Below, piece by piece: positions 1-64,000 of a DNA stretch of 64,000 bases. The DNA comes from a virus (Duplodnaviria > Heunggongvirae > Uroviricota > Caudoviricetes), in IMG/VR virus record IMGVR_UViG_2595698353_000001, positions 14,564 through 78,563 of that record; one strand, written 5' to 3'. The translations under genes and the position numbers were made by a program. The first letter of the stretch is position 1, and every line of letters starts with the position of its first letter. The notes under the pieces were generated by a model. That model ran no database searches, was not told the origin of the DNA, and worked only from the letters and a program-made list of their open reading frames with translations.

Positions 1-2
1 CC

Positions 3-125
3 CACCGCATGGCCAACCACCACGCCGCCAACTACTGCGGCATCGAGGGGATCGGCCGGGACTTCGCCGCGATCACCCGCCTGATCCGCAACGGCAGCGC
101 CGAGATCGGGCTGGAGCTCCGATGA
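3..125 (+). CDS. 3' end of a hypothetical protein (truncated by window start)
   Basis: Open frame HRMANHHAANYCGIEG...GLELR*; its TGA overlaps the ATG at 122 (ATGA coupling). Confidence 0.55.
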   Translation, partial: HRMANHHAANYCGIEGIGRDFAAITRLIRNGSAEIGLELR

Positions 126-379
126 CGAACGACCAGACACCCGAGAGCCTGCGGGCGACGGCGGCGTGGTGGGACGAGCGCAACGGGCGCGGCACCCTGG
201 AGGCCCGCGAGCTGCGCAACGCGGCGGACGACCTTGAGGCCGAGCACTCCGGCGAGTCCAAGCAGCGCCTGGTGGCGATCCGCAGGGTGGCGCGTCAGGC
301 CATCGACGACTGCACGACCGACTGCCGCGAGCTGCGGACGTTCGAGACGATCCTGCGACTGACCGGAGGGGACGAATGA
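122..379 (+). CDS. hypothetical phage protein
   Basis: GGAG RBS, ATGA coupling at both ends, GC3-rich codons. Confidence 0.7.
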   Translation: MTNDQTPESLRATAAWWDERNGRGTLEARELRNAADDLEAEHSGESKQRLVAIRRVARQAIDDCTTDCRELRTFETILRLTGGDE

Positions 380-675
380 CGATCAGCCAGACCGAGGCGC
401 TCGCGACCGTCGAGCGCATGGCGCAGCAGCGCGCAATGACCGCCCACGCGATGGGGCACTCGGACACCGAGCGCCACTGGCTGGACGTGCTGGCCGTCGT
501 CGAGCGGGCGAAGGCGCGCGAGTGGCCGACGCTCAACGATGTGCCCGCTGGCGTCGACCGCGTGCGCGACCCCGAGGGCAACGTGTGGGTGTTGACCGGC
601 GGCGACGGATGCGGCCACTCGACGTGCGCTGCGGGCCTCCCCGTGGACGGCCCGTTCACCGAGGAGGAGCACTGA
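376..675 (+). CDS. hypothetical protein, paralog of 675..992
   Basis: MTISQTEAL...REWPTLNDVP...VWV; GGAGGG RBS; coupled. Confidence 0.75.
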   Translation: MTISQTEALATVERMAQQRAMTAHAMGHSDTERHWLDVLAVVERAKAREWPTLNDVPAGVDRVRDPEGNVWVLTGGDGCGHSTCAAGLPVDGPFTEEEH

Positions 676-992
676 TGATCAGCCAGACCGAGGCGCTCGA
701 GCGCATCAAGGAGCTCGCCACCGAGCACGCCGAGACCTTCCAGGAGATGGGCCACCTCAACGTGGTGGCCGACTGGCAGGCCGTGCTCGAGCTCATCGAC
801 GAGGCCGAGCCCCGCGAGTGGCCGTCGCTGCTCGACGTCCCCGAGGACGTCAAGCGGGTATTCGACAAGGACGACGACGTGTGGGTCCGCACGGCCACCT
901 CCTGGGAGATGGGCAGCGCCTGCGAGAACAACGAGGCGTGCCGCACGGGGCATCGGATCTTCGGCCCCTACACCCCGGAGAGGAAGCACTGA
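675..992 (+). CDS. hypothetical protein, paralog of 376..675
   Basis: ATG 675 overlaps upstream TGA; MISQTEAL...REWPSLLDVP...VWV. Confidence 0.75.
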   Translation: MISQTEALERIKELATEHAETFQEMGHLNVVADWQAVLELIDEAEPREWPSLLDVPEDVKRVFDKDDDVWVRTATSWEMGSACENNEACRTGHRIFGPYTPERKH

Positions 993-1495
993 TGGGCTAC
1001 GGCATCTACGAGCGCGGCGACACCGGCAAGACGGCCGGGTACTACGTCGAGGACGACTGCGACGTCGTCGGCTGCAAGACGGTGATCCGGCTGGGCCTCG
1101 ACGCGCTGTGCGGCACGCTGCGCATGGACGAGAGGGGCGCGGTGCTCGATGAGCGCGATCCGGGCTGCGGGAAGTACGTCTGCAGCAAGCACGAGGACCA
1201 GCACGACTGCGCGCGCCCGAAGTGCGCGACGTACTCGCCGGACGAGTCGCTGCAGTGCGGCCTCCTGAAGGGCCACGAGCCGCCGTGTGTGGATCGGGAC
1301 ACCGATGAGACGTTTACGTCGCTCTCCGTGGCGCGTGGGGGCGAGGAGCCGCCCACCCCGGTCGAGGTGATCGCCGAGTTCATCGCCAACGCGGCCAGCA
1401 TCACCATCGAGCAGGCCATGCCGCAGGCGCGCGAGCTCGACAACCGGCTCGACGAGTACGGCTACGGATTCTCCGGGAAGGGGCGCTGGCCGTGA
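992..1495 (+). CDS. Cys/His-rich hypothetical protein
   Basis: TGATG coupling at 992; several C-x(n)-C/H clusters. Confidence 0.7.
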   Translation: MGYGIYERGDTGKTAGYYVEDDCDVVGCKTVIRLGLDALCGTLRMDERGAVLDERDPGCGKYVCSKHEDQHDCARPKCATYSPDESLQCGLLKGHEPPCVDRDTDETFTSLSVARGGEEPPTPVEVIAEFIANAASITIEQAMPQARELDNRLDEYGYGFSGKGRWP

Positions 1496-1677
1496 GCGAC
1501 ACGACGAACACCTACGTGCAGGCGGCCGCCGCGCTGATCGAGTGCCACGACTGCTCGTGCCACATCGACCCGCCGTGCGAGCAGTGCGTCGAATGCAAGG
1601 AGTGCAACCCGTGCTGGACGTGCGACGAGGTCCACAACGGCCCTCGTGACGACGAGTGCCCCACGGAGGCGAAGTGA
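1492..1677 (+). CDS. small Cys-rich hypothetical protein
   Basis: GTGA coupling; CHDCSC, CEQCVECKEC, CWTC. Confidence 0.6.
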   Translation: MSDTTNTYVQAAAALIECHDCSCHIDPPCEQCVECKECNPCWTCDEVHNGPRDDECPTEAK

Positions 1678-1949
1678 TCGACCCGAACAGCCCCTTCCGG
1701 CGGCCGCTGGCCGGGATCACGCGCAGCGGCACGCTGCACATCGCCAACGGCCGGGAGGTCCGGCTCGACGGCACCATCGTGCTGCTCACGCAGTGCCGGA
1801 GCGACCTGCGCATGGACCCGGTCTCCGATGTGCAGTTCTACCCCGACAGGCCCCGCTGCAAGCGGTGCAATTGGTCCGGCAAGCCCAAGCTGAAGCTCGC
1901 CCCGCCGTCGCGCGCGGCGCGCCTGTCCGACCACGAGAAGTGGGCCTGA
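1674..1949 (+). CDS. hypothetical protein
   Basis: GTG 1674 after GGAGG, in frame with track ORF 1656..1949; CKRC. Confidence 0.6.
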   Translation: MIDPNSPFRRPLAGITRSGTLHIANGREVRLDGTIVLLTQCRSDLRMDPVSDVQFYPDRPRCKRCNWSGKPKLKLAPPSRAARLSDHEKWA

Positions 1950-2071
1950 TGCTCACGTGCAAGAGCTGCGGGCACGCCGACTACGCCCACGTGCAGTTCG
2001 TCGGCCGGTGCATCCACGGCGAGATGAAGCCGAAGGACGGCAAGGACTGCGACTGCAAGGGGATGGAGTGA
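1949..2071 (+). CDS. 40-aa Zn-binding microprotein, paralog of 2071..2226
   Basis: MLTCKSCGHADYAH...C...KDGKDCDC; TGATG coupling. Confidence 0.6.
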   Translation: MLTCKSCGHADYAHVQFVGRCIHGEMKPKDGKDCDCKGME

Positions 2072-2226
2072 TGGTCGCCAAGTGCCAGAACTGCGGGCAC
2101 TCCGAGGGTGTGCACCACGACTACCTCGGCCAGTGCCTGTACGGGGCGTTCGACCGTGCGCTGGGCGTGAAGGACGGCAAGATGTGCGACTGCCCGAGTC
2201 CGCAGCTACCTCTCAGTCTGCTATAG
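2071..2226 (+). CDS. 51-aa Zn-binding microprotein, paralog of 1949..2071
   Basis: MVAKCQNCGHSEGVH...C...KDGKMCDC; TGATG coupling after GGAG. Confidence 0.6.
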   Translation: MVAKCQNCGHSEGVHHDYLGQCLYGAFDRALGVKDGKMCDCPSPQLPLSLL

Positions 2227-2227
2227 T
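2219..2227 (+). promoter_or_regulatory. extended -10 sigma-A-like promoter (TGnTATAGT)
   Basis: TGCTATAGT ahead of an RBS and ATG 2264; identical 9-mer at 29264. Confidence 0.5.
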
Positions 2228-2263
2228 GGACATGTAGGCCACACCCAACGAGAGAGGGCACCG

Positions 2264-2503
2264 ATGCCTGAGTACGACGACATGAACGACCGCGAGCGCG
2301 CGGCCGCGACCCTCACCTTCATGAAGGCCGACATCGACCAGCTGCGCAGCCGCATCCGTGCGAGCCTGCCGCTCGTCGAGCCGGAGATGGGGTTCCAGCA
2401 GACCTTCGTCGGCTCCTCTCTGCGCGAGCAGATGATCGAGTCGCACCGCGTGCTGCGCAGCCTGTCCGCCGCGCTCGACGACTTCGTGAAGGAGACGTTC
2501 TGA
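2264..2503 (+). CDS. hypothetical protein
   Basis: GAGGG RBS, GC3-rich, coupled to next ORF. Confidence 0.7.
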   Translation: MPEYDDMNDRERAAATLTFMKADIDQLRSRIRASLPLVEPEMGFQQTFVGSSLREQMIESHRVLRSLSAALDDFVKETF

Positions 2504-3099
2504 TGAGCATCCACGACCCCGGCGCTGCGCCCCTGCCGACCGACGACCGCGACGAGCGTCCGGCAGCAGCGTCCGGCATCGACGGCGTCGTGGACGAGTA
2601 CGTGCAGCGCATCAACGCGGCCGCCCGCTACTCCGGCCCCCACGACCACGAGGACGTGCGCACCGTCGTGAAGGACATCGTGCGCAACTCCCGCCGCGAG
2701 GGGACGATCAAGCACCTGGACCGGATCAGCGAGGAGCTGAAGGCGCAGCCCGAGTTCCTGCGCCAGATGGCCGCCCAGTACGGCTCGCCCCTGCCGTTCG
2801 ACGGCCCGTACCGCACCGCGTGCAGCCCGCACCTGGAGATCGAGCCGGACCACCCGATCGAGGGCGCGGTCCTCGGCGTCGTGATGAACCCGGGTGAGGT
2901 GTTCACGTACGAGCGCACCGACGGCGACCTCGTCACGTACCGGTTCAGCACGCGCGCCACGCACAGCATCCACGTGCCGAAGCAGGACGACGACTACACC
3001 GATGCGACGCTGATTCGCGCGGTCGTGCTGACGGTGCGCAAGGGCACCGGTGCGCCGCGTGTCCTCCAGACCTGCCGCAAGATCGTTTGGGCCGTCTGA
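2503..3099 (+). CDS. hypothetical protein
   Basis: 198-aa ORF coupled at both ends. Confidence 0.75.
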   Translation: MSIHDPGAAPLPTDDRDERPAAASGIDGVVDEYVQRINAAARYSGPHDHEDVRTVVKDIVRNSRREGTIKHLDRISEELKAQPEFLRQMAAQYGSPLPFDGPYRTACSPHLEIEPDHPIEGAVLGVVMNPGEVFTYERTDGDLVTYRFSTRATHSIHVPKQDDDYTDATLIRAVVLTVRKGTGAPRVLQTCRKIVWAV

Positions 3100-3308
3100 T
3101 GGCCGACGAGCGCTACACCCGCTTCCATCTGCCCGCCAGTGGCGAGCAGGTGCTCACCACCGTCTGCAAGGACTGCGGGGCGTGGGCCGTGGACACCAAG
3201 ACGCACGACGAGTTCCACGAGGAGCTAGACAGGCAGCGGCAGCTGAACACCAGGCTCTTCCTGTGGCTGGACCAGGTGAGCGCACGACAGGGAGGGGCAG
3301 GGTACTGA
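3099..3308 (+). CDS. hypothetical protein with CxxC
   Basis: TGATG coupling; VCKDCGA. Confidence 0.65.
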   Translation: MADERYTRFHLPASGEQVLTTVCKDCGAWAVDTKTHDEFHEELDRQRQLNTRLFLWLDQVSARQGGAGY

Positions 3309-3700
3309 TGACTGACCGGCAGAAGGCCCTCGAGGCCGTCACGCAGGTGCTCGGCGACCACGAGCTGCTCAGCTGCACCCGGGTGTGGGAGGCGTGGCGG
3401 TACGGCACCATGCGCGAGGACGACTTCGTGCACGCCGAGGACGACACCGACATCGCCGAGAGCATCCTCGGGGACCTGGAGGGCCTGGGCTTCGTGTTCG
3501 TCGGCCCGCAGGTCCTCCGGGGCACCGAGACGCAGTACGGCGTCGAGTACAGCGACCCCGTGGACGGCCGTCAGGTCGGCGTCACGCTCGGGGAGCTCTC
3601 GGCGAAGAACATGGCCCGCCAGCTTGCCCCGAGCCGTGGCGCAGTCGTGGAGCGCACCATCATCACCGGCCCGTGGCGGCCGACGGAGGGGGAGCAGTGA
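3308..3700 (+). CDS. hypothetical protein
   Basis: TGATG coupling at 3308. Confidence 0.7.
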   Translation: MTDRQKALEAVTQVLGDHELLSCTRVWEAWRYGTMREDDFVHAEDDTDIAESILGDLEGLGFVFVGPQVLRGTETQYGVEYSDPVDGRQVGVTLGELSAKNMARQLAPSRGAVVERTIITGPWRPTEGEQ

Positions 3701-4113
3701 CGATCAACCAGCGCTACCACCGCCGGAGCCTGACTGTCGGCAGCACTCAGGTCATCGGTGCCGCCGCGTGCATCGACTGCGGTGCGCTCGTCTTCGTCAG
3801 CGACCAGCTCGTGCACAACGCATTCCACGATCGGGTCGAGGGGCGCAAGCCGAGCCTGCCTCAGGAGATCGAGTGGGGAGAGACGAAGACCCGCTACGAA
3901 AAGTGGACGCACCTGGTGGCGAGATATGGGCCGTACGAGGCCAGCGTCACCGACATGCGCGGCGGCCCGTGGTTTGACCGGATCGAGGTCGGCTTCGGCG
4001 TCCCCGGCAACCACGAGGTCGAGGTCTGGGAGGGAACGATCGACGAGGCAAAGGCGCACCTCGAGAAGATGCTGCGCGACGCGAACTACCAGAGGGTGAG
4101 GGCCAATGGCTGA
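3697..4113 (+). CDS. hypothetical protein with CxxC
   Basis: GTGA coupling after GGAG; ACIDCGA. Confidence 0.7.
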   Translation: MTINQRYHRRSLTVGSTQVIGAAACIDCGALVFVSDQLVHNAFHDRVEGRKPSLPQEIEWGETKTRYEKWTHLVARYGPYEASVTDMRGGPWFDRIEVGFGVPGNHEVEVWEGTIDEAKAHLEKMLRDANYQRVRANG

Positions 4114-4504
4114 CCGCTATATCGACATCGTGTTCGACGGCCCGCCCACCCACGAGTCCGGCCGCTTCATCGAGGTGGAGGACGAGACCGGGGCCAGCAT
4201 CTCGTTCGGCGAGTGGGTCGACCGGGGCGACGGCACCTGGGCGCTGCGCATCGCTGGCTCCGAGGCCGAGCGCGGCGTCGAGGACGACGAGCCGGAGCGC
4301 CCCGGCGACGACTACTACCACGCCGAGCGCGACGGCGTGGGCAACATCCGCCTGAACCGTGGGCGCGGCATGCTCGTCGCCCACGCCAATCACACGCGAG
4401 CCGACGTGCAGGGCTGGTTCGACCGGTCGAAGATCGGGCAGTACCGCGAGCAGTACCGCGCCGCCCTGGCCCTGTTCGACCGCGAGGCGAAGAGGGAGAG
4501 CTGA
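4106..4504 (+). CDS. hypothetical protein
   Basis: GAGG RBS; 8-nt overlap with upstream ORF. Confidence 0.7.
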   Translation: MADRYIDIVFDGPPTHESGRFIEVEDETGASISFGEWVDRGDGTWALRIAGSEAERGVEDDEPERPGDDYYHAERDGVGNIRLNRGRGMLVAHANHTRADVQGWFDRSKIGQYREQYRAALALFDREAKRES

Positions 4505-4830
4505 TGGCCAAGGAGATCGACTGGCAGGCGAACGAACGCATCGGCGAGGTCGTGTGGTCGGAGCTCCGCGTCGAGGGCCTCGGCGACTACATGACGTACG
4601 CCGGGCGGCTGGGCATGTGGGGCGCTGTCATCTTCGAGTACCCCGCCAGCGGGAAGCTCTTGGTGACGGTCGGCCCGCTGGACGGCGCTGGTGAGCACTT
4701 CTGGTTCCAGAAGGATGCGCTCGACGACGCCAAGGTGTGGGCCGAGGTGCGGATGCGGCAGGCGCTGGCGCGCACCCACGCAAAGCTCGACGAGCTGTCC
4801 GCCCTCGAGCAGGAGATGGGGCTGTACTGA
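4504..4830 (+). CDS. hypothetical protein
   Basis: TGATG coupling after GGGAG. Confidence 0.7.
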   Translation: MAKEIDWQANERIGEVVWSELRVEGLGDYMTYAGRLGMWGAVIFEYPASGKLLVTVGPLDGAGEHFWFQKDALDDAKVWAEVRMRQALARTHAKLDELSALEQEMGLY

Positions 4831-5099
4831 TGGATCTGCACGGGCCTGTGATGAGTGAGCTCGAGAAGGCGCGGCAGCGGCACGCGTTCTGGAGCGGGCC
4901 GGACGCCATCGCGTACATCATGCTGATCGGCCTCGCCATGGCCGTGGTGCTCACGACGCTGGTGGTGCTCGACCTGCTGCACGCCTGGCAGCTGCTGGCG
5001 CTGATCGTGCTGTACAGCGTCGGCTGCGGCATGGCAGGATTCCTGCGAGAGACGTACTGGGACAACGAGGTTCGACGACTGGAGGCCGAAGATGCGTGA
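4830..5099 (+). CDS. small membrane protein (2 predicted TM), paralog of 5092..5436
   Basis: Two hydrophobic stretches then RETYWD. Confidence 0.7.
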   Translation: MDLHGPVMSELEKARQRHAFWSGPDAIAYIMLIGLAMAVVLTTLVVLDLLHAWQLLALIVLYSVGCGMAGFLRETYWDNEVRRLEAEDA

Positions 5100-5436
5100 G
5101 ATCCCCGACTTGGACGAGCTGACGGACGAGCGCTGGGAGCAGACCAAGACGCGCATCATGGCCGACCGCCTGCAGCGCCACATCGAAGCCCAGTCGGGCA
5201 AGCAGTTCTGGGTGTCCTACTCGTCGGTGGTCTACCTCGCCAACGTCCTGGCGTACGCCATGCTCGCCCTGGTGGTCGAGGTGCAGTACGAGCCCTCGCA
5301 GTGGCTGCTGGTGGCGATCGTGCTCGGCGGCAGCGTCTGGGGTGCCGTCTACTGCATCCGGCGGGAGCGGTACTGGGACAGACGCGTCGCCAAGACGCAC
5401 GAGGACTTGGAGTTCGCCAAGAAGCACCTCGGCTGA
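5092..5436 (+). CDS. small membrane protein (2 predicted TM)
   Basis: Two hydrophobic stretches then RERYWD; GGAGG RBS. Confidence 0.75.
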   Translation: MREIPDLDELTDERWEQTKTRIMADRLQRHIEAQSGKQFWVSYSSVVYLANVLAYAMLALVVEVQYEPSQWLLVAIVLGGSVWGAVYCIRRERYWDRRVAKTHEDLEFAKKHLG

Positions 5437-5444
5437 CGGCACGC

Positions 5445-5479
5445 GAGAGCCCCGATCCTTCACTGGGTCGGGGCTTTCT
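5445..5479 (+). terminator. intrinsic terminator
   Basis: AGCCCCGATCC/GGGTCGGGGCT stem followed by TTCT, directly after the stop. Confidence 0.75.
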
Positions 5480-5495
5480 GCTGTCTGCGCCCACC

Positions 5496-5525
5496 TTGCT
5501 CTCCCCTACAGCTGACCTGTAGGAT
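5496..5525 (+). promoter_or_regulatory. sigma-A-like promoter TTGCTC-N18-TAGGAT with inverted repeat in the spacer
   Basis: -35 at 5496, -10 at 5520; CCTACAG(5505-11)/CTGTAGG(5517-23); ATG 5533 at the expected +1. Confidence 0.55.
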
Positions 5526-5532
5526 GGACGGC

Positions 5533-5805
5533 ATGCACAGCGAACAGACGTACGACGGCATGAGCCCCGTCCAGGAGTTCAGCGACCGGGTCAGGAATAT
5601 GGTCCCGAAGCCGATGGTGGTGACGCACCACGCGACGGCGACCCTGACGGCGGAGGGCGCGTTCGTGGTGGTCGACCAGATCCTGGGCGAGGCGCTGGCC
5701 GAGATCGGACCCGAGCGCCGCAACGACGACCAGGGTGCGCTCCGCGCCTTCTACGAGATCGAGCGGCTGCGCGAGAAGATCGCCGAGCGGAGCAAGCAGC
5801 AATGA
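5533..5805 (+). CDS. hypothetical protein, probably leaderless
   Basis: No RBS; ATG 5533 lies 7 nt after the -10 box, in frame with track ORF 5524..5805. Confidence 0.65.
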   Translation: MHSEQTYDGMSPVQEFSDRVRNMVPKPMVVTHHATATLTAEGAFVVVDQILGEALAEIGPERRNDDQGALRAFYEIERLREKIAERSKQQ

Positions 5806-6167
5806 CGCAGCAGCACACCACGCGCCCCGTGTGGGTACTCAAGTGCGACGAGTGCGGGGCCGAGGCGCAGATGTCGTACGACCGGCCGGACCTGAAGCTG
5901 GCGCGCGCCACGGGCTGGCAGTGCTCGGACGGCTGCCCCGTGGTGGACCTGTGCCCGAAGTGCGTGCCGGAGAAGGTCGCCGCGAAGTACCCGACCGAGC
6001 TCTACCCCGGCTGCCCGTGCTACCGGTGCGACAGCCCCAGCTGGCCCACCATCACTTTCCGCGACGGGGAGGAGCACGCCGTCGGCCGCATGACCCTGTG
6101 CCCGATGTGCGGCAGCAAGCGCTGCCCCGGAGCCATGGACCACACCCAACACCCCAAGGAGAGCTGA
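5802..6167 (+). CDS. Cys-rich (multi-CxxC) hypothetical protein
   Basis: CDEC, CPKC, CYRC, CPMC; ATGA coupling. Confidence 0.7.
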   Translation: MTQQHTTRPVWVLKCDECGAEAQMSYDRPDLKLARATGWQCSDGCPVVDLCPKCVPEKVAAKYPTELYPGCPCYRCDSPSWPTITFRDGEEHAVGRMTLCPMCGSKRCPGAMDHTQHPKES

Positions 6168-6313
6168 TGGACGCCAACGCAGCACTGGATCGCATCGCCG
6201 AGCTCGTCGCCCTGGACGACGGCGTCTGCTGGGCCGACGCCTACAGCAAGCTCGAGAGCATCGCCAACCTGGTCATCGAGACCGGCCGCACCGTCGAAGG
6301 GTGGGGCGCGTGA
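6167..6313 (+). CDS. small hypothetical protein
   Basis: AAGGAG RBS, TGATG coupling. Confidence 0.6.
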   Translation: MDANAALDRIAELVALDDGVCWADAYSKLESIANLVIETGRTVEGWGA

Positions 6314-6513
6314 AGATCCGCAAGCGCTGGGTCGTCACCGAGGACGGCATCAAGGTGATGTCCCGGCACTGGACCCGCAAGGCGGCCGAGCGATCCTGCG
6401 ATCGGCACGGGCGGTACGACGTCATCGCGCTGCTGATCGTCGGCCGGATCACCCTGGGCGAGTGGTCGTTCTACCTGCCGCCGCACGTGTACACCGTCGA
6501 GGAGGACGTCTGA
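6310..6513 (+). CDS. hypothetical protein
   Basis: GTGA coupling. Confidence 0.6.
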   Translation: MKIRKRWVVTEDGIKVMSRHWTRKAAERSCDRHGRYDVIALLIVGRITLGEWSFYLPPHVYTVEEDV

Positions 6514-6770
6514 TGGCCAAGCGCAAGCGCGAGATCGACCCGGTCGACCACGGCTGGCCGCTGCAGTTCGGCCTCTTCGGCGGGGCATACTGCTGGGGCT
6601 TCGCCCTCTACGCGCTCATCCTCGGCATCTTTGCGGGCGATGACGACGACTTCTTCCTCACGTTCGCCCGGTGGTGCATGGGCATCGGCACCGTGCTGTG
6701 CGTGCTCGCGCTCATCTACGGAGCGTGGCTGCTGTGGGTCACCCGGCCCTGGAAGAAGGAGGACATCTGA
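6513..6770 (+). CDS. small membrane protein
   Basis: GGAGG RBS; two hydrophobic helices. Confidence 0.7.
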   Translation: MAKRKREIDPVDHGWPLQFGLFGGAYCWGFALYALILGIFAGDDDDFFLTFARWCMGIGTVLCVLALIYGAWLLWVTRPWKKEDI

Positions 6771-7060
6771 TGGAGGTAATCCACCCGGGCAAGCTGCTGG
6801 CCGAAGAGCTCGATACCCAAGGCATCACGCAGCACGCCCTCGCGAAGGCCATTGGCGTCCCGCCGCGCCGAATCAACGAGATCGTGAAGCGCAAGCGTCG
6901 CATCACGCCGGACACCGCGCTGCGACTGGGCCGGTACTTCGGCGTGAGCGCTGCGTTCTGGCTGAACATGCAGTCCCACCACGACATCGAGCGGCGGCGT
7001 GCGGAGATCTCCGACGACCTGCGGGACATCATGCCGATCGGGTGGGGGCCGTCGAAGTGA
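6770..7060 (+). CDS. higA: HigA-family (XRE HTH) addiction-module antitoxin
   Basis: IHPGKLL.EE...ITQ.ALA.AIGV...RINEIV...R.ITPDTALRLGRYFG.SA.FWLN.Q..HD matches the HigA signature throughout. Confidence 0.9.
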   Translation: MEVIHPGKLLAEELDTQGITQHALAKAIGVPPRRINEIVKRKRRITPDTALRLGRYFGVSAAFWLNMQSHHDIERRRAEISDDLRDIMPIGWGPSK

Positions 7061-7272
7061 GCGCCCTCGCCGAGGTGCTCGAGAAGCACGTGCCGACGGA
7101 GGCCAAGCTCATCGCGAACCAGTATTGGAGGCGGTACTGCAGGTGCGGGGCGATGTTCGGCTGGCTGCACCCCGGGCAAGGGCCGACGATGTGGGCCAAG
7201 CACGTGGAGGACGAGTACGAGAAGGCGCTGCTGGCGCGGCACCTGGACAAGCAGGGGAGCAACGATGGATAG
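7057..7272 (+). CDS. hypothetical protein
   Basis: GTGA coupling; CRCG...H motif. Confidence 0.65.
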   Translation: MSALAEVLEKHVPTEAKLIANQYWRRYCRCGAMFGWLHPGQGPTMWAKHVEDEYEKALLARHLDKQGSNDG

Positions 7273-7636
7273 CTACAGGGCGCAGCTGGCGCGAGACCCC
7301 CACGAGGCCAACAAGGTTCTGGGCTGGCTACTGGCCGAGTCCGAGTGGAAGCGCACCGGGGAGACGAAGGCCGAGGAGTCGGAGATCCCCCTCACGCCCA
7401 CCGAGGAGCTGCTGCTCGATGTGCTGATCGCCCGCCACCGTCTCGGTCACGACCTGTGGACCATCGGCAGCAACGCGGCCTCGCGGAAGGCCGCCGACTC
7501 GCTCGCCGACAAGGGACTCGTGATCACGCTGAACGGCATCGTCGAGAAGACGTTCCGCGCCCGCCTGACCGGCGAGGCGCGCCGCCGGTACATGGGTAGC
7601 GACTACACCCCGCCGATCCTGGGAGGGCCGAAGTGA
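7265..7636 (+). CDS. hypothetical protein (possible winged helix)
   Basis: GGGGAG RBS; AADSLADKGLV resembles a wHTH end. Confidence 0.65.
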   Translation: MDSYRAQLARDPHEANKVLGWLLAESEWKRTGETKAEESEIPLTPTEELLLDVLIARHRLGHDLWTIGSNAASRKAADSLADKGLVITLNGIVEKTFRARLTGEARRRYMGSDYTPPILGGPK

Positions 7637-7896
7637 GCATCCGTGCATCCGGCACGCACGGGCCTCCCCGCGTGAAGGTTCGCTACCGCCCGTCGCAGTA
7701 CCGCAGGCTCCTCCGGGACTTCCTGTATGGGGAGGACATCGCGGGCGAGTGGCTCTGGACCATCCCCGCCCCGAAGGGCCACCCGCTGCCGCCGTCGCTT
7801 CGCTCGCTGCGCGGGTACGCCTGGTCGGCGGGACGCGCTGCAGACGCGGGCCGCGCCCGGCTCCGCGAGGTGTACCAACCGGAAGGACCGAAGTGA
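7633..7896 (+). CDS. hypothetical protein
   Basis: GGGAGG RBS, GTGA coupling. Confidence 0.6.
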   Translation: MSIRASGTHGPPRVKVRYRPSQYRRLLRDFLYGEDIAGEWLWTIPAPKGHPLPPSLRSLRGYAWSAGRAADAGRARLREVYQPEGPK

Positions 7897-8132
7897 GTGG
7901 CGACGACCTGGCCGACAAGGCCGACCGCGACCGCTGGGAGTACCAGGACCGGCGGGACGAGGAGCTGGCCGCGCAGAGCCTGCGCGAGCTGCTGAAGTAC
8001 CACGTGCCCACCGGCTTCTGCTACTCGACGCGGACCAAGGTCGACTGCCGGTGCCACTGGCAGGGCGTCCACTTCGACGAGCACATCGTCGAGCTGATCG
8101 AGGCCAGCTTCACCCTGAAGATGGGGGACTGA
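7893..8132 (+). CDS. hypothetical protein
   Basis: GTGA coupling after AAGGA. Confidence 0.65.
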   Translation: MSGDDLADKADRDRWEYQDRRDEELAAQSLRELLKYHVPTGFCYSTRTKVDCRCHWQGVHFDEHIVELIEASFTLKMGD

Positions 8133-8443
8133 TGACCACCGTGCTGAAGCGCACGCAGCCGACGGCGCGCAAGGAGCACCGCTGCGAGACCTGCTTCTCG
8201 AAGATCCAGCCCGGCGTGCAGTACCACCGCGCGACCGTGCTGTACGACGGCCGCATCTACGAGTGGGTGAACTGCGGTCCCTGCGAGGACGTCTTCGATG
8301 CCGTGTGGGGCTGGTCCAACCAGTACGACGAGGGCATCGGGCCGGACGACTACGAGGAGTGGGCGTGCGAGTTCGAGAGCGACCCGGCGTGCGGGGAGCA
8401 GGCCCGGGCGTATCTGGCCCGCCGGTGGCCCGACCGCGCGTAG
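8132..8443 (+). CDS. Zn-ribbon hypothetical protein
   Basis: TARKEHRCETC...I.PG..Y...CGPC, a common phage Zn-finger pattern. Confidence 0.75.
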   Translation: MTTVLKRTQPTARKEHRCETCFSKIQPGVQYHRATVLYDGRIYEWVNCGPCEDVFDAVWGWSNQYDEGIGPDDYEEWACEFESDPACGEQARAYLARRWPDRA

Positions 8444-8482
8444 TGCTGTAGGGTAGATACAGACCAACGAAAGGAAAGACGC

Positions 8483-8707
8483 ATGGCCAACGAGCTTGCT
8501 CGCCTGGTGGACTACCACGACGACTGGGTCGCCGAGGTGAAGGTCTCCCGCAAGCAGTCCGTCCTGGTGAACCCGAACGGGCGCGGCTACAACGAGGACA
8601 ACCGGATCATCACCGGCGACACCGAGGTGTTCGCCGTGACCGTGCGCGCCACGAACGCCGAGAAGCTCACCGCCAAGGTGGCCGCTGTGCTGTCGGTGGT
8701 CGAATGA
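8483..8707 (+). CDS. hypothetical protein
   Basis: AAAGGA RBS after an AT-richer spacer containing TGCTGTAGGGT (8444-8454). Confidence 0.7.
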   Translation: MANELARLVDYHDDWVAEVKVSRKQSVLVNPNGRGYNEDNRIITGDTEVFAVTVRATNAEKLTAKVAAVLSVVE

Positions 8708-9021
8708 GCGACCAGCGCCTGGAGCTGCATCGCATCGTCTGCCACGGTGTCGAGGCCTGCAACAGCGCGGACGAGATCACCGACGCGATCATCGACGCCG
8801 GGTACCACAAGATGACGCCCGTCGAGTCCGTGGAGCAGCTGGTCGCGCTCCCCGAGGACTCCATCGTCATCGACTTCGACAACACGGAGACCATCGCGTA
8901 CCAGAAGGAGAGCGGGGAGTGGTACGAGTCGAGCAGCGGGGGCTGGGGCCACAGCTCCGAGATGGTGCTCCGGATCAGCGGCAAGCTGGTCGTCGCCTTC
9001 GTGCCGGTGGTGGGCCAGTGA
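8704..9021 (+). CDS. hypothetical protein
   Basis: ATGA coupling. Confidence 0.7.
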   Translation: MSDQRLELHRIVCHGVEACNSADEITDAIIDAGYHKMTPVESVEQLVALPEDSIVIDFDNTETIAYQKESGEWYESSSGGWGHSSEMVLRISGKLVVAFVPVVGQ

Positions 9022-9215
9022 CTGACATCGAGCCGCCCTGCGACCACTACGACGACCTGATCGGCACCGTGTCCGCCGGTGACCCGAGCAAGGCCCCGTT
9101 CCGCAGCGTCTCCACGTGTGAAGGCTGCGCCACCAAGTCGGCCGGGTACGTGCAGATGGAGACCGGCCTGCCCGCGAACCCGCTGCTGACCTACGAGGAG
9201 GCGAGGAGCCGATGA
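9018..9215 (+). CDS. hypothetical protein
   Basis: GTGA coupling; CEGC. Confidence 0.65.
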   Translation: MTDIEPPCDHYDDLIGTVSAGDPSKAPFRSVSTCEGCATKSAGYVQMETGLPANPLLTYEEARSR

Positions 9216-9412
9216 CCTTCAAGCCCACCATGACCACCACCCACAACCTCCGGGCCAGCAAGCTCACGGTCGGCCTGATCCGCGAGTTCCTGCACGGCGA
9301 GCCCGACGACGGCGTGGTGACGATGTACGAGCAGAAGCCGGACCGCCCTGGCGAGATTCACCTCGTGACCCTGCAGGTCACCTCGACCCGGGTGCTGGGC
9401 GGCGACCAGTGA
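9212..9412 (+). CDS. hypothetical protein
   Basis: GAGGAG RBS, ATGA coupling. Confidence 0.65.
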   Translation: MTFKPTMTTTHNLRASKLTVGLIREFLHGEPDDGVVTMYEQKPDRPGEIHLVTLQVTSTRVLGGDQ

Positions 9413-9753
9413 GCCGACTTACCGACGACCAGGTGCAGCAGCGCCTCGCGGACGCCAAGAGGCAGTACAGCGCGGCAACCACCTTCCTCGATCGACGAAG
9501 CGGCCGCGACCTGGTGGAGGCGTGGGAGGACGTGGTTGCGGTCCGAGCGGGCCAGCCGATCTCCTCGGACCGGATCCCCGACGAGGACGCTAGCGTCACC
9601 GACGGCCACGAACTGATCGTCAGCTACGGCGACTGCGAGCTGCACGGCCGCTGCCAGTGCGGCACATACTTCGGCTTCATCAAGCCGAACGGGAGCCTCG
9701 ACAAGCTCGGGGAGAAGTGGGAGCGCCACGTGATGCTGGAGGCACGACGGTGA
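9409..9753 (+). CDS. hypothetical protein
   Basis: GTGA coupling; RCQCG...H. Confidence 0.7.
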   Translation: MSRLTDDQVQQRLADAKRQYSAATTFLDRRSGRDLVEAWEDVVAVRAGQPISSDRIPDEDASVTDGHELIVSYGDCELHGRCQCGTYFGFIKPNGSLDKLGEKWERHVMLEARR

Positions 9754-9950
9754 GCGACTGGAAGTACCCCGACGACGTCGACCACTCGATCGAGCTCTCC
9801 GGCGTCTACGACGGCGTCTGCATCTGGGTGCTGAAGGACGGCCGCCTGATCAACCAGTTCGCGGGGGAGGGGTCGCGGCGAGAGAGGGCGGTCGACTCAT
9901 ACATCGAGACGGCCAAGGCCATCGCGGAATCTGCGGGAGGGACGAAATGA
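9750..9950 (+). CDS. hypothetical protein
   Basis: GGAGG RBS, GTGA coupling. Confidence 0.65.
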   Translation: MSDWKYPDDVDHSIELSGVYDGVCIWVLKDGRLINQFAGEGSRRERAVDSYIETAKAIAESAGGTK

Positions 9951-10333
9951 GCTTGATGGACGCGAAGGTCGGCGACACCGTGATGGTGGAGCTCCGGGAG
10001 TACACGGGCGGTAGGCAGGCCTCGAAGGCCCGTGAGGGCACCATCTCCAAGGTGGGCCGGAAGTACCTCTACGTGGAGTGCCTCGGGGTGAACCCGCAGA
10101 CCCAGTTCTACCGCGAGAACGGCGTCGAGGTCTCCGACTTCGGCTACCGCGCCAGGGTCTACCTGCCCGAGGAGTGGGCCGCGAAGGAGCACCGCGACCA
10201 GGTCGTGCAGCAGCTGGAGGTCAGGCACCGCATCCAGTATCGCGGCGGCAGCTGGAACTTCCCCCAGTCCACCGAGACGCTCGAGGCCATTGTGAAGCTC
10301 CTCGACGACGACGCAAAGGAGCGTGGCCAGTGA
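9947..10333 (+). CDS. hypothetical protein (SH3/KOW-like N-terminus)
   Basis: AKVGDTVMV...GTISKVGRKYLYV; GGGAGG RBS. Confidence 0.75.
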   Translation: MSLMDAKVGDTVMVELREYTGGRQASKAREGTISKVGRKYLYVECLGVNPQTQFYRENGVEVSDFGYRARVYLPEEWAAKEHRDQVVQQLEVRHRIQYRGGSWNFPQSTETLEAIVKLLDDDAKERGQ

Positions 10334-10563
10334 ACGGCCCCCAGCACTACGCCAGGGCAGAGGAGCTGCTCTTGCTGACCAAGAGCGCAGACGGGCTCCC
10401 CGTCGAGAGCGTCAAGGTGATGGTCGCCAAGGCGCAGGTGCACGCCACGCTCGCGCAGGTTGCCGCACTCTTCGACACGTCCGTCGACCACCTCAACGCC
10501 TGGCCCCACAACAAGGACGAGTGGCATGCGAAGACGGCGGCGCAGACGGGAGAGCTTCTGTGA
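10330..10563 (+). CDS. hypothetical protein
   Basis: NGPQHYARAEELL...AQVHATLA, a common small actinophage pattern; coupled. Confidence 0.7.
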   Translation: MNGPQHYARAEELLLLTKSADGLPVESVKVMVAKAQVHATLAQVAALFDTSVDHLNAWPHNKDEWHAKTAAQTGELL

Positions 10564-10790
10564 GCATGAGCGACGAGGAGGTCGTCCTCGACACGACGGA
10601 CCTGTTCACCCTGCAGAAGCTGGTGTCCCTCGCCAACCGGCTGCAGGAGTCCTACCGCGAGCAGGGGGAGACCGATCTCGCGCTTCGCGCCCAGATCGTG
10701 ATCGGCTTCCTCGAGGGGCTTGCCGAGGAGCTGAGCAGGATCGCCCTGGAGCATGTGGGCGAGCTGACTGCAGACGAGGGGGAGTCGTGA
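10560..10790 (+). CDS. hypothetical protein
   Basis: GTG 10560 or ATG 10566; coupled. Confidence 0.65.
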   Translation: MSMSDEEVVLDTTDLFTLQKLVSLANRLQESYREQGETDLALRAQIVIGFLEGLAEELSRIALEHVGELTADEGES

Positions 10791-10939
10791 GCAGAGGCAG
10801 GCCCTTCTCCCGCATGTTCCGCGACGGCGGATCCCCGAAGCCCGGCAGCTGGGCCGCCGTCGAAGACGCGCTCGACGAGCTGTTCCCGCCCGTCGACCGC
10901 ACCAAGCCCGAAGAAACCACGAACCAGGAGATGCCTTGA
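10787..10939 (+). CDS. small hypothetical protein
   Basis: GTGA coupling after GGGGAG. Confidence 0.55.
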   Translation: MSRGRPFSRMFRDGGSPKPGSWAAVEDALDELFPPVDRTKPEETTNQEMP

Positions 10940-11745
10940 CCAAGACCGCCACCCTCGACGTCCAGATGATCGGCTACACCGTGTTCGTCCCGCCGGAGAC
11001 CCCCGGTGAGCTGCTTGGCGCGACCGACGTCCTGTTCGATCCGGACGACTGCAACATCGTCATCGACGACGACGGCGACAACATCTACGACGGCCAGGCC
11101 CTCGTCGAGTTCGCCGGTCGCGCGTGCTACCAGTCGTTCCACCGGCCGAACCCGAAGACGGCAACGAACCGCACGTACCTGGCCAACACGCAGCGCCAGC
11201 GCCACGGGTCGATCGAGGAGCACGCGTCGGTGAGCTTCTGGTTCACCGGTCTGTCGCGCACCTGCTCGCACGAGGTCGTCCGGCACCGGCACTTCTCGTA
11301 CAGCCAGCTGTCCCAGCGGTACGTCGACAGCAACGGGGCCGCGATCGTGCTGCCCCCGGCCGTCGTCCAGCTGGGCCTGGCCCACCTGTTCGACGAGGTC
11401 GACGACGCGGTGAGCGACGCCTACTCGGTCATCCAGAAGGCGCTCATCGACGCGGGCCTGAAGAAGAAGCAGGCCAACCAGGCGGCCCGCGCCGTCCTCA
11501 TGGGCGCGACCGAGACCCGCATGGTGATGACCGGCAACTACCGGGCGTGGAAGGGCTTCCTCACGCAGCGCGACTCGGAGGCCGCCGACCCGGAGATCCG
11601 CGCGTTGGCGCAGAGCATCGGCCGCCAGCTCTCCTCGCACGCGCCGCACCTGTTCAACGCCGAGGCCCGCGACCTGTGGGACACCAGCGACGAGCACGGT
11701 ACTGTGGCCGTGACCGAGGCGGAGTTCCCCGCCATGGTCGAGTGA
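10936..11745 (+). CDS. thyX: flavin-dependent thymidylate synthase ThyX
   Basis: EFAGRACYQS, HGSIEEH, SRTCSHEVVRHRHFSYSQLSQRY (ThyX RHRx7S motif), TGNYRAW, EIR.LA. Confidence 0.95.
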   Translation: MTKTATLDVQMIGYTVFVPPETPGELLGATDVLFDPDDCNIVIDDDGDNIYDGQALVEFAGRACYQSFHRPNPKTATNRTYLANTQRQRHGSIEEHASVSFWFTGLSRTCSHEVVRHRHFSYSQLSQRYVDSNGAAIVLPPAVVQLGLAHLFDEVDDAVSDAYSVIQKALIDAGLKKKQANQAARAVLMGATETRMVMTGNYRAWKGFLTQRDSEAADPEIRALAQSIGRQLSSHAPHLFNAEARDLWDTSDEHGTVAVTEAEFPAMVE

Positions 11746-11837
11746 GCAAGGAGCTGGCGCTCCGGGACTGACGTCCCCGACAACCAGTCCGGCCCCGGGT
11801 GTAGCTACGGCAGCCCGGGGCTGCTCTGTATCCGGTG

Positions 11838-11889
11838 CTCTCTGGGAAGGCCTGTCGCGCATCAATAGCCACAGAGCCTTCCCGAGGAG
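11838..11889 (+). promoter_or_regulatory. putative late promoter GCATCAATAG (11859-68) inside a hairpin reaching the RBS
   Basis: GGGAAGGC(11844-51)/GCCTTCCC(11876-83) and CTGT/ACAG flank the motif; RBS GAGGAG 11884-89 faces CTCTC. Confidence 0.55.
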
Positions 11890-11895
11890 ACCCCC

Positions 11896-12474
11896 ATGAT
11901 GTTCAAGACCCGCACGGCGGCGAATGCCACCCTGGACGCCCGGCTGGCGGAGCTCTCGTCCACCAACGAGTCCTGGTTCGACGGCAGCATCGAGTCGGTC
12001 GACCGCCGCATCGCCCAGGTGAGCCAGGCCCGGCACGCCGCGCGCGGCTCCCTGGACCCCGAGCTGCCCCTGTCGCTCGAGGCCTCGGTCGACGAGCTGA
12101 AGGAGATGCGCACCGCGCTGCTCGAGGGCGACCTCGACGACTCCCCGACGATCACCGCGAGCATCGATCACTACCGGCAGCTGCCCCAGCGGATCCGGGA
12201 CGAGCTGACCGTGCAGTCGAAGCGCTTCGTCGCCTCGAACGCCGACGCCATCGACGACCAGCGCGAGCTGACGGCCCGCGCGGGCTACGAGGGCAAGCGG
12301 GTGGCCGAGACCCTGGTGCAGACCGCCGACGCCCGCCAGCTCGTCGCCGAGGCGTTCGTGTACGCCTGCTACAAGACCGCCGAGCGCACGCCGCGACCGA
12401 AGCCCAAGCGCGACATCACCGCCGCCGCCGGTGACTTCGTCGAGGGCCTGCTTGACGACATCGTCTTCTGGTGA
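11896..12474 (+). CDS. putative virion head-associated protein
   Basis: GAGGAG RBS; first gene of the head block. Confidence 0.75.
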   Translation: MMFKTRTAANATLDARLAELSSTNESWFDGSIESVDRRIAQVSQARHAARGSLDPELPLSLEASVDELKEMRTALLEGDLDDSPTITASIDHYRQLPQRIRDELTVQSKRFVASNADAIDDQRELTARAGYEGKRVAETLVQTADARQLVAEAFVYACYKTAERTPRPKPKRDITAAAGDFVEGLLDDIVFW

Positions 12475-12606
12475 CCCCACCCGAGCGCGGGGCCGTGTCC
12501 GAAATGGATGCGGCCCCGTCTCCATGTCTGATGTAAACGGCCCTCGCTGCGACCTACAAGTGTTGACCCCCACGCTGTAGTGGTTCGCACACAGAGGAGT
12601 GCCAGC

Positions 12607-14181
12607 ATGTCCTTCGGAATGTTCGATGATCTCGCCGGTTCGCAGAGCGAGAGCCAGCTCCGTGAGGCCGCTGCCTCCGACGCACTGGACCGCGCGATCC
12701 TCGCCGCCCGCGAGCAGTTCGGCTCGTTCCTGGCCAGCTCGATCGATGCCAGCGATTTCAAGTCCCGGTGCGCCCTGGTGAAGAACGACATGATGAAGAC
12801 CGTGTCGGCACACACCATGCCGCTGCCGGGCGTCATGCGTCGCATCGAGGGTGCGCTGAAGCCGCGCTTCGCCAACCCGATGGCCACCCAGCCGATGCCG
12901 TCGTCCCAGGGCGTCGCCGCCCCGGCCATGGCGCAGCCGCTGCCCGCGCAGCCGACCGCCGAGACGCAGTCCGCCGACGGCCTCACCGACGCCGATCTCG
13001 CGAACACTTCGACCTCGGCCCCGGCCCGCCAGGCTGCCGGATGGAGCCCCTTCGGCAATGGAGGCGGCACCCCGGCGGCTCCGGCCGCCCCCAAGCCGTT
13101 CGAGCAGGGCTTCGACTACTCGACCCCGAATGCGGTCCCGGCCGGTGACATGAAGATGGCCCCCGGCCAGGCCGACGGCATCAAGAGCGAGACCGCCGAC
13201 CTCGTGAACTCGCGCAACCCGCAGAACTGGTCGATGGGCAACCCGACCGGCGAGGCGAACCCGATCGGCAAGCCGCAGGCGTTCGCGACGCGCCGCACCG
13301 CCAGCGAGGGTCACCCGAGCAAGCGGTACATCGTGCTGCCCCTCGACGACCCGGAGGCCGCTCTGGCGGCCCTGCGCGCGCACGCCAGCGAGATGTGTGG
13401 CGAGCCTGGCCCCGAGTCCGACGACGGCGACCGGCTGCACGACGAGCGCCGCGAGGCCTACCGCAAGCGCGCGGTCGACGTGAACAACCCGGACAGCTGG
13501 CTGCCGGACGCCCACAAGCAGCTCATGGAGCAGGACGCCGACGGCAACCACGTCGGTGGCTTCACGCTGCACGACGCCGTCGGTGACGCGCCGTCCAAGG
13601 GCTACATGGTCTCGACCGACAAGCGCTCCGAGTGGCAGAAGCCCGTCAGCGAGGTGACCCCGGACGACATCCTGGGCTTCGCCAAGCAGCACGAGCGTCG
13701 CCTGCAGCACCCGCGCAACTACCTGGGCGGCTGGGTCGACTCCGAGGAGCACGGCACGCCGCACGCGTACCTCGACGTGTCCTCGCACATCTCGGACCCG
13801 CGCATCGCCCACAAGTCGGCCGTCGCCGCCAAGCAGTGGGGCATCTTCGACAACGCGGCCGGGCAGGCCAAGAGCACCAAGGCCTTCGGCGGTGAGATCG
13901 GCGGCAACGGCCCGAAGCAGAAGCAGCCGAAGCGTTCCTTCACCGAGGGTCCGGCGCTGATCCCGGAGGAGAACAACTCGTACGCGCACGGCGAGAATGC
14001 GCAGACGGTCGAGCAGGCCTTCTCCGGCCCGTCGAAGGACGGCACGCCGGAGCAGCGCCACACGGACAGCGGCGAGGAGTCGAACTTCGCCGAGCCGCGC
14101 GTGTCGCTGTCGGCCCGGTACACCTCGTTCCCCTCGGACAACCTGAAGGGGGCTGATCGCCCTTTCGTCCGTCGGCGGTGA
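12607..14181 (+). CDS. putative internal head protein, multidomain
   Basis: ATG 12607 after GAGGAG; Pro/Ala-rich linkers and a globular C-terminal domain (GGFT..GYMVS..LGGW..YLDVS..Q..IFD). Confidence 0.8.
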   Translation: MSFGMFDDLAGSQSESQLREAAASDALDRAILAAREQFGSFLASSIDASDFKSRCALVKNDMMKTVSAHTMPLPGVMRRIEGALKPRFANPMATQPMPSSQGVAAPAMAQPLPAQPTAETQSADGLTDADLANTSTSAPARQAAGWSPFGNGGGTPAAPAAPKPFEQGFDYSTPNAVPAGDMKMAPGQADGIKSETADLVNSRNPQNWSMGNPTGEANPIGKPQAFATRRTASEGHPSKRYIVLPLDDPEAALAALRAHASEMCGEPGPESDDGDRLHDERREAYRKRAVDVNNPDSWLPDAHKQLMEQDADGNHVGGFTLHDAVGDAPSKGYMVSTDKRSEWQKPVSEVTPDDILGFAKQHERRLQHPRNYLGGWVDSEEHGTPHAYLDVSSHISDPRIAHKSAVAAKQWGIFDNAAGQAKSTKAFGGEIGGNGPKQKQPKRSFTEGPALIPEENNSYAHGENAQTVEQAFSGPSKDGTPEQRHTDSGEESNFAEPRVSLSARYTSFPSDNLKGADRPFVRRR

Positions 14182-14597
14182 CGGCGGGTCGTACCCTCAC
14201 CGCCTCGTGCGAGATCGGCAGCTGTGACGGCGATGCGTCCGGCCACGTGACCGACTACGACGGCAACGATCGCAGCTACTGCGAGAAGCACGTTCGGCAG
14301 ATGGGCAACCTCGCGGGCTGGTCCCGCAAGGAGGCCGCCGGTTCGTCGCTGTGGGCGCAGTTCTCGCAGTGGTGCAGCATGTCGGGCATCAGCCCGTCGG
14401 ACCCGAGCGCCCTCATGGGCTTCTCGGCCGCCACCGGCGTGGATCAGGCGGCTCTGGCTCCGCTGGTCCAGCAGCACGGCGCACAGGGGGTCGGAACCAT
14501 GCCCTCGATGCCGTCGCCCGGCGGCCAGCACGGCACCGACGACCTCAGCGGCCTGTCCGACCGCGACCTGACCATCGCCACTCGAGGAGCGAACTGA
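14178..14597 (+). CDS. hypothetical head-module protein
   Basis: GTGA coupling; CEIGSC...YCEKH Zn motif. Confidence 0.7.
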   Translation: MTAGRTLTASCEIGSCDGDASGHVTDYDGNDRSYCEKHVRQMGNLAGWSRKEAAGSSLWAQFSQWCSMSGISPSDPSALMGFSAATGVDQAALAPLVQQHGAQGVGTMPSMPSPGGQHGTDDLSGLSDRDLTIATRGAN

Positions 14598-17500
14598 TGA
14601 CCAGCTTGCACGACCAGTTCGCCCGCCGCGAGGCCCTCAACCACATCCCGTTCATGGAGATGGCGCAGGCGCTCGGGGCCAGCAGCCCCAAGAGCACGCG
14701 GGTCGCCTCCGGCTGGCGCTGGGACGACCACCTCAACGGCTACGTCTCGAGCGGCAACGCGCGCTTCGCGTGCACCGGCTGCGGCCACGACGTCGAGACG
14801 CCGTCGTTCGTGCACTGCGCGTGCGGGAAGATCTGGAACTCCTACCCGATCGCCTCGGCGTCGAAGGAGGCCGGTGCCACCCGGTACATCGCCCGGGAGA
14901 TCCCGCGCCGCGAGGGCGTCGTGCTGGCGGGCCGCGAGCGTCGCACCGCCTCGAACAAGCAGCGCGTCGCGTACAGCGACGACGAGGAGTCGTCCCGAGT
15001 CCGCATAGTCGAAGACAGCCCGAGCCCGGGCCACCAGCGGACGCTGCTCGCCGTCGACGGCAACCAGATCCTCGGCAAGCTGTTCTGGTGGGAGCCGAGC
15101 GGCATCGTCACGGTCTTCGATGCCCACACCGAGGGGATCGGCCACAAGCTGCGCGAGGCGGCCGACCACCTGCGCCCGGGCCTGAAGTACGAGGACGAAG
15201 GCCGTTGGGACGTCCCTGCGGATGAGATGCGCAGTGCCACACGCGTTTTCGTCTCTGCCGACGACGCGTGGTTCCACAGCGACCCGAGCCACCACAACTT
15301 CGTCAGCCGCGACGAGCCGCTAGCCAACCGGCACGATGAGCCGCGCAACATCCCGGGCATCACGTTCCACGCGGCGCACGAGTACTACAGCGGCTACCCG
15401 TACGACGCCAGGGACGTCTCCGCCGACGGCTACGGCCAGCACGACACGCACTTTCCGAACGACGACGACCAGTCCCGTCAGTCGGTGCGGCACCTCGTCG
15501 CGAAGCACCCGGACGGCCGCGACATCGGGCACCTGACGTGGAGCGGCGACGGCAGCAGCGCCACCATCGGCGTCGCGTCGGTGCACCCGGACTTCCAGCG
15601 CCAGGGCGTCGCCAACGCGATGCTCGACGCTGCCCGGAACCGGTACGTGCCGCGCCTGAAGCACTCGAGCGAGCTGAGCTACCAGGGCCGCCAGTTCGCG
15701 CTGGCGGACAAGGCCAACCCGAACCGGTCGGCCGATCAGCGCGCGACCCCGTTCAACCAGGGCGACGGCGATCATGCCTGGGATCCGAGCTACCGGTACG
15801 CGCCCGAGGGTTACGGCCAGAACGACCACTACAAGCAGGTCCCGCCGAACGACGACAACGCGCAGGCGGCCGCTGCTGCGTACGACGACGCGCACAACGT
15901 CAGCACGCGGGGCGGCGACCAGTACGACGCCAACGGCTACGACGACACGGGCTACAACCGCGACGGCTACGACTCCCAGGGGTACGACGACGAGGGCTGG
16001 GATATCCATGGGTTCAATCGCGACCACATGGACGACGACGGCTACGACCGGTGGGACTACAGCCACGTGCCGCCGCTCGACGGCCACATGTCCCTGACGG
16101 ACCTCGCGAACCAGCACGGCGACGGCAACTACCCGGACTCCGTCCGGGGCAGCTGGGGCAGCCAGCGCGCGTACGACGATGCCCGCGACGGCATGCCGGT
16201 CGACGGCTACGCGGTGATCCCGCGCGGCCGCCGGATCAATCAGAACGGCGGCGACACCGATCCGCGCATCGGCGCGGGCGACCGGGTGTACGCGTCCGCC
16301 GACGAGGCCTTCGCGGCGGCGCACCACCCGGCGGACCCGCATCAGGACCGGGACGTCATCGCGACGTCGCTGGACCCCGACCACCTGTACACGCGGCCGG
16401 AGGCTGGCCGCAACTTCTTCTACCACCCGCCGGAGGGGCACCCGCCGTCCGAGGAGGCCTTCAACATCTCCCAGGGGTCGGACACGGCGAACAACCGCAT
16501 TCTGCAGACGCTCGGCGACGGCTGGAGCCACGGAGAAATCGACCCCCAGCTCCCGCAGCGCGGCACGCACTTCAAGTACGACGGGCCGGAGGGATCGATC
16601 TCGCTGCAGCGCAAGCCCGACGGCGAGTGGCACGCGGGCGGCGTCACCAGCGATGGCCGGTCGCAGACGTTCGTCGGCGGCAAGCCGTTCGAGGCCGGTA
16701 CCGACGCGCTCAACTCGCTGCGCAGCGGGCAGTCCTCGGGGATGCCGAAGATGCCCGAGATGCCGAAGGCGCTCGCCTCGCTCCGTGATCCCGTACGGGT
16801 CGCGAGCTGGCTCAATAGTCAAGTCCACCAGACCGCGCCGGGGATCTCGGCCACGAGCAGCAAGGGAGGCCCCCGCATGGCCGCACGTTTCCGCCGGACC
16901 GGGCAGCTGGTGCCGGGCCACGAGCTCACCGCTGGCGACATCGTCGAGCAGAACGGCCACGCGCTGCAGGTGATCGAGACGAAGTCGCACCTCGACAAGG
17001 AGGGGAACCCGCTCGTCACTGTGACCATGCAGGGGCAGGGCGGAACCACCTTCACATCGGAGTACCCGGTCGCCGGTGACCCGCCGCAGTTCAACCTGAT
17101 GCAGTCCAGCGACGGCGGCAACGGCGAGGGCGCGGAGGCGGACCCCGCTGGCGGCCCCGCTGGCGATCCGGCTGCGCAGGAGGACGCGTACAGCCAGTTC
17201 CCTGCCGACGACGCTGCCGGTGATCCCGCCGCACAGGGCGACCCCGGCGATGGGCGGCGCTCCCATGCCCGACATGGGCGACGGCCAGGGCGGCCCGCCT
17301 CCCGCGATCGGCGGCGAGCTGCCTCCGCCGTCGGCACCGGGCCTCGGCGTGCCGTCCGAGGAGCCGATGGGCTACGGGGAGTTCCCCACGGACGACGACC
17401 CCGACGGCCCGCTCGGTGGCATGCCGCAGCCCGAGTACGACGAGATCCCCGCCGACCCGATGCGGATGCAGTCGCGCGAGAGCAGCCGCCGCCGCGTCGC

Positions 17501-17756
17501 CGGTGTGATCGACGACTACCAGTACTGGACCCGACAGAACGACCTGGATCCGGCGACGTCGCTCAAGGACTACGACCAGTCGCACCAGATCACGCAGGAG
17601 GAGTACGACCTCATCGAGCAGGAGGTCATGCAGGACGCGGGGATTCACGTCGAGGGCGGCACCGGGATGGACAGCGGCACGCAGGACGTCGGCCCGGCCT
17701 TCCCCGACATGAACCAGTCGATCAACGATGCGCCGGAGATCCAGAGCTTCGCGTGA
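14597..17756 (+). CDS. large multidomain head protein (Zn finger, GNAT acetyltransferase, GYD repeats, ART-like segment); true 3' end reached only via a +1 shift near 17243
   Basis: ATG 14597 after GAGGAG; VHPDFQRQGVANAML = GNAT motif A; coding-like sequence switches to the 17220..17756 frame after GAC-CCC-G. Confidence 0.65.
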
Positions 17757-18115
17757 CGAGCATAGGAGTGAGTGTGTTCTGTATGGGCTGCGGATCAGCG
17801 TGCGGCGATGAGGTTTTCACCGACCCGCTGACCCTCAGGTCGTACGGGCGGTGCTGCGCGATGCAGGAGAAGACCTCGTCGCGCGGCGCGTTCTACGCGC
17901 TCCTCGACAAGGTGCTGCCGATCGGACCGGGATGCCGGGTCGAATGCCGCACCGCCGGGGAACACTACGATGGCACGGGCGTCATCGCCGAGGTCTCGAC
18001 CGATCTTGAAAACGGCGGTACGCCAGTGCATCCCGCGTTCCTCGTGAGCATGGATGGGTCCGGGGAATTGGTCTGGTACACCGAGGTGTGCCTCACCAGG
18101 ATTGAGGAGAAGTAG
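17753..18115 (+). CDS. hypothetical protein upstream of portal
   Basis: GTG 17753 overlaps TGA 17754-56; CMGC...CC; Tudor/SH3-like GCRVEC...GVI. Confidence 0.65.
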   Translation: MTSIGVSVFCMGCGSACGDEVFTDPLTLRSYGRCCAMQEKTSSRGAFYALLDKVLPIGPGCRVECRTAGEHYDGTGVIAEVSTDLENGGTPVHPAFLVSMDGSGELVWYTEVCLTRIEEK

Positions 18116-18116
18116 C

Positions 18117-20606
18117 GTGGGACAGTTCACCGTTGTGGACCGCCGTGGCGGCAGGTCCCGCGCGAATGAGCAGGTGGCGTCGCGCCTGATCACGTCGAAC
18201 CTCAGCCAGGAGATGGCCAACATCAAGGCGCGCGGGTACGCGCTGCCCAAGAGCGCCGTCGCGGCGCGCGAAGAGGTCTGGAACGCGAAGGCGTCCGTCG
18301 ACAACCGGACGCTCACCACCGCGATGGCCCGTGCGGCGGGCGGCATGCCCCGCGTCGCCTCGAACACGCAGATCGCGCTGCCCAAGGTCCGGCAGCCGCT
18401 GTCGTCGCTCGAGGACAAGGGCATCCCGTTCGACACGACGGACTCCGAGTCGCTGATGGAGATCCGCCGGTGGGCTCGAATCTTCTACGCCACACACGAT
18501 CTTGTCCCGCTGCTCGTCGACATCTACTCCAAGTTCCCCCTCGTGGGCATGGAGTTCGTGTGCTCCAAGGATCCCGAGATCCAGGAGTTCTACGAGTCGA
18601 TGTTCATGGACACCCTCGACTACGAGACCTTCCTGCCCGCGCTGGCGCGCGAGTACTGGATCTCCGGCGAGGTCACCTCGCTCGCGCACTTCTCCGAGTC
18701 GCTGGGCGTCTGGGAGGCCGAGGAGATCCTCAACCCGGACAACATCGCGGTGTCCAAGAGCATGTTCCAGCGCAACGAGCGCGTGCAGCTGCTCGTCAAG
18801 CCGATGGTCGAGGCGCTGCGCGACAACGGCATCACCCAGCTGTCCGAGTCCGAGCGTGCGGAGAAGCGCTTCGAGTACGAGCAGCTGGCCCGGTACTACC
18901 CCGAGATCATCCAGGCGGCCGAGCGCGACGACGGCCTCGACATCTCCGACGTCCTGGTCTCGCGCATCGTGAACAAGGTGCAGCCCTGGGACACTCGCGG
19001 CACGCCGCACATGATGCGCTCGTTCCGCGCGCTCATGATGGAGGAGTCGCTGAACGCGGCGCAGGACGCCGTCGCCGACCGCCTGTACTCCCCGTTCATC
19101 CTGGCCAAGCTGGGCACCAACAACCTCGGTGACGGCAACCCCTGGCTGCCGACCCAGACCGAGCTCGAGGACGCACGCAACGACATGCAGGTCGCGCTCG
19201 CGTCGGACTTCCGGCTCATGGTGCACCACTTCGGCCTCGAGGTGGAGAGCGTGTTCGGCCGCGAGGCTGTGCCGCGCTTCGACGCCGACTACGACCGCGT
19301 CAACAAGAAGCTCATGCAGGCGTGGGGAATCGGCGAGGCGCTGATCTCCGGCGGCGAGTCGCAGACGTACGCGGGCTCGGCGCTCAACCGTGAGTTCGTC
19401 ACGCAGATGATGGTCGGGTTCCAGAACTCGGTGCGCAAGCACATCATCAAGCGCGCCGAGATCGTCGCGGAGGCCCAGGGTCACTACGACTTCGAGCGCG
19501 TCGGCGGCGAGCGCAAGGTCATCTACCGCGAGATCGTCGAGCGCGACGAGGAGAGCGGCGAGGAGCGCATCGTCAAGGTGCCCAAGCTGCTGGTGCCCGA
19601 GGTCCGGTTCTCGACCCTCAACCTGCGCGACGAGGCCCAGGAGCGCCAGTTCCTTCAGCAGCTCAAGGCATCCGGCGTCCCGATCTCGGACAAGAGCCTG
19701 TCGGTCAACATCCCGATCAAGTTCGAAGAGGAGCTGCAGGCCCAGGCGCGCGAGCAGAAGGCCAAGCTCATCTCCCAGGCCGTCACCATGCAGGAGACGT
19801 ACGACTACCTCCAGGAGCGCGGCCTGCCGATCCCGCCGGAGATGGCGCAGTGGTTCGCGGCGCAGCAGCAGCTGGCCCAGGCCGAGTCGGCGACGACGAT
19901 GACCCAGCAGCAGGCCGACCAGGCAGTGTCGATGGGCGAGCACAACGATGACATGGCTCAGGCCCAGTCGGACATGATGACCGGCCAGGCGGACATGATC
20001 CAGATGCAGATGCAGATGGCTCAGCAGCCGCAGCAGGGGCTTCCGCAGCCGACCGACCAGCAGTCGCTGATCGGCCCGTCCGGCGACCCCAGCGCTGCGC
20101 AGGGCGCGCCGCCGATGCAGATGGCGGCCAGTGCGGACGCGGTGAAGCCGTTCGACCCGATGACCGAGCACATCAAGCCGCTCGAGACCGGCGTCGAGAA
20201 CGTCATGCCGCCGGTGATCCCGTCGACGGGCGTCCTGCCGAAGGGCCTTGTGCCGGACGGCGACACGCTGCTGCAGAAGCTGCCGCGCCCGCAGACGCGC
20301 CCGGAGGAGAGCGACGAGATGCGCTCGACCATGCCGAAGCGCTCGCTGAAGCACGGGCCGTCGACCCGCCGTGGCCGCAAGCTCATGTGCATGGTCGCCG
20401 ACCTCGTCGAGGACCCGACCTTCTACGCGAGGCTCGGGCGCTCGGGCGACATGGACGACATCCGGGCCGACTTCCCCGTCCTCGTCGAGGAGCATCAGCG
20501 CAAGCTGGCCGACTCGTCCTACGAGCCGAGCATCGAGACGTACCGGATCCTGGCAGAGTGCCTCGATCACCATGAGTACGTGACCGGCGAAGAGCCGGTC
20601 TGGTGA
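18117..20606 (+). CDS. portal protein
   Basis: GTG after GAGGAG; position ahead of protease and capsid; YATHDLVPLLVDIYSKFP core and Gln/Met-rich coiled tail as recalled for Bxz1-like portals. Confidence 0.8.
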   Translation: MGQFTVVDRRGGRSRANEQVASRLITSNLSQEMANIKARGYALPKSAVAAREEVWNAKASVDNRTLTTAMARAAGGMPRVASNTQIALPKVRQPLSSLEDKGIPFDTTDSESLMEIRRWARIFYATHDLVPLLVDIYSKFPLVGMEFVCSKDPEIQEFYESMFMDTLDYETFLPALAREYWISGEVTSLAHFSESLGVWEAEEILNPDNIAVSKSMFQRNERVQLLVKPMVEALRDNGITQLSESERAEKRFEYEQLARYYPEIIQAAERDDGLDISDVLVSRIVNKVQPWDTRGTPHMMRSFRALMMEESLNAAQDAVADRLYSPFILAKLGTNNLGDGNPWLPTQTELEDARNDMQVALASDFRLMVHHFGLEVESVFGREAVPRFDADYDRVNKKLMQAWGIGEALISGGESQTYAGSALNREFVTQMMVGFQNSVRKHIIKRAEIVAEAQGHYDFERVGGERKVIYREIVERDEESGEERIVKVPKLLVPEVRFSTLNLRDEAQERQFLQQLKASGVPISDKSLSVNIPIKFEEELQAQAREQKAKLISQAVTMQETYDYLQERGLPIPPEMAQWFAAQQQLAQAESATTMTQQQADQAVSMGEHNDDMAQAQSDMMTGQADMIQMQMQMAQQPQQGLPQPTDQQSLIGPSGDPSAAQGAPPMQMAASADAVKPFDPMTEHIKPLETGVENVMPPVIPSTGVLPKGLVPDGDTLLQKLPRPQTRPEESDEMRSTMPKRSLKHGPSTRRGRKLMCMVADLVEDPTFYARLGRSGDMDDIRADFPVLVEEHQRKLADSSYEPSIETYRILAECLDHHEYVTGEEPVW

Positions 20607-20998
20607 GCAAGGAGAACGCAGTGAAGTTGACCAGCAGTGAAATCGCCGACATGCGCCACGCCCTCGACAAGATGGACGCCATCCTGCTGGAGGCCGCCGA
20701 CCGCGAGGCTCCGGCCATCACGGCGGAGGACGTCCGCTCGATCGGCGTCGGCACGTCCCTCGTGACGGGCGAGCAGCAGCTCGCGGTGCTCGGCGAGGCG
20801 ATGACCGTCGTCGAGGCGTACAACCGTGGCGTGTACGCGATGGGCGAGCAGATCATCCGGGAGTACGCGCTCGAGCCCGAGCAGGACCTCGAGTGGCAGG
20901 CCGCGAACCCGTCCGAGGCCCCCGGCCCCGTCGTGGCTGACATCCCGTGCACCTGCGAGGGGCCGAACGAGTCCTGCAGCAGCTGCCCTCGGGGGTAG
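20603..20998 (+). CDS. hypothetical protein
   Basis: GTGA coupling; C-terminal CTC...CSSC. Confidence 0.7.
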   Translation: MSKENAVKLTSSEIADMRHALDKMDAILLEAADREAPAITAEDVRSIGVGTSLVTGEQQLAVLGEAMTVVEAYNRGVYAMGEQIIREYALEPEQDLEWQAANPSEAPGPVVADIPCTCEGPNESCSSCPRG

Positions 20999-21032
20999 TG
21001 CCAAAGTAGTGGCCCGCGTCACTACAAGGTTC

Positions 21033-21188
21033 ATGACACGGAAGACGGAGCTCGACGCGCTCGAGTCCATCAGGCCTCGCCCCCTCACCGAGGAGGACCG
21101 GGCTCGGGCTCGTAGCGTGGTCGAGTCAAATGCCAAGGACGACAACGACCGTCGGATCTTGATGGAGATCCTCGGGCTGGAGGAATAG
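21033..21188 (+). CDS. small hypothetical protein
   Basis: PLTEEDRARARSVV..NAKD..D...LMEILGL, a common small actinophage pattern. Confidence 0.6.
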   Translation: MTRKTELDALESIRPRPLTEEDRARARSVVESNAKDDNDRRILMEILGLEE

Positions 21189-21697
21189 TGCAGCACATCG
21201 CCGACGCCGAGCAGGCCAAAGAGACGGGCGGCATGATCGCTCTCTTCCCGTGCGACGAGGACGCCGAGCACTACGCGGTGCCCGGCGGCGAGGCCGTCGA
21301 CGAGCTGCACGTGACGCTCGCGTACTTCGGGTCGGACGTCGGTGACGCGGACCCAAGCGAGATCCTCGGCATGCTGGACCGGATCTCCGAGTGCTACGGG
21401 CAGATCCACGCCCGAGCGTTCGCGTGGGGCCTGTTCAACCCGACCGGATACGCCGACCGCGAGCCCTGCGCGGTGTATCTCATCGGCGACAGCGAGGACA
21501 TCAGCCCGCTGCGCGAGGAGGTTCTCGACGCCGTTTCGGGGATATTCGACCTCCCGGCGCAGCACGAGCCGTTCCATGCCCACATGACCGGCGGATATTC
21601 GTTGCCGCTCACTGCCCTTCAGGCTCCGGGTGACGTACTATTCGACAGGATCGAGCTCCGATGGGCGGGCCGAAAGTACGTGTTCCCCCTTCACTGA
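21188..21697 (+). CDS. 2H phosphoesterase (2'-5' RNA ligase superfamily)
   Basis: Two HxT motifs, LHVTLAY and AHMTGGY; GGMIALFP N-terminus. Confidence 0.8.
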   Translation: MQHIADAEQAKETGGMIALFPCDEDAEHYAVPGGEAVDELHVTLAYFGSDVGDADPSEILGMLDRISECYGQIHARAFAWGLFNPTGYADREPCAVYLIGDSEDISPLREEVLDAVSGIFDLPAQHEPFHAHMTGGYSLPLTALQAPGDVLFDRIELRWAGRKYVFPLH

Positions 21698-21707
21698 GAG
21701 CCCTGAG

Positions 21708-21968
21708 ATGAACGATCCATACCGCGTCCCTGAGGAAGTATCCGACGGCGACCGCGTGCCCTTGTTCGGCGAGCTTCGCACCGTGCCCGAGTGGCACCTG
21801 GATGGCGTCTGCCGCAAGTACCCCATGGACATGTTCTTCCTCGGTCCGACGCAGGCGGATCCGGCCAAGGCCATCTGTGCCGAGTGCCCCGTGCGAGCCC
21901 GATGCCTGCAGCACGCCCGCGACGCTGGAGAGAGGTACGGCGTCTGGGGCGGAGAGTTCTTCGGCTAG
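21708..21968 (+). CDS. whiB: WhiB-family Fe-S transcription regulator
   Basis: W...VC...P.DMFF...AKAICAECPVRARCL.HA...E.YGVWGG. Confidence 0.9.
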   Translation: MNDPYRVPEEVSDGDRVPLFGELRTVPEWHLDGVCRKYPMDMFFLGPTQADPAKAICAECPVRARCLQHARDAGERYGVWGGEFFG

Positions 21969-21972
21969 CTGC

Positions 21973-22034
21973 TGTCTTCCCATCCCTGTCTCGGCTCAAT
22001 AGGCAGCCCCGACAGAGAGTTTCCTGGGAGGAAC
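21973..22034 (+). promoter_or_regulatory. putative late promoter GCTCAATAGG (21994-22003) inside an RBS-occluding hairpin
   Basis: CTTCCCA(21976-82) pairs with TGGGAGG(22025-31, RBS); CTGTC/GACAG inner stem. Confidence 0.55.
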
Positions 22035-22035
22035 A

Positions 22036-23847
22036 ATGACGCAGCGCGTCTTCACGGCCAACGGTCCCGGCCGCGTGGTTCAGTCCGAGACCGTGCGCGG
22101 TCGTGAGTCCCTCCTTGTGGAGGGCGACGGCTTCTCTCGGTGGTTCTTCGCGAACGAGCTGAGCTGGGATGAAACCCCGGCCGAGCACGTGAACGAGAAG
22201 AACACCACGACCCTGCCGTACGACCCCAAGCCGCAGACCGTCCCGCACACGGACATCTCGACGATCCTGCCCGGCGTGGAGACCATCGACCGCAGTGAGC
22301 GACTGAGCCCGTCGGACTCGCTGTCCGGCGACGGTCGCGACGGCGAGCGCACGCCCGGCCCGAACCCGGACCTGTTCGCCGACGTCCAGATGGGTCGGGA
22401 CGAGTACCTCACCGACACGCAGCTGCCGGGCGAGCAGGGCCTGTACCACGCGAGCATCCACGAGGCGGCCGCCGTCGGCGCGGATCCGGCCGAGGGTCGC
22501 TGGGTCGTCATCGCCGACACCTTCAACGACCGGTACCAGACCTCGAACCAGGTTCTGGCCGAGTATGCCGCCGCGCACCCCGAGGTGTTCTCGGGCGGCT
22601 ACCGCGCGGCCCGCGTCGCCGGTGAGGCCAACCCGTACGCCGACGTCGAGTCGCTCATGCGCACCTCGGCCACCATGCGCCAGGCCGCGTGGGCCGACGT
22701 CCGCGAGAAGGCCCTGCGCCTGCGCCGCACCGGCTGCGTCAGCGTCGTCGACGAGGACGTCAAGTCGATCATGGCGAACGTCCAGGGCGACCACGGCCTG
22801 TACGACACCTTCGTCATCCGGCAGGCCCACCTCGCTGGCAACTCCTCGGTCTCCGAGTGGTCGTGCTCGTGCGAGTGGGGCTACTGGGCCTTCAAGCGCA
22901 AGCGCTCGTTCGTCGGCCGCATGTGCTCGCACGCGTACGCCGCGTACCTCGAGCTGCAGTCGATGAACCACCGGCAGAAGCGCCGGACGTCGATGCAGAG
23001 TGACGACTACCTGCCCATGGGCAAGTACGTCGACGAGAAGCTGGAGATGCCGAGCGAGCTCCGCATGGAGCCGGACGGCGTTGTGCCCCAGTTCAACATC
23101 GTCGAGCGCCCGGAGCGCGAGGTTCGCCAGGACAAGCTGTCCTCGTACCTGCGCCAGGCCAGCGACGACGCGCTGCTCGAGGATCTGCGCGCGCTGTCGG
23201 AGGAGACCCACCGGCCGCAGCACGAGCAGGAGCGCCGCGACGAGATCGCCGAGGTTGTCGAGCAGCTGCGCGAGCGCGGCTACGACGCCGACCAGCTCGT
23301 GGCCAGCCTGCGCACCGCCGACCCGATCAAGGTGACGGACCAGTTCGTGCACGAGCCGTTCAACGGCAGCGGCCCGACGGACCACCACCAGATGTCGACG
23401 ACCGAGGACGCCCGCGACGACTGGTACGAGGACCCGCGCCTCGAGGAGCAGGAGCTCGCCGACGACAGCTACGAGCCCGACACCAGCCCCGGCGGCACCT
23501 CGGACTCGGACCTCGACAAGTACCGGCTGAACAAGTCGTCTGCCGTCGAGGACGACGACGAGGACGACGAGCCCGGCCCCGAGGCGGATGACGGCGACGG
23601 CGACGAGGACCCCGACTACGTCGTGGCCCAGTTCCAGCGCAGCGCGGCAGCCTCCAGCCTCATGGGCGGCGGCTCGGCGGCCGGTGGCGGCGACGGCGAC
23701 ATCGCCGGTGCGGCAAACCGTTTCCTCCGCACCGCCGGTCGGAACTACTCCTTCGCCGAGCAGCAGGCACTGATCGACGAGGGCCAGCCGGGTGCTGCCT
23801 CCAACCTGTCGGATCTGCAGCTCGAGGGGACGCATTACCTCGCGTGA
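22036..23847 (+). CDS. head-module protein with SWIM Zn finger
   Basis: WSCSCEW...RMCSHAYA = SWIM CxC-xn-CxH; acidic C-terminal tract. Confidence 0.8.
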   Translation: MTQRVFTANGPGRVVQSETVRGRESLLVEGDGFSRWFFANELSWDETPAEHVNEKNTTTLPYDPKPQTVPHTDISTILPGVETIDRSERLSPSDSLSGDGRDGERTPGPNPDLFADVQMGRDEYLTDTQLPGEQGLYHASIHEAAAVGADPAEGRWVVIADTFNDRYQTSNQVLAEYAAAHPEVFSGGYRAARVAGEANPYADVESLMRTSATMRQAAWADVREKALRLRRTGCVSVVDEDVKSIMANVQGDHGLYDTFVIRQAHLAGNSSVSEWSCSCEWGYWAFKRKRSFVGRMCSHAYAAYLELQSMNHRQKRRTSMQSDDYLPMGKYVDEKLEMPSELRMEPDGVVPQFNIVERPEREVRQDKLSSYLRQASDDALLEDLRALSEETHRPQHEQERRDEIAEVVEQLRERGYDADQLVASLRTADPIKVTDQFVHEPFNGSGPTDHHQMSTTEDARDDWYEDPRLEEQELADDSYEPDTSPGGTSDSDLDKYRLNKSSAVEDDDEDDEPGPEADDGDGDEDPDYVVAQFQRSAAASSLMGGGSAAGGGDGDIAGAANRFLRTAGRNYSFAEQQALIDEGQPGAASNLSDLQLEGTHYLA

Positions 23848-23900
23848 TGTGTACCTGTTTCGCAGCTGCAGGTAAATGACGACGACCAAAGGAGGCCCTG

Positions 23901-26588
23901 GTGCAGAAGCGCATAGCGTCTGAGCGCGGCCACATCAAGCTCATCAGCAAGCTGGGCGAGGACTGGGCCGACTCCCACGTCCTCCCGGGCTGGACGCCGC
24001 GTGAGGGCTACGTGCTCACTGTGGTTCGCGCCATCTCGGCCCGGGTGAACCAGAACTTCGACGGGTTCCCCGGCGAGGAGCTGCGCAAGTCGGCCCACAC
24101 GTTCGTCGGCAAGCCGATCTTCGTCAATCACCACAACGAGGATCCGCTGCTCGCGCGCGGCGTCGTGGTGGCGTCGCGGTACGTCGAGGCCGGGGATGAC
24201 AAGTACATCGAGGTCATCCAGGAGACCGACAGCAAGGCGTACCCGAAGCTGGCCAAGGAGATCATCGAGGGCGGACTCGACTCCGTCTCGATGGGCTGCG
24301 AGGCGGGCTTCACGATCTGCTCGGCGTGCGACAACAAGGCCACCGACGTCACCGACATGTGCGACCACGTGCTGTACCGCAAGGGCCAGCACGTCCAGCG
24401 CCGCGTCGGCAGCAAGATCGAAGACGTCCTGGTCTACGAGAAGTGCTACAAGATCGGCTTTTTCGAGCTGTCGTACGTCTTCGACCCGGCCGACGAGACC
24501 GCCGTCGTCTCCCGCGTGCTCACCGCCAAGCGCAAGCAGGCCTACGGCGAGACCGAGGCCCCCAAGGAGGTCGACACGCTCCGCAAGGACCAGGAGACCG
24601 AGGACGAGGGCTACCACCACTACATCGACTCGCCGGACGTCCTCTCGGACCCGGACCTCGACGAGGCCAAGCGGATCGACCGCGCGCAGGACCAGAATCC
24701 GGACGCGGAGATCGACGAGGACTCGCAGGAGGACCCGACCTTCGACGATGATCCCAGTGCCGCCATGGAGGGCACCGACGATCCGATCGAGCTCGAGGAC
24801 AACATCTCTGACGCCGCCGAGGGGCGCGACGTCCCCAGCCGCGAGCAGCTGCTCGAGGATCTGGCCGACGAGGAGTACCCCGAGAACCGCACGCCGATCG
24901 TGGAGAACACCTTCATCGACGGCACCGAGGATCCGCGTGGCGGCCAGGACATGCGTTTCCTGGAGCCGGGTCGCGATCGTCGTGAATCCAGCTGGCGTGC
25001 AGGCAAGTCCACCGGCGACAGCTACCTCAAGCTGTCCGGCGGCGCGTTCGCGATGACGAGCGGCAAGCGGCTCGACGAGACCGGCATGTTCCTGTGGACC
25101 GCCAACAACGGCCAGGGGATCGCCACCAACGGGCAGGAGCTCACGCTCCGCGAGGCCCGCCGCAAGGCAGAAGGCGCGGCGATCGTGTCAAACGACCCCT
25201 CGACCCGAATCAAGAGTTACAACCAGACCACAAGGAGTAGTGCAATGGCGCGACAGACCCTTGCGACGCGCGGACAGGCATCTCGTCGTCGCGTCGCCGA
25301 TGTGCGAAACGATCAGGGCGTCAACGACAAGTCGGGGGAGTTCCTCTCGGAGACCCCCGGCTCGGAGGGCGCGTCGGGTCGGAATCAGCTGACTCCTGAC
25401 GAGCACCAGGATGTGTCGTCCGACGCGAGCCCGAAGCGCACCGACCCGGGCGCGAACCGCAGCGCGAAGAAGAGCCTCGAGATTCGCGCGTTCCGCGAGT
25501 TCGCGGCGTGGTTGCAGAAGACGTGGGGCGTCAACGCCCGCACTGCTGCGATGGACAACAAGCTCCGTGGTCTGGTCGAGGAGTACGTCAAGACCCATCA
25601 GGACAAGAGCGCAGCACTGCTCATGCCCGGGATGAAGGCGGTCCTCCGCGAGGCCAGCCGGACCAAGACCGCGATCTGGGACGAGGGCGGCGAGGACAGC
25701 GCTCCCGTCGAGTCCCACGACGAGGTCGGTCACGATGAAGGCGGCTACGACGAGGCTCCCGGTGACGAGGGCCACGGCGAGCCGGACGGCGACGAGGGCG
25801 GGCACTACGACGACTTCGTCGGGGGCGAGGACCCCTACGCCATCGAGGACGCTCGCGACGTCGATCTCGAGGACGCGCCGGTCGATCCCTTCGTCGACGA
25901 GCTGGAGCACGCCGCCGAGGACGAGTCCAACGAGGACTATCACGAGGACATGGGGCACGACGGCGGAGAGCCGCTGCACCCCGAGGACGTGATCCACCAG
26001 GCTCGTCGTTCCGCCGCGCCGCGTCGCCAGCAGGCACGCCGCGCACCCGTCCAGGCCCGCCGTCGTCAGGCGGACAACATGGCCTGGGCCAAGCCCGAGG
26101 ACCGGGTGGATGTCACCAAGCCGGTCTCGGACACCAACCCGCCCAAGTCGCAGGAGAGCCAGTTCGAGACTGGCGACTTCGGCCACAACGCGGGTGACGA
26201 CATCGCCAAGCCGGATCTGGGCACTGGCCAGAACTGGGCTCCGGGCGATGGCAAGAAGACCCGTTCGTCTGCGCGCATCACGCTGGCCTCGGGGGTGCAG
26301 GCGGTTCGTCTCGCCCACCTCTACGTCGAGGCCGGTCTGTCGCACACCGATCAGGTCTGGAAGCTCGCTGAGCAGTTCGAGAAGACGCCCCGGTCGGTTG
26401 TTCTGGACCGGACCGCGCTGCTCGAGCAGGTCGCGAAGGCAGGAGCACGCAAGACCGCTGGTGGTGTTACTCGCAGCTCGACGCGTCCCGTCATTCCGCA
26501 GAACTTCGGCAGCGGCAGCGCACCCCGCATCGCCGCCGCCACCGCCACCACCAACGACGTCGCGGACGACATCTACCTCCACCTGTAG
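23901..26588 (+). CDS. prohead (capsid maturation) protease fused to scaffold-like region
   Basis: NQNFDGFP..EL...TF.GKPIFVNH...RG; GGLDSVSMGC; FFELSYV..PAD; long D/E-rich tracts; lies before decoration and capsid genes. Confidence 0.8.
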   Translation: MQKRIASERGHIKLISKLGEDWADSHVLPGWTPREGYVLTVVRAISARVNQNFDGFPGEELRKSAHTFVGKPIFVNHHNEDPLLARGVVVASRYVEAGDDKYIEVIQETDSKAYPKLAKEIIEGGLDSVSMGCEAGFTICSACDNKATDVTDMCDHVLYRKGQHVQRRVGSKIEDVLVYEKCYKIGFFELSYVFDPADETAVVSRVLTAKRKQAYGETEAPKEVDTLRKDQETEDEGYHHYIDSPDVLSDPDLDEAKRIDRAQDQNPDAEIDEDSQEDPTFDDDPSAAMEGTDDPIELEDNISDAAEGRDVPSREQLLEDLADEEYPENRTPIVENTFIDGTEDPRGGQDMRFLEPGRDRRESSWRAGKSTGDSYLKLSGGAFAMTSGKRLDETGMFLWTANNGQGIATNGQELTLREARRKAEGAAIVSNDPSTRIKSYNQTTRSSAMARQTLATRGQASRRRVADVRNDQGVNDKSGEFLSETPGSEGASGRNQLTPDEHQDVSSDASPKRTDPGANRSAKKSLEIRAFREFAAWLQKTWGVNARTAAMDNKLRGLVEEYVKTHQDKSAALLMPGMKAVLREASRTKTAIWDEGGEDSAPVESHDEVGHDEGGYDEAPGDEGHGEPDGDEGGHYDDFVGGEDPYAIEDARDVDLEDAPVDPFVDELEHAAEDESNEDYHEDMGHDGGEPLHPEDVIHQARRSAAPRRQQARRAPVQARRRQADNMAWAKPEDRVDVTKPVSDTNPPKSQESQFETGDFGHNAGDDIAKPDLGTGQNWAPGDGKKTRSSARITLASGVQAVRLAHLYVEAGLSHTDQVWKLAEQFEKTPRSVVLDRTALLEQVAKAGARKTAGGVTRSSTRPVIPQNFGSGSAPRIAAATATTNDVADDIYLHL

Positions 26589-26616
26589 GTCGTCCCGCCT
26601 CTGAAAGGAGGATCCC

Positions 26617-27138
26617 GTGTTCAAGACCCCGATTCAGAACGCGACCCAGAAGCGGACCATCCGTCCGCAGTACGCCCAGCACCAGGCCACCGCGTGGGCC
26701 GGTTGGCTGGACCCGGCGTGGGATCGCAAGTTCGACGTCCTCCCCGGCATGGTCATGTGCCGCAAGGGACCGGGCGAGGTCTTCGCCCCGTTCGAGAGCG
26801 TCGCCGCCTCGGGCAAGGGCTTCGGCCTGGCCGCGCTGTTCCTCGCCCCGAAGATGCAGATCGACGAGGTGACCCCGACCGGCACCAACGCCTTCACGGT
26901 GTGGGTCGGCAACAACAACGCCGCGTTCGAGATCCTCGCCCCGGCGTTCGATCAGACCGCCACCTGGACCGAGCCCGGCCCCGGCCGCGTGCTCCTCTTC
27001 CCGTCCCTCGTGGCGGGCCAGATCGGCAAGCTCACCCCCACCAAGGGTGCGGGCATGGATGACACCGACGCCGTCGCCGAGCTCCTCGACGTCATCGATG
27101 CCAACACCATCCTCGTCTCCCTGAACCGCCAGAAGTAG
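26617..27138 (+). CDS. capsid decoration / minor capsid protein
   Basis: AAAGGAGG RBS; immediately upstream of the major capsid gene. Confidence 0.7.
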   Translation: MFKTPIQNATQKRTIRPQYAQHQATAWAGWLDPAWDRKFDVLPGMVMCRKGPGEVFAPFESVAASGKGFGLAALFLAPKMQIDEVTPTGTNAFTVWVGNNNAAFEILAPAFDQTATWTEPGPGRVLLFPSLVAGQIGKLTPTKGAGMDDTDAVAELLDVIDANTILVSLNRQK

Positions 27139-27158
27139 CCCGGAAAGGAGCTATCAAG

Positions 27159-28160
27159 ATGACTGTCGCAACCGCACAGGGCTCCGGCCTGGGCCGCTTC
27201 GCCAAGGCTTCGGACGAGTACGTCAACCAGATCGTCGCGGCGCGCAAGCGTCTCGCCGGTCGCAAGCTGAGCGCGACCGAACGGAAGGCGAAGCTCGCTT
27301 CGATTCTGGCCGACTCGCAGAACGGCATGAAGCGTCTCGGCCAGTCCATGATCGGCCCGATTCAGCTCAAGCTGCGCTACCAGGGCATCACCCGCAACGT
27401 CCTCCTCGAGGACGCGCTGGTGCCCGGTGTGCCCGTCCAGTACGACGTCCTCGACGACGCTGGCCACGCGTACATCCTGCACGGCAACGAGGGCGAGATC
27501 CGCATCACGCCCTTCGAGGGCAAGCGCGTCGACGTGTCGCTGTTCCGCATCGCCACGTTCCCGACGATCAAGAAGGAGGATCTCTACTACCTCCGCTCGA
27601 ACGTCGTCGAGTACGCGCAGGACATGTCCAAGCAGTCCATCATGCAGCAGGAGGACGGCCGTCTGGTCCAGCTGCTCGAGGCCGCCGTGCTGCAGTACCG
27701 CATGGTCGACTCGGCTGCCGACCCGACCGGCGGCTCGCTGCCGAACGAGATCACCGTCGCGGGCACCAGCCTGTCGCCGAACGATCTCTACACGGCCGTG
27801 AGCTACACGGACCAGCGCCAGTTGGACAGCTCGCGCCTCCTGTGCAACCCGCAGGAGTACCGCGACTTCTACCGCTGGGACATCAACACGACCGGTTGGG
27901 CCTTCAAGGACTCCGTCGTGGCTGGCGAGCGCATCGTCCAGTTCGGTGAGTTCCAGATCGGCAAGTCGATCATCATCCCGCGTGGCACCACGTTCCTCAC
28001 CCCGGAGCCGCAGTTCCTCGGCGTCTTCCCGGTGATGTACTCGCTCGACGTCGAGGAGAACCCTCAGGTCGAGCAGTTCCACAAGGGCTGGGTCATGGAC
28101 GAGCTGGTCGGCATGGCCGTGCTCAACCCGCGCGGCATTGTGGTTTTGCGCAAGGCCTGA
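27159..28160 (+). CDS. major capsid protein (Bxz1-like)
   Basis: RLGQSMIGPIQLKLRYQGI.RNVLLED...FRIATFP.IKKEDLY...GWVMDELVGMAVLNPRGI, recognised as cluster C-type; strong RBS, terminator after. Confidence 0.9.
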   Translation: MTVATAQGSGLGRFAKASDEYVNQIVAARKRLAGRKLSATERKAKLASILADSQNGMKRLGQSMIGPIQLKLRYQGITRNVLLEDALVPGVPVQYDVLDDAGHAYILHGNEGEIRITPFEGKRVDVSLFRIATFPTIKKEDLYYLRSNVVEYAQDMSKQSIMQQEDGRLVQLLEAAVLQYRMVDSAADPTGGSLPNEITVAGTSLSPNDLYTAVSYTDQRQLDSSRLLCNPQEYRDFYRWDINTTGWAFKDSVVAGERIVQFGEFQIGKSIIIPRGTTFLTPEPQFLGVFPVMYSLDVEENPQVEQFHKGWVMDELVGMAVLNPRGIVVLRKA

Positions 28161-28177
28161 CGAGCAACGCACCGATG

Positions 28178-28211
28178 GAAAGCCCCGTCTCTTTCGAGAG
28201 GCGGGGCTTTC
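28178..28211 (+). terminator. intrinsic terminator after capsid gene
   Basis: GAAAGCCCCG-TCTCT-TTCG-AGAG-GCGGGGCTTTC, UUCG loop. Confidence 0.85.
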
Positions 28212-28226
28212 CCCGTGTCTGGGAGC

Positions 28227-28256
28227 TTGCGCTCACCTATAGGCGTCTAGTACACT
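28227..28256 (+). promoter_or_regulatory. early-type promoter TTGCGC-N18-TACACT
   Basis: Near-identical copies at 40194 and 44381; spacer carries CACCTATAGGCG. Confidence 0.75.
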
Positions 28257-28295
28257 GGACGAAGCAAGCCACACCAACCCCTCCAGGAGGACGCC

Positions 28296-28556
28296 ATGTC
28301 GAACACCACCGCCGCCCCGATCGCCAACGGCACCGTCGTCGAGCTCGCCGTGCACCCCCGCCTCGCGGCCGCCCGCGCCAAGCGCGGCGTCGTCGTCGAC
28401 TCCCCTCGCTTCACCGTCGTCGGCTCCCGCCCGCGCCCCGAGGAGATCGGCGGCGGCTTCTACTACGACCTCAAGGGCCTGCGCGGCGCTCTGGTCAAGG
28501 GCAAGACTGTCGGCGGCGTCAGCGACAACGGGCTCATCGTCATCGACAAGGGCTAG
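28296..28556 (+). CDS. hypothetical protein (island 1)
   Basis: AGGAGG RBS after promoter. Confidence 0.75.
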   Translation: MSNTTAAPIANGTVVELAVHPRLAAARAKRGVVVDSPRFTVVGSRPRPEEIGGGFYYDLKGLRGALVKGKTVGGVSDNGLIVIDKG

Positions 28557-28600
28557 TCCCCGGCCGCCCCACCAGCCACCCCAACCCTCAAGGAGAATCC

Positions 28601-28903
28601 GTGACCCTCGTCAACGTCCCCGCCGAAGCCCTCCCCGTCCTCGCCGAGGCCGCCGTCGCCGACCTGCTCCGCGAGATCTCGCTCTCCGCTGAGCGCATCG
28701 CGCAGAGCGTGGACACCATCGAGCGCCACCCCGACCGCGTCACCAAGGGGGGCATCCTGGCGCAGGAGGGCGAGCTGCACGGCCTGCTCGCCGCGTACCG
28801 TGCGCTGGCCCCGAGTCTGCGCCTCCCGAAGCAGCCCGTCGGCATCGCCCGCGCGGAGGCCATCGCCGACGCCGCCATCGCCCGCCTGTCCCGCTTCGCG
28901 TAG
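28601..28903 (+). CDS. hypothetical protein (island 1)
   Basis: GTG after AAGGAG. Confidence 0.7.
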   Translation: MTLVNVPAEALPVLAEAAVADLLREISLSAERIAQSVDTIERHPDRVTKGGILAQEGELHGLLAAYRALAPSLRLPKQPVGIARAEAIADAAIARLSRFA

Positions 28904-28935
28904 CCCCGCCGCCCCAACACTCCAGGAGGACCCCC

Positions 28936-29211
28936 ATGAGCGCACACGACATCGTCGCCTACACCTACCGCACCGAGACCCTGTGCCCGGACTGCCTGAT
29001 CGAGGGCCTGATCCGCACCGGCTGGGCCGCCCCGGCCGCCCGCGACCTGCCGGTCGAGGAGGCCCTGGACCAGATCGCCGGGGCCAACGCCATCGACCGC
29101 GAGGACGAGCGCAGCTTCGACTCCGGCGACTTCCCCAAGGTCGTGCTCGAGATCCAGGTCGAGAGCCCCGAGGAGCTCTGCGGCAGCTGCGGCGAGCCGA
29201 TCGTGCCCTGA
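28936..29211 (+). CDS. Zn-binding hypothetical protein (island 1)
   Basis: AYTY...LCPDC...FDS.DFPK...CGSCG; AGGAGG RBS. Confidence 0.75.
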   Translation: MSAHDIVAYTYRTETLCPDCLIEGLIRTGWAAPAARDLPVEEALDQIAGANAIDREDERSFDSGDFPKVVLEIQVESPEELCGSCGEPIVP

Positions 29212-29230
29212 TATAGACTGGCCCCCAGCC

Positions 29231-29260
29231 ACCCCGCCCTCTCGTTAGGGCGGGGTTTTT
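29231..29260 (+). terminator. intrinsic terminator
   Basis: ACCCCGCCCT/AGGGCGGGGT stem plus TTTT. Confidence 0.85.
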
Positions 29261-29263
29261 CTT

Positions 29264-29272
29264 TGCTATAGT
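29264..29272 (+). promoter_or_regulatory. extended -10 promoter TGCTATAGT
   Basis: Same 9-mer as 2219, both followed by ATGTAG; RBS AAAGGAG downstream. Confidence 0.55.
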
Positions 29273-29301
29273 GCGGATGTAGCCCAACTAAAGGAGTCCG
29301 C

Positions 29302-29949
29302 ATGAGCTTCGAGCCCGGCCCCTGGCCCGCGTGCGACGTCGCCGAACTCGCGCTGTCCATCTGCCTCACCGAGCGCGGGTACATCGGCACCCGTGCCTCC
29401 ATCCGGCGGCACTCGCGCGGGTCGTTCACCGTCACCTCCGCTCATGAGGTCCGCTCCTACCTGCAGGCCGGGACACCCTTCAGCCGCCCCGACTTCGACG
29501 AGGCGCGGCGCAAGGTGGTGTGGGCCGACATCCTGGACGTCTGCGCGGCCGTCGATGCCGAGCCCGGCGACCCGATCACCACTGACCAGATCACCGGCGT
29601 GGTCGAGGCGGCCTACCTCGTGTGCACCCGGATCGGCGACGTCAACGACGCGATCGGCGCGCTCGGCGACCGGGCCAAGATCCTCGGCGACTACGGCCAC
29701 CGGATCGAGGAGCTGCGGGTCCGGGTGGAGGTCCCGAACTACTTCGAGAATGCCCAGGGGACCTCGTATCGGTACATCGGCCTCGCCGACGACGTCTACC
29801 CGCTGATCTGGTTCATCTCGTCCGAGTTCGCCCGCGAGCAGTCGGGCCGCGAGTACGTCCTCCACAAGGTGTTCGTCGACGGCGTCATCACCTGGAAGGG
29901 CGTGCAGTACACCCGGATCAAGCGCAGCTGGTTCGAGCTCGCCACGTAG
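29302..29949 (+). CDS. hypothetical protein
   Basis: AAAGGAG RBS, 215 aa. Confidence 0.75.
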   Translation: MSFEPGPWPACDVAELALSICLTERGYIGTRASIRRHSRGSFTVTSAHEVRSYLQAGTPFSRPDFDEARRKVVWADILDVCAAVDAEPGDPITTDQITGVVEAAYLVCTRIGDVNDAIGALGDRAKILGDYGHRIEELRVRVEVPNYFENAQGTSYRYIGLADDVYPLIWFISSEFAREQSGREYVLHKVFVDGVITWKGVQYTRIKRSWFELAT

Positions 29950-29960
29950 GGGCTGTCGTG

Positions 29961-30017
29961 CCGCGTGCGTCCCGCATCAATAGGTGGTTCAACCACTTCG
30001 ACGTCGGGAGCACGCGG
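29961..30017 (+). promoter_or_regulatory. putative late promoter GCATCAATAGG (29974-84) inside RBS/start-occluding hairpin
   Basis: CCGCGTGC-G-TCCCG(29961-74) pairs with CGGGA-GCACGCGG(30005-17), which holds the RBS and first base of GTG. Confidence 0.65.
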
Positions 30018-31492
30018 TGCGCAGTTACTACGTACGCAACCTGACCGCCAGCGCGGTCACCATCAATGACGGCAGCCAGGAGATCCTCGCGCTCGAGGGC
30101 CAGGGCAGCCGCTGGGATCGCGACCCCGTGCCGCTGTACGTGCTCGACCGCCCGGACTTCCAGAGGCTCTGGGCCGCAGGCAAGGTCGCGGTGTATTCGG
30201 ATGCCGGGTACAGCCAGCTGCTCACGCGCCCGACGTCCGGGACCGTCATCGAGGCCGTGCGGGACGCCTCGATGGCCGACCGACTCATCGATGCGCGCTC
30301 CGGCGCGCTGACCGTCTTCCTGGGCGACTCGATCACACAGAACCTCAACACCCTGACCAACCCCGACCAGCCGCTCCTGGGCGAGTCCTTCGCCACGCTC
30401 TGCGCGATCAAGTCCGGCCAGCGGGTGCTGTACGGCCGCAACGCGGGCGTCACGAACAACACGGTGCAGGACGCCGCTGCCCGGCTGAGCGCGGACGTGA
30501 TCGCCTACCGCCCCGACCGCTGCGTGGTCCTGCTCGGCACCAACAACACCAACCAGCCGACGCCGACCATCCCCGACACGATGACGGCGTACGAGGAAGG
30601 CATTCTTCGTCCGCTGCTGGACGCGGGAATCGAGCCGATCGTCTGCACCGTCCCGCCGCGCAACGGCGTGCGCGCCTCGGACATCGCGACGTACCGCCGC
30701 CAGGGGCAGTGGAACGCCTTCCTGCGCTCGATCGCCAGTCGGTACCACCTCCGCCTCGTCGACCTCTATGCGGCGACGGTGGACCCCGCGACGGGCGACT
30801 ACAAGGCGGGCTACAGCGGCGACGGCGTGCACCCGAGCAAGGTTGGCTACCAGGCGATGTCCGATGCCTTCGTCAAGGCCGTCTCGCCGCACTATCCGGC
30901 CGAGGGCGTGCAGCTCGAGCGCGACCGGTACTCGGCCATCGGTCTCGCGCCCAACCCGGTTTTCCTGGAAGGACTGACCGGCACCGGCAACGTGCTGCCC
31001 GCCGGGTGGACGGGATCCACCACGGGCGTCACCGTCACCCTCGAGGATCCCGTGCAGGGCGACGGCCTGGAGGCGGGCAAGTGGGTCAAGATCGACAAGA
31101 CCGACACGGCGACGACGAAGAACGTCAACTGGGTCAAGTCGCTGTCGGCGCTCGGGGCCGCCGGGACTCCGGTTGCGATCGGTGATCGGATCGCATGGGG
31201 CTTCCGCTACAAGATCACAGGGAGCGGCGCGGTCGGCCAGAGCGCGTACGTCACCATTGCCCTGCGCTACACGGACTCTGGCGGCGCGAACGCTCGAATC
31301 ATCACCCCGATGAATCAGTTCGAGCTCGACAGCACGGGCGTCGTCTACTACGAGTCGGCGGTGCCGCCGGGGTGCACGGGCCTGCGCTTCGACGTCTCGT
31401 TCGCACAGACCTCCGCCCAGGAGATCTGGCTGGGCCAGATGACCGTTCGGAACCTGACCGGGCTCTCTCTTCCGCCGCAGACGCGGCCGTAG
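30017..31492 (+). CDS. SGNH/GDSL esterase with shared N-terminal module and C-terminal beta-sandwich
   Basis: Blocks FLGDSIT, NAGV, LLGTNN, DGVHP; start GTG 30017. Confidence 0.85.
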   Translation: MRSYYVRNLTASAVTINDGSQEILALEGQGSRWDRDPVPLYVLDRPDFQRLWAAGKVAVYSDAGYSQLLTRPTSGTVIEAVRDASMADRLIDARSGALTVFLGDSITQNLNTLTNPDQPLLGESFATLCAIKSGQRVLYGRNAGVTNNTVQDAAARLSADVIAYRPDRCVVLLGTNNTNQPTPTIPDTMTAYEEGILRPLLDAGIEPIVCTVPPRNGVRASDIATYRRQGQWNAFLRSIASRYHLRLVDLYAATVDPATGDYKAGYSGDGVHPSKVGYQAMSDAFVKAVSPHYPAEGVQLERDRYSAIGLAPNPVFLEGLTGTGNVLPAGWTGSTTGVTVTLEDPVQGDGLEAGKWVKIDKTDTATTKNVNWVKSLSALGAAGTPVAIGDRIAWGFRYKITGSGAVGQSAYVTIALRYTDSGGANARIITPMNQFELDSTGVVYYESAVPPGCTGLRFDVSFAQTSAQEIWLGQMTVRNLTGLSLPPQTRP

Positions 31493-31495
31493 TAG

Positions 31496-31810
31496 CGTCG
31501 GGCAGTGCCGCCGACGGTAGTCGCCGGAAGTGGTTCGTGTAGGAGGTCTCCGGGGCAGCAGTACCCGTTCGCGGGCAGCCCCACGGAAGAAGGTTTCCAG
31601 CCTTGCGCGCCCGTCTCGACACAGCAACGCCCCGGCGGCCATCCGTTCCCGCCGGGGCGTTTCTGCTACTCTGCTGAAGCGGTCGCGAGCAGATGCGCTC
31701 GGCCAGCTCCGATTCCGCCTCCCGTAGCGCTACGGGGAGCGGATGGGTGAAGCGGGCCGCCGGGTTGGAGTCCCGGGTGGCTGCGAAACGGTGCGGAGAC
31801 AGGATCTCCG
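31496..31810 (+). ncRNA. candidate structured non-coding RNA (family unknown)
   Basis: About 320 nt between convergent genes with at least six stems, a UUCG loop, a T-arm-like hairpin and a 7-nt loop/strand complement; no credible ORF. Confidence 0.3.
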
Positions 31811-31819
31811 TTAATAGAT

Positions 31820-31853
31820 GAAGGCCCCGGCAGGAGATCCCGCCGGGGCCTTC
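31820..31853. terminator. terminator-like hairpin at 3' end of the minus-strand gene
   Basis: GAAGGCCCCGGC/GCCGGGGCCTTC 12-bp stem. Confidence 0.7.
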
Positions 31854-31865
31854 TCATGTCCCGAG

Positions 31866-32759
31866 CTATCGGCGCGCCGCGATCATCTCCGGCAGCTTCG
31901 CGTTCACGGCCTGCGCGAGGTAGGTCGTGTACGCCACGCCGTTGCCATACGGCCCGCGCGCCGGGTTCGCGTACAGCGTGTGCTCGCCGAGCTTCGGGTC
32001 CAGGTAGCCGCGCAGCTCGAGCACCGCGCGCGTGATGCGGAACGGCGCGATGGCCAGCAGCGTGGCCAGCTGGTTCCGGCGGTGCGCGTCGGACAGCGCC
32101 CGCACCAGCCACGCGGTGATCGCCGGGACGGTGATCTGCCCCTTCGCGTTCAGCTCGAACTCCATCCGGTCGATGAGGTCGTTCAGGTCGCGCAGCAGCG
32201 AGTCAGGATCCGCGTTGCACATCGCGTCCGCCGGATTCACCGCCTCGAACACCGGCCGCCGGGGCACCTCGCCGGTGCCGGTCCGGTTCGCCACGCCCCA
32301 GCCAATCTTGTTCTGTACGTTGCCGATCTCGATGACCTTGCCGGGCGCGAAGTTCGACCGGGTGCGGCACGGGTTCGAGATATTGACGAAGCCGATCACG
32401 CGCCCGAACACGTCGGCGTGCTGGCCCCGGTGCATCTCCTGCATCAGCTCCCACGACACCTCGCCGCCCTGGCTGTAGCCGCCGATCATCAGGAGGCCGG
32501 GGTGCTCGCGCGCCACCTCGAGCACGCGGGCCTTGCCGATCTGGCGGCTGTCGTGGTGGCTCTCGCCGCCGAGCCCGCTGGTGCTGACCGGGCCGAACGA
32601 GGCGTCGTAGCCCGCCCACGCCCCGTGCACGCGCGGGTCGAGCTTCTGCACCAGCGCGGTGCCCATCGTGCGCGTCTCGAGCACCGTCTTGCGCTTGTCT
32701 CCCGGGTACGACTCGCCCGTCCCCGGGCTCCACACGAGCGTCACGTCCTGCGTTGCCAT
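31866..32759 (-). CDS. cutinase-like alpha/beta hydrolase (lysin B-like)
   Basis: GYSQGG nucleophile elbow, ISNPCR, NPADAMC, distal H; RBS AGGAG on minus strand. Confidence 0.75.
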   Translation of the reverse strand: MATQDVTLVWSPGTGESYPGDKRKTVLETRTMGTALVQKLDPRVHGAWAGYDASFGPVSTSGLGGESHHDSRQIGKARVLEVAREHPGLLMIGGYSQGGEVSWELMQEMHRGQHADVFGRVIGFVNISNPCRTRSNFAPGKVIEIGNVQNKIGWGVANRTGTGEVPRRPVFEAVNPADAMCNADPDSLLRDLNDLIDRMEFELNAKGQITVPAITAWLVRALSDAHRRNQLATLLAIAPFRITRAVLELRGYLDPKLGEHTLYANPARGPYGNGVAYTTYLAQAVNAKLPEMIAARR

Positions 32760-32808
32760 CTCAGTCTCCTGTCTGCAGTGGTTACCGCTTACGTCGCCGC
32801 AGCGCCGT

Positions 32809-32880
32809 CATGCCACCCCGGCGCGCGGGGCGGCATCAATTGGTGACGAATGAAAAAACCAAGCGTTGGGGTGAGGCATG
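32809..32880 (+). promoter_or_regulatory. putative late promoter GCATCAATTGG (32833-43) within RBS/ATG-occluding hairpin
   Basis: CATGC-CACCCC(32809-19) pairs with GGGGTG-AG-GCATG(32868-80). Confidence 0.5.
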
Positions 32881-33846
32881 CAGAGCTATTACGTTGAGAG
32901 CCTGGTCGCGGAGGCCATCACGCTGGATGTGCGCGGCCGCGAGGGGCTGCGGCTCGAGGGCGTCGGCGACCGGCAGCAGGTCTGGGCATACGTGGCGGAG
33001 CAGCCCGGCTTCGTCCGGCTGTGGACTCGCGGCGACATCGCCGTCTATTCGGATTCTGGGTACACCGTCCGGATCGCCACTCCGCCGAACGGCGGCGCAT
33101 CGCAGGCGGCCCGCGACGCTGACGTCATCCGGGTGATGACCGCGAACGCGCTCGCGCCCGGATGGAAGCAGCGCTGGTTCGGCGGCTCGATCCGCAACCT
33201 GGGCGCGGCAGGCGGCTATTGGCAGCCGATCTCCGACGGCGCGCATTGGCCGTTCGGGATGCCGACGGTCGTCACGACCACGATCGGGATCGAGATCAGC
33301 TACGACTTCGAGGCGGCCGGGATCGGCACCGTGATCGTGTCTCCGGACGAGACACTCTCGGTCAACGGCTGGTCCGCTGGCGCGACCGTCGAGAAGTCGA
33401 TGTGCCGAATCAAGCTGGGCCGCAAGAAGACGATCGCGGACCACATCACGTGGAACGGGACGGCCTGGACGAGCGCGGGTGGCGTGTTCACTCCGACCTG
33501 GTCCACGGCCAGCGGCGGCATGCTCGTCCTCAAGCACGAGAAGATCTTCGGCCAGGGCTACTCGGTCACGCCGCGCGGGTACGACGTGGAGGCCGTGATC
33601 GCGACGGCGGGTGCATCGGATCCCGCGACCGAGACCCGGATCCAGCTGCACACCCGGGCCACCGGCGCGCAGATCGCAACCACGGCGGAGATCCCGGCCA
33701 ACACCCGGGTCTACGTCTCGCGGACGGATGCGGTCCCCGCCCTCGGCGGGGCGATCAACCCGCAGTCGGCCCCGGACCAGACCGAGCTGCCGGACAGCAA
33801 CATCTGGATCCTCGGCGTGCACCACACGGGACCGCGTCCGTCCTGA
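32878..33846 (+). CDS. putative virion appendage / receptor-binding protein with shared N-terminal module
   Basis: N-terminal 65 aa align with 30017, 42689 and 46121; beta-rich C-terminus. Confidence 0.7.
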   Translation: MQSYYVESLVAEAITLDVRGREGLRLEGVGDRQQVWAYVAEQPGFVRLWTRGDIAVYSDSGYTVRIATPPNGGASQAARDADVIRVMTANALAPGWKQRWFGGSIRNLGAAGGYWQPISDGAHWPFGMPTVVTTTIGIEISYDFEAAGIGTVIVSPDETLSVNGWSAGATVEKSMCRIKLGRKKTIADHITWNGTAWTSAGGVFTPTWSTASGGMLVLKHEKIFGQGYSVTPRGYDVEAVIATAGASDPATETRIQLHTRATGAQIATTAEIPANTRVYVSRTDAVPALGGAINPQSAPDQTELPDSNIWILGVHHTGPRPS

Positions 33847-33858
33847 CCGAGGTGGGGA

Positions 33859-33886
33859 GGGGCGGACGTCATGCCACGTCCGCCCC
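33859..33886 (+). terminator. hairpin (terminator-like) before the 33893 promoter motif
   Basis: GGGGCGGACGT/ACGTCCGCCCC 11-bp stem; no U tract. Confidence 0.45.
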
Positions 33887-33892
33887 CGAACC

Positions 33893-33913
33893 GCATCAAT
33901 TGGCAGACCAACC
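33893..33913 (+). promoter_or_regulatory. putative late promoter GCATCAATTGGCAGACCAACC
   Basis: 19/21 identical to 51073-51093 upstream of the sheath gene. Confidence 0.6.
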
Positions 33914-33925
33914 AGGAGGTGACCA

Positions 33926-34759
33926 GTGGCGCGCGTACAGGCCACCGCCTACGCCTTCGACCCCAAGGCGCGGACGATCACGCTGACCGAGGCGATCCCC
34001 CTCGACCAGATGACGTCCATCCGCAACCTCACCACCGGTGATGTCCTCTTCCTCGCGGAGGACTACGTCTCGTCGCCGAGCTCGTTCCACATCGAGGGCA
34101 ACGTCATCTACCTGCCGACGATGTCGAGCAAGTGTCAGTACACCGACCGGCTCGAGGTCCTGTGGGAGACCGACGGCCCGATCCCGAGCAACCCGAACTC
34201 GTGGACGAGCTATGCGCCGCTGTGGAATCCGTCGTTCGTCGGCCGAGTCACGATGCAGCGGCTGCGCATCGCCGACGGCAAGGGCCGCGAGGGCCACGTG
34301 CTCACGTCCGACGACGCGGGCAACGCACGGTGGGCACCGGTCGGCGGGGCCGACCTCGATGATCTCGAGGAGCGGCTGGACGACCTCGAGGCGACTCGGG
34401 CACCGACCGCCAGCCCGACCTTCTCCGGCATGGCGTCGATGGCCGACGCCCGCGTATCCGGCAACCTCGTCGCGACCTCGCTCTCGATCCCGACGCCGGG
34501 GATGGGGCAGGGGCGCGTGCTGACGTCCGACATGTTCGGCAACGCCTCGTGGGAGACGCCGTCGGGCAACACCTATCGGTACGACCAGGTGTCACCTGCG
34601 TCGAGCTGGCCGATCTATCACTCCCTGGGCCGCGAGCCCGTGGATGTCGCGGTGTGGGTCGGGGGCCGCCGCGTGTATTGCGACGTCGAGGTGGTTGACA
34701 CCTCGCTCGTCGTCCTGACCTTCGCTGACCCGACCGCCGGGTACGCGACCCTCACGTAA
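33926..34759 (+). CDS. fibre/minor tail protein
   Basis: Two G.VLTSD..GNA.W shaft repeats; N-terminal module shared with 43169. Confidence 0.75.
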   Translation: MARVQATAYAFDPKARTITLTEAIPLDQMTSIRNLTTGDVLFLAEDYVSSPSSFHIEGNVIYLPTMSSKCQYTDRLEVLWETDGPIPSNPNSWTSYAPLWNPSFVGRVTMQRLRIADGKGREGHVLTSDDAGNARWAPVGGADLDDLEERLDDLEATRAPTASPTFSGMASMADARVSGNLVATSLSIPTPGMGQGRVLTSDMFGNASWETPSGNTYRYDQVSPASSWPIYHSLGREPVDVAVWVGGRRVYCDVEVVDTSLVVLTFADPTAGYATLT

Positions 34760-34765
34760 GGAGCC

Positions 34766-35566
34766 GTGGTGGCCACTCAATTCCTCAATGGCATCGACGT
34801 CACGAATCAGCGGATTCAGAACGTCGGCAGCCCGAGTCAGGCGACGGACGCCGTCACCAAGTCGTACGTCGACGCCCAGATTCGCGGCCTGCGCTGGGAG
34901 ATGCCCGCGCGCGTCGCGCCGACCGGCAACATCACCATCTCGAGCCCGGGCGGCACCATCGACACCGTCACGATGGCGTCCGGCGACCGCGTGCTGCTCA
35001 TGTTCCAGACGGCCGGTGCCGAGAACGGCGTCTACGTCTGGAACGGCGCAGCGGTGCCGCTGACCCGCGCGGCCGACGCGAATGCGCAGGGCGATCTCGA
35101 TGCGGGCACCACGCTGACCGTCACCGAGGGCACCGTCTACGGCGGCAAGGTCTTTCACGTCATCTCGCCCGCCACCGGCCCGATCGGCACCACGGCGACC
35201 GTGTGGGGCCAGCTTGGCGGCAGCTCGGTCTCGTACGTCAACGGCGCTGGTCTGGACCTGACCGGCACCACGTTCTCGGTGAAGACCAAGGTGGGCGGCG
35301 GCGTCATCGCCGACGGCACCGGCGTGTACATCGACACCACGAAGTTCGCGCGGATCTTCTCGGCGAACGTCGGCGACGGCACGGCCACCACGGTCACCCT
35401 GACGCACAACTTCGCGACGTACGACGTCGGCGTCACGGTCTTCACCGCGAGCGGCCAGCGGCCGGACGTGATGCCGGACATCACCCGACCGAGCGTCAAC
35501 ACCGTGGCGCTGACGTTTGCCACTGCGCCGACCTCCGGCGCGTACCGCGCGCTGGTTGTGGGGTAG
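34766..35566 (+). CDS. fibre/minor tail protein
   Basis: PSQATDAVTKSYVD; GDRVLL..Q...ENGVYV; GAGL.L.GTTFSV; C-terminal THN...DV.V.V. Confidence 0.75.
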   Translation: MVATQFLNGIDVTNQRIQNVGSPSQATDAVTKSYVDAQIRGLRWEMPARVAPTGNITISSPGGTIDTVTMASGDRVLLMFQTAGAENGVYVWNGAAVPLTRAADANAQGDLDAGTTLTVTEGTVYGGKVFHVISPATGPIGTTATVWGQLGGSSVSYVNGAGLDLTGTTFSVKTKVGGGVIADGTGVYIDTTKFARIFSANVGDGTATTVTLTHNFATYDVGVTVFTASGQRPDVMPDITRPSVNTVALTFATAPTSGAYRALVVG

Positions 35567-35569
35567 CCG

Positions 35570-37060
35570 ATGGCCACTCAGCTTCTCGGTCCCTCCGCGT
35601 CCGGGCCAGACGATGCCATCACCAAGGGCTACGCCGATGCCCGGTACGCGACGCTGGCCAGCCCGACGCTGTCCGGCACGACGACCATCTCTCTGCTGAA
35701 GGTCACCGGCGGCTCGCCGGGGGCGAACAAGGTGCTGACCTCGGACGCCTCCGGCAATGCCTCCTGGGCGACGCAGCTGGTCACCTCGGTGGCCGGACGC
35801 ACCGGCGCGGTGGTGATCAGCCAGGGCGACGTCACCAACCTGACGACCACCCTCGGCACCAAGGCGGACCTCGACGGCAACGGCAAGATCCCGCAGGCGC
35901 AGCTGCCTGCCATCGCGCTCACCGAGCACCTGGGGGCAGTCGCGTCGCAGGCCGCGATGCTCGCGCTCGTCGGGCAGCGCGGCGACTGGTGCACCCGGAC
36001 GGACACCAACACCAACTGGACGCTGATCGCCGAGCCGTCGTCCTCGCTGTCGTCGTGGCTGCAGCACACCTACCCGACCAGCCCGGTCGCCTCGGTGGCC
36101 GGACGCACCGGCGCGGTCACGCTGTCGGTGGCCGACGTATCCGGCGCGGCCCCGCTCGCCAGTCCGGTCTTTACCGGCCTGGTGACCATCACCTCCATGC
36201 TCTTCAACGCCGGGACCAAGGGCGAGGGGAAGGTGATGACCTCCGACTCGTCGGGCTGGGCGCGGTGGGACAACCCGGCAGTCACCTCGGTGGCCGGGAA
36301 GACCGGCGCGGTCGTGCTCGACTCCGAGGACATTCCAGGGCTGGTGGAGGCCATGGCCGCCAAGGCTGACCTGGTGGGCGGGAAGGTGCCCGAGGGGCAG
36401 ATTCCGGTTGCTACCGAGACAAATCTGGGCGGCATACTGCTGCCGGGCGACGGGTTCGGATGGTCTGAGCCCACCAACCCCTACATCGGGTACGCGATAC
36501 TGCAGTCTGGGCCTCCGGGCTCGGACCCCGGGATGGCGGGCCTCCCGTTCTTCTTTAACCTCTTCCAGGCATTCAGCTACTGGACCAGCGGAGACTCCAT
36601 CTCGATCGACCCTGATTACGAAGCTCCGAAGATCGTCCTCGAGGCCCTCAGTGACGATCTCCGAGGCATCATAGCCAGGGGCTACGCCGCTCTGCAGCCC
36701 ATCGACCCGGTGGTGACCTCCGGCACGCTGACCACGCCCGCACTGAAGGTCACCGGAGGCACGCCGGGGGCCGGGAAGGTCCTAACCTCGGACGCGTCCG
36801 GCAACGGCACCTGGCAGAGCTCCGCCGGTGCAGTGTCGTCGGTGGCGGGGAAGACCGGTGCGGTCACGCTCGCCAAGGCCGATGTTGGCCTGGGCAGCGT
36901 CGACAACACCGCCGACTTGGCGAAGCCGGTGTCGACGGCGCAGCAGACCGCGCTCAACGGCAAGGCCAACGCGCTCGGCATCACCACCGGCGTGTGGTCC
37001 GGCCCGTCCGCCAGCCGACCGGCGGTCGGCACCACCGGCGTCGTCTACCTGGAGTTCTGA
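35570..37060 (+). CDS. tail fibre protein with repeated shaft modules
   Basis: Four V[TS]SVAG[RK]TGAV.L repeats, three VLTSD..G..W repeats, KADVGLGSVDNTADLAKPVSTAQQTAL. Confidence 0.85.
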   Translation: MATQLLGPSASGPDDAITKGYADARYATLASPTLSGTTTISLLKVTGGSPGANKVLTSDASGNASWATQLVTSVAGRTGAVVISQGDVTNLTTTLGTKADLDGNGKIPQAQLPAIALTEHLGAVASQAAMLALVGQRGDWCTRTDTNTNWTLIAEPSSSLSSWLQHTYPTSPVASVAGRTGAVTLSVADVSGAAPLASPVFTGLVTITSMLFNAGTKGEGKVMTSDSSGWARWDNPAVTSVAGKTGAVVLDSEDIPGLVEAMAAKADLVGGKVPEGQIPVATETNLGGILLPGDGFGWSEPTNPYIGYAILQSGPPGSDPGMAGLPFFFNLFQAFSYWTSGDSISIDPDYEAPKIVLEALSDDLRGIIARGYAALQPIDPVVTSGTLTTPALKVTGGTPGAGKVLTSDASGNGTWQSSAGAVSSVAGKTGAVTLAKADVGLGSVDNTADLAKPVSTAQQTALNGKANALGITTGVWSGPSASRPAVGTTGVVYLEF

Positions 37061-37800
37061 TGGCAATCAAGGCGTGGTCCGGTGGCGCGTACCAGAATCT
37101 CTACCGGCCGACATTCTGGAATGGCGAGTATTACGAGCAGTACGCGCGCGCCACCATCTGGGACGGCAGTGCGTACCGGACCATCTGGGAGCGCCCGGCC
37201 AGCTACTACGACGGCTTCGAGCGCGCCGACGGCAGCCCCGGGGCGGACTGGTATCGGCGGGCGTACGGTGCCGCCGTCGTCCTCCCCGTCATCAGCGGCG
37301 GATCTCTCCGCGCCGCCCCGACCCAGACCAACAACCAGAACAACCAGTGCGGCGGCGTATACCTGCCGCAGACGATCTCGGACGACATGGTGGTGTCGGC
37401 GACCGTCACCCGGGCCAGCAACGGCCTGACCGGCGGGCTGCTCATCGGCTGCGACTCGACAATCTCGACCGGCGTCGCGGTGTCGTTCACGTCGGCAACG
37501 GCCCACCGGGGGATCTGGAGCATCGTCGGCAGCACCTGGGTACGCCGGGCCGACGTCGCCCTGTCCTGCGCCGTGAGCGACTACATCGCGGTGCAGCGCC
37601 TGGGCACCGTCTACTCGGTCCTCAAGGACGGCAACCAGGTGGCGTCCTGGAACGACTCCACCGGCATCGTCCCGCGCGGCGCTGCGTACCGGCGCGGCGG
37701 CTACCACGGACACTCCGACGTCAACGTCATCGGCAACGGCAACTACGGGATGACCATCGGCGACATCTCGATCTACGACTACTACCAGCTCGGCGTATAA
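37060..37800 (+). CDS. putative fibre tip / lectin-like receptor-binding protein
   Basis: TGATG coupling to fibre; Trp/Tyr-rich beta-sandwich; last of the fibre cluster. Confidence 0.65.
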   Translation: MAIKAWSGGAYQNLYRPTFWNGEYYEQYARATIWDGSAYRTIWERPASYYDGFERADGSPGADWYRRAYGAAVVLPVISGGSLRAAPTQTNNQNNQCGGVYLPQTISDDMVVSATVTRASNGLTGGLLIGCDSTISTGVAVSFTSATAHRGIWSIVGSTWVRRADVALSCAVSDYIAVQRLGTVYSVLKDGNQVASWNDSTGIVPRGAAYRRGGYHGHSDVNVIGNGNYGMTIGDISIYDYYQLGV

Positions 37801-37888
37801 AGAAGACCGGTATGTCGGGCTAGGAGATGTCCTATAGGTCACGTATAGTAGACCCACCAGTCCAAAGCCGAAGCAAAGGGGAGATCAG

Positions 37889-38125
37889 TTGGCTCTGAAC
37901 ATTTCTCGGGAGGATGCGAACAATGTGTTGGCCTTCTACCGGTCGGGCGAGGGATACGACGGCGGGACCTTTACCAACAAGCTGCTGAGCGCCATCGCGT
38001 CGGCGGACGTCCACAATCGAGCCAAACTGCGGGGGGCCTACCCCGAACTCGTGGAGGCCATGCAGGCGGCCGCCACGAGCCCCTGGGGCATCGACGAGAT
38101 CCGCAAGATCGCGGGTGGACGATGA
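37889..38125 (+). CDS. hypothetical protein (island 2)
   Basis: TTG start after GGGGAG; GGTF...LL.AI..AD..N..KL...YPE.V.A; preceded by CCTATAGG and TATAGT (37831-49). Confidence 0.7.
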   Translation: MALNISREDANNVLAFYRSGEGYDGGTFTNKLLSAIASADVHNRAKLRGAYPELVEAMQAAATSPWGIDEIRKIAGGR

Positions 38126-38559
38126 GTCAGCCAGTCCAGATCGGGACGCTCGAGGTCGACGAGCGCCTGGCCCCGCTGGTGCTGGATCTCGAGAGCGCGC
38201 ACGCACACGTCGCCGACACCGAGATCCGGGGAGATGGGTGGGTGGTGGTCGAGTTCTTCGACACCGCTCACGCCGCCGCCCTGATGGAGGTGGGGATCGA
38301 CATCTACCCCGAGGCGCTGTGTGATCGCCTGTGGAAGCTCTCGGCGAGCCTCAGCGTCAGCAGCGGGGAGGGCTGTGACTGCGGGCACCGGCATGTCGAC
38401 ATCCGCATCGGGGTGAAGTTCCCGCTCGCCCACCTCGACAAGGTGAGCGCAGTGCTCCACTCGAACATGCGCAAGGGCGCTCCTCTAGGAGAGCACGAGC
38501 CCCAAGTAGAGGAGCTTGAGGCGATCTTCGCTCTACCGACTCGGGACGAAAGTCGCTGA
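38122..38559 (+). CDS. hypothetical protein (island 2)
   Basis: ATGA coupling. Confidence 0.7.
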   Translation: MSQPVQIGTLEVDERLAPLVLDLESAHAHVADTEIRGDGWVVVEFFDTAHAAALMEVGIDIYPEALCDRLWKLSASLSVSSGEGCDCGHRHVDIRIGVKFPLAHLDKVSAVLHSNMRKGAPLGEHEPQVEELEAIFALPTRDESR

Positions 38560-38576
38560 GCCGCAACAGGAAATCT

Positions 38577-38610
38577 AGCCCAGGTGGGTCACATCCCACC
38601 TGGGCTTTTC
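38577..38610 (+). terminator. intrinsic terminator
   Basis: AGCCCAGGTGGG/CCCACCTGGGCT 12-bp stem plus TTTC. Confidence 0.85.
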
Positions 38611-38669
38611 CTTTGACCAAAACTCCCCTACACTAGATCTTGTTAAACAACTCAGCCGAGGAGGGAAGA

Positions 38670-38990
38670 ATGACCTATAAGTCCGATCTGCACATCTATC
38701 ACAAGACCGAGCGCGGCACGAGGGTCCGTGCCTTCTACACGCGTGAGGGACAGTACGTCGTACAGACGAGCTCCGACCGCCCCAGCCGCTCCGCCGACGA
38801 CGTCGAGGAGTACACCTGGGATGTCCCGATCGGGATCGTCACGCGCAACCCGCTCACGCGCTGCACCGAGCGCTTCTCGCTGCTAAGTGAGACGCTGAAG
38901 CCATCGCGTGGCGTCACCACCGCCATTCGTGAGCTCGCTGCCGACTACGACCGCGTGGCACTCGGGGACCAGCCTCCGGCCTCGGCTTGA
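38670..38990 (+). CDS. hypothetical protein (island 2)
   Basis: ATG after GAGGAGGG. Confidence 0.7.
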   Translation: MTYKSDLHIYHKTERGTRVRAFYTREGQYVVQTSSDRPSRSADDVEEYTWDVPIGIVTRNPLTRCTERFSLLSETLKPSRGVTTAIRELAADYDRVALGDQPPASA

Positions 38991-39016
38991 CACAACCTGT
39001 TGGATTGCTATAGGCT
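38987..39016 (+). promoter_or_regulatory. sigma-A-like promoter TTGACA-N18-TAGGCT
   Basis: Consensus -35, TANNNT -10; RBS AAGGAG downstream. Confidence 0.7.
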
Positions 39017-39067
39017 CTCTACAGGACAGGGGAACACGCCCCGGAATCAACACTCAAGGAGATCGCG

Positions 39068-39397
39068 ATGAGCAAGTTCGATAGCGCCCGCGACGAGGTG
39101 CTGCACGCCCTCACCACCAACGGCTGGGGAGTGGACGGCGGCGACGTCGAGGCCCCCAGCAACTGGTTCGCCTCCGTCACCATCTCGGAAGACGACGTCG
39201 CCAACCTCGACAGCGTCGACCGGGAGCTCGTCGAGTCGCTCGACGTCGACCCGCAGACCCTGGTCGGGTACTTCTTCGTCCAGGAGACGGACCAGGGCTT
39301 CGTGTACGTCCAGAAGTTCGAGACGCCGGAGGAACTCTCCACGCTCTACCAGGCCAAGTCCGCCGACTACCTCGACTGGGTCGAGGTGTCTGCCTGA
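39068..39397 (+). CDS. hypothetical protein (island 2)
   Basis: AAGGAG RBS; GDVEAPSNWF...ETDQGFVYV. Confidence 0.8.
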   Translation: MSKFDSARDEVLHALTTNGWGVDGGDVEAPSNWFASVTISEDDVANLDSVDRELVESLDVDPQTLVGYFFVQETDQGFVYVQKFETPEELSTLYQAKSADYLDWVEVSA

Positions 39398-39603
39398 TGG
39401 CACTCACACGGCGTGAGGCCGCCATCATCGGCGCGTACACCGGCGTCAACATGAAGGACTTCGGCGACATCGTCGCCTACGCCGAGGAGCTGACCGGCGA
39501 GTCGCTCTCGACGATCGCTTTCGCGCTCCCGAGCTTCCAGGCCCGGCTGGCCGAGCTGGCCAAGCCCGACTTCCTCGCCATCGGCGACGCCATCACCGAC
39601 TGA
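39397..39603 (+). CDS. hypothetical protein (island 2)
   Basis: TGATG coupling; AAIIGAYTG. Confidence 0.7.
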   Translation: MALTRREAAIIGAYTGVNMKDFGDIVAYAEELTGESLSTIAFALPSFQARLAELAKPDFLAIGDAITD

Positions 39604-39629
39604 TCACCCCAACCACTCAAGGAGCCCTC

Positions 39630-40034
39630 ATGACCAAGCCCGCTACCATCGCTGACCTGTCGAACCCGCACCCGTTCTTCGACGACTACCGCCTCTCGGA
39701 GATCGGCACGATCGACGTCGGCGAGCTCCTCGACCGCACCGGCCCGCTCGAGGCGTGGGCCGCCTTCGCTAAGGCCATCGAGAAGTCCGGCGGCAAGGTG
39801 GCCACCACCTACTCGGGGAGCACCAGCGTCCGCGTGAGCGTCGCGCCGGACGAGAACCGCCAGCAGGACAACCTGCGCCGCGCCCAGGCCCACTGGGCCG
39901 AGCTCGAACGGATCTACGACACCTGCGTCGCCAACGCCACCGAGCCGGAGGACTGGCGCAAGGACGACCTACTCCGCTGGATCGACCTCGAGGGCGTCAG
40001 CGTCCCGTGGGAGACCAGCGCCGCCGCAGCCTGA
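39630..40034 (+). CDS. hypothetical protein (island 2)
   Basis: AAGGAG RBS. Confidence 0.75.
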   Translation: MTKPATIADLSNPHPFFDDYRLSEIGTIDVGELLDRTGPLEAWAAFAKAIEKSGGKVATTYSGSTSVRVSVAPDENRQQDNLRRAQAHWAELERIYDTCVANATEPEDWRKDDLLRWIDLEGVSVPWETSAAAA

Positions 40035-40060
40035 CCAACCACCACCGAAAGGAGAAGGCC

Positions 40061-40135
40061 ATGACTTGGATCTTCCGCTTCACGCCGAACTGGTTCAGCT
40101 CGATCGGCTGGCTCGAGCTCTTCGGCTCCGCCTGA
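40061..40135 (+). CDS. 24-aa aromatic microprotein MTWIFRFTPNWFSSIGWLELFGSA
   Basis: Strong RBS GAAAGGAG 6 nt before ATG; stop directly followed by a terminator. Confidence 0.6.
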   Translation: MTWIFRFTPNWFSSIGWLELFGSA

Positions 40136-40137
40136 CA

Positions 40138-40174
40138 GAAAGGCCCTCGGATCACCGTCCGGGGGCCTTCTTTC
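40138..40174 (+). terminator. intrinsic terminator
   Basis: AAGGCCCTCGGA/TCCGGGGGCCTT stem plus CTTTC. Confidence 0.8.
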
Positions 40175-40193
40175 GTGCCTCTGACCTGCTGAC

Positions 40194-40223
40194 TTGTGCG
40201 CACCCATAAGTGTCGAGTAAGCT
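40194..40223 (+). promoter_or_regulatory. early-type promoter TTGTGC-N18-TAAGCT
   Basis: Paralog of 28227 and 44381, with leader AGACGAAGCAAGCC. Confidence 0.75.
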
Positions 40224-40258
40224 AGACGAAGCAAGCCACCAACACTCAAGGAGACGCC

Positions 40259-41065
40259 ATGACGACGTTCAACCCCCTCGCCCACCTGGCCCCCGCGCAG
40301 ATCGACGAGCAGATCGCCAAGCGCGAGAGCAACATCGCCCGACTACAGGCGCAGATCGAGCAGGAGGAAGCCCTCCTCAAGCCGCTCACCGACGAGTACA
40401 AGGCGCGCGGCGGCTGGACCCGGGCCTACCTGGTCAACAACGCCGACGGCCACGTGCACAGCACCACCGGCTGCAACACCTGCCGCTGGACCACCCAGTT
40501 CCAGTGGCTGACCTCCCTCTCCGGCCAGAGCCAGGACGAGATCGTCGCCGCCGCCGGTGAGCTGGCCTGCACGGTCTGCTACCCGGACGCTCCGGTCGAG
40601 GTCACCAGCAAGCCGGGCACCCTGCGCACCGACCACCAGGTCGCCCAGGAGCAGCGGGCCAAGGAGAAGGCCGAGCGCGACGCCGAGAAGGCGTCCAAGG
40701 AGGTCCGCTCGCCCGAGACCGGCAAGATCCTGTTCAAGACCCAGCGCGCCGCCGAGATCGAGCTGGTGACCTCGCTCGCCGATCTCTCCGACGCCCTCTT
40801 CCAGCTGAACAGCCAGCCGGAGCGTGCCGGGTTCTGGGTGCAGGCGATCGACGAGCGGGAGGCCAAGGCGCGCTCCATCGCCGCCGCACTGGAGGCCAAG
40901 ACCGGCGAGAATCCGATCGAGGCATCGATCGCCAAGGCTGAGGCCAAGATCATCAAGAGCGTCAAGGACTTCAACAAGCACGACGCGGCCCGCCTGCGAC
41001 TCGACCCGGCCAGCGTCCCCGCCAAGGGCAGCATCGTCGCCCGGCTGACCGAATACCTCGGCTAA
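40259..41065 (+). CDS. Zn-binding hypothetical protein
   Basis: HVH...CNTC...CTVC.PDAP; AAGGAG RBS. Confidence 0.8.
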   Translation: MTTFNPLAHLAPAQIDEQIAKRESNIARLQAQIEQEEALLKPLTDEYKARGGWTRAYLVNNADGHVHSTTGCNTCRWTTQFQWLTSLSGQSQDEIVAAAGELACTVCYPDAPVEVTSKPGTLRTDHQVAQEQRAKEKAERDAEKASKEVRSPETGKILFKTQRAAEIELVTSLADLSDALFQLNSQPERAGFWVQAIDEREAKARSIAAALEAKTGENPIEASIAKAEAKIIKSVKDFNKHDAARLRLDPASVPAKGSIVARLTEYLG

Positions 41066-41074
41066 CCCACCACC

Positions 41075-41101
41075 GCCCCGGGCCACACGGCCCGGGGCTT
41101 T
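41075..41101 (+). terminator. intrinsic terminator
   Basis: GCCCCGGGCC/GGCCCGGGGC stem plus TTT. Confidence 0.7.
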
Positions 41102-41123
41102 CCCCTATCCCAAGGAGAGACCG

Positions 41124-41447
41124 ATGACGGTCCACCGAGACCGCAAGGCCATGCTCGACCTGATCCTCGACGAGCACCTCGAGTGCCGCATCCTCAACCA
41201 CCCGTGGCAGTGGCGCGACGTCGAGGAGGACCGGTACACCGCCACCGAGGTGGTCGCCTGCCCGCGCTGCACCAGCGAGCGGCTGCAGGACTACCGGAAG
41301 ACCGGCCGGGACAGCGGCCTGGTCACCGACACCCGCTACCGGTACGTGAAGGGCTACCTGATCGAGGGCATCGGCCACCTGACCCGCGCGGATCGTGGCT
41401 ATCTCCGCATCCGGCTGGCCGCCTACAGGAAACGCCTGCGCGCGTAG
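41124..41447 (+). CDS. hypothetical protein
   Basis: AAGGAG RBS; ECR..NH.W...CPRC. Confidence 0.75.
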   Translation: MTVHRDRKAMLDLILDEHLECRILNHPWQWRDVEEDRYTATEVVACPRCTSERLQDYRKTGRDSGLVTDTRYRYVKGYLIEGIGHLTRADRGYLRIRLAAYRKRLRA

Positions 41448-41457
41448 TCCCATCTCG

Positions 41458-41503
41458 ACTGCCTCCCGCATCAATTCGTGAAACCACGGACGCGGGAGGC
41501 AGT
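41458..41503 (+). promoter_or_regulatory. perfect 12-bp hairpin occluding the lysin RBS, with GCATCAATT motif at the loop edge
   Basis: ACTGCCTCCCGC(41458-69)/GCGGGAGGCAGT(41492-503); RBS GGGAGG in the 3' arm; TTG start at 41505. Confidence 0.75.
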
Positions 41504-41504
41504 T

Positions 41505-42617
41505 TTGGCTACCAGGCCTGTATTCACCGAGTACGACGAGACCGGAGTCTCGCCGAACCACAGTCAGCGCTGGGGCGCGCGTATCCGCCTCTTCGTGCTG
41601 CATACCCAGGAGGGGCCTGGTGACGCCCGCAGCCTCGCCCGGTACCTGCAGAACCCGTCGAGCGGCGTCTCGTACCACTACACGGGCGACAACAACACCG
41701 TGATCGACGTCGTCGACACCGACCGCGCCAGCTGGTCCGTGCTCGACGCCAACCCGTACTGCATCAACTTCTGCTTCGCCGGGTCGCGTGCCTCGCAGTC
41801 CCGCGAGGTCTGGCTGCGCGAGTACGGCAACGCCATCCGCATCGCCGCCTGGCTGTTCATCCAGGACGCGAAGAAGTACGGCTACGACAAGCGGACGATC
41901 AGCCACGACGAGATCCGCGCGGGCAAGTCCGGCGGCACCGACCACTACGGCATCACCAAGGGCATCGGCATCGGCTCGCACAGCGACTGCGGCCCGAACT
42001 TCCCGTGGGACGTCTACCAGGCCGCCATCACCGAGTTCCTGGCCTCCCCGGCACCGGCCGTCCCTGCGCTGCCCCCGATCGGCAAGATCGAGGAGCAGTA
42101 CAAGGCCACACCGTGGCTCGGCAAGAAGATCACTCGCGAGGTCGACCTGCCCTGCCCGGACGGCCGTGGCCGGTACGCCGAGTACGAGCACGGCTTCATC
42201 TACTGGACGCCGACGACCGGCGCGCGGCCGATCCCGTCCTACCTGATGGAGACCTACCGGCAGCTCGGCTTCGAGTCCGGTCCGCTCGGCTACCCGACGG
42301 CCTTCAACACGGTCCTGCCCGGTGGCGAGATCCAGGCCTTCGAGGGCGGCACGCTCTACCGCAAGGGCCACCCGGGCCAGAACGAGCAGCCCGGCTACTT
42401 CGTGAAGGGCCTGATCGGCGAGCACTGGAAGCGCGCGGGCTTCGAGAACTCGACCTACGGCTGGCCCACCTCGAACGAGGAGCCGACCGAGGACGGCGTC
42501 GGCCGCGTGCAGCGCTTCGAGCGCGGAACCCGGATCATCTGGCCCGGCCCGAACGGCACCGTCGGCGAGCGCGCGCAGGGTGCGGCCGACACCATCATCG
42601 GCGACGGCGCGCACTGA
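41505..42617 (+). CDS. lysin A: N-acetylmuramoyl-L-alanine amidase plus LGFP repeats
   Basis: FVLHTQEG, VSYHY, H.DCGPNFPW (Amidase_2); GPLGYPT and YGWPTSNE LGFP repeats; start likely TTG 41505. Confidence 0.9.
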   Translation: MATRPVFTEYDETGVSPNHSQRWGARIRLFVLHTQEGPGDARSLARYLQNPSSGVSYHYTGDNNTVIDVVDTDRASWSVLDANPYCINFCFAGSRASQSREVWLREYGNAIRIAAWLFIQDAKKYGYDKRTISHDEIRAGKSGGTDHYGITKGIGIGSHSDCGPNFPWDVYQAAITEFLASPAPAVPALPPIGKIEEQYKATPWLGKKITREVDLPCPDGRGRYAEYEHGFIYWTPTTGARPIPSYLMETYRQLGFESGPLGYPTAFNTVLPGGEIQAFEGGTLYRKGHPGQNEQPGYFVKGLIGEHWKRAGFENSTYGWPTSNEEPTEDGVGRVQRFERGTRIIWPGPNGTVGERAQGAADTIIGDGAH

Positions 42618-42688
42618 GCCGTCACCTGTAAACCCCGGTACGAGCCGCGTCAAGGTCTACCGGACCATCACGAGACCAGGAGCCTGCT

Positions 42689-43063
42689 GTGGCTATCTAC
42701 TACGTCAAGAACCTCACCGACAAGACGATCACGCTGTCCTTCGACGAGGACGTCCAGCTGCTCCAGCTGGAGCCCAAGGACAAGCCGGGCGACCGCACCT
42801 CCATCTCGGACGCGGTTGCCTCGCAGCCGGGCTTCCAGCGCCTCTGGGACGGGGGCAAGATCGCCGTCTACGCCACCAACGCGTACACGACTCCGATCAC
42901 CATCCTGAGCCCGCAGGCCGTCGGCGTCGCGACCGGCCTCGCCGGTGCCAGCGCTGCCACCCCGGCACCGACCGCCGGTGGCGGAGCGGCCCTCCCGGCC
43001 ACCCCGAAGGGCTACCTCGACATCACCGTCAACGGTGCCCCGGCGAAGATCGCGTACTACTGA
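42689..43063 (+). CDS. small virion protein with shared N-terminal module
   Basis: YYVKNL...LLQLEP...QPGFQRLW.GGKIAVY; AGGAG RBS. Confidence 0.75.
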   Translation: MAIYYVKNLTDKTITLSFDEDVQLLQLEPKDKPGDRTSISDAVASQPGFQRLWDGGKIAVYATNAYTTPITILSPQAVGVATGLAGASAATPAPTAGGGAALPATPKGYLDITVNGAPAKIAYY

Positions 43064-43084
43064 TCCGCCACGCCTAGCAGGTGC

Positions 43085-43115
43085 GCCCCCGTCCTTTTTG
43101 GACGGGGGTGTATTT
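43085..43115 (+). terminator. intrinsic terminator
   Basis: CGCCCCCGTCC/GGACGGGGGTG stem plus TATTT. Confidence 0.75.
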
Positions 43116-43130
43116 GTCTGGTCCGGCCCG

Positions 43131-43140
43131 CCTCAATAGG
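43131..43140 (+). promoter_or_regulatory. putative late promoter variant CCTCAATAGG
   Basis: Same TCAATAG core about 30 nt before RBS and start. Confidence 0.5.
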
Positions 43141-43168
43141 CAAGCCGCACAGTCAGGAGCTCCCCACC

Positions 43169-44149
43169 GTGGCCATCACCTATGTCTACGATCCGCGTGC
43201 GCGGACGATCACCTTCACCAGTCTCGGCACCTTCGTGCTCGCCCATCTGCGCTCCGTCCGCAACCGCACCCAGGGCCGCGTGCTGTACCTCGCCGGTGAC
43301 CCGGGCGCGAAGGTCGTCGGCAACGTGCTGACGCTCCCGGCGCTGTACAAGGCCACCATCGATTCGTCGACGGACGTCCTCGAGATCTCGTACGACGAGC
43401 AGTTCTGGGGCGGCACCCCGGACCCGTACGACGGCCGCATGGCCGACCTCGTGAAGCGCCCCGGCACCGCGCTGCGCGCGGCCGTCGAGGAGCTTGCTGG
43501 CAGCAGCGGCGGCTCCAGTGAGGAGCTGCAGGCCCTGACCGCCGCCGTCGCACTGAAGGCCCCGCTCGCCTCCCCGGCCTTTACGGGATCCGTCACCGCT
43601 CCGGTGATCAAGCTGACGACCGGCGCGGCGGCGGGCAGGGTGCTCACCTCGGCCGCCGACGGCACCGCCTCGTGGGCGGCCCCGGCCAGCCCCAGCGGGC
43701 TGGTGATCAACGGCGAACCGGTGGGGACGCCGCCCGCCGGAACGTCGGCGGGGGCCGGATACGGCTCAATCGCGATGGGGCACGGGGCCAAGGTGAACGT
43801 CGGCACCCGATCCGTGGTGATCGGCTACGAGGCCAGTGCCTCAAACGGACTCACCGTCGCGATCGGCCACCAGGCCAGCGCAAGCTCGAATCAGACCACG
43901 GCCCTCGGGGACTCCGCGAAGGCTTTCCATCAATACTCCACCGCGATCGGGGTCGGTGCGACCACCACGGGGGAAAATCAGCTCATGCTGGGAAGGTCCT
44001 CCACGACCGTGGTTGCCCCGAACAAGCTGCAGGTCGGCCCGGACGGCCCGATGGCGGCCACCTTCTTCACCCGCACGAACGGGGGCGGGAAGCTCGAGGT
44101 CGTCGCCAAGAGCGGCACCGACGAAATCATCATCGCCACGTTCCCGTAG
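43169..44149 (+). CDS. fibre protein with YadA-head-like repeats
   Basis: About 14-aa repeats SIAMGHGA, SVVIGYEA, TVAIGHQA, TTALGDSA, STAIGVGA; VLTS..DG.ASW shaft; N-module shared with 33926. Confidence 0.8.
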   Translation: MAITYVYDPRARTITFTSLGTFVLAHLRSVRNRTQGRVLYLAGDPGAKVVGNVLTLPALYKATIDSSTDVLEISYDEQFWGGTPDPYDGRMADLVKRPGTALRAAVEELAGSSGGSSEELQALTAAVALKAPLASPAFTGSVTAPVIKLTTGAAAGRVLTSAADGTASWAAPASPSGLVINGEPVGTPPAGTSAGAGYGSIAMGHGAKVNVGTRSVVIGYEASASNGLTVAIGHQASASSNQTTALGDSAKAFHQYSTAIGVGATTTGENQLMLGRSSTTVVAPNKLQVGPDGPMAATFFTRTNGGGKLEVVAKSGTDEIIIATFP

Positions 44150-44159
44150 AGGAGAAGTC

Positions 44160-44375
44160 ATGCAGCTCACCATCGAGATCCCCGACGCCCATCTGCCCCG
44201 GGCGCAGCGCGTCGCGTGCGCCAGCCTCGGCGGGCACGATCCCGACACCTGCCCTGACAAGGCCGACCACCTCGTGGCGTACGCGCAGAAGATGGCGGCC
44301 GACCACATCCTGTTCACCGAGCGACGGTGGGCCGAGCAGGAGGCGGCGGGGGCCGTGCAGCCGATCGGACTGTAG
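44160..44375 (+). CDS. small hypothetical protein, possible fibre chaperone
   Basis: AGGAG RBS directly after the fibre gene. Confidence 0.6.
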   Translation: MQLTIEIPDAHLPRAQRVACASLGGHDPDTCPDKADHLVAYAQKMAADHILFTERRWAEQEAAGAVQPIGL

Positions 44376-44380
44376 CCGAC

Positions 44381-44410
44381 TTGCGCTCACCAATAGGTGT
44401 CGAGTAAGCT
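44381..44410 (+). promoter_or_regulatory. early-type promoter TTGCGC-N18-TAAGCT
   Basis: Paralog of 28227 and 40194; spacer CACCAATAGGTG. Confidence 0.75.
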
Positions 44411-44450
44411 AGACACAGCAAGCCAGCAACCAACCGCTCAAGGAGCAACG

Positions 44451-45638
44451 ATGACCGAGAACACCGCCCCCCGCGTCCACTCCTCCAACCTCCCCGAGCT
44501 CGAGCTCCGTGTCGAGAAGGCCAACCGTCGCGCCGAGCGTTGCGGCATCGTCGATCGCTTCGTCCTCGACATCACCAACGAGGTCCACAAGGAGCACGAG
44601 AACGGCGAGGTCGACGTCTACTTCGAGTACTCCCTCGCGGTCCCGGCCCTGAAGTTCGCCGACTGGGAGCTCATCGCCGCGATCGTCATCGAGGAGGGCG
44701 GCACGGTCCTGCGCATCCGCGAGGGCAAGGACGAGGTCATCGCGGGCTGGACCCGCCCGGACGTCCACGACTGCGCCGCCTGCGGTGTCGCCCGCCGCCG
44801 CACCCGCTCGTACGTCGTCGCGAACGCCGTCACCGGCGAGATCGCCCAGGTCGGCTCGGACTGCCTGCAGCGATACACCGGCATCACCCTCGGCGACGTG
44901 TGGGTCCTGGACTGGTACGACGCCGAGACCCTCGCCGAGCTCGCCGAGGACGTCCGCCCGCGCGGCGAGGGCGGCCCCCGCGAGGCCCGCAGCTTCTCGG
45001 TCGACAAGCTGGTCCGCATCGCCTACGTCGTCTCCGAGGGCGGCAAGGGCTTCGTCTCCCAGAGCGCGGCCCGCGACTTCGAGAAGCGCTCGACCACCAA
45101 CGACGTCCACAACGTCCTGTTCCCGGGCCGCACCCAGCGGGCGCGTGACGAGGCCGCTGCCGCCCTGCGGGCCGCCTCGGTCCTCGACGAGTCGCTGATC
45201 GCGGAGATCCTGGCCTCGGCCGAGAGCGTCGGCGGCGAGTACGGCGAGAACCTGCGCGCCGTCACCCGCTCCACCGTGATCTCCGGCCGCTCGATCGGCC
45301 TGCTGGTCTCGGTCGTCTCCTGCTGGTTCCGCGCCACCGAGCAGAAGCGCGAGAACCGCGCCTTCGCCGAGAGCTTCGTCGGCAAGGAGAAGGAGCGCCT
45401 GCGCGGCATCAAGGCCACCGTTGCCCGGGTCCGCATCATCGAGGGCCTCTACGACTACAAGACGATCGTGACCTTCCGCAGCGAAGATGGACACTGCCTC
45501 GTCTGGTTCGCCACCGGCGACCGTGGCGAAGAGTTCGATGCGGGCAAGGAGGTCACCATCACCGGCACCGTGAAGAAGCACGAGATCTACGGCGAGAGCC
45601 TGCACCAGACGGTTCTCACCCGCTGCGTCGTCTCCTGA
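44451..45638 (+). CDS. hypothetical protein with Zn finger and C-terminal OB-fold-like domain (island 3)
   Basis: CAAC...VGSDCL; FVG..KERL...ATV...VWFATG...ITGTVKKHE.Y...QTVLTRC. Confidence 0.75.
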   Translation: MTENTAPRVHSSNLPELELRVEKANRRAERCGIVDRFVLDITNEVHKEHENGEVDVYFEYSLAVPALKFADWELIAAIVIEEGGTVLRIREGKDEVIAGWTRPDVHDCAACGVARRRTRSYVVANAVTGEIAQVGSDCLQRYTGITLGDVWVLDWYDAETLAELAEDVRPRGEGGPREARSFSVDKLVRIAYVVSEGGKGFVSQSAARDFEKRSTTNDVHNVLFPGRTQRARDEAAAALRAASVLDESLIAEILASAESVGGEYGENLRAVTRSTVISGRSIGLLVSVVSCWFRATEQKRENRAFAESFVGKEKERLRGIKATVARVRIIEGLYDYKTIVTFRSEDGHCLVWFATGDRGEEFDAGKEVTITGTVKKHEIYGESLHQTVLTRCVVS

Positions 45639-45714
45639 CGGCCCCGGCGGCCCCGGACACCCCGGGGCCGCCCCCTGATCCCCACCACAACCCAACAACT
45701 CCAGGAGGAGCACC

Positions 45715-45990
45715 ATGAGCACCAACATCACCCCCGGCACGAAGATCCACGACCTGCCCGTCACCGTCGTCTCGGTGGAACCGGCGAACCCGAAGTTCGG
45801 CGAGCCGAGCAAGCTCATCACGCTCGAGACCGAGGACGGACAGCGCCTGCTGTGGTTCCGCAAGCGCCCGGCCAAGCTGGCGCGCGGCAACAAGATCGTG
45901 CTCGCCGAGGCCTACGCCAAGGCCCAGCACGTCCTGGGCACCGTGGTGACCCAGATCAGCCTGGAGGACAACGCGCCGCTCAAGGTGTAG
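45715..45990 (+). CDS. stand-alone OB-fold-like protein, similar to C-terminus of 44451
   Basis: VTV...LITLETEDG..LLWF; AGGAGG RBS. Confidence 0.7.
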   Translation: MSTNITPGTKIHDLPVTVVSVEPANPKFGEPSKLITLETEDGQRLLWFRKRPAKLARGNKIVLAEAYAKAQHVLGTVVTQISLEDNAPLKV

Positions 45991-46004
45991 CCCCTCCACC
46001 ACCA

Positions 46005-46040
46005 GAGAACGCCCTCGCTGAACACAGCGGGGGCGTTTTC
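46005..46040 (+). terminator. intrinsic terminator
   Basis: GAACGCCCTCGCTG/CAGCGGGGGCGTTT stem-loop. Confidence 0.75.
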
Positions 46041-46120
46041 GCGTCTCGTGGTGTCGAACCCAGGGTCGGGTCGATCTCAAGACCTGTAGTGAACCTCCAC
46101 CCACAGTTCGGGAGCACACC

Positions 46121-46666
46121 ATGAGCAAGCCCGCCGCGAAGAGTCGCGCAGCCACTGTCGTCAAGCCGGAGAAGCTGACGATCTCGCAGCTGCGCACCAC
46201 GCAGGACACCCTGTTCGCGCAGAACAACGGCCCGACGATCATCACCTGCACCGTCGGCACCCTCGACTTTCAGCTCGAGCCCAAGGGGCATCCGGGCTCG
46301 ATCAGCGTCCTCCCGAAGGAGGTCGCGACCGCCCTCGGCTTCCAGAAGGTCTGGCTCAAGGGCCTGGTCACCGTGACCACGGATCCCGCGATGGAGGACG
46401 AGATCACCAACCTCGTCCTCGGCCAGAACGAGGCCGAGGCCAAGCGCACCTCCGAGATCATCGAGAGCACCGAGGAGAACTCGGCCAGCAAGGACCTGAT
46501 CGTGAAGAAGTGCCTGGAGTCCGGCGAGGCTGTCTACCAGTCGATCCGTGACGCCAAGAGCGGCATCCCGCCGCTGGCGGAGCGCTTCCAGGACCGCGCC
46601 CATGAGTGGATCGCGACTCAGGTGAGCTCGACCGAGTTCACCTTCACCAAGATCAACGGAGGCTAA
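46121..46666 (+). CDS. conserved structural protein carrying the shared module
   Basis: FQLEPKG.PG...V...GFQKVW..G.VTV; GGGAG RBS. Confidence 0.75.
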   Translation: MSKPAAKSRAATVVKPEKLTISQLRTTQDTLFAQNNGPTIITCTVGTLDFQLEPKGHPGSISVLPKEVATALGFQKVWLKGLVTVTTDPAMEDEITNLVLGQNEAEAKRTSEIIESTEENSASKDLIVKKCLESGEAVYQSIRDAKSGIPPLAERFQDRAHEWIATQVSSTEFTFTKINGG

Positions 46667-46668
46667 CG

Positions 46669-47232
46669 ATGGCTGTCCCCACCCCCGACCAGATCAACCG
46701 CCTGCTCTACCAGACCCGGCAGTTCCGCCCGGGCGAGGACGCCGGTGTGATGGTCGCCCAGGCCACCGCCTACGGCAACCCGCACGAGAACGCCGTCATC
46801 GCGTTCGACGACCGGTACGACACCGACGAGGAGAAGGCTCTCGAGCTGACCTCCCGCGTCGAGTCGGCAGAGCGCGCCGCCGCCGAGACCCAGGCCCGTG
46901 AGGCCGAGGCCGCTCGGGTGGCTGCAGAGGAGGCCGACCGCGCCGCCGAGGCCGAGGCGCTGCTCGACGCCGAGACCAAGCGGGCCGAGGAGAAGGCCAC
47001 CGCCGAGGCCGAGAAGCGCGCGGCCGCCGACGCGGAAAAGGATCAGGCCGAGTCGGAGAAGTCCGCCGACGACGCCGCTAAGGCCGCCGAGGCAGAGAAG
47101 GCCGCCGCTGACGCTGCTGCCGCCAAGGCTGCCGACGAGGCCGAGGCCAAGAAGGCCGCTGCCGCCAAGGCGCGCAGCACCCGCAGCGCGGCCACCAAGG
47201 CCGACGCGAAGGGCGACGAGGCTGCCAAGTAG
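46669..47232 (+). CDS. Ala/Glu/Lys-rich low-complexity coiled protein
   Basis: AAKAAEAEKAAADAAAAKAA tract; ATG 46669 after GGAGG. Confidence 0.75.
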   Translation: MAVPTPDQINRLLYQTRQFRPGEDAGVMVAQATAYGNPHENAVIAFDDRYDTDEEKALELTSRVESAERAAAETQAREAEAARVAAEEADRAAEAEALLDAETKRAEEKATAEAEKRAAADAEKDQAESEKSADDAAKAAEAEKAAADAAAAKAADEAEAKKAAAAKARSTRSAATKADAKGDEAAK

Positions 47233-47326
47233 CCCGCAGATCGCCTTCAAGTGGCAGAGGGGTCGGCAGGTCGGAATCCGGCCTACCGGCCCCTTCTGCT
47301 TCCGCCACAGACCGTGAGGAGACCCG

Positions 47327-48253
47327 GTGCCTTCCCTCTATCCAGGTGCGAACGACACCTTCAACGTGCCGACCAACTCGTCGGGCACGCCGCTGTCGTC
47401 GCCGGGCGACTCGTCGCGCAACCACACGGAGAGCCACCGAGATCACGGTGACGCGATCGTCAAGCTGCAGGAGAATGCGGCCGTCAAGGGCCACGACCAC
47501 TCCGGCGAAGGCCCGCGCCCCACGCCGAAGCTGAAGCAGGCCAACACGCACGAGAACGCCGACACCGACACTGTCGGCGGCATCCACCACACGCTCGGCC
47601 CCGGCTCGACCCAGGCGGCCCCGGGCAACCACAAGCACAACTACAACTCGGGCGACATCATCGGCGCGCCGTACCTGATCTGCACCTCGACGACCCGACC
47701 GGTGGCTCCGATCCTCGGGATGAAGATCTTCGAGACCGACACCAACCAGGTACGCACGTGGATGCGGATCCCGCCGGACACCGAGCCGAAGTGGCGGCTG
47801 ACGACCGACGGGCTCGTCCCGTACGTCAAGGCCCGGCAGACGCGCGCGCAGAGCATCCCGCCCAACGGCAGCATCGTCGAGTGGCACACCGAGATCGAGG
47901 ACGCCTGCGGCAACTTCAACCCGACGGACTCGAAGACGAACTTCAACGTGACCGAGTCCGGGATATACCGGGTCGACGCCGTCTACGGCTTCCCGGTGCT
48001 CGGCGTCGCCAGCGCGATCGGCATCGGCATCCGGGTCAATGGGCTGATGCGCCCGGCCGACCCGCAGGACGTGTGGAAGTCGATCTCGGCGATGGCCGGT
48101 CACATCCAGAACTTCCAGTACAGCGGCGAGGTCCGGGCCAATGCGGGCGACCGGATCAACGTCTGGTTCGGCCAGAACGCCTTCCTCGCCCAGAACAGCT
48201 CGAGCGACAACGCGCAGGGCTGCCGCGTCACGATCCAGTACGTCCGGCCATAG
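47327..48253 (+). CDS. minor tail / collar protein with C1q/TNF-like C-terminal domain
   Basis: MPSLYPGA.D.F N-terminus; FNVTESGIYRV...I.VNG...GEV..NAGDRI. Confidence 0.65.
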   Translation: MPSLYPGANDTFNVPTNSSGTPLSSPGDSSRNHTESHRDHGDAIVKLQENAAVKGHDHSGEGPRPTPKLKQANTHENADTDTVGGIHHTLGPGSTQAAPGNHKHNYNSGDIIGAPYLICTSTTRPVAPILGMKIFETDTNQVRTWMRIPPDTEPKWRLTTDGLVPYVKARQTRAQSIPPNGSIVEWHTEIEDACGNFNPTDSKTNFNVTESGIYRVDAVYGFPVLGVASAIGIGIRVNGLMRPADPQDVWKSISAMAGHIQNFQYSGEVRANAGDRINVWFGQNAFLAQNSSSDNAQGCRVTIQYVRP

Positions 48254-48262
48254 GAGTCCCGC

Positions 48263-49273
48263 ATGACGATCAACCCGGTGGGAGCCACCACCTACAGCCC
48301 GAAGCTGCTGCAGTCGGCCCTGGTGCGCCGCCAGCTGTCGCAGTTCTCGGCCGCCGACGTCGGCCTGAGCCTGTATGTGCCGCACGAGGTCCCGGGTCAG
48401 CCCGCGCAGCCGGTGGACCCCGACGAGGACACGCTCGAGCTCACCCTCCGGTTCCTGGCGGCCGACCAGATGCCCGGGATCGAGGACGAGCCGGATCCTC
48501 GCGGCCCGATCATGCTTGTCGCGGCCGCCGACGAGATCACCCGCGAGGAGCAGGGCACCTGGTCGTACCGGCTCGACCCGTCGCGCACTGCCCGGCAGGG
48601 CCAGATGTCGGCGGAGTGGCGATACCAGATCGACGGCGTGCAGTTCGTGCAGCACGAGAGTCTGCTGATCCTCGAGCACATGCCGCTGTACCAGTCGCTG
48701 TCGGACATGGAGCGGTTCGCCGTCGCTCAGGTCGCCTGGATGTTCGGTGACCTGTTCGACTCGACCGAGGGCGGCCCGCACCTGACCGAGGCCTTCCAGA
48801 CGCACTTCACCAGCGAGCGCATCGCGCAGCTGATGCTCACTGCGATCCAGAAGTTCAACTTCACCGCGCAGCCCGCGACGAACTACAACCTCGGGGCGCT
48901 CGGCACCGGCATGCCGTCGCACCTGTACGGCGTGCTCGTGCAGGGCACCTACCTCGAGACGCTGCGGCACCTGATCCGGTCGTACACCGAGACGCCGGAC
49001 TTCACCGGCATGAACGTCACCTTCACCCAGCGCCGGGACTACGCGGATCGCTGGCGCGCGGTGCTCAAGGACGAGGAGCAGGACTACAAGGACATGGTCA
49101 CGACGGCCAAGCGCAGCCTGATGAGCCTCGGCAAGGGCGCTCTGCTCGTCGCTGGCGGCATGTTCGGCGGCGGCGGACGCTCGCTGTACCGACCCGGCAT
49201 GCAGACCTCGCTCGAGCGCTCGTGGCGCATGTACCCGGCGGCCTACGCCGTCGCCTACCCCGGGATCGGCTGA
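48263..49273 (+). CDS. head-tail connector / neck protein
   Basis: Position ahead of neck, terminator and sheath genes; helical C-terminal half. Confidence 0.55.
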   Translation: MTINPVGATTYSPKLLQSALVRRQLSQFSAADVGLSLYVPHEVPGQPAQPVDPDEDTLELTLRFLAADQMPGIEDEPDPRGPIMLVAAADEITREEQGTWSYRLDPSRTARQGQMSAEWRYQIDGVQFVQHESLLILEHMPLYQSLSDMERFAVAQVAWMFGDLFDSTEGGPHLTEAFQTHFTSERIAQLMLTAIQKFNFTAQPATNYNLGALGTGMPSHLYGVLVQGTYLETLRHLIRSYTETPDFTGMNVTFTQRRDYADRWRAVLKDEEQDYKDMVTTAKRSLMSLGKGALLVAGGMFGGGGRSLYRPGMQTSLERSWRMYPAAYAVAYPGIG

Positions 49274-49866
49274 TGGCGCGCATCGATCTCCGGGAGGACT
49301 ACGCCGTCCAGATGCTGCGGCGGAACGTCAAGGAGTCCCTGCAGAGCCACGGCGAGCAGTGCATCGCGCTCGCGATGTACCACGTCGTGGCCGATGCGGA
49401 CCGCTTCCCGCGCTGCACGTGCTTCGACGACATCTACCAGTCGTCGGAGACCTACGACTGCCCGGACTGCTACGGGACGACGATCCAGGGCGGCGTGAAG
49501 ACGGCGGCGCGCGTCTGGGGCCTGTTCACCGACCAGCAGGGCATTGAAGATCACGACAAGCAGGGCGTGTGGACCCCGGACCAGCGCGGCCTGCAGACCG
49601 AGGCCTCCCCGGAGCTGATGGAGCACGACTACATCATCCGCGTGCTCGACTGGGACCGCAGCGGCCGCGCGCTCGATCTCGAAGGGATCTACATCGTCGA
49701 CAAGGTCGACCTGACCTCGCTGCGCACCGGCGGCGTGTACGGCCAGACGCGGCGCGACGCCGTCGGCCAGCGCGCCAACCTGACGCGCCTGCAGGACACC
49801 CACCCGATCTACCGGTACCCGGCGCTCGGCAAGCTCTTTCCGCGCCTGGACGGCCTGGTGCGATGA
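49273..49866 (+). CDS. head-closure / adaptor protein
   Basis: RCTCF...CPDCYGT...GG; TGATG coupling; position. Confidence 0.55.
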   Translation: MARIDLREDYAVQMLRRNVKESLQSHGEQCIALAMYHVVADADRFPRCTCFDDIYQSSETYDCPDCYGTTIQGGVKTAARVWGLFTDQQGIEDHDKQGVWTPDQRGLQTEASPELMEHDYIIRVLDWDRSGRALDLEGIYIVDKVDLTSLRTGGVYGQTRRDAVGQRANLTRLQDTHPIYRYPALGKLFPRLDGLVR

Positions 49867-50300
49867 CCCGAATCCCGCTCCCCGAGCGCCTGACTCGGCA
49901 GATCTCGGACGACGCCATGCGCAGCGTGCAGGCGAACCTCCGGTATCGGGGGTGGCGCTCAGCCAACGACGTCCACGCGGCGGGCGTCGAGGGCGGCGTC
50001 GGCCTGCGCGTCGGGGTGCGGTACATGATGTACCAGTCGCGCGGCACCAGGCCCTACCTGATGACCGCGCTCGAGGGCCGCGTGATCAACATCGACGGCA
50101 ACTTCCTCACCGTCAAGGATGTCGGCAAGCCGGGCTATGTGCACCTGCCGGGCGGCATCCGCAAGTGGCGCGACCAGAAGTGGCGGCACCCGGGCCTGCG
50201 CCCGCAGCGGTTCCTCGAGTTCGCCATCACGGGGGCCATCCACTCGGCGAAGCCGCAGATCCGCGCCGAGATCAACAGCATCTTCAGGAGGCTCCAGTGA
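49863..50300 (+). CDS. neck protein (HK97 gp10-like)
   Basis: GTRPY.M...KWRHPG..PQRFLE.AI; position. Confidence 0.55.
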   Translation: MTRIPLPERLTRQISDDAMRSVQANLRYRGWRSANDVHAAGVEGGVGLRVGVRYMMYQSRGTRPYLMTALEGRVINIDGNFLTVKDVGKPGYVHLPGGIRKWRDQKWRHPGLRPQRFLEFAITGAIHSAKPQIRAEINSIFRRLQ

Positions 50301-51049
50301 GCGGATACAGCTCGGGATACGACCCGTCGTACGGCGGCATCGGCTCATCGGACGAGCCCGACTTCTGGGTCACTGAGCCGACGTACAGCCCGCCGGACAT
50401 GCCGCCGGTCAACGAGCAGCTCCCCCGGTCCCCGGGCGGCATCGTCGAGACGATCAAGCGTGCCGTCGTCGCGGCGATGCGCGTCGCCGTCACCGGCACC
50501 TCCCTGTCGCTCGAGGACAACCGCGAGGTGCACGTCGACCTCGAGTACCCGGAGAAGGAGACGTCGTACCCGGCCGTCTGGGTCCAGCTGTCTCTGCGCG
50601 ACCTCCAGAACGCCGGTATCGCGCATCAGTGGGCGACCGCTGACGGGGAGGTCGTGCAGCAGTGGATGTTCGAGGGCGAGGTGACGCTGTCTGTCATCGC
50701 GCTCAAGTCGATCGAGCGGGACCGGATCGCCGATGCCCTGGTCACCTACATCGCCTTCTCCCGGGCCACGCCGGGCAGCTCGCTGTACCGCGCGCTCGCC
50801 GAGAACCCGACCGTCTCGATGACCATCAACTCGGACAAGATCACCTCCGGCGGCCAGTCGACGACCATCGGCGTGCCCTGGAACCCCGACCAGCTCGCGT
50901 ACGAGGACAACTACCGATTCTCGATGCACGGCCAGTTCGAGTCGGTCCACACCCCCGAGGGCGAGCAGGTCGTCCTGCGGGCCATCGGTGTGACCTCCAC
51001 CGCCGATCTCAGCGGCGAGATGACCATCCCACCGGGCACCTGGGTCTGA
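50297..51049 (+). CDS. tail terminator / completion protein
   Basis: YPE....YPAVWV...G...L...A....ERDRIAD; directly upstream of sheath. Confidence 0.6.
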   Translation: MSGYSSGYDPSYGGIGSSDEPDFWVTEPTYSPPDMPPVNEQLPRSPGGIVETIKRAVVAAMRVAVTGTSLSLEDNREVHVDLEYPEKETSYPAVWVQLSLRDLQNAGIAHQWATADGEVVQQWMFEGEVTLSVIALKSIERDRIADALVTYIAFSRATPGSSLYRALAENPTVSMTINSDKITSGGQSTTIGVPWNPDQLAYEDNYRFSMHGQFESVHTPEGEQVVLRAIGVTSTADLSGEMTIPPGTWV

Positions 51050-51072
51050 CCATCCCAAACGAGTTCGCAGCT

Positions 51073-51093
51073 GCATTAAGTGGCAGACCAACC
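51073..51093 (+). promoter_or_regulatory. putative late promoter GCATTAAGTGGCAGACCAACC
   Basis: 19/21 identical to 33893; flanked by CGAGTTCG(51060-67)/CGAACTCG(51096-103). Confidence 0.6.
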
Positions 51094-51118
51094 GCCGAAC
51101 TCGGACTACGGAGGACAC

Positions 51119-52561
51119 ATGAGCGGGATCGACTTCACTCGGTATCAGCCACCAGGGGTATACACCGAGGCTGTCCCGGGTCCGCAGGTCCCGGTCCAGG
51201 CCGCAACCCCGACCGCCGTCGGCATCTTCGGCCTCGGCCAGGGCTTTGAGTCCGCCACCGAGTCTCTGGTCATCGTGCCGGACGCCGACGAGAACACGGG
51301 CGGCCTGAACGCGTCGCTGCGCCATACCGGCGTCACCGCGTCGACGGTCAAGGTGTCGAACCCGTACACCGGCAACAACTACGCGCCGGTCGTCGACTAC
51401 ACGGTCAAGCAGACGAGCCCGGGCACTGCGAGCTCGAGCTCGACGTACACGATCGAGCGCGTGCCCGGCGGGACGATGACGGTCGGCAGCACGGTCACGG
51501 TGCAGTACCAGTACACCGACCCGTCGTACTTCACCCCGCGCACGTACTTCGACTACTCGGACGTGCAGGCGACCTACGGCGCTCCGTTCGACCCGCTGGG
51601 CAACGTCACCTCCGAACTGACCCTCGCGTGCCGATTCGCCTTCCTCAACGGCGCACAGCGCGTCGTCGCGGTCGCGGTGAACCCGGCCAACCCGCTGTCG
51701 CCGACGCTGGCCGACTACACGGCCGCGCTGAACAAGCTGAACGAGGAGCACGACGTCTCGATCGTGGTGCCCGCCAACGGCATGCAGTCGCTGCAGTCCG
51801 TCGTCGCCGCGAACGTCAAGTCGCAGTCGCTCGGGCAGGCCGAGCGCCGCGCGATCCTCGGTGAGGACGGCACGGTCACTGCAGTCGCCTCGTCGCAGCG
51901 CATGGACGACGCCAAGGTGCTCAACAGCTCCCGCGTCGCGCTAGTCTCCCCGGCCACGTTCAACTACGTGATTCCGGAGTCCGGCAAGTCGATCATCCTC
52001 GGCGGCCAGTACATGGCGTCGGCCATCGCTGGCCTGGCGATGACCCAGCTCGCGGCGGTCCCGCTGACGCGCAAGGTGGTCACCGGCTTCTCGGGTGTCG
52101 CGGAGAAGGTCACGACCCCGCAGAAGAACCTCGAGACGCAGTCCGGCCTGATGGTCGTCGAGCTCAACCAGCGCGGCGCGATCCAGATCCGCCACGGCGT
52201 CACCACGGCCCCGTCCACCACGCAGTCGCGTGAGTGGTCGATCACCGGCCAGCAGGACTCCATGGTCTACCGGGTCCGCGACTACCTCGGTGTCGACGGC
52301 CTGATCGGCGGCGTGATCAACGACCTGACGCTGGTCAACATCAAGGCGTCGGTCGACACTGCGCTGCGCTCGCTGATCGACGACCAGACGATCTACGGCT
52401 TCGGCAATCTCAAGGTCCGCCAGAAGGTTGCGCAGCCCGACGTCGTCGAGGTCGCGTTCGACTGGCGTCCGTCGATGCCGCTCAACTACCTCTCGGTGAG
52501 CTACTCGATCTCCGTCGAGTCCGGCACGGTCGCCGACACCGACGACTCCGCCACTCCGTAG
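51119..52561 (+). CDS. tail sheath protein
   Basis: YQPPGVYTE N-terminus; AIAG...PLTRK..GF; IRHGVTT; FDWRPSMPLNYL.V. Confidence 0.9.
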   Translation: MSGIDFTRYQPPGVYTEAVPGPQVPVQAATPTAVGIFGLGQGFESATESLVIVPDADENTGGLNASLRHTGVTASTVKVSNPYTGNNYAPVVDYTVKQTSPGTASSSSTYTIERVPGGTMTVGSTVTVQYQYTDPSYFTPRTYFDYSDVQATYGAPFDPLGNVTSELTLACRFAFLNGAQRVVAVAVNPANPLSPTLADYTAALNKLNEEHDVSIVVPANGMQSLQSVVAANVKSQSLGQAERRAILGEDGTVTAVASSQRMDDAKVLNSSRVALVSPATFNYVIPESGKSIILGGQYMASAIAGLAMTQLAAVPLTRKVVTGFSGVAEKVTTPQKNLETQSGLMVVELNQRGAIQIRHGVTTAPSTTQSREWSITGQQDSMVYRVRDYLGVDGLIGGVINDLTLVNIKASVDTALRSLIDDQTIYGFGNLKVRQKVAQPDVVEVAFDWRPSMPLNYLSVSYSISVESGTVADTDDSATP

Positions 52562-52620
52562 GGCCATCTCGCCCGTCCACCCACGGGGGATGACCCCACT
52601 ACCTCAAGGAGGTGACAGCC

Positions 52621-53097
52621 ATGTCTGAGTCCAAGGTCCGCATTGGTGGTTCCGGGTACACCGTCATGAGCTGGCGCGACACGCGTCTCGCATACCTGCA
52701 GACGCTCCAGGACACCCCGCCGCAGCCCGTTGCGCAGGCGCAGGCAGTCCAGCCCATCGACGCCCCGGAGCCGCTCGAGATCGTCACCGCCCAGGCCGTC
52801 GGCCCCGGCACGCTCAAGATGACCTTCTACGAGCTCTGGAACACGCCGGTCTGGTCCGGCCTCCCGGGCCTGGAGGGCACGAACAACCTCCTCGAGGTGC
52901 TGCGTCGCCAGGTCGAGATGGACGAGATCACCTGCCGCAAGATCATCAAGGTCCCGGGCACCATCGGTCAGTTCCGCACGTACGCGTACCGGGGCTGCAA
53001 GATCGTCGACATCGATCAGGGCGAGCAGATCAACATCGGCACCATGACGCTGCCGAAGACGATCACGCTCCAGTACACAAGCATGAACCTGGTCTAG
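52621..53097 (+). CDS. tail tube protein
   Basis: AAGGAGG RBS, ATG 52621; follows sheath; Y.GCKIVDI..GE.I...TM. Confidence 0.85.
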   Translation: MSESKVRIGGSGYTVMSWRDTRLAYLQTLQDTPPQPVAQAQAVQPIDAPEPLEIVTAQAVGPGTLKMTFYELWNTPVWSGLPGLEGTNNLLEVLRRQVEMDEITCRKIIKVPGTIGQFRTYAYRGCKIVDIDQGEQINIGTMTLPKTITLQYTSMNLV

Positions 53098-53105
53098 GGG
53101 GCGAA

Positions 53106-53309
53106 ATGCAGGGCATCACAAGGCAGTCCGAGTACTACCTCGACAATCATCGCGAGGCGTCGGCCAAGATCTGCGCCGCGTGCGGTGACGTCTCTCCGCT
53201 ACGGCTGCACGCGGGCCTCGGCTCGTACCTGTGCACGCCGTGCACGGACGTCGCCACCGAGATCGAGAAGCTCGGCAGTTCCGGGCCTTCCGTCGGCACG
53301 TTCAGCTAA
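53106..53309 (+). CDS. small CxxC protein
   Basis: CAACG...LCTPC; fills the tube-chaperone gap; weak RBS. Confidence 0.5.
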   Translation: MQGITRQSEYYLDNHREASAKICAACGDVSPLRLHAGLGSYLCTPCTDVATEIEKLGSSGPSVGTFS

Positions 53310-53330
53310 CCACCAGTTCAAGGAGCCGCA

Positions 53331-53855
53331 GTGACATACCCCAACAGCGAGGACGAGGGCATCTTCGACCTTCCGAGCCCGGATGCACCTCCGGCCGCCG
53401 GTATTCCGGTGGACCCGGCCCCGGTGCCCACCGAGCCGGAGGCCGAGGAGCAGCCCGCCGTCGAGTTCACGCCGGAGGAGGTCCGCACCTTCTCTTCGCT
53501 GCTCACCGTCGGCGCGTCGGTCAAGCACCACACGGTGCTCGGGCACGACGTGCTGCTCGCGACCCCGTCGGTCGACGATGAGCTGCGGATCGCCTTGTTC
53601 ACCAAGGAGTTCCGGGACTCTGAGGGGTATGTCCGCGCCTTCCAGACCGGCGTCGTCGCGGCGGCCATCCGGGAGATCGACGGCGAGCCCTTCACGCTGG
53701 CCGCGCTGGTCCCGGAGACCCCCGACGAGCTCTTCGCGCGCAGGGTCGAGAAGGCCCGGAAGATGTATCCGCTGTCCATCTCGATGCTCTACCAGCGCGT
53801 GATCGACATGGAGCAGCAGTACGCGGAGATGGCCCACAAGCTGGGAAAACTGTAA
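53331..53855 (+). CDS. tail assembly chaperone (short form)
   Basis: Between tube and tape measure; ends at G-GGA-AAA slippery site. Confidence 0.8.
   Translation: MTYPNSEDEGIFDLPSPDAPPAAGIPVDPAPVPTEPEAEEQPAVEFTPEEVRTFSSLLTVGASVKHHTVLGHDVLLATPSVDDELRIALFTKEFRDSEGYVRAFQTGVVAAAIREIDGEPFTLAALVPETPDELFARRVEKARKMYPLSISMLYQRVIDMEQQYAEMAHKLGKL
53843..53849 (+). other. -1 programmed frameshift site GGGAAAA
   Basis: The -1 frame AAA-ACT-GTA-AGG-CTG-GAC-GCC-TCC runs into ATG 53870 without a stop. Confidence 0.85.
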
Positions 53856-53869
53856 GGCTGGACGCCTCC

Positions 53870-54211
53870 ATGGACCTGGAGGTCCGTCTGGCCTACGAGA
53901 GTGGACACCTGCGCGGCCCGGCGCGCAACGTCTTCCAGCGTTGGGCGCTCACGTACTACATCGTGACGATGCACCGGGAGGAGCGGGAGCTCGCGGACCG
54001 CAACATCCGCCAGCTGACGCTTTCCATTGCGCCGCAGCGGTTTGCGGAGATGTACCTCGAGGACGGGGCCACGGACGGCCTGCTGCCCGACGAGGAGCAC
54101 ATCACTGCGGACGAGCTCGGCGAGTTCGACCGGTGGTTCCAGTCGCTGCAGGAGAAGCGTGAGATCGGGGCGAACGAAGTCCCGAAGGATGATTGGGGAC
54201 CTTGGCAATGA
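53870..54211 (+). CDS. C-terminal part of frameshifted tail assembly chaperone
   Basis: No RBS of its own; in the -1 frame of 53331. Confidence 0.75.
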   Translation: MDLEVRLAYESGHLRGPARNVFQRWALTYYIVTMHREERELADRNIRQLTLSIAPQRFAEMYLEDGATDGLLPDEEHITADELGEFDRWFQSLQEKREIGANEVPKDDWGPWQ

Positions 54212-56757
54212 CGACTCCGCCTGGCGGCCAGTTCAACTACTCGGAAGACACCGTCGTCGCCCGCGTCGCCGTCGACCTGCCCAGCGGGTCGGCGGACGCG
54301 TTCTCGCGGCTGAGCCTCGAGTCCGAGAAGCTAGCCACGAACCTCCAGGCCGTCGCGCGCGCGCAGGGCGACTACGTCGCGTACCTGCGTGAGCTCCCCC
54401 AGATCCAGCAGTCGGTGAACTCGGCTCAGCACGAGTATGAGATGTCGCTCGCGCGGACGGCGGAACACGCCGAACGGATCGCGCGCGCTGGCGGCATAGT
54501 GCCGACGGCTGGCGGACTCAGCGGCGTCGGCGGCATGAGCCCCGGCGGCCTGATCCTGCCAGGCCAGTACGGCGGTGGCGGCGCGGCCTACGGCTACGGC
54601 AACGGCGGCATGGCCGCGCCGACCCTCGTCAACCCGTTCGGCATCGGCGGCATCGGGATGGGGATCGGCGGCGCGGCCGCCGTGACGAACCCGGCTGCAG
54701 GAGCAACGAACCCGGGCTCGGTCGCCGCCACGGCCGCGCACGTTGCCGCCGTCATCGCGATGATGAACCCGTCGATGGTCGCGAACATGCGGGCACAGCG
54801 CGGACAGGCGGACGACGCCGCGCGCGACAGTGACGTCGCGGCCCCACCGCAGCCGTCCGACGACGAGGTTCTCGACCCCGACGACATCATGCCTCCGCGT
54901 GGATCTCGGGCCGCCAGGATGGCGCGAGCGAGCATGTACGCCAACCACGGCGTCGGCCTGGCCAACGACGTGCTCGGCGAGATGGGCGCGGGCGGACAGG
55001 GCAGCGTGATGCGGGGTGCCACGCGCGCCGTGGGCCGCCTCGGAATGATGCAGACGGCCGGACTGCTCGGGCGTGGCCTTGGGGCCGGTGCCGGGGCAGC
55101 TGGTGCCGGTGGAGCCGCAGGAGCGGCCGGAGCGGCTATCGCTCCGATCGCCGTCGGCGCGGCAGCACTCGGCGCGGGCGTCGCCGCCTACGGTCTCGTC
55201 CAGCGCGGCGGCCAGGTGGTCCAGAGCCTGAAGAACGTCGGCAACATGTACGACCAGGGCATCAGCGGCGGCGTCGAGCACGAGATGCAGGTCCGCTTCA
55301 TGGCCATGTCGCCGTTCCTGTCGACCGAGCAGTCCCGCCAGGTGATCATGGGCGCGATGTCGTCCGGCTACTCCGGCGGCAAGACGTTCGACACGGTCAC
55401 GAAGTTCATGACCGACAACCTCAAGGACATGTCGGTCGGCGTCAACGAGAGCATGGAGCTGATGCGCACGAACGTGCAGCGCGGCGGCCAGTCGATCGAG
55501 TCGCTGAGCAACCAGCTGTACGGACTCAAGGAGATCGCGGGCCAGGACGGCAGTATGGTCACCACCCAGCAGCTGGCGCGGAACTACGGCCAGGTGGCCA
55601 ACTCGCTCGTCGGCATGGGCGCGAGCGGCAACGTCGTCGGCGAGGTCGGATCCGTCGTCAGCTCGCTCGGCATCAAGGACAAGGCGCTCAACGAGGCGCT
55701 GGTCGGCTCGATGTCGGCGTCCGTCAATAGTCCTGCAGTCCAGGCGCTCGCGCTGCACGAGCTCCAGCAGAGCCCGGGCGGCGAGCGCTACCAGGGGCTC
55801 CCGGCCGGTGCGGTGTTCTCCGCGATGTCGGACGACCCCAGCATGACCGGCGAGCGCATGGCTTCGCTCTGGGGCTCGGGCTACCAGAAGGCGTTCGACC
55901 AGACGTACAGCTCCGGCCGCTTCCGTGACCCCGAGAAGATGTCCGAGGACGCCTTCTACTTCTGGCGGAACCTCCAGTCGATGGGCGTCAACGTCGATCA
56001 GGGGGCGGCCGAGAAGATCGCCCGCCAGATGATGGAGAACGGCGGCAGCTACTCGCAGTTCGTCGGCACGCAGGCTCAGGCGAACCGTGAGTCGAACGGC
56101 ACTATCCGCGACCAGCTCAGCGGTGGCGGCTGGAAGGCCGTCCGGCGGGCTGGTCTCGGCCCGATCAGCCTCAACGGCGCGAACGGCGTCGTGAACGGAG
56201 TTGTGAACGGCCTCGGCGTCGCTGGAGCCGCGATCGGCGGTGTCTTCAGCAAGTTCAATCCGTTCCACAAGGGCGACAACTGGGAGGGCCTGAAGGTCGC
56301 AGCCAACAAGACGAAGGGCGACTGGGACAACGACTTCGACGGCCAGTACACCACCGACTGGCTGGACCAGTGGACCCGGCAGCTCGGCGGCGACAACAAG
56401 ATCTGGGTCCAGGACGACAAGGGCAACCTCGACACGCTGCACCGCTCGAACAAGGAGCAGGTGGACAACATCGTCAGCGGCAAGTACAAGATCTCGGCGA
56501 GTCGCGACGGTGGATTCCAGACCTACGAGTCGGCCTACGCCAACGGCCTGGGAAGCCGAGCCAGCGGAACCAACGGCGAGAACAACGGTCTGGCGGGCGA
56601 TGTCGCCGTCCAGATCGACATGACGCCGGAGATGAAGCGCTGGTTCTCTGCGCAGAAGGTCACCACGCCGCACCAGGACAACGTCAACAGCGGCGTCGGC
56701 AACACGTCGCTGAACAACCCCGGCCCGCAGGGCACGACCCCGCCCGGAGGTGGCTGA
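54208..56757 (+). CDS. tape measure protein
   Basis: 849 aa, Gly/Ala-rich helical protein after the chaperones; ATGA coupling. Confidence 0.85.
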   Translation: MTTPPGGQFNYSEDTVVARVAVDLPSGSADAFSRLSLESEKLATNLQAVARAQGDYVAYLRELPQIQQSVNSAQHEYEMSLARTAEHAERIARAGGIVPTAGGLSGVGGMSPGGLILPGQYGGGGAAYGYGNGGMAAPTLVNPFGIGGIGMGIGGAAAVTNPAAGATNPGSVAATAAHVAAVIAMMNPSMVANMRAQRGQADDAARDSDVAAPPQPSDDEVLDPDDIMPPRGSRAARMARASMYANHGVGLANDVLGEMGAGGQGSVMRGATRAVGRLGMMQTAGLLGRGLGAGAGAAGAGGAAGAAGAAIAPIAVGAAALGAGVAAYGLVQRGGQVVQSLKNVGNMYDQGISGGVEHEMQVRFMAMSPFLSTEQSRQVIMGAMSSGYSGGKTFDTVTKFMTDNLKDMSVGVNESMELMRTNVQRGGQSIESLSNQLYGLKEIAGQDGSMVTTQQLARNYGQVANSLVGMGASGNVVGEVGSVVSSLGIKDKALNEALVGSMSASVNSPAVQALALHELQQSPGGERYQGLPAGAVFSAMSDDPSMTGERMASLWGSGYQKAFDQTYSSGRFRDPEKMSEDAFYFWRNLQSMGVNVDQGAAEKIARQMMENGGSYSQFVGTQAQANRESNGTIRDQLSGGGWKAVRRAGLGPISLNGANGVVNGVVNGLGVAGAAIGGVFSKFNPFHKGDNWEGLKVAANKTKGDWDNDFDGQYTTDWLDQWTRQLGGDNKIWVQDDKGNLDTLHRSNKEQVDNIVSGKYKISASRDGGFQTYESAYANGLGSRASGTNGENNGLAGDVAVQIDMTPEMKRWFSAQKVTTPHQDNVNSGVGNTSLNNPGPQGTTPPGGG

Positions 56758-57368
56758 TGGGAATCGCATCGATCACCCACGGAGATAAGGTGTTCCGGTT
56801 CCGCACGGACCCGAACTCGATCCGGTGGACGTACACGGTCAACACCAAGGTCGACGAGACGTACGGCGGCCGCGTGATCCAGATCCTCTCGGTGAAGGTC
56901 GAGAATCTCACAGTCACGGCCGACTGCGGCATGGGTGGCTGGCCGTACATGATGGAGGTCGCCACCCAGTTCCGGGACCTGCTGGTCAACCAGCGCGGCG
57001 GGGCACCGGCTGTATTCAGCTACGCGCCACGGGGATACAAGCTCGGCTGCTACGCGACCGCCATGCCGTTCAAGGACGCCTGGGACGCCGTGGCGCGCGA
57101 GTTCACCATGACGTTCAAGGTGCAGGAGGATATCAGCGGGCTCGTGACCTCGTCGTCGATGTCGGCCGAGCTCGCCCGTCTCAAGGAGGGCATCGGCTTC
57201 GAGCGGAACGGCTACAACTACAACGGCGGTGACGCCACCAAGAACGAGGGCGGCACCCAGCCCGCCGACAAGCCGACGGACCCGAACATCCTCAACAATC
57301 TCGGCGCAGGCCCAATCAATACGGGAACCGGCGGAATCGGCGAGCTACTCACGGGAGGACTGAAGTAA
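56757..57368 (+). CDS. baseplate hub / tube initiator protein
   Basis: FRFRTDPNSI...TYGGRV.Q.LS; follows tape measure. Confidence 0.7.
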   Translation: MGIASITHGDKVFRFRTDPNSIRWTYTVNTKVDETYGGRVIQILSVKVENLTVTADCGMGGWPYMMEVATQFRDLLVNQRGGAPAVFSYAPRGYKLGCYATAMPFKDAWDAVAREFTMTFKVQEDISGLVTSSSMSAELARLKEGIGFERNGYNYNGGDATKNEGGTQPADKPTDPNILNNLGAGPINTGTGGIGELLTGGLK

Positions 57369-57526
57369 TGGCACAGTACGCGTCCAACACCCCTGTCTCG
57401 CGTCCGGTCGATACCGGATACCAGTCCGAGGCCGATCTTGGTGGGCTGCACTGGAATAGCAAGATCGGGCTATTCTACGCGACCCCCGACGAGATGCTGC
57501 CGATCCGGCCGCCGCAGGGGCTCTGA
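57368..57526 (+). CDS. 52-aa hypothetical protein
   Basis: TAATG and TGATG coupling at both ends, GGGAGG RBS; below ORF-track cutoff. Confidence 0.6.
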   Translation: MAQYASNTPVSRPVDTGYQSEADLGGLHWNSKIGLFYATPDEMLPIRPPQGL

Positions 57527-58155
57527 TGGTCGAGCTGCTGAGGGTGAGCTCTCCCGCTGGCGGGAAGATGGACTGGAAGGTCACCCAGTTCACCTCGCCG
57601 CTCACCGGCACCATCATGTCGGCGCAGCTGCGTGACCTCGAGTCGCACTACCCGATCAAGGCCTCGCAGCAGATGCTCGAGCTGCAGCTGCAGACGTCGA
57701 GCGTCCAGGAGATGCACGACATCCAGGACTTCATCCGGCGCACGCAGGTGGGGGCACTCGGGGAGTCGGCTCCGCTCATGACAATGTGGTGGCCGGTACG
57801 CAACATCGAGAACTGGACCGGGATCCCGATGACGGTGCAGGCCGGTGGCGAGCGGTTCATCCAGGCCGCCACGATGAACGTCCGCGTGCAGCTGGTGGAC
57901 TCGCTGATCTCTGAGCGGACCTTCACCTCGTCCAGCGGCTCGCCGTACGAGAACATCGTCGGCACCCTGATCAAGGACTCGCTGTTCGGCAACGGGAAGC
58001 CCAAGGACGACACGTCCGGGTTCGTGCCGCCCGCTCAGCCGAACGGGCCGTCGTACAACCCGCCGCCGAAGCTCCCGACCCCACCGGGGTGGAAGGAGCC
58101 GACCGGAAACCCGTCCGGCGGCTGGAAGCCGCAGGGCGACTGGACCACGAAGTAA
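57526..58155 (+). CDS. baseplate/minor tail protein
   Basis: Position; Pro-rich C-terminus. Confidence 0.65.
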   Translation: MVELLRVSSPAGGKMDWKVTQFTSPLTGTIMSAQLRDLESHYPIKASQQMLELQLQTSSVQEMHDIQDFIRRTQVGALGESAPLMTMWWPVRNIENWTGIPMTVQAGGERFIQAATMNVRVQLVDSLISERTFTSSSGSPYENIVGTLIKDSLFGNGKPKDDTSGFVPPAQPNGPSYNPPPKLPTPPGWKEPTGNPSGGWKPQGDWTTK

Positions 58156-58167
58156 CGAGAGGCGACG

Positions 58168-60588
58168 ATGTCGTTCAAGACCCTGGTCTACAGCCCCCAG
58201 GTGCGGATCACGATCGCGCACAACGGGGTCGAGTATGACGTGAGCAAGGACCTGGTGCGCGGCACGCTCATGCGCAAGTCGAACGCCGTCTCGACGATGG
58301 TGTTCACGCTGGCCAACCGGGATCTGCGCTACACCTCACGGGACAACCCGAACGGCATCCGCTTCTCGCGCATGGACCGAATCAGCGTGTACATGAAGCG
58401 GTTCCACTGGATCCAGGTGTTCAGCGGCTACCTCGACTCGGTGCCGCTCCTGCAGATGTACCCGGGCACCGTCGACTTCCGGGCCTCGTGCACCCTGAAG
58501 CGCCTGCTACACACGTACTGGAACCCGGGCCGCCCCGCGTCGTACGACCTGATGAACCAGTCGCTCTACCAAACCAACGCAGACGGCACGCCCGCCCTCG
58601 ACACCGGCCTGGGCGGCATGCTGCGCGCGATCCTGGAGAAGGTCGGTAACTTCGACCCGAAGCAGATCAAGATCGGCGAGATCCCTGCTGGCTTCGCCGA
58701 TTTCGTCGCCGAGGGCGTGAAGAACTCCGGGGCCGACCCCAACCTCACCGAACTCAAGCGCCTGTTCGGCTACGACGACGCCGTCAGTGGCGGCAACGTG
58801 GGCGAGATCGGTGCTCCGGCCGCCGGGTCCTATACGGACCAGGAGATCTACGCGATCGTGACGCAGGCCGGTATCACCGGCGAGAACGCGATCATCGCGA
58901 CGGCGATCTGCCTCGCCGAGTCCGGCGGCAACCCGAAGGCCGTCAGCCCGCCGAACGACAACGGCACGATCGACAAGGGCCTCTGGCAGATCAACACGCC
59001 GCTGCACGACGCCAAGCTGCCCGGCCAGGACCGGCTCGACCCCGCCGTCAGCACCAAGCTGATGATGATGATCTCGAACAACGGCACGAACTGGCAGCCG
59101 TGGTCGACCTACTCGTACCACGGGACGTACACCGATTTCCTGGATCGGGCGCGCGCAGCGGCGGCGGCCCCGCCGGTCCAGGTCCCGGCGGGCAACCCGG
59201 GCACCAGTGTGCCCGGATCCGGCGTGAAGAACCCGCTCCCGGGTCCGGTGACGCCGCTGAATCCCACACCGCAGTCGCCGGATAAGCCGAAGACCAGTGG
59301 CGGCGTCAAGCCGAACCCGGACTCCGAGGCGGCGGTGCAGCGCGCGATGACCCACATCGGCGACCCCTACGTCTGGGGCGCGAACGGGCCGAGCAGCTGG
59401 GACTGCTCGAGCCTCACGCAGGACGCCTACCGTGTCGGCTGCGGTATCGAGATCGGCCGCACGACGTACGACCAGGCGCAGACCGGACGCCGGATCTCGG
59501 TGTCCCAGATGCAGCGCGGAGACCTCATCCAGGAGCACTCGGGCCACACCGGAATCTACATGGGCGACAACATGTTCCTGCATGCCCCGACCGAGGGCCA
59601 GAACGTCAAGATCCAGCCGATTTGGTGGAACCTGGAGCAGTCGTACGGCATCTTCCACTACGCCGACAACGGCGGCTACGACCCGGACGCGATGCCCTCG
59701 AACCCGAACGGCGGGACGGGCACGGCGGCGAACAACGGCAACCGGCTGGCAAAGAACCTCTTCACGTGGATCTTCAGGCCGGAGGCGTTCATCAACGATA
59801 TGGTGAACACGCTCACTGGCGAAGTTTCCCTGATGGCGAACGAGCCGCTGATGCAGATCGTCCAGTCGATCACGACGGCCGGGATGCGGCACTTCAGCTC
59901 CGCGCCGAACGGCGACTTCCTCGCGTGGTACCCGGACTACTTCGGCATCAACAACTCCCAGGCCGTCCTTAACCTCGAGGACATCGAGATGCAGGACGTC
60001 CGGATCAACTTCTCGGACGACCAGCTGGCCACCCACGTCTTCGTCGCGGGCTCGATGACCAACGTCAATCAGCCGATCGATTACGCCGGGTGGATGAAGT
60101 CTGCCGGTCTGGCCACGGTCGACACGGAGTGGCTGTACAAGCGCATGATCGCGTACTCGCCGGGACTGTCCGACAACATGTCGGCCAAGGACCTCCTCGG
60201 TGTCTACGGCATGCGTCCGCACTCGCAGGCGTACTCAAACGTGTATGGACAGGAGATGGAGCTCATGCTCGCGGTGCAGCTGTTCATGCAGAAGTGGGCC
60301 GAGCAGTACAACACCCAGATCCAGCTGACCTTCATGCCCGAGCTCTTCCCTGGCATGCGGATCAACCTCGTCGGCCACGCCCTCCAGGTGTACGTCTCCG
60401 AGGTCACGCACAACTTCGACTACGCAACCGGATTCACCACCAACGCGGTGATCTCGTCGCCGTCCAACCCGGGGGGTGGCGTGCTGGCCCGCCAGGACGC
60501 CGACGCCATGACCGTCGAGCAGATCATTCGACAGCAGCGGGCTCGCGGGGATGACGGATACACGGGAGAGGTCAAGGTGCCGGGATGA
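58168..60588 (+). CDS. baseplate hub with lytic transglycosylase and NlpC/P60 domains
   Basis: AICLAESGGNPKA...DKGLWQIN (SLT-like); GDPYVWGA.GPSSWDCSSL...HTGIY.G...LHAP (NlpC/P60); C-terminal PELFPGMRI hub motif. Confidence 0.9.
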   Translation: MSFKTLVYSPQVRITIAHNGVEYDVSKDLVRGTLMRKSNAVSTMVFTLANRDLRYTSRDNPNGIRFSRMDRISVYMKRFHWIQVFSGYLDSVPLLQMYPGTVDFRASCTLKRLLHTYWNPGRPASYDLMNQSLYQTNADGTPALDTGLGGMLRAILEKVGNFDPKQIKIGEIPAGFADFVAEGVKNSGADPNLTELKRLFGYDDAVSGGNVGEIGAPAAGSYTDQEIYAIVTQAGITGENAIIATAICLAESGGNPKAVSPPNDNGTIDKGLWQINTPLHDAKLPGQDRLDPAVSTKLMMMISNNGTNWQPWSTYSYHGTYTDFLDRARAAAAAPPVQVPAGNPGTSVPGSGVKNPLPGPVTPLNPTPQSPDKPKTSGGVKPNPDSEAAVQRAMTHIGDPYVWGANGPSSWDCSSLTQDAYRVGCGIEIGRTTYDQAQTGRRISVSQMQRGDLIQEHSGHTGIYMGDNMFLHAPTEGQNVKIQPIWWNLEQSYGIFHYADNGGYDPDAMPSNPNGGTGTAANNGNRLAKNLFTWIFRPEAFINDMVNTLTGEVSLMANEPLMQIVQSITTAGMRHFSSAPNGDFLAWYPDYFGINNSQAVLNLEDIEMQDVRINFSDDQLATHVFVAGSMTNVNQPIDYAGWMKSAGLATVDTEWLYKRMIAYSPGLSDNMSAKDLLGVYGMRPHSQAYSNVYGQEMELMLAVQLFMQKWAEQYNTQIQLTFMPELFPGMRINLVGHALQVYVSEVTHNFDYATGFTTNAVISSPSNPGGGVLARQDADAMTVEQIIRQQRARGDDGYTGEVKVPG

Positions 60589-61424
60589 CGAGCTACTCCA
60601 ACTCTGCGTCGCAGACGTCCAATCACGTTCCGGCGCAGATTTTGTCGGTCAACGTCGACCTCATGATCGTCGAGGTGGGCACGCGCGGGAACAGCAAGCT
60701 GAACGTCGCGCTGGGCTACCAGTCCGGCAACACGCTGATCATCCCTACCGTCGGCGAGCAGTGGCTCATCGAGCGCGCACAGAACGAGTGGCGTCTGGTG
60801 TCGCGACTGCCCTACCAGGACGAGAAGATGAATGCTCCGCTCTACCCGGGCAGCACCTACATCGGCTCGAGGGGGCCGACGTTCATCCACGGCGAGGGGC
60901 TCGTTGTGCCGTCCGCCGCGCTGGTGCTCGGCGACATCGCAGGAGACGACGCCGTCACCGTCACGGCGGACGAGCAGGGCAACCTGGCGACGTACGGGCG
61001 CGGCCACTCCGGCCGGGTCGGCCCGAAGTCGGCGACCGTGCCGCACAGCGCGAGCCTGGTGCACACCGGCGCGGGCGTTCGCACCATCGGGCTTGGCTCC
61101 GGCGTCAATCTCGATGGCGTCCCGGTGGGGGCTATGCACGCCACGACCCTGGTCTACATCTTCGGCACCCCCGACATCGCCTCCTCCGGCACCGCGACGG
61201 TGGTCCGACTGCTGCGCAACGGGCAGATCGTGCCCGGCAGCGAGCTGACCTTCCCTGTCTCGCTCCAGCTCCCAACCCTGGCTGCGCGCACCACCACCCT
61301 GGACGTGACCTTCGCCGGGACCGACCTGCTGCAGATCGAGATGCCGTCGGGTCCGGGCAACCTGTCGGGCCAGCGCCTGAGCGCAATGCTCGTCGGCACG
61401 AAGGCAGTGGCGCTCGCTTGGTGA
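60585..61424 (+). CDS. baseplate spike / puncturing protein
   Basis: N-terminal OB-like IP.VGEQWLIER; follows hub. Confidence 0.6.
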   Translation: MTSYSNSASQTSNHVPAQILSVNVDLMIVEVGTRGNSKLNVALGYQSGNTLIIPTVGEQWLIERAQNEWRLVSRLPYQDEKMNAPLYPGSTYIGSRGPTFIHGEGLVVPSAALVLGDIAGDDAVTVTADEQGNLATYGRGHSGRVGPKSATVPHSASLVHTGAGVRTIGLGSGVNLDGVPVGAMHATTLVYIFGTPDIASSGTATVVRLLRNGQIVPGSELTFPVSLQLPTLAARTTTLDVTFAGTDLLQIEMPSGPGNLSGQRLSAMLVGTKAVALAW

Positions 61425-61476
61425 TGCGGTACGCACCCCAGGTCGCACGTAAATACCGAGACCGGGAGGTGCAGAG

Positions 61477-61893
61477 GTGAGTTTCAGTCTGGCGATTGCC
61501 GACGGCGATCTGGCGCTGCTCGGCAGCTCCGTGCGCGTGGTGTCCGGCACCGACAAGCTGGCGCAGGATCTGTCGATCTGGCTGCGCGAGCGCTACGGCA
61601 GCGACCGGTTCCACCGGAACTACGGCTCGATCCTCGACTCGTACATCGGCTCGGTCATCGGCCGGACCACCGAGTCCGAGGTGCGCGCGGAGATCCTGCG
61701 CGTGCTGCAGAACTACCAGGCGCTGCAGTACCGCCGACTGCGGGAGGAGCCGGGACGCATCTCGCCGTCCGAGATCCTGCTCGAGGTCCTGGAGGTCCGG
61801 GTCGCCACGAGCTACGACGCCGTCATGGCCACGGTGCGACTCCGTACCGCCGACCAGTACGAGTCCATCATCAACGTCGGCACCCACCTGTAG
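61477..61893 (+). CDS. baseplate wedge protein (gp25-like)
   Basis: G.DKL.QDL..WL.E..GSD.FH..YGS.L..YIG. Confidence 0.8.
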   Translation: MSFSLAIADGDLALLGSSVRVVSGTDKLAQDLSIWLRERYGSDRFHRNYGSILDSYIGSVIGRTTESEVRAEILRVLQNYQALQYRRLREEPGRISPSEILLEVLEVRVATSYDAVMATVRLRTADQYESIINVGTHL

Positions 61894-61904
61894 GAGTCAG
61901 CCCC

Positions 61905-63746
61905 ATGTCCCGCACTCCCGATACCGTCTCCGCCGACATCCGGTCCAAGCTCAAGACCACGCTGCCGCAGCTGTCGATGGAGATCGGCACGCCCGAGCGC
62001 AAGATCGTCGACGCCGTCTCCGAGGCCATCTCCGAGGCGTACATCGAGCAGTACATCAACGGGTCGCTGCTCGACATCAACTCCAAGGCCGGACTCGAGC
62101 TCGAGCAGTTCGTCGGCATCTTCGGCTTCGGCCGCCTGCAGGGCCGCCAGGCCACCGGCACCGTCGTGCTCAGCCTGACGACGGCCGCTACCCAGGTGCT
62201 GCAGGTGCCGCTGGGCACCCAGTTCTACGCGTCCGACGCGGGCGGCAGCGGCAAGCCGCTGTACTTCGCGAGCACCGAGCGCGTGGTGATCCCCGTCGGT
62301 GCGACGTCGGCCAGCGTCCCGGTGCAGTGCACCATCACCGGCACCATCGGCAATGTCCCGGCGCAGGCGATCGACTCGATGACGGCCACCGTCGGCGCGG
62401 CGTCCGGCACCAACCAGGTCCCGCTGACCGGCGGCACCGACGTCGAGACCGACGAGCAGCTGCGCACCCGGTTCAAGGCGACCCTGCTGCGCAATATCGC
62501 GGGCACCGAGGACTTCTACCTCGCGCTGTGCCTGCAGTCGAAGTACACCACCCGGGCCAAGGTGTTCGGTCCGGTGACGACCTACCGCACCCAGATGGTC
62601 GTCCCGGCGTCCAACGCGACCGCCAACGTCACTCCGGCCGTCTACGACATCGCCTACACCTGGCCGGAGTCGTCGTCGGTGTATCAGAACATCGGCACCG
62701 CCAGCGAGCGCTTCTTCAAGGAGGATGTCGACTACCAGTTCTCCAAGGGCGCAGGCATCCCCACGCTCAAGGTGCTTCCGGGCGGCGCGCTCGCGGCGGC
62801 GGGCATGGCCGGGCAGATCATCGATGTCGAGTTCGAGTACACCACCAGGTCGTCGCGGAACAACCCGAACTACAACTCGGCGAGCAACCCGTACCCGACG
62901 ACGAACGCGATCGACATCTTCGTCGACGGCGTCGATCCGTACTCGATCACCGAGGCGAACTACACGAGCAACATCAAGTTCGACAACGCGCCCGAGTCGC
63001 CGTACTACTACGCGAACTTCGAGCGCGGTGAGGCCCCCGGTGTCGCGCCGGGCGACCGGCCGTCGATCACCAACTTCTTCATGCGGCTGGGGTCCGGCCC
63101 CGTGGTGGACTTCCCGGCCGAGATCAACATCGGCGCAGCCAATTACAAGATCGGCGTCCACTACTGGCTCGTGCGCGGCACCACGAAGGCACGCGGGTCG
63201 CAGCGCGAGGTGTTCGGGATCGAGTGGGTGCCTCCGGGCGCGCCGGGCAACGGCCCCGTCCAGTCCCCGCCGACCCAGATGATGTTGAACTACAGCTACA
63301 ACCGGCTGCCCGAGGTGCTCGACGCCGTTGCGACCAAGGCGAAGCAGATCTGCACCAACGTCCTCATCCACGAGGCGCAGCGCCGCTTTCTCAAGGTCGT
63401 GCTCGCGGTCGAGTACAACCGTGGCTACGACCCGGCCGCCGTCAACAGCTCGATCACGCTGCAGCTGCGACAGTTCTTCGGCGGCCTGGGCTTCGGCGCG
63501 TGGGTGCAGAAGTCGGACATCGAGCTCGTCGTGCACCAGGTGCTCGGCGTCGACAACGTGCGCATCGCGACGTCGGCTGATGCCGCCACGACGACCACGC
63601 CGGGCGACTTCGGCGTGATGACGTACGCCTGGGGCACCAATGGTGGCAGCGGCTACCTGCTCTCCCAGCTCGGCGACTTCAAGCTCGGGGATGCGGAGCT
63701 GCCAGTCTTCCTGTCCGCGAAGGTCTACCGGAAGCCGACTCTCTGA
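61905..63746 (+). CDS. baseplate J-like wedge protein
   Basis: G.ELEQFV..FG..R...ATG.V; GTIGNVPA; GG.DVETDEQLR.RF. Confidence 0.9.
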   Translation: MSRTPDTVSADIRSKLKTTLPQLSMEIGTPERKIVDAVSEAISEAYIEQYINGSLLDINSKAGLELEQFVGIFGFGRLQGRQATGTVVLSLTTAATQVLQVPLGTQFYASDAGGSGKPLYFASTERVVIPVGATSASVPVQCTITGTIGNVPAQAIDSMTATVGAASGTNQVPLTGGTDVETDEQLRTRFKATLLRNIAGTEDFYLALCLQSKYTTRAKVFGPVTTYRTQMVVPASNATANVTPAVYDIAYTWPESSSVYQNIGTASERFFKEDVDYQFSKGAGIPTLKVLPGGALAAAGMAGQIIDVEFEYTTRSSRNNPNYNSASNPYPTTNAIDIFVDGVDPYSITEANYTSNIKFDNAPESPYYYANFERGEAPGVAPGDRPSITNFFMRLGSGPVVDFPAEINIGAANYKIGVHYWLVRGTTKARGSQREVFGIEWVPPGAPGNGPVQSPPTQMMLNYSYNRLPEVLDAVATKAKQICTNVLIHEAQRRFLKVVLAVEYNRGYDPAAVNSSITLQLRQFFGGLGFGAWVQKSDIELVVHQVLGVDNVRIATSADAATTTTPGDFGVMTYAWGTNGGSGYLLSQLGDFKLGDAELPVFLSAKVYRKPTL

Positions 63747-64000
63747 TGACCGACAACGACACCCTCCCCCTCTTCCCGCCGAAGTCGACCGCGCACCGCC
63801 TCCGACATTTCGACGATACGGTCTTCACGACGGAGCCGACGTCGGCCATCTTCAAGCTCGTCGACGCACTGTGTGGAGACGCCGGTGCGGCCACGCTGAA
63901 GAAGGACTCGTTCATGCAGCGGCTCGACTCCGCGCTGAACTCGCTGTCGTTCTCGGACCTGGACTTCATCTTCGGCAACATCTCGTTCCTCGTGCGCTCG
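63746..64000 (+). CDS. baseplate wedge protein, 5' part (truncated by window end)
   Basis: TGATG coupling to baseplate J; open to window end. Confidence 0.65.
   Translation, partial: MTDNDTLPLFPPKSTAHRLRHFDDTVFTTEPTSAIFKLVDALCGDAGAATLKKDSFMQRLDSALNSLSFSDLDFIFGNISFLVRS

Follow-up and report, generated by a model that had tools for sequence, protein, structure and literature searches.

A short strand-specific motif, TCAATWGG, precedes some ten blocks of virion and lysis genes in E3, a large Rhodococcus-type phage (genome 142.5 kb, 67.5% GC), and it is most likely a phage-specific promoter. As the best explanation of the pattern as a whole we propose, at a probability of roughly 0.5, a promoter-type motif of a non-SigA kind combined with masking of the ribosome-binding site (RBS) on read-through RNA by a 5' arm. 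The E3 element, c-GC(A)-TCAATWGG-y-r, would be a local version of a promoter-type signal, nAAT[A/T]GGTG, common to a clade of large actinobacterial myoviruses; its reader is probably host RNA polymerase that a phage factor has modified. We infer that transcription would start late and a few bases 3' of the motif, at the head of the virion and lysis blocks. Where such a block adjoins an upstream gene of another class, the 5' flank of the motif would be complementary to the SD/start region 3' of it, and RNA arriving from upstream would fold and hide the ribosome-binding site. RNA initiated at the motif would lack the 5' arm and would therefore be translated.

The window analyzed (the whole stretch of 64,000 nt) holds five copies of GCATCAATW (11859, 29974, 32833, 33893 and 41468) against 0.16 expected, all on the + strand; none of 100 shuffles reached five. 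Related forms are GCTCAATAG at 16810 and 21994, CCTCAATAG at 43131 and GCATTAAGT at 51073, and every motif coordinate given in the initial annotation proved exact. The TCAATWG core, at 16812, 32836, 33896 and 43133 in the sites at 16810, 32833, 33893 and 43131, respectively, occurs eight times in the window versus 2.09 expected. Genome-wide (142.5 kb) its strand ratio is 9:0, always in favor of the coding strand, and eight of the nine copies lie 23-58 nt 5' of an SD and start codon; the copy at 55724 is intragenic and probably a chance occurrence. All nine copies of the core are in the left arm, which holds the virion and lysis genes. The sites of the window and two weak variants are as follows.

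11816..11898, + strand: site 1; 5' arm 11816-11856 (core GGGAAGGCCTGT), motif GCATCAATAG at 11859-11868, 3' arm 11870-11895 consisting of ACAGAGCCTTCCC plus the SD GAGGAG, ATG 11896
16810..16879, + strand: site 2; motif GCTCAATAG at 16810-16818, SD GGGAGG at about 16864-16869, ATG 16877
21948..22043, + strand: site 3; motif GCTCAATAGG at 21994-22003, inner stem CTGTC/GACAG, outer stem CTTCCCA/TGGGAGG containing the SD, ATG 22036
29951..30025, + strand: site 4; 5' arm 29951-29973, motif GCATCAATAG at 29974-29983, 3' arm 30005-30025 spanning the SD GGGAG and GTG 30017
32801..32886, + strand: site 5; 5' arm 32801-32829, motif GCATCAATTG at 32833-32842, 3' arm 32858-32886 spanning GGGGTGAGG and ATG 32878 (tail-fibre protein)
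33859..33928, + strand: site 6; separate 11-bp hairpin 33859-33886, motif GCATCAATTG at 33893-33902, SD AGGAGG, GTG 33926
41443..41513, + strand: site 7; perfect 12-bp stem of exact reverse complements (41458-41469 / 41492-41503) with GGGAGG in its 3' arm, motif GCATCAATTC at 41468-41477, TTG 41505
43090..43171, + strand: site 8; 43090-43110 forms a terminator-like hairpin that ends in a T-rich tail, motif CCTCAATAGG at 43131-43140, SD CAGGAG, GTG 43169 of a YadA-head-repeat fibre/spike protein
47242..47329, + strand: weak variant CGCCTTCAAGTGGCA (PWM 8.4 bits), right behind a stop codon and 80 nt 5' of GTG 47327 (308-aa virion-module protein)
51073..51121, + strand: weak variant GCATTAAGTGGCAGACCAACC (PWM 11.2 bits), ahead of the tail sheath gene (ATG 51119)

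A PWM scan returned nine sites of at least 12.8 bits, on the + strand only, with weak variants at 47247, 51076 and 21126; the 51073 variant matches the 33893 site at 19 of 21 positions, as first described. All nine strong sites fall within the first 58 kb (terminase-to-lysis, the virion/lysis left arm) and none in the other 85 kb. In these strong sites 23-58 nt separate the motif end from the start codon, with the SD outside the motif, so the spacing of a few tens of nucleotides reported initially was reproduced. The upstream-region search suggested at the outset also recovered the motif: an unbiased de novo word search of 86 upstream regions found CAATAGGC in nine (p 7.5e-11) and TCAATAGG at 13:0 by strand. 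Genes 3' of the motif encode head-module proteins, a lipase, fibres, lysin A and a spike-like protein. A further good copy beyond the window, at genome 3999, heads a 70-aa protein and a PNKP-phosphatase-like gene, neither of them a known virion gene, and this counts against our explanation.

The motif differs from the SigA (sigma-70-type) promoter, for which we required a -35 TTGnnn and a -10 TANNNT at 16-19 nt spacing. A motif-anchored alignment contained no conserved upstream hexamer or -35 and no TANNNT within or 3' of the motif, and a generic SigA promoter scan gave none at motif sites. With both hexamers absent, the motif was rejected as a SigA promoter, as its initial description as a non-sigma-A element had implied. 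E3 does carry a distinct SigA-like family, TTGCGC-N18-TAnnCT, in 19 copies, of which one serves here for contrast.

44381..44410, + strand: SigA-like promoter; TTGCGC, 18-nt spacer containing CAATAGGTG (44391-44399), which repeats the motif of the relatives, TAAGCT

Some promoter must exist at 43133 and 32836, since the former follows a terminator-like hairpin and the latter lies in a divergent intergenic region (118 nt, with no SigA-like promoter); a promoter is likewise needed at 33896, behind the 11-bp hairpin. The motif also persists where no stem encloses it, and recognition on DNA is therefore favored. No phage sigma factor or RNA polymerase was recognized in E3; the search for sigma region 2 came up empty, and all that emerged were HTH proteins resembling sigma region 4 and one WhiB-like gene, a point against our explanation.

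We then consider the hairpins. At six of ten E3 sites the SD or start is predicted in silico to pair with sequence 5' of the putative promoter (pairing P 0.45-0.82 at 11896, 22036, 30017, 32878, 41505 and genome 4039), which includes all five starts for which RBS-hiding repeats had been described. Such far-pairing averages 0.50 at motif sites vs 0.23 at 170 control starts (p 0.006), the flank duplex is -29.5 vs -22.4 kcal/mol (p 0.002-0.003), and the pooled flank complementarity of motif sites exceeds dinucleotide shuffles (Stouffer combination of z-scores about -3.2). Single sites are marginal against shuffles (p 0.02-0.75), and overall SD accessibility is not significantly below that of controls (0.36 vs 0.44, p 0.2). 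We regard the predicted RBS-occluding stems as convincing at five or six E3 sites.

Site 1 (P 0.56; flank duplex dG -33.7, shuffle p 0.04) follows a thymidylate synthase gene (10936-11745) and precedes a 192-aa protein without assigned function. At site 3, a WhiB-like gene lies immediately 5' and a 603-aa head-module protein follows; its stem (P 0.45) is not above shuffles (z +0.26). Site 4 fronts a GDSL lipase with a possible lysin-B-like function and shows P 0.82, with predicted folding leaving the SD unpaired at 0.06 in a long RNA vs 0.45 in a truncated one. The corresponding values at site 7 (P 0.68) are 0.18 and 0.50; its gene encodes lysin A (amidase plus LGFP repeats) and is preceded by an island of SigA-like promoters (promoter at 40194). 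No terminator-like site was predicted between 40194 and lysin A, nor before 22036 or 30017. The stem of site 5 is the strongest in E3 (P 0.72, dG -34.0, z -2.35, p 0.018).

The gene 5' of the site 5 motif (31866-32759) is on the opposite strand. Read-through is not expected at a stem behind a divergent gene, and this site (32836), already singled out as an exception to the read-through logic, counts against the explanation that we prefer.

SD-hiding stems are found where an early-type gene adjoins a late gene without a terminator, and the stem-free sites are those behind a terminator or hairpin or within a gene. Site 2 (pairing P 0.00, no SD-occluding stem) lies inside a long ORF (14597-18115), in which ATG 16877 is internal and in frame; third-position GC stays at 0.85-0.93 across it, with the frame unchanged. 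At site 6, before a 277-aa protein that comes first in a fibre/minor-tail block, pairing is loose (P 0.69) but there is no specific SD-occluding stem and no excess flank complementarity (z +0.68), and at site 8 the SD is unsequestered (P 0.02); the 33893 and 43131 copies had been described as lacking such a stem. The window-wide T4-like switch proposed in the initial annotation is partly supported: the anatomy described there is real, the motif is specific to one strand and one arm and is placed at block heads, and the stem statistics of single sites are weak.

The design extends to other phages. In Nappy, Myrna and Settecandela the signal nAAT[A/T]GGTG is in the loops of hairpins that sequester the SD, and in an uncultured relative it precedes pairs of SD and start. 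In the three named phages the AAYAGGTR sites are intergenic and in hairpin loops, with the SD in the 3' arm, and stems in relatives reach a Stouffer z of -7.35 (12 sites), with z of about -5 at three sites. G001 has eight AAYAGGTR-type sites on the gene strand vs one on the other, with stems not above composition-matched shuffles. Homologues of the site 1 gene in Nappy and Settecandela keep the motif-in-hairpin design with unrelated stems, a recurrence in distant relatives. The G001 ORF homologous to the 603-aa gene of site 3 is preceded by GCTCAATAGGTG, and E3 and G001 share GCTCAATAGG, here too with stems that are unrelated. In the general form nAAT[A/T]GG[T/C][G/A], a coding-strand, intergenic motif just 5' of SD and start occurs in E3, Nappy, Myrna, Settecandela and G001; it is absent from Finch and Stormageddon, which are equally close by sheath identity. 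CAATWGGYR at five E3 sites fits yAAyAGGTrG, the loop-motif consensus of Bxz1-group mycobacteriophages, and we found no publication on this loop motif in their RBS-hiding hairpins.

Tentatively, these phages may form a clade of large actinobacterial myoviruses sharing one non-SigA late-promoter element, nAAT[A/T]GGTG, read by phage-reprogrammed host RNA polymerase and systematically nested in RBS-masking hairpins. Such a clade would include E3, Bxz1-type C1, Myrna-type C2, Settecandela-type and uncultured relatives, and small region-4-like HTH or WhiB-like proteins are candidates for the reprogramming factor. If this were true, virion and lysis genes would be doubly locked, at transcription and at translation, until late.

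Other explanations share parts of this evidence. The motif could be an RNA-level element: exposed in a loop, it would be the target for binding or cleavage by a protein of phage or host origin that opens the stem and frees the SD, with transcription starting further 5'; phage Mu Com, a translational activator on mom mRNA, and RNase III sites in T7 are models for such a binding protein and processing nuclease. Strand specificity suits this idea as well as it suits a promoter, site 5 (32836) has a stem though read-through gating is unneeded there, and the motif makes up nearly the entire 8-12-nt loop of a tight SD/complement stem in Nappy, in Settecandela and at some of the G001 sites. In several relatives the motif directly adjoins the SD, as in AATAGGTGAGGAGG, so a sigma-70-type start (6-8 nt past the -10) would fall inside or at the SD, which is awkward for a promoter. 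We nonetheless consider an RNA element unlikely: the motif is kept without a stem behind terminators and inside a gene (43133, 16812, 33896), its place in the E3 loops (about 13-45 nt, some with inner hairpins) is irregular, the compact intergenic, post-terminator and divergent sites offer no alternative promoter candidate, and no candidate RNA-binding factor was identified. It seems less probable still that the motif and stems are unrelated neighbors, the one a promoter or regulator site and the others serving mRNA stability or translational coupling, in which the ribosome ending the upstream gene melts the 5' arm. Many 5' arms do start 5-15 nt past the stop codon of the preceding gene, where a ribosome in termination could reach them, an SD easily finds C-rich partners in a 67.5% GC genome, and the overall accessibility and single-site p values are as weak as reported above. 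Against this, the SD pairs specifically with the 5' flank of the motif twice as much as in controls, the flanks are more complementary than those of the 170 control starts, the relatives repeat the design with very strong motif-enclosing stems, and stems are missing exactly at the insulated sites.

Kinship of the motif to the spacer element aCCyAyAGGtGTC of the SigA-like promoters raises the question of whether it serves as the operator of some DNA-binding phage regulator and not as a promoter element. The 44391 spacer word is one base from the 29975 motif (CATCAATAGGTG vs CACCAATAGGTG), the spacer words ACCCATAG and CCAATAGG were enriched alongside the motif in the de novo search, and some spacer copies are palindromic. 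Yet the strand bias is a strict 9:0, most motif copies, on inspection of the PWM sites, are non-palindromic (half-site matches 2-5 of 6), it is precisely at the invariant T and A of TCAAT that the motif departs from the spacer consensus, and the motif has no flanking SigA hexamers on which a regulator could act; an operator is thus improbable. Extrusion of the inverted repeats as DNA hairpins recognized by a phage factor, in the manner of N4 early promoters, had been offered initially as the alternative. Watson-Crick pairs predominate in the stems, and the antisense strand folds as well as the sense strand, so the repeats are symmetric at the DNA level. This mechanism is nevertheless highly improbable in E3, because the loops of about 13-45 nt are irregular and unfavorable for extrusion; moreover, several motif copies lack any repeat, and the 3' arm always falls on the SD, which points to a role in RNA and translation.

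Among known systems, N4-type DNA-hairpin promoters have a 5-7 bp stem and a 3-nt loop extruded from supercoiled DNA, unlike the E3 loops and the E3 motif copies without a repeat. In cluster K mycobacteriophages the start-associated sequences contain the RBS and are only a few bases away from the start codon; they too are a short conserved word before many starts in an actinophage, but the E3 motif leaves the SD out and is 23-58 nt upstream. SigA-type promoters of actinobacteria, among them the E3 TTGCGC-N18-TAnnCT cassette, likewise stand 5' of gene blocks on the coding strand, and the spacer of the E3 cassette bears the related word yATAGGyG. Unlike the cassette, the motif has no -35 or TANNNT, and the two classes differ in genes and regions. 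The AATAGGTG-type loop motif of Bxz1/E3-like myoviruses shows the same hairpin design as E3, with loops of 8-12 nt in the Bxz1 group; E3 has a fixed TC before AAT, and GGTG is relaxed to GGyr.

The closest precedent is T4, whose genes e (lysozyme), soc, 49 and I-TevI each have the RBS sequestered in a hairpin and a late promoter placed after the 5' arm but ahead of the RBS (Uzan and Miller, 2010; PMC3014915), as the initial annotation had stated for e and soc. In E3, too, sequence further 5' is predicted to pair with the SD and/or start codon, the arms enclose a short promoter-like motif that has no -35, and RNA from there would lack the 5' arm. As with T4 e, a lysis enzyme (lysin A) sits behind early-type genes with no terminator detected between. 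E3 differs in its motif (TCAATWGG / AATAGGTG vs TATAAATA in T4) and in its high-GC actinobacterial host, and searches for sigma regions 2 and 4 recognized no gp55/gp33-type factor in it. T4 reserves the arrangement for a few special genes, whereas in E3 it is predicted for around six gene blocks, head and fibre genes among them. We interpret E3 as carrying a variant form of the T4 e/soc-type design, an interpretation with partial support.

The window covers bases 14564-78563 of a 142,563-bp virus record with a GC content of 67.5%, in which the + strand carries nearly all genes. It includes genes for thymidylate synthase, head-module proteins, portal, protease, the major capsid protein, a GDSL lipase, fibre proteins, lysin A, the sheath and the tail. 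The tail sheath of this Rhodococcus-type phage (hereafter E3) is ~50% identical to the sheaths of Mycobacterium Cluster C phages (Myrna, Bxz1 type), Rhodococcus phage Finch and Gordonia phage Stormageddon. Megablast against a phage collection returned no close relatives of E3, and IMG/VR returned distant ones only.

A sequence search of the window found every motif copy of the initial annotation exactly where it had been placed. GCATCAATW occurs five times in the window (0.16 expected) and its core, TCAATWG, eight times (2.09 expected); all nine core copies in the whole genome are on the + strand. The core copy at 55724 is intragenic, with no start close by, and is probably a chance occurrence. 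One additional good motif copy lies beyond the window, at genome position 3999. A weight matrix scored nine sites at 12.8-23.2 bits, all on the + strand; they stand clear of a series of weak matches, among them the variant before the sheath gene at 51076 and one resembling it at 47247. The motif also emerged from a word search of 86 upstream regions that used no prior knowledge of it: CAATAGGC and TCAATAGG were among the top words, ranking alongside words of a second, unrelated family. The nine strong sites all fall within the first 58 kb; the other 85 kb, which carries replication and small accessory genes, has none. In an alignment anchored on the motif, conservation is limited to c-GC(A)-TCAATWGG-y-r and a CA dinucleotide 11 nt farther on (A in seven of nine sites), and the flanks contain neither a -35 hexamer nor TANNNT. 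Every strong site ends 23-58 nt upstream of a good Shine-Dalgarno (SD) sequence and start codon.

Genes following the strong motif sites
ATG 11896, + strand: 192-aa protein, head of a block running to portal (motif 11862)
16877, + strand: in-frame internal start within a long head-module ORF (motif 16812)
22036, + strand: 603-aa protein, head of the protease and capsid block (motif 21996)
30017, + strand: lipase (motif 29977)
32878, + strand: tail fibre (motif 32836)
33926, + strand: fibre and minor-tail block (motif 33896)
41505, + strand: lysin A (motif 41471)
43169, + strand: YadA-repeat protein (motif 43133)
Genome 3999, outside the window: 70-aa protein and PNKP-phosphatase-like gene

The motif was proposed to precede structural or lysis starts; the genes downstream of the copy at genome 3999 mean that the motif class is not strictly structural. 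The genes at 30017, 32878, 33926 and 43169 have a common N-terminal module of ~65-75 aa (phrog_2912 matches); in Finch and Stormageddon, tblastn matches fall at the same loci. The four sites may therefore be partly dependent on one another, although their leaders do not align outside the motif. At the two adjacent fibre-gene sites, GCATCAATTGG is preceded by the word GTCATGCCAC (32808-32817 and 33868-33877) at distances of 16 and 15 nt; this word could be a common upstream element or the trace of a duplication. In the 1172-aa ORF (14597-18115), within which the internal start at 16877 lies in frame, the third-position GC signal disappears near 17100 with the frame still open to 18115, and an ORF in a different frame (17220-17756, GC3 0.92) takes over there; a frameshift, gene overlap or a frame left open by chance could each explain this. 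A GTG in or right after the motif (29984, 41478) is in frame with the downstream ORF and leads to over-long ORF calls, and in the relative Nappy the annotated start of gene 108 falls within the hairpin loop. We rejected the motif-internal GTG as a true start codon, since it has no SD and the in-frame count (three of four copies) is not significant.

Inverted repeats had been reported to bracket the motif, and leader folds at 11862, 21996, 29977, 32836 and 41471 indeed show a loop region holding the motif and a 3' arm holding the SD. The leader at genome 3999 folds in the same way, and lysin A has a stem made of a perfect 12-bp repeat. Over ten sites, the mean probability that the SD or start pairs with sequence 5' of the motif was 0.50, against 0.23 for 170 other starts (p 0.006). 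The best inter-flank duplex averaged -29.5 kcal/mol versus -22.4 in controls (p 0.002-0.003); tested against dinucleotide shuffles, this duplex gave single-site p values of 0.02-0.75 and a combined z of about -3.2. Base pairs enclosing the motif numbered 16.7 versus 10.5 in controls (p 0.006-0.011), a count that was significant against shuffles at no single site, and overall SD accessibility was not significantly below that of controls. The stems are real as a class and modest singly, as expected for GC-rich DNA. Copies described as already insulated do lack an SD-hiding stem, namely 43133 (after a terminator-like hairpin) and 33896 (after an 11-bp hairpin); the intragenic site 16812 has no SD-occluding stem either. 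Intrinsic termination was rejected as a role for the stems because they have no T tract and big loops.

Exact TCAATWG was not enriched in Finch, Stormageddon, Myrna or Pupper, and the loose pattern YAAYWGGYR was not informative, since coding sequence often contains CAACTGG. A related form, AATAGGTR, is confined to the + strand in Myrna (C2; 5:0) and Settecandela (4:0), where eight of nine copies stand right after a stop codon and are followed by an SD and start. At 12 such sites in Nappy, Myrna and Settecandela, the flank duplex exceeded shuffles with a Stouffer z of -7.35, three sites lying near z -5. In G001, an uncultured 126-kb relative, nAAT[A/T]GGTG followed by SD and start occurs eight times on the gene strand and once on the other; its arms, very C-rich and G-rich, show no excess over composition-matched shuffles. 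Homologues of the E3 192-aa gene occur in Nappy and Settecandela, and before all three genes the motif sits within an SD-sequestering hairpin whose stem sequences are unrelated. Similarly, GCTCAATAGG precedes both the E3 603-aa gene and its G001 homologue. Finch and Stormageddon are without the motif and carry other repeated promoter-like families.

Repeated elements in relatives
Nappy (C1), 27744, 28115, 54478 and 143750: AAYAGGTR in loops of stems (e.g. CCTCCTC/GAGGAGG) just before starts
Finch, 94000-126771: CTGTAACG-N17-CGACATAC, 11 copies
Stormageddon, 96546-125494: TTGCAC-N17-TATATT with conserved spacer and leader, 12 copies

G001, with coordinates read as the reverse complement, also has 14 gene-strand copies of GGAATAA, and GGGAATAA is distributed 12:1 by strand. 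Most copies are arranged as GGAATAA-N16-18-GTTGGAAC, an ATG following within a few bases (e.g. 33977, 35365, 117008, 125250); this putative ECF (SigH/SigR-like) promoter pattern would yield leaderless mRNAs.

The E3 genome holds a second class of 19 SigA-like promoters, TTGCGC-N18-TAnnCT, with a conserved spacer (aCCyAyAGGtGTC) and, in most copies, fusion to a conserved C/A-rich leader ending in an SD. Those in the window (28227, 38987, 40194 and 44381) head small islands of function-unassigned genes, and 15 others lie elsewhere in the genome. No gene is common to this class and the motif class. One SigA-like spacer (44391-44399) reads CAATAGGTG, which matches the relatives' motif perfectly and differs from the 29975 site by one base; this could indicate a dual-class promoter, a common regulator site or coincidence.

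Searches for a dedicated factor in E3 found no phage sigma region 2 and only sub-threshold matches to region-4-like HTHs. A T7-type RNA polymerase family search had no match in E3 or in any control genome, which makes it uninformative, and scanning the predicted proteins for DxDGD turned up just two matches, both irrelevant. Gene-presence profiles offered no candidate common to motif-bearing phages and absent from Finch and Stormageddon. A WhiB-like gene (21792-21953; 62 bits against Pfam Whib) is part of the head module; it lies between the portal and capsid genes and immediately precedes the motif at 21996. WhiB-like proteins are known to bind SigA region 4, and this protein is one candidate for polymerase reprogramming, alongside two region-4-like HTH proteins.

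Judging from sequence, the most likely reading, with a probability of about 0.5, is that of a promoter element specific to the phage and set within a translational lock, in which the motif would be recognised on DNA. Several features favour recognition on DNA: the motif is present where a promoter is needed (after a terminator, in a divergent gap), is kept at sites without an enclosing stem, is irregularly placed within E3 loops, and is limited to one genome arm and absent from genes served by SigA-like promoters. Counting against a promoter are the relatives in which the motif abuts the SD, so that a sigma-70-type start would fall at or within the SD, and the lack of any recognised phage sigma or polymerase in the E3 searches.

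The main rival, possible though clearly less probable, has the motif act in the loop at the RNA level, where binding or cleavage would open the stem, as with Mu Com or T7 RNase III sites. A looser reading, less likely still, is that the stems serve translational coupling and the motif is unrelated to them. That the motif is an operator seems improbable: spacers of the SigA-like promoters do contain a similar word, but the motif's strand bias is strict (9:0) and its lack of symmetry also speaks against it, and a symmetric operator was rejected on that bias and on most copies being non-palindromic. The initial annotation had alternatively suggested extruded DNA hairpins, an unlikely option in E3. 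Flank duplexes have the same stability on the sense and antisense strands, so that G·U asymmetry does not discriminate an RNA role from a DNA role. The motif was also rejected as the -35 element of leaderless promoters, given the variable 23-58 nt distance to the start and the strong SDs present.

Actinobacteriophage late promoters are largely uncharacterised, few having been described (2022 review), and our literature search found no publication on the motif or on late promoters of E3-like phages. A defined consensus whose conservation spans a Rhodococcus phage and Bxz1-type mycobacteriophages would be a concrete target for start-site mapping, would offer a way to find the factor redirecting the host polymerase, and would supply a candidate strong, infection-dependent promoter for reporter constructs. 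The result also aids annotation, as ORF callers are pulled to the motif-internal GTG and several genes are over-extended.

For a promoter nested in a translational lock, the closest precedent is phage T4. In T4 e, soc, 49 and I-TevI, an inhibitory helix forms on long early transcripts, while late-promoter transcripts start just upstream of the RBS and are without the 5' strand of the helix (PMC3014915); the precedent was correctly cited for e and soc in the initial annotation. Several E3 contexts are situations in which T4 uses an RBS-hiding hairpin: lysin A lies behind two genes under the SigA-like promoter at 40194 with no terminator detected in between, site 21996 is preceded by RNA-ligase-like and WhiB-like genes, and site 11862 by thymidylate synthase. 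The 32878 site (motif 32836) was rightly singled out as an exception to read-through logic, being behind a divergent gene yet having the strongest stem. Through the hairpins, the T4 lysozyme safety device would reach a remote phage lineage and act on entire gene blocks. The pattern is real, the proposal coherent and testable, and the E3 system would be a variant of the design known from T4 e and soc.

Follow-up and report, generated by a model that had tools for sequence, protein, structure and literature searches.

Exchange of receptor-binding domains behind a conserved attachment domain is familiar from several phages, including T7, in which the N-terminus of gp17 serves as the anchor, phages with P22-type tailspikes, which carry a head-binding domain, and the multi-tailspike phages CBA120 and G7C. 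The module described here is found in four proteins of a phage that we take to be Rhodococcus phage E3, a Bxz1-like myovirus, and it recalls these systems in two respects: a short conserved N-terminal domain is joined to unrelated enzymatic or binding C-termini in several paralogues per genome, and payloads move horizontally among phages that share a host, the junction behind the anchor being sharp. Unlike the anchors and fibres of the T7, P22 and CBA120 type, to which profile and fold searches of the module reveal no sequence or fold relation, the E3 module has its genes in the head-to-neck region, not beside those for the baseplate, and it has a constant, non-fibre paralogue, termed class A below. 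The DNA analysed, a stretch of 64,000 nucleotides that forms part of the 142,563 bp E3 genome, is referred to as the window, and genes and their products are named by their first position in it (Table 1).

The same design is seen in a second phage of the same host species, ReqiPoco6, which has five 'tail fiber' genes with one N-terminus and two SGNH esterases; the domain common to the ReqiPoco6 and ReqiPepy6 set is annotated as resembling the 'P-SSM4 tail fiber N-terminus' (GenBank GU580942). That domain differs from the E3 module, since a BLASTP comparison of the 32878 protein with ReqiPoco6 gp005 aligns the payload only, and ReqiPoco6, unlike E3, is a siphovirus whose genes of this kind stand beside the tail fibres at the end of the genome. 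The head fibre gp8.5 of phi29 (PF11133) is also reminiscent of the proteins that we call class B, which are encoded just 3' of the capsid gene and of which six of 34 end in a PF11133-like tip. These relatives align to model positions 232-277 only, that is, to the last ~45 residues and not to the capsid-binding base, and a Pfam search found no PF11133 match among the E3 module copies. A phi29-type head fibre was rejected, as neither the capsid-binding base nor the helical shaft of gp8.5 is matched.

A domain shared by four E3 proteins

The first-pass annotation had proposed four reading frames carrying the module, and all four are present, each in the frame with high third-position GC and each behind a plausible ribosome-binding site. 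Identity to the 30017 copy is 45% in the 32878 protein, 38% in the 42689 protein and 25% in the 46121 protein, and a search of all 1,825 six-frame ORFs of the genome with an HMM from only the three N-terminal copies recovers the 46121 copy (E 5e-6). With a profile of 102 sequences the four copies score E 1.5e-29, 2.4e-22, 6.8e-22 and 5.9e-16 against the E3 genome ORFs, and the next-best ORF scores E 1.4; this gap, from 5.9e-16 to 1.4, indicates that there are exactly four copies in the genome. The phrog_2912 HMM also matches all four (E 5.6e-5, 6.9e-4, 2.5e-5 and 9.5e-8), while that of phrog_2784 matches the 46121 protein with E 1.3e-63 and the 42689 protein with E 6e-6. The doubt raised at the outset, that the alignment might be insignificant, is answered by profiles that are significant for every copy (E 1e-29 to 6e-16), and it is confirmed that the four E3 proteins share a real beta-rich domain of ~70 residues. 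Its conserved positions (LYV, LP..VA, GFQRLW, V.V) are mostly core-like, the PGFQRLW stretch belonging to a predicted helix. A fifth copy was considered at the N-terminus of the 43169 protein, where AITYVYDPRARTITF is superficially alike; the 102-sequence profile gives no match, and this N-terminus, being a different region common to the 33926 protein, is not a copy of the module.

AlphaFold2 models of the 46121 and 42689 proteins, each made from its own separate alignment, place the same elements in the same order: four strands, two short helices and one strand. In a Foldseek comparison with BFVD, the 42689 model resembles the database model of the 30017 protein (rmsd 0.9 over 71 residues) and matches that of the 46121 protein (E 8e-4). 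The copies are predicted, on these models, to have one common topology, and this predicted fold is without a convincing solved match. Two sequence profiles of the module found no match in the PDB, Foldseek with the 46121 and 42689 models found none there at E <= 0.001, and a wide VIA-align search gave best Z values of 4.8 and 4.3 for the two module models, not above noise. Searches of the AFDB clusters and of the ESM Atlas, the latter by fold and by feature, turned up small unnamed proteins only. As no solved fold rises above noise, structure offers no functional analogy.

Two apparent relationships were considered. A ubiquitin-like beta-grasp, which was rejected, was suggested by an initial profile search that retrieved 35 polyubiquitins, but the similarity is confined to the first hairpin, where YYVKNLTDKTITL in the E3 module resembles IFVKTLTGKTITL, the source of these false matches. 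Polyubiquitin matched profile positions 4-23 only, its repeats raising the score, and reaches E 0.93 against the 102-sequence profile; ubiquitin-like chains are absent from the fold-search lists, and the order of strands and helices in the module is also unlike that of ubiquitin. The other candidates, YqbF (PDB 2hjq; Z 3.9, rmsd 2.5, 48 residues) and the C-terminal domain of lambda gpFI (PDB 2lsm; Z 2.5), are weak fold matches to both models which, like the module, are small, beta-rich and encoded right after the capsid gene. In the same lists, unrelated ribosomal and GINS domains score just as high, and the YqbF model (PF14553) has no match anywhere in the E3 genome, even at E 10; we claim no membership for the module here.

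Table 1. The E3 module genes and neighbouring features, by position in the window
Feature	Position	Strand	Remarks
GCATCAAT motif	29974..29981	+	35 nt upstream of 30017 start codon
Class B protein 1, 491 aa	30017..31492	+	module residues 1-75 (30017-30241)
SGNH/GDSL esterase of 30017 protein	residues 101-280 (30317-30856)	+	GDS103, GTNN174, DGVH269
lysB	31866-32759	-	
GCATCAAT motif	32833..32840	+	37 nt upstream of 32878 start codon
Class B protein 2, 322 aa	32878..33846	+	module residues 1-75 (32878-33102)
Payload of 32878 protein	residues 82-322 (33121-33843)	+	common with R. equi siphophage tail-region proteins
Fibre-like protein (context)	33926..34759	+	directly 3' of class B protein 2
lysA (lysin A)	41478-42617		
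Class B protein 3, 124 aa	42689..43063	+	module residues 1-75 (42689-42913)
Hairpin CCCCCGTCC-TTTTT-GGACGGGGG with T-rich tail	43086..43119	+	3' of 42689 gene
Fibre-like protein with YadA-head repeats (context)	43169..44149	+	directly 3' of class B protein 3
Class A protein, phrog_2784, 181 aa	46121..46666	+	module residues 26-110 (46196-46450)

Payloads, distribution and gene order

The payloads of the four proteins are unalike, and earlier descriptions of an SGNH esterase with a beta-rich domain in the 30017 protein and of an Ala-rich tail in the 42689 protein stand. In the former, residues 94-482 match phrog_6102 'lipase' (E 5.5e-96), the payload scores 77.4 bits against PF13472 (SGNH/GDSL), whose curated cut-off is 32.9, and blocks I (GDS), III (GxN) and V (DxxH) are all present, and the esterase is probably active; a beta-rich C-terminal domain comes after it. 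Gordonia and Microbacterium phages encode full-length relatives of this payload in their structural regions, labelled 'minor tail protein' or 'esterase'. The 42689 protein continues beyond the module as an Ala/Gly/Pro-rich linker and a short C-terminal beta-hairpin (in a low-confidence model), and an orthologue of equal length, 83% identical, is encoded on a 141,916-bp contig. A read-through fusion of this gene with the in-frame ORF downstream was considered and rejected: the hairpin with its T-rich tail marks the two as separate, the downstream ORF has its own ribosome-binding site and start codon, and the stop codon is kept in the 83%-identical relative.

The 32878 protein, which matches phrog_24580 'tail fiber protein', is the most informative about how payloads are joined. 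Its payload has 81% amino acid identity to MacGully gp51, encoded among minor tail genes, and 67% to ReqiPoco6 gp005, a 'tail fiber protein', and in both cases homology begins at residue 80-82, a few residues past the module. MacGully and ReqiPoco6 are unrelated R. equi siphophages in which this payload stands behind other N-termini, without the module. By these alignments, the border between module and payload is a clean domain-swap junction.

A profile search covering 1.84 billion representatives yielded ~100 true members of the family; a search for related loci with a narrow class B alignment gave three loci only. In an unrooted tree the members fall into two clades, split at 100/98 support, of 68 class A and 34 class B sequences, and the module defines these two sister families. 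The proposal that the 46121 protein is the ancestral component is not supported by this result, as the clades are reciprocally monophyletic and the tree is without a root; 46121 is the universal single-copy paralogue of the family. Class A (phrog_2784) occurs once per genome and matches at least 221 actinophage records, the class B gene of cluster C matches 207 phage records, and class A together with one class B gene belongs to the core genes of ~200 cluster C mycobacteriophages, where both are labelled hypothetical. Module copies number four in E3 and two each in Finch (gp23 and gp35), Nappy (gp116 and gp120), Myrna (gp110 and gp115) and a 150-kb IMG/VR contig, and Phrappuccino has class A only. 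As far as sampled, the family seems to be confined to Bxz1-like myoviruses whose major capsid protein is accompanied by a PF23968 cement protein. Among the database records examined, module proteins are 'hypothetical' except for Finch gp23, a 'head fiber protein' in UniProt, and PHROGs holds phrog_2912 and phrog_2784 as two unannotated families, without recording their common domain or the relationship of the two classes.

Across ~34 representative class B proteins in public data, the module stands at the N-terminus and the C-termini vary. The Phage_head_fibr C-terminal tip is found in 6/34 and GDSL in 2/34, with collagen, PTR and DUF5907 in one each; C-termini also match PHROG 'minor tail', 'tail fiber' and 'head fiber' families. 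The view that an N-terminal module is reused on different payloads is thereby supported, and cataloguing payloads by profile, as had been suggested, returned esterase, collagen, head-fibre-tip and tail-fibre-repeat C-termini. The collagen and fibre-tip payloads imply virion fibres. Gene order differs between the classes: class B genes lie a short distance 3' of the cement and capsid genes, and the class A gene is always ahead of the neck-to-sheath genes, including where the head genes are not adjacent. The cement protein was the sole Pfam match among the neck-region neighbours. In the window, this protein is encoded at 26605-27138, the capsid protein at 27159-28160 and neck proteins at 47327-48253 and 48263-49273.

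In E3, two module genes also have a position among the lysis genes, module genes being interleaved with lysB and lysA. The motif reported to precede two of the module genes is indeed there; GCATCAAT has only five occurrences in the whole genome, all on the + strand and all before a gene, and lysA is another of the genes that have it. This setting, and the motif in common with lysin A, may point to a lysis-linked role for the esterase.

A probable docking role and its alternatives

We consider that the module is an N-terminal docking domain of a structural-protein family (probability about 0.6), in which class B proteins would be fibre-like with swappable payloads and class A a constant relative. 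The diversity of payloads and the clean junction in the 32878 protein support the reading of the module as a plug-in anchor. At the extreme N-terminus of class B proteins, the module would hold on the particle a C-terminal payload that can be exchanged. The three payloads in E3 would be an SGNH esterase, probably active, together with a beta-rich domain; a beta-rich domain for the host surface, swapped between R. equi phages; and a short tail. Class A would be a constant, single-copy relative in which the module is followed by a helix (residues 90-117 in the 46121 protein) and a small zinc-ribbon-like knob, and its gene opens the neck-to-sheath block. Its site may be of the kind that class B uses, or class A may itself be a socket with which class B modules pair.

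Presence in the virion, docking and its site are what we infer. The neck or collar is the leading candidate for the site, albeit at less than even odds, and is slightly favoured over the capsid lattice, which is itself unlikely; that the proteins are not virion-bound at all is less likely again, and a site on the tail or baseplate is the least probable of the four. For the 7.7 A icosahedral map of Myrna, capsid and cement proteins only are reported, and no extra capsid decoration (PMC7150772), and because Myrna encodes both classes this argues against a high-occupancy site on the capsid lattice. Our search of the literature on Bxz1-like virion structures found nothing relevant.

Similarity by chance or composition, arising from high-GC codon bias and beta-strand-like low complexity, is already refuted. 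It might have drawn on the shortness of the copies, the mere 25% identity between the 46121 and 30017 copies and the ubiquitin-like E3 hairpin with its 35 polyubiquitin false matches, but profile E-values of 1e-16 to 1e-29, against 1.4 for the next ORF, are joined by an independent PHROG model that matches all four copies, by the same predicted fold and by ~100 homologues in other phages. The module could instead be a nucleus for oligomerisation or folding, such as the base of a trimer, fused to fibre payloads while other parts or other proteins make the attachment to the particle. Collagen and head-fibre-tip payloads are obligate trimers, and the compactness of the module and its mostly core-like conservation would suit such a role. 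What makes this improbable is that the class B module starts at residue 2-4, the usual spot for virion-attachment domains, that fibre trimerisation normally comes from C-terminal or central parts, and that the 32878 payload occurs in MacGully and ReqiPoco6 without the module, and so folds independently of it.

We think it similarly improbable that the module acts away from the virion, directing enzymes and binding domains late in infection to the envelope of the host or to some factor of lysis or assembly, with class A as a non-structural helper in assembly or packaging, much like lambda gpFI. The interleaving with lysB and lysA and the GCATCAAT motif in common with lysA would fit this explanation, as would another phage, where an NlpC/P60 gene follows two class B genes of which one is GDSL; so would the post-capsid position of class A, as in gpFI and YqbF (the weak fold matches, Z 2.5-3.9), and its basic tails and zinc-ribbon-like end. 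Yet collagen, fibre tips and tail-fibre repeats are hardly sensible away from the particle, other phages have the 32878 and 30017 payloads within their tail regions, with annotations as tail proteins, and the resemblance to gpFI and YqbF is at noise level, the YqbF Pfam model finding nothing in the genome at E 10. A docking domain in a family of structural proteins is the reading that we retain. A more elaborate version, which we hold to be rather doubtful, is that the module is a fold not described before and forms a dedicated socket-and-plug system, in which the constant zinc-ribbon protein of class A sits at the neck or portal and fibres of class B join it by like-with-like pairing of modules. 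The collar would then display exchangeable enzymes and adhesins and could be re-armed by a swap of payloads; such a system would take in Bxz1-like myoviruses of actinobacteria, the ~200 cluster C mycobacteriophages among them.

The module domain family has not been characterised previously, and modular phage fibres are already a known principle; with conserved-anchor fibres so well established, what is added is a new domain family and where it occurs, not a new mechanism. If the module is a docking unit, it marks the point of payload exchange on a large group of actinobacteriophages, among them the ~200 of cluster C, and two unannotated PHROG families gain names. It would also explain the host-surface domain common to the myovirus E3 and the R. 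equi siphophages, and would provide a defined fusion point for ordinary display or host-range studies with laboratory strains.

In the 46121 protein the N-terminal tail is basic and the C-terminal domain is small, the latter being zinc-ribbon-like (CxxC...PPLCxxH) in many relatives and degenerate in E3. With its basic tail and zinc-ribbon-like C-terminus, class A might bind nucleic acid rather than have a fibre-like role.

A shared module on four E3 proteins

Four proteins of Rhodococcus phage E3, named here by their gene starts (30017, 32878, 42689 and 46121), share a beta-rich module of about 70 residues. Their ORFs are genuine coding frames with plausible start codons and ribosome-binding sites, and the first three proteins carry the module from residue 3-4 (YYV) onwards, 46121 from about residue 30, itself a full-length member of phrog_2784. 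The first-pass annotation had described one module on four proteins and suggested an HMM search, and the observation is confirmed. A model built from the three N-terminal copies recovers the 46121 copy among six-frame ORFs of the whole genome (E 5e-6), a profile of 102 modules finds all four (E 1.5e-29 to 5.9e-16), the outside model phrog_2912 matches all four proteins, and the predicted structures agree. The 102-module profile detected no further copy in the whole genome (best other ORF, E 1.4).

The 46121 and 42689 proteins were each modelled with AlphaFold2, from input alignments that did not overlap. Mean pLDDT is 92 for 46121, and about 85 over the module for 42689; in both models four strands are followed by two short helices and then by a fifth strand. 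When the 42689 model was compared with BFVD using Foldseek, it matched the database model of 30017 (rmsd 0.9 over 71 residues), that of 46121, and those of Finch gp23 and a Phabba protein. Modular receptor-binding proteins with a conserved N-terminal anchor and a swappable C-terminus are well known, and the general design of 30017, 32878 and 42689 is of this kind; here it is built on a domain that has no Pfam model, for which no solved relative was found by sequence and no fold match above noise (best Z 4.8), a weak match to YqbF (Z 3.9) being level with unrelated ribosomal and GINS domains.

The first hairpin of the 42689 protein, YYVKNLTDKTITL (residues 3-17, 42689-42745), resembles ubiquitin IFVKTLTGKTITL, which is why 35 of the 137 matches in the first, four-sequence profile search were polyubiquitins, aligned to that hairpin only. 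These were lost with a broader profile, and a ubiquitin-like fold was rejected in favour of a local coincidence.

Two classes of module protein

That search covered 1.84 billion representative proteins, and the roughly 100 members left after removal of the polyubiquitins split into two clades in the module tree (support 100/98), which is unrooted and lends no support to the proposed status of 46121 as ancestral core component. Class A, the 46121 type (68 representatives, 120-310 aa; matches in 221 phage records), has a basic N-terminal tail rich in Ala, Lys and Pro ahead of the module, and behind it a helix followed by a small C-terminal domain. In the class A alignment the tails vary from 20 to 130 residues and several begin MPRG[VI]P; the C-terminal domain is zinc-ribbon-like in many members (CxxC...PPLCxxH), and E3 has lost the cysteines. 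Class A occurs once per genome, always as the first gene in a run ending at the sheath, a position retained in one metagenomic phage though head genes are not nearby.

Class B, the type of the other three E3 proteins (34 representatives), carries the module at the extreme N-terminus in most members, and its genes lie a short distance downstream of the cement and capsid genes. Cataloguing its C-termini, as had been suggested, revealed GDSL esterase, collagen, PTR repeats, DUF5907 repeats and, in 6 of the 34, a tip resembling that of the phi29 head fibre, besides matches to PHROG 'minor tail', 'tail fiber' and 'head fiber' families. Against one class A and three class B copies in E3, there are two copies each in Finch, Nappy, Myrna and a 97%-complete, 150-kb IMG/VR contig, and class A only in Phrappuccino; 207 records contain the class B gene of cluster C (gp116 in Nappy). 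The three E3 class B modules all belong to one well-supported subclade of eight and are not mutual closest relatives in the module tree, so the duplications are older than E3. In another phage (Logan contig L014, 2447-5882) two class B genes stand in tandem, coding for proteins of 599 and 534 aa, the second of which has a GDSL domain at its C-terminus; an NlpC/P60 gene comes next, an array that echoes the mixing of module and lysis genes in E3.

Payload exchange and the docking site

The payload of 32878 (residues 82-322) shows 81% identity to residues 21-261 of gp51 of MacGully, a siphovirus of R. equi in which the gene lies between minor tail genes. Its identity to residues 52-291 of gp005 of ReqiPoco6, a protein with a tail-fibre annotation, is 67%. 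The homology goes no further than the module's C-terminal border, so three unrelated phages of one host each attach this payload to a different N-terminus. ReqiPoco6 offers a parallel design, in which five 'tail fiber' genes share an N-terminus unlike the E3 module and two of the five include an SGNH esterase. The esterase part of 30017 retains the SGNH blocks, and Gordonia and Microbacterium phages encode full-length relatives of it in their structural regions, under the names 'minor tail protein' or 'esterase'. Together these comparisons support interchangeable payloads with a role at the host surface. The plug-in display envisaged by the first-pass annotation, a common anchor holding interchangeable enzymes or adhesins on one virion site, thus stands in part, with swappable payloads borne out and the common site putative.

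We favour a reading in which the module serves as an N-terminal docking domain and would attach fibre-like proteins to the virus particle. Class A would then be a constant presence at that same site, or else the partner with which class B modules pair; we infer that the module proteins are incorporated into the virion. A regular capsid-lattice position is less likely because Myrna encodes both classes, and its 7.7 A icosahedral map is reported with capsid and cement proteins alone (PMC7150772). A neck or collar position, being at a unique vertex, would not show in that map and fits the position of the class A gene, so that elimination and gene order slightly favour it. Alternatively, the module might serve in oligomerisation only, or its bearers might be non-virion proteins linked to lysis or assembly; in favour of a link to lysis, lysB and lysA are interleaved with module genes, and the upstream motif GCATCAAT is common to module genes and lysA. 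Docking of fibre-like proteins is nonetheless the reading we prefer.

Genome setting, upstream motif and paired genes

The source record is 142,563 bp long; the window takes in its bases 14,564-78,563 and has a G+C content of about 68%. The relatives of E3 are Bxz1-like actinophage myoviruses: Rhodococcus phage Finch, cluster C mycobacteriophages and Gordonia phage Pupper. The cement protein is the counterpart of Myrna gp98, a minor capsid protein on a T=16 capsid (PMC7150772). The lysin-B-like gene lies between two module genes in a structural region otherwise on the plus strand.

Gene order and features in E3
Feature	Position	Strand	Remarks
GCATCAAT copies	11859, 29974, 32833, 33893, 41468	+	ORF starts 11869, 30017, 32878, 33926, 41478, respectively
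Portal	18048-20606	+	
Large protein with protease-like domain	23880-26588	+	
Cement protein	26605-27138	+	PF23968, E 1.6e-60; directly upstream of capsid gene
Major capsid protein	27159-28160	+	
Fibre-like, lysis and neck genes	about 23 kb between major capsid and tail sheath genes	+	
Lysin-B-like gene	31866-32759	minus	phrog_28464, E 2e-63; phrog_102 'endolysin', E 1e-34
Fibre-like gene 33926	33926-34759		
Fibre-like gene 43169	43169-44149		
ORF downstream of 46121	46606-47232		
Tail sheath	51080-52561	+	

The 142.6-kb genome contains five copies of GCATCAAT, each on the plus strand and 2-37 nt upstream of an ORF start. The motif looks like a promoter element for its gene set; its reported presence ahead of two module genes holds for 30017 and 32878. 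A copy with one mismatch, GCCTCAATAGG, precedes 43169.

The 33926 and 43169 proteins have in common another N-terminal region, unlike the module and about 80 aa long (BLASTP E 2e-14; Y.[FY]DP[KR]ARTIT[LF]T ... RN.T.G.VL[FY]LA ... NV[IL].LP), with no third copy elsewhere in the genome. Since these genes lie directly downstream of 32878 and 42689, respectively, a pair of module gene and fibre gene occurs twice. The ORF downstream of 46121, whose product has no family matches, overlaps that gene by 61 nt, its true start being uncertain, and encodes a low-complexity, Ala/Glu/Lys-rich protein.
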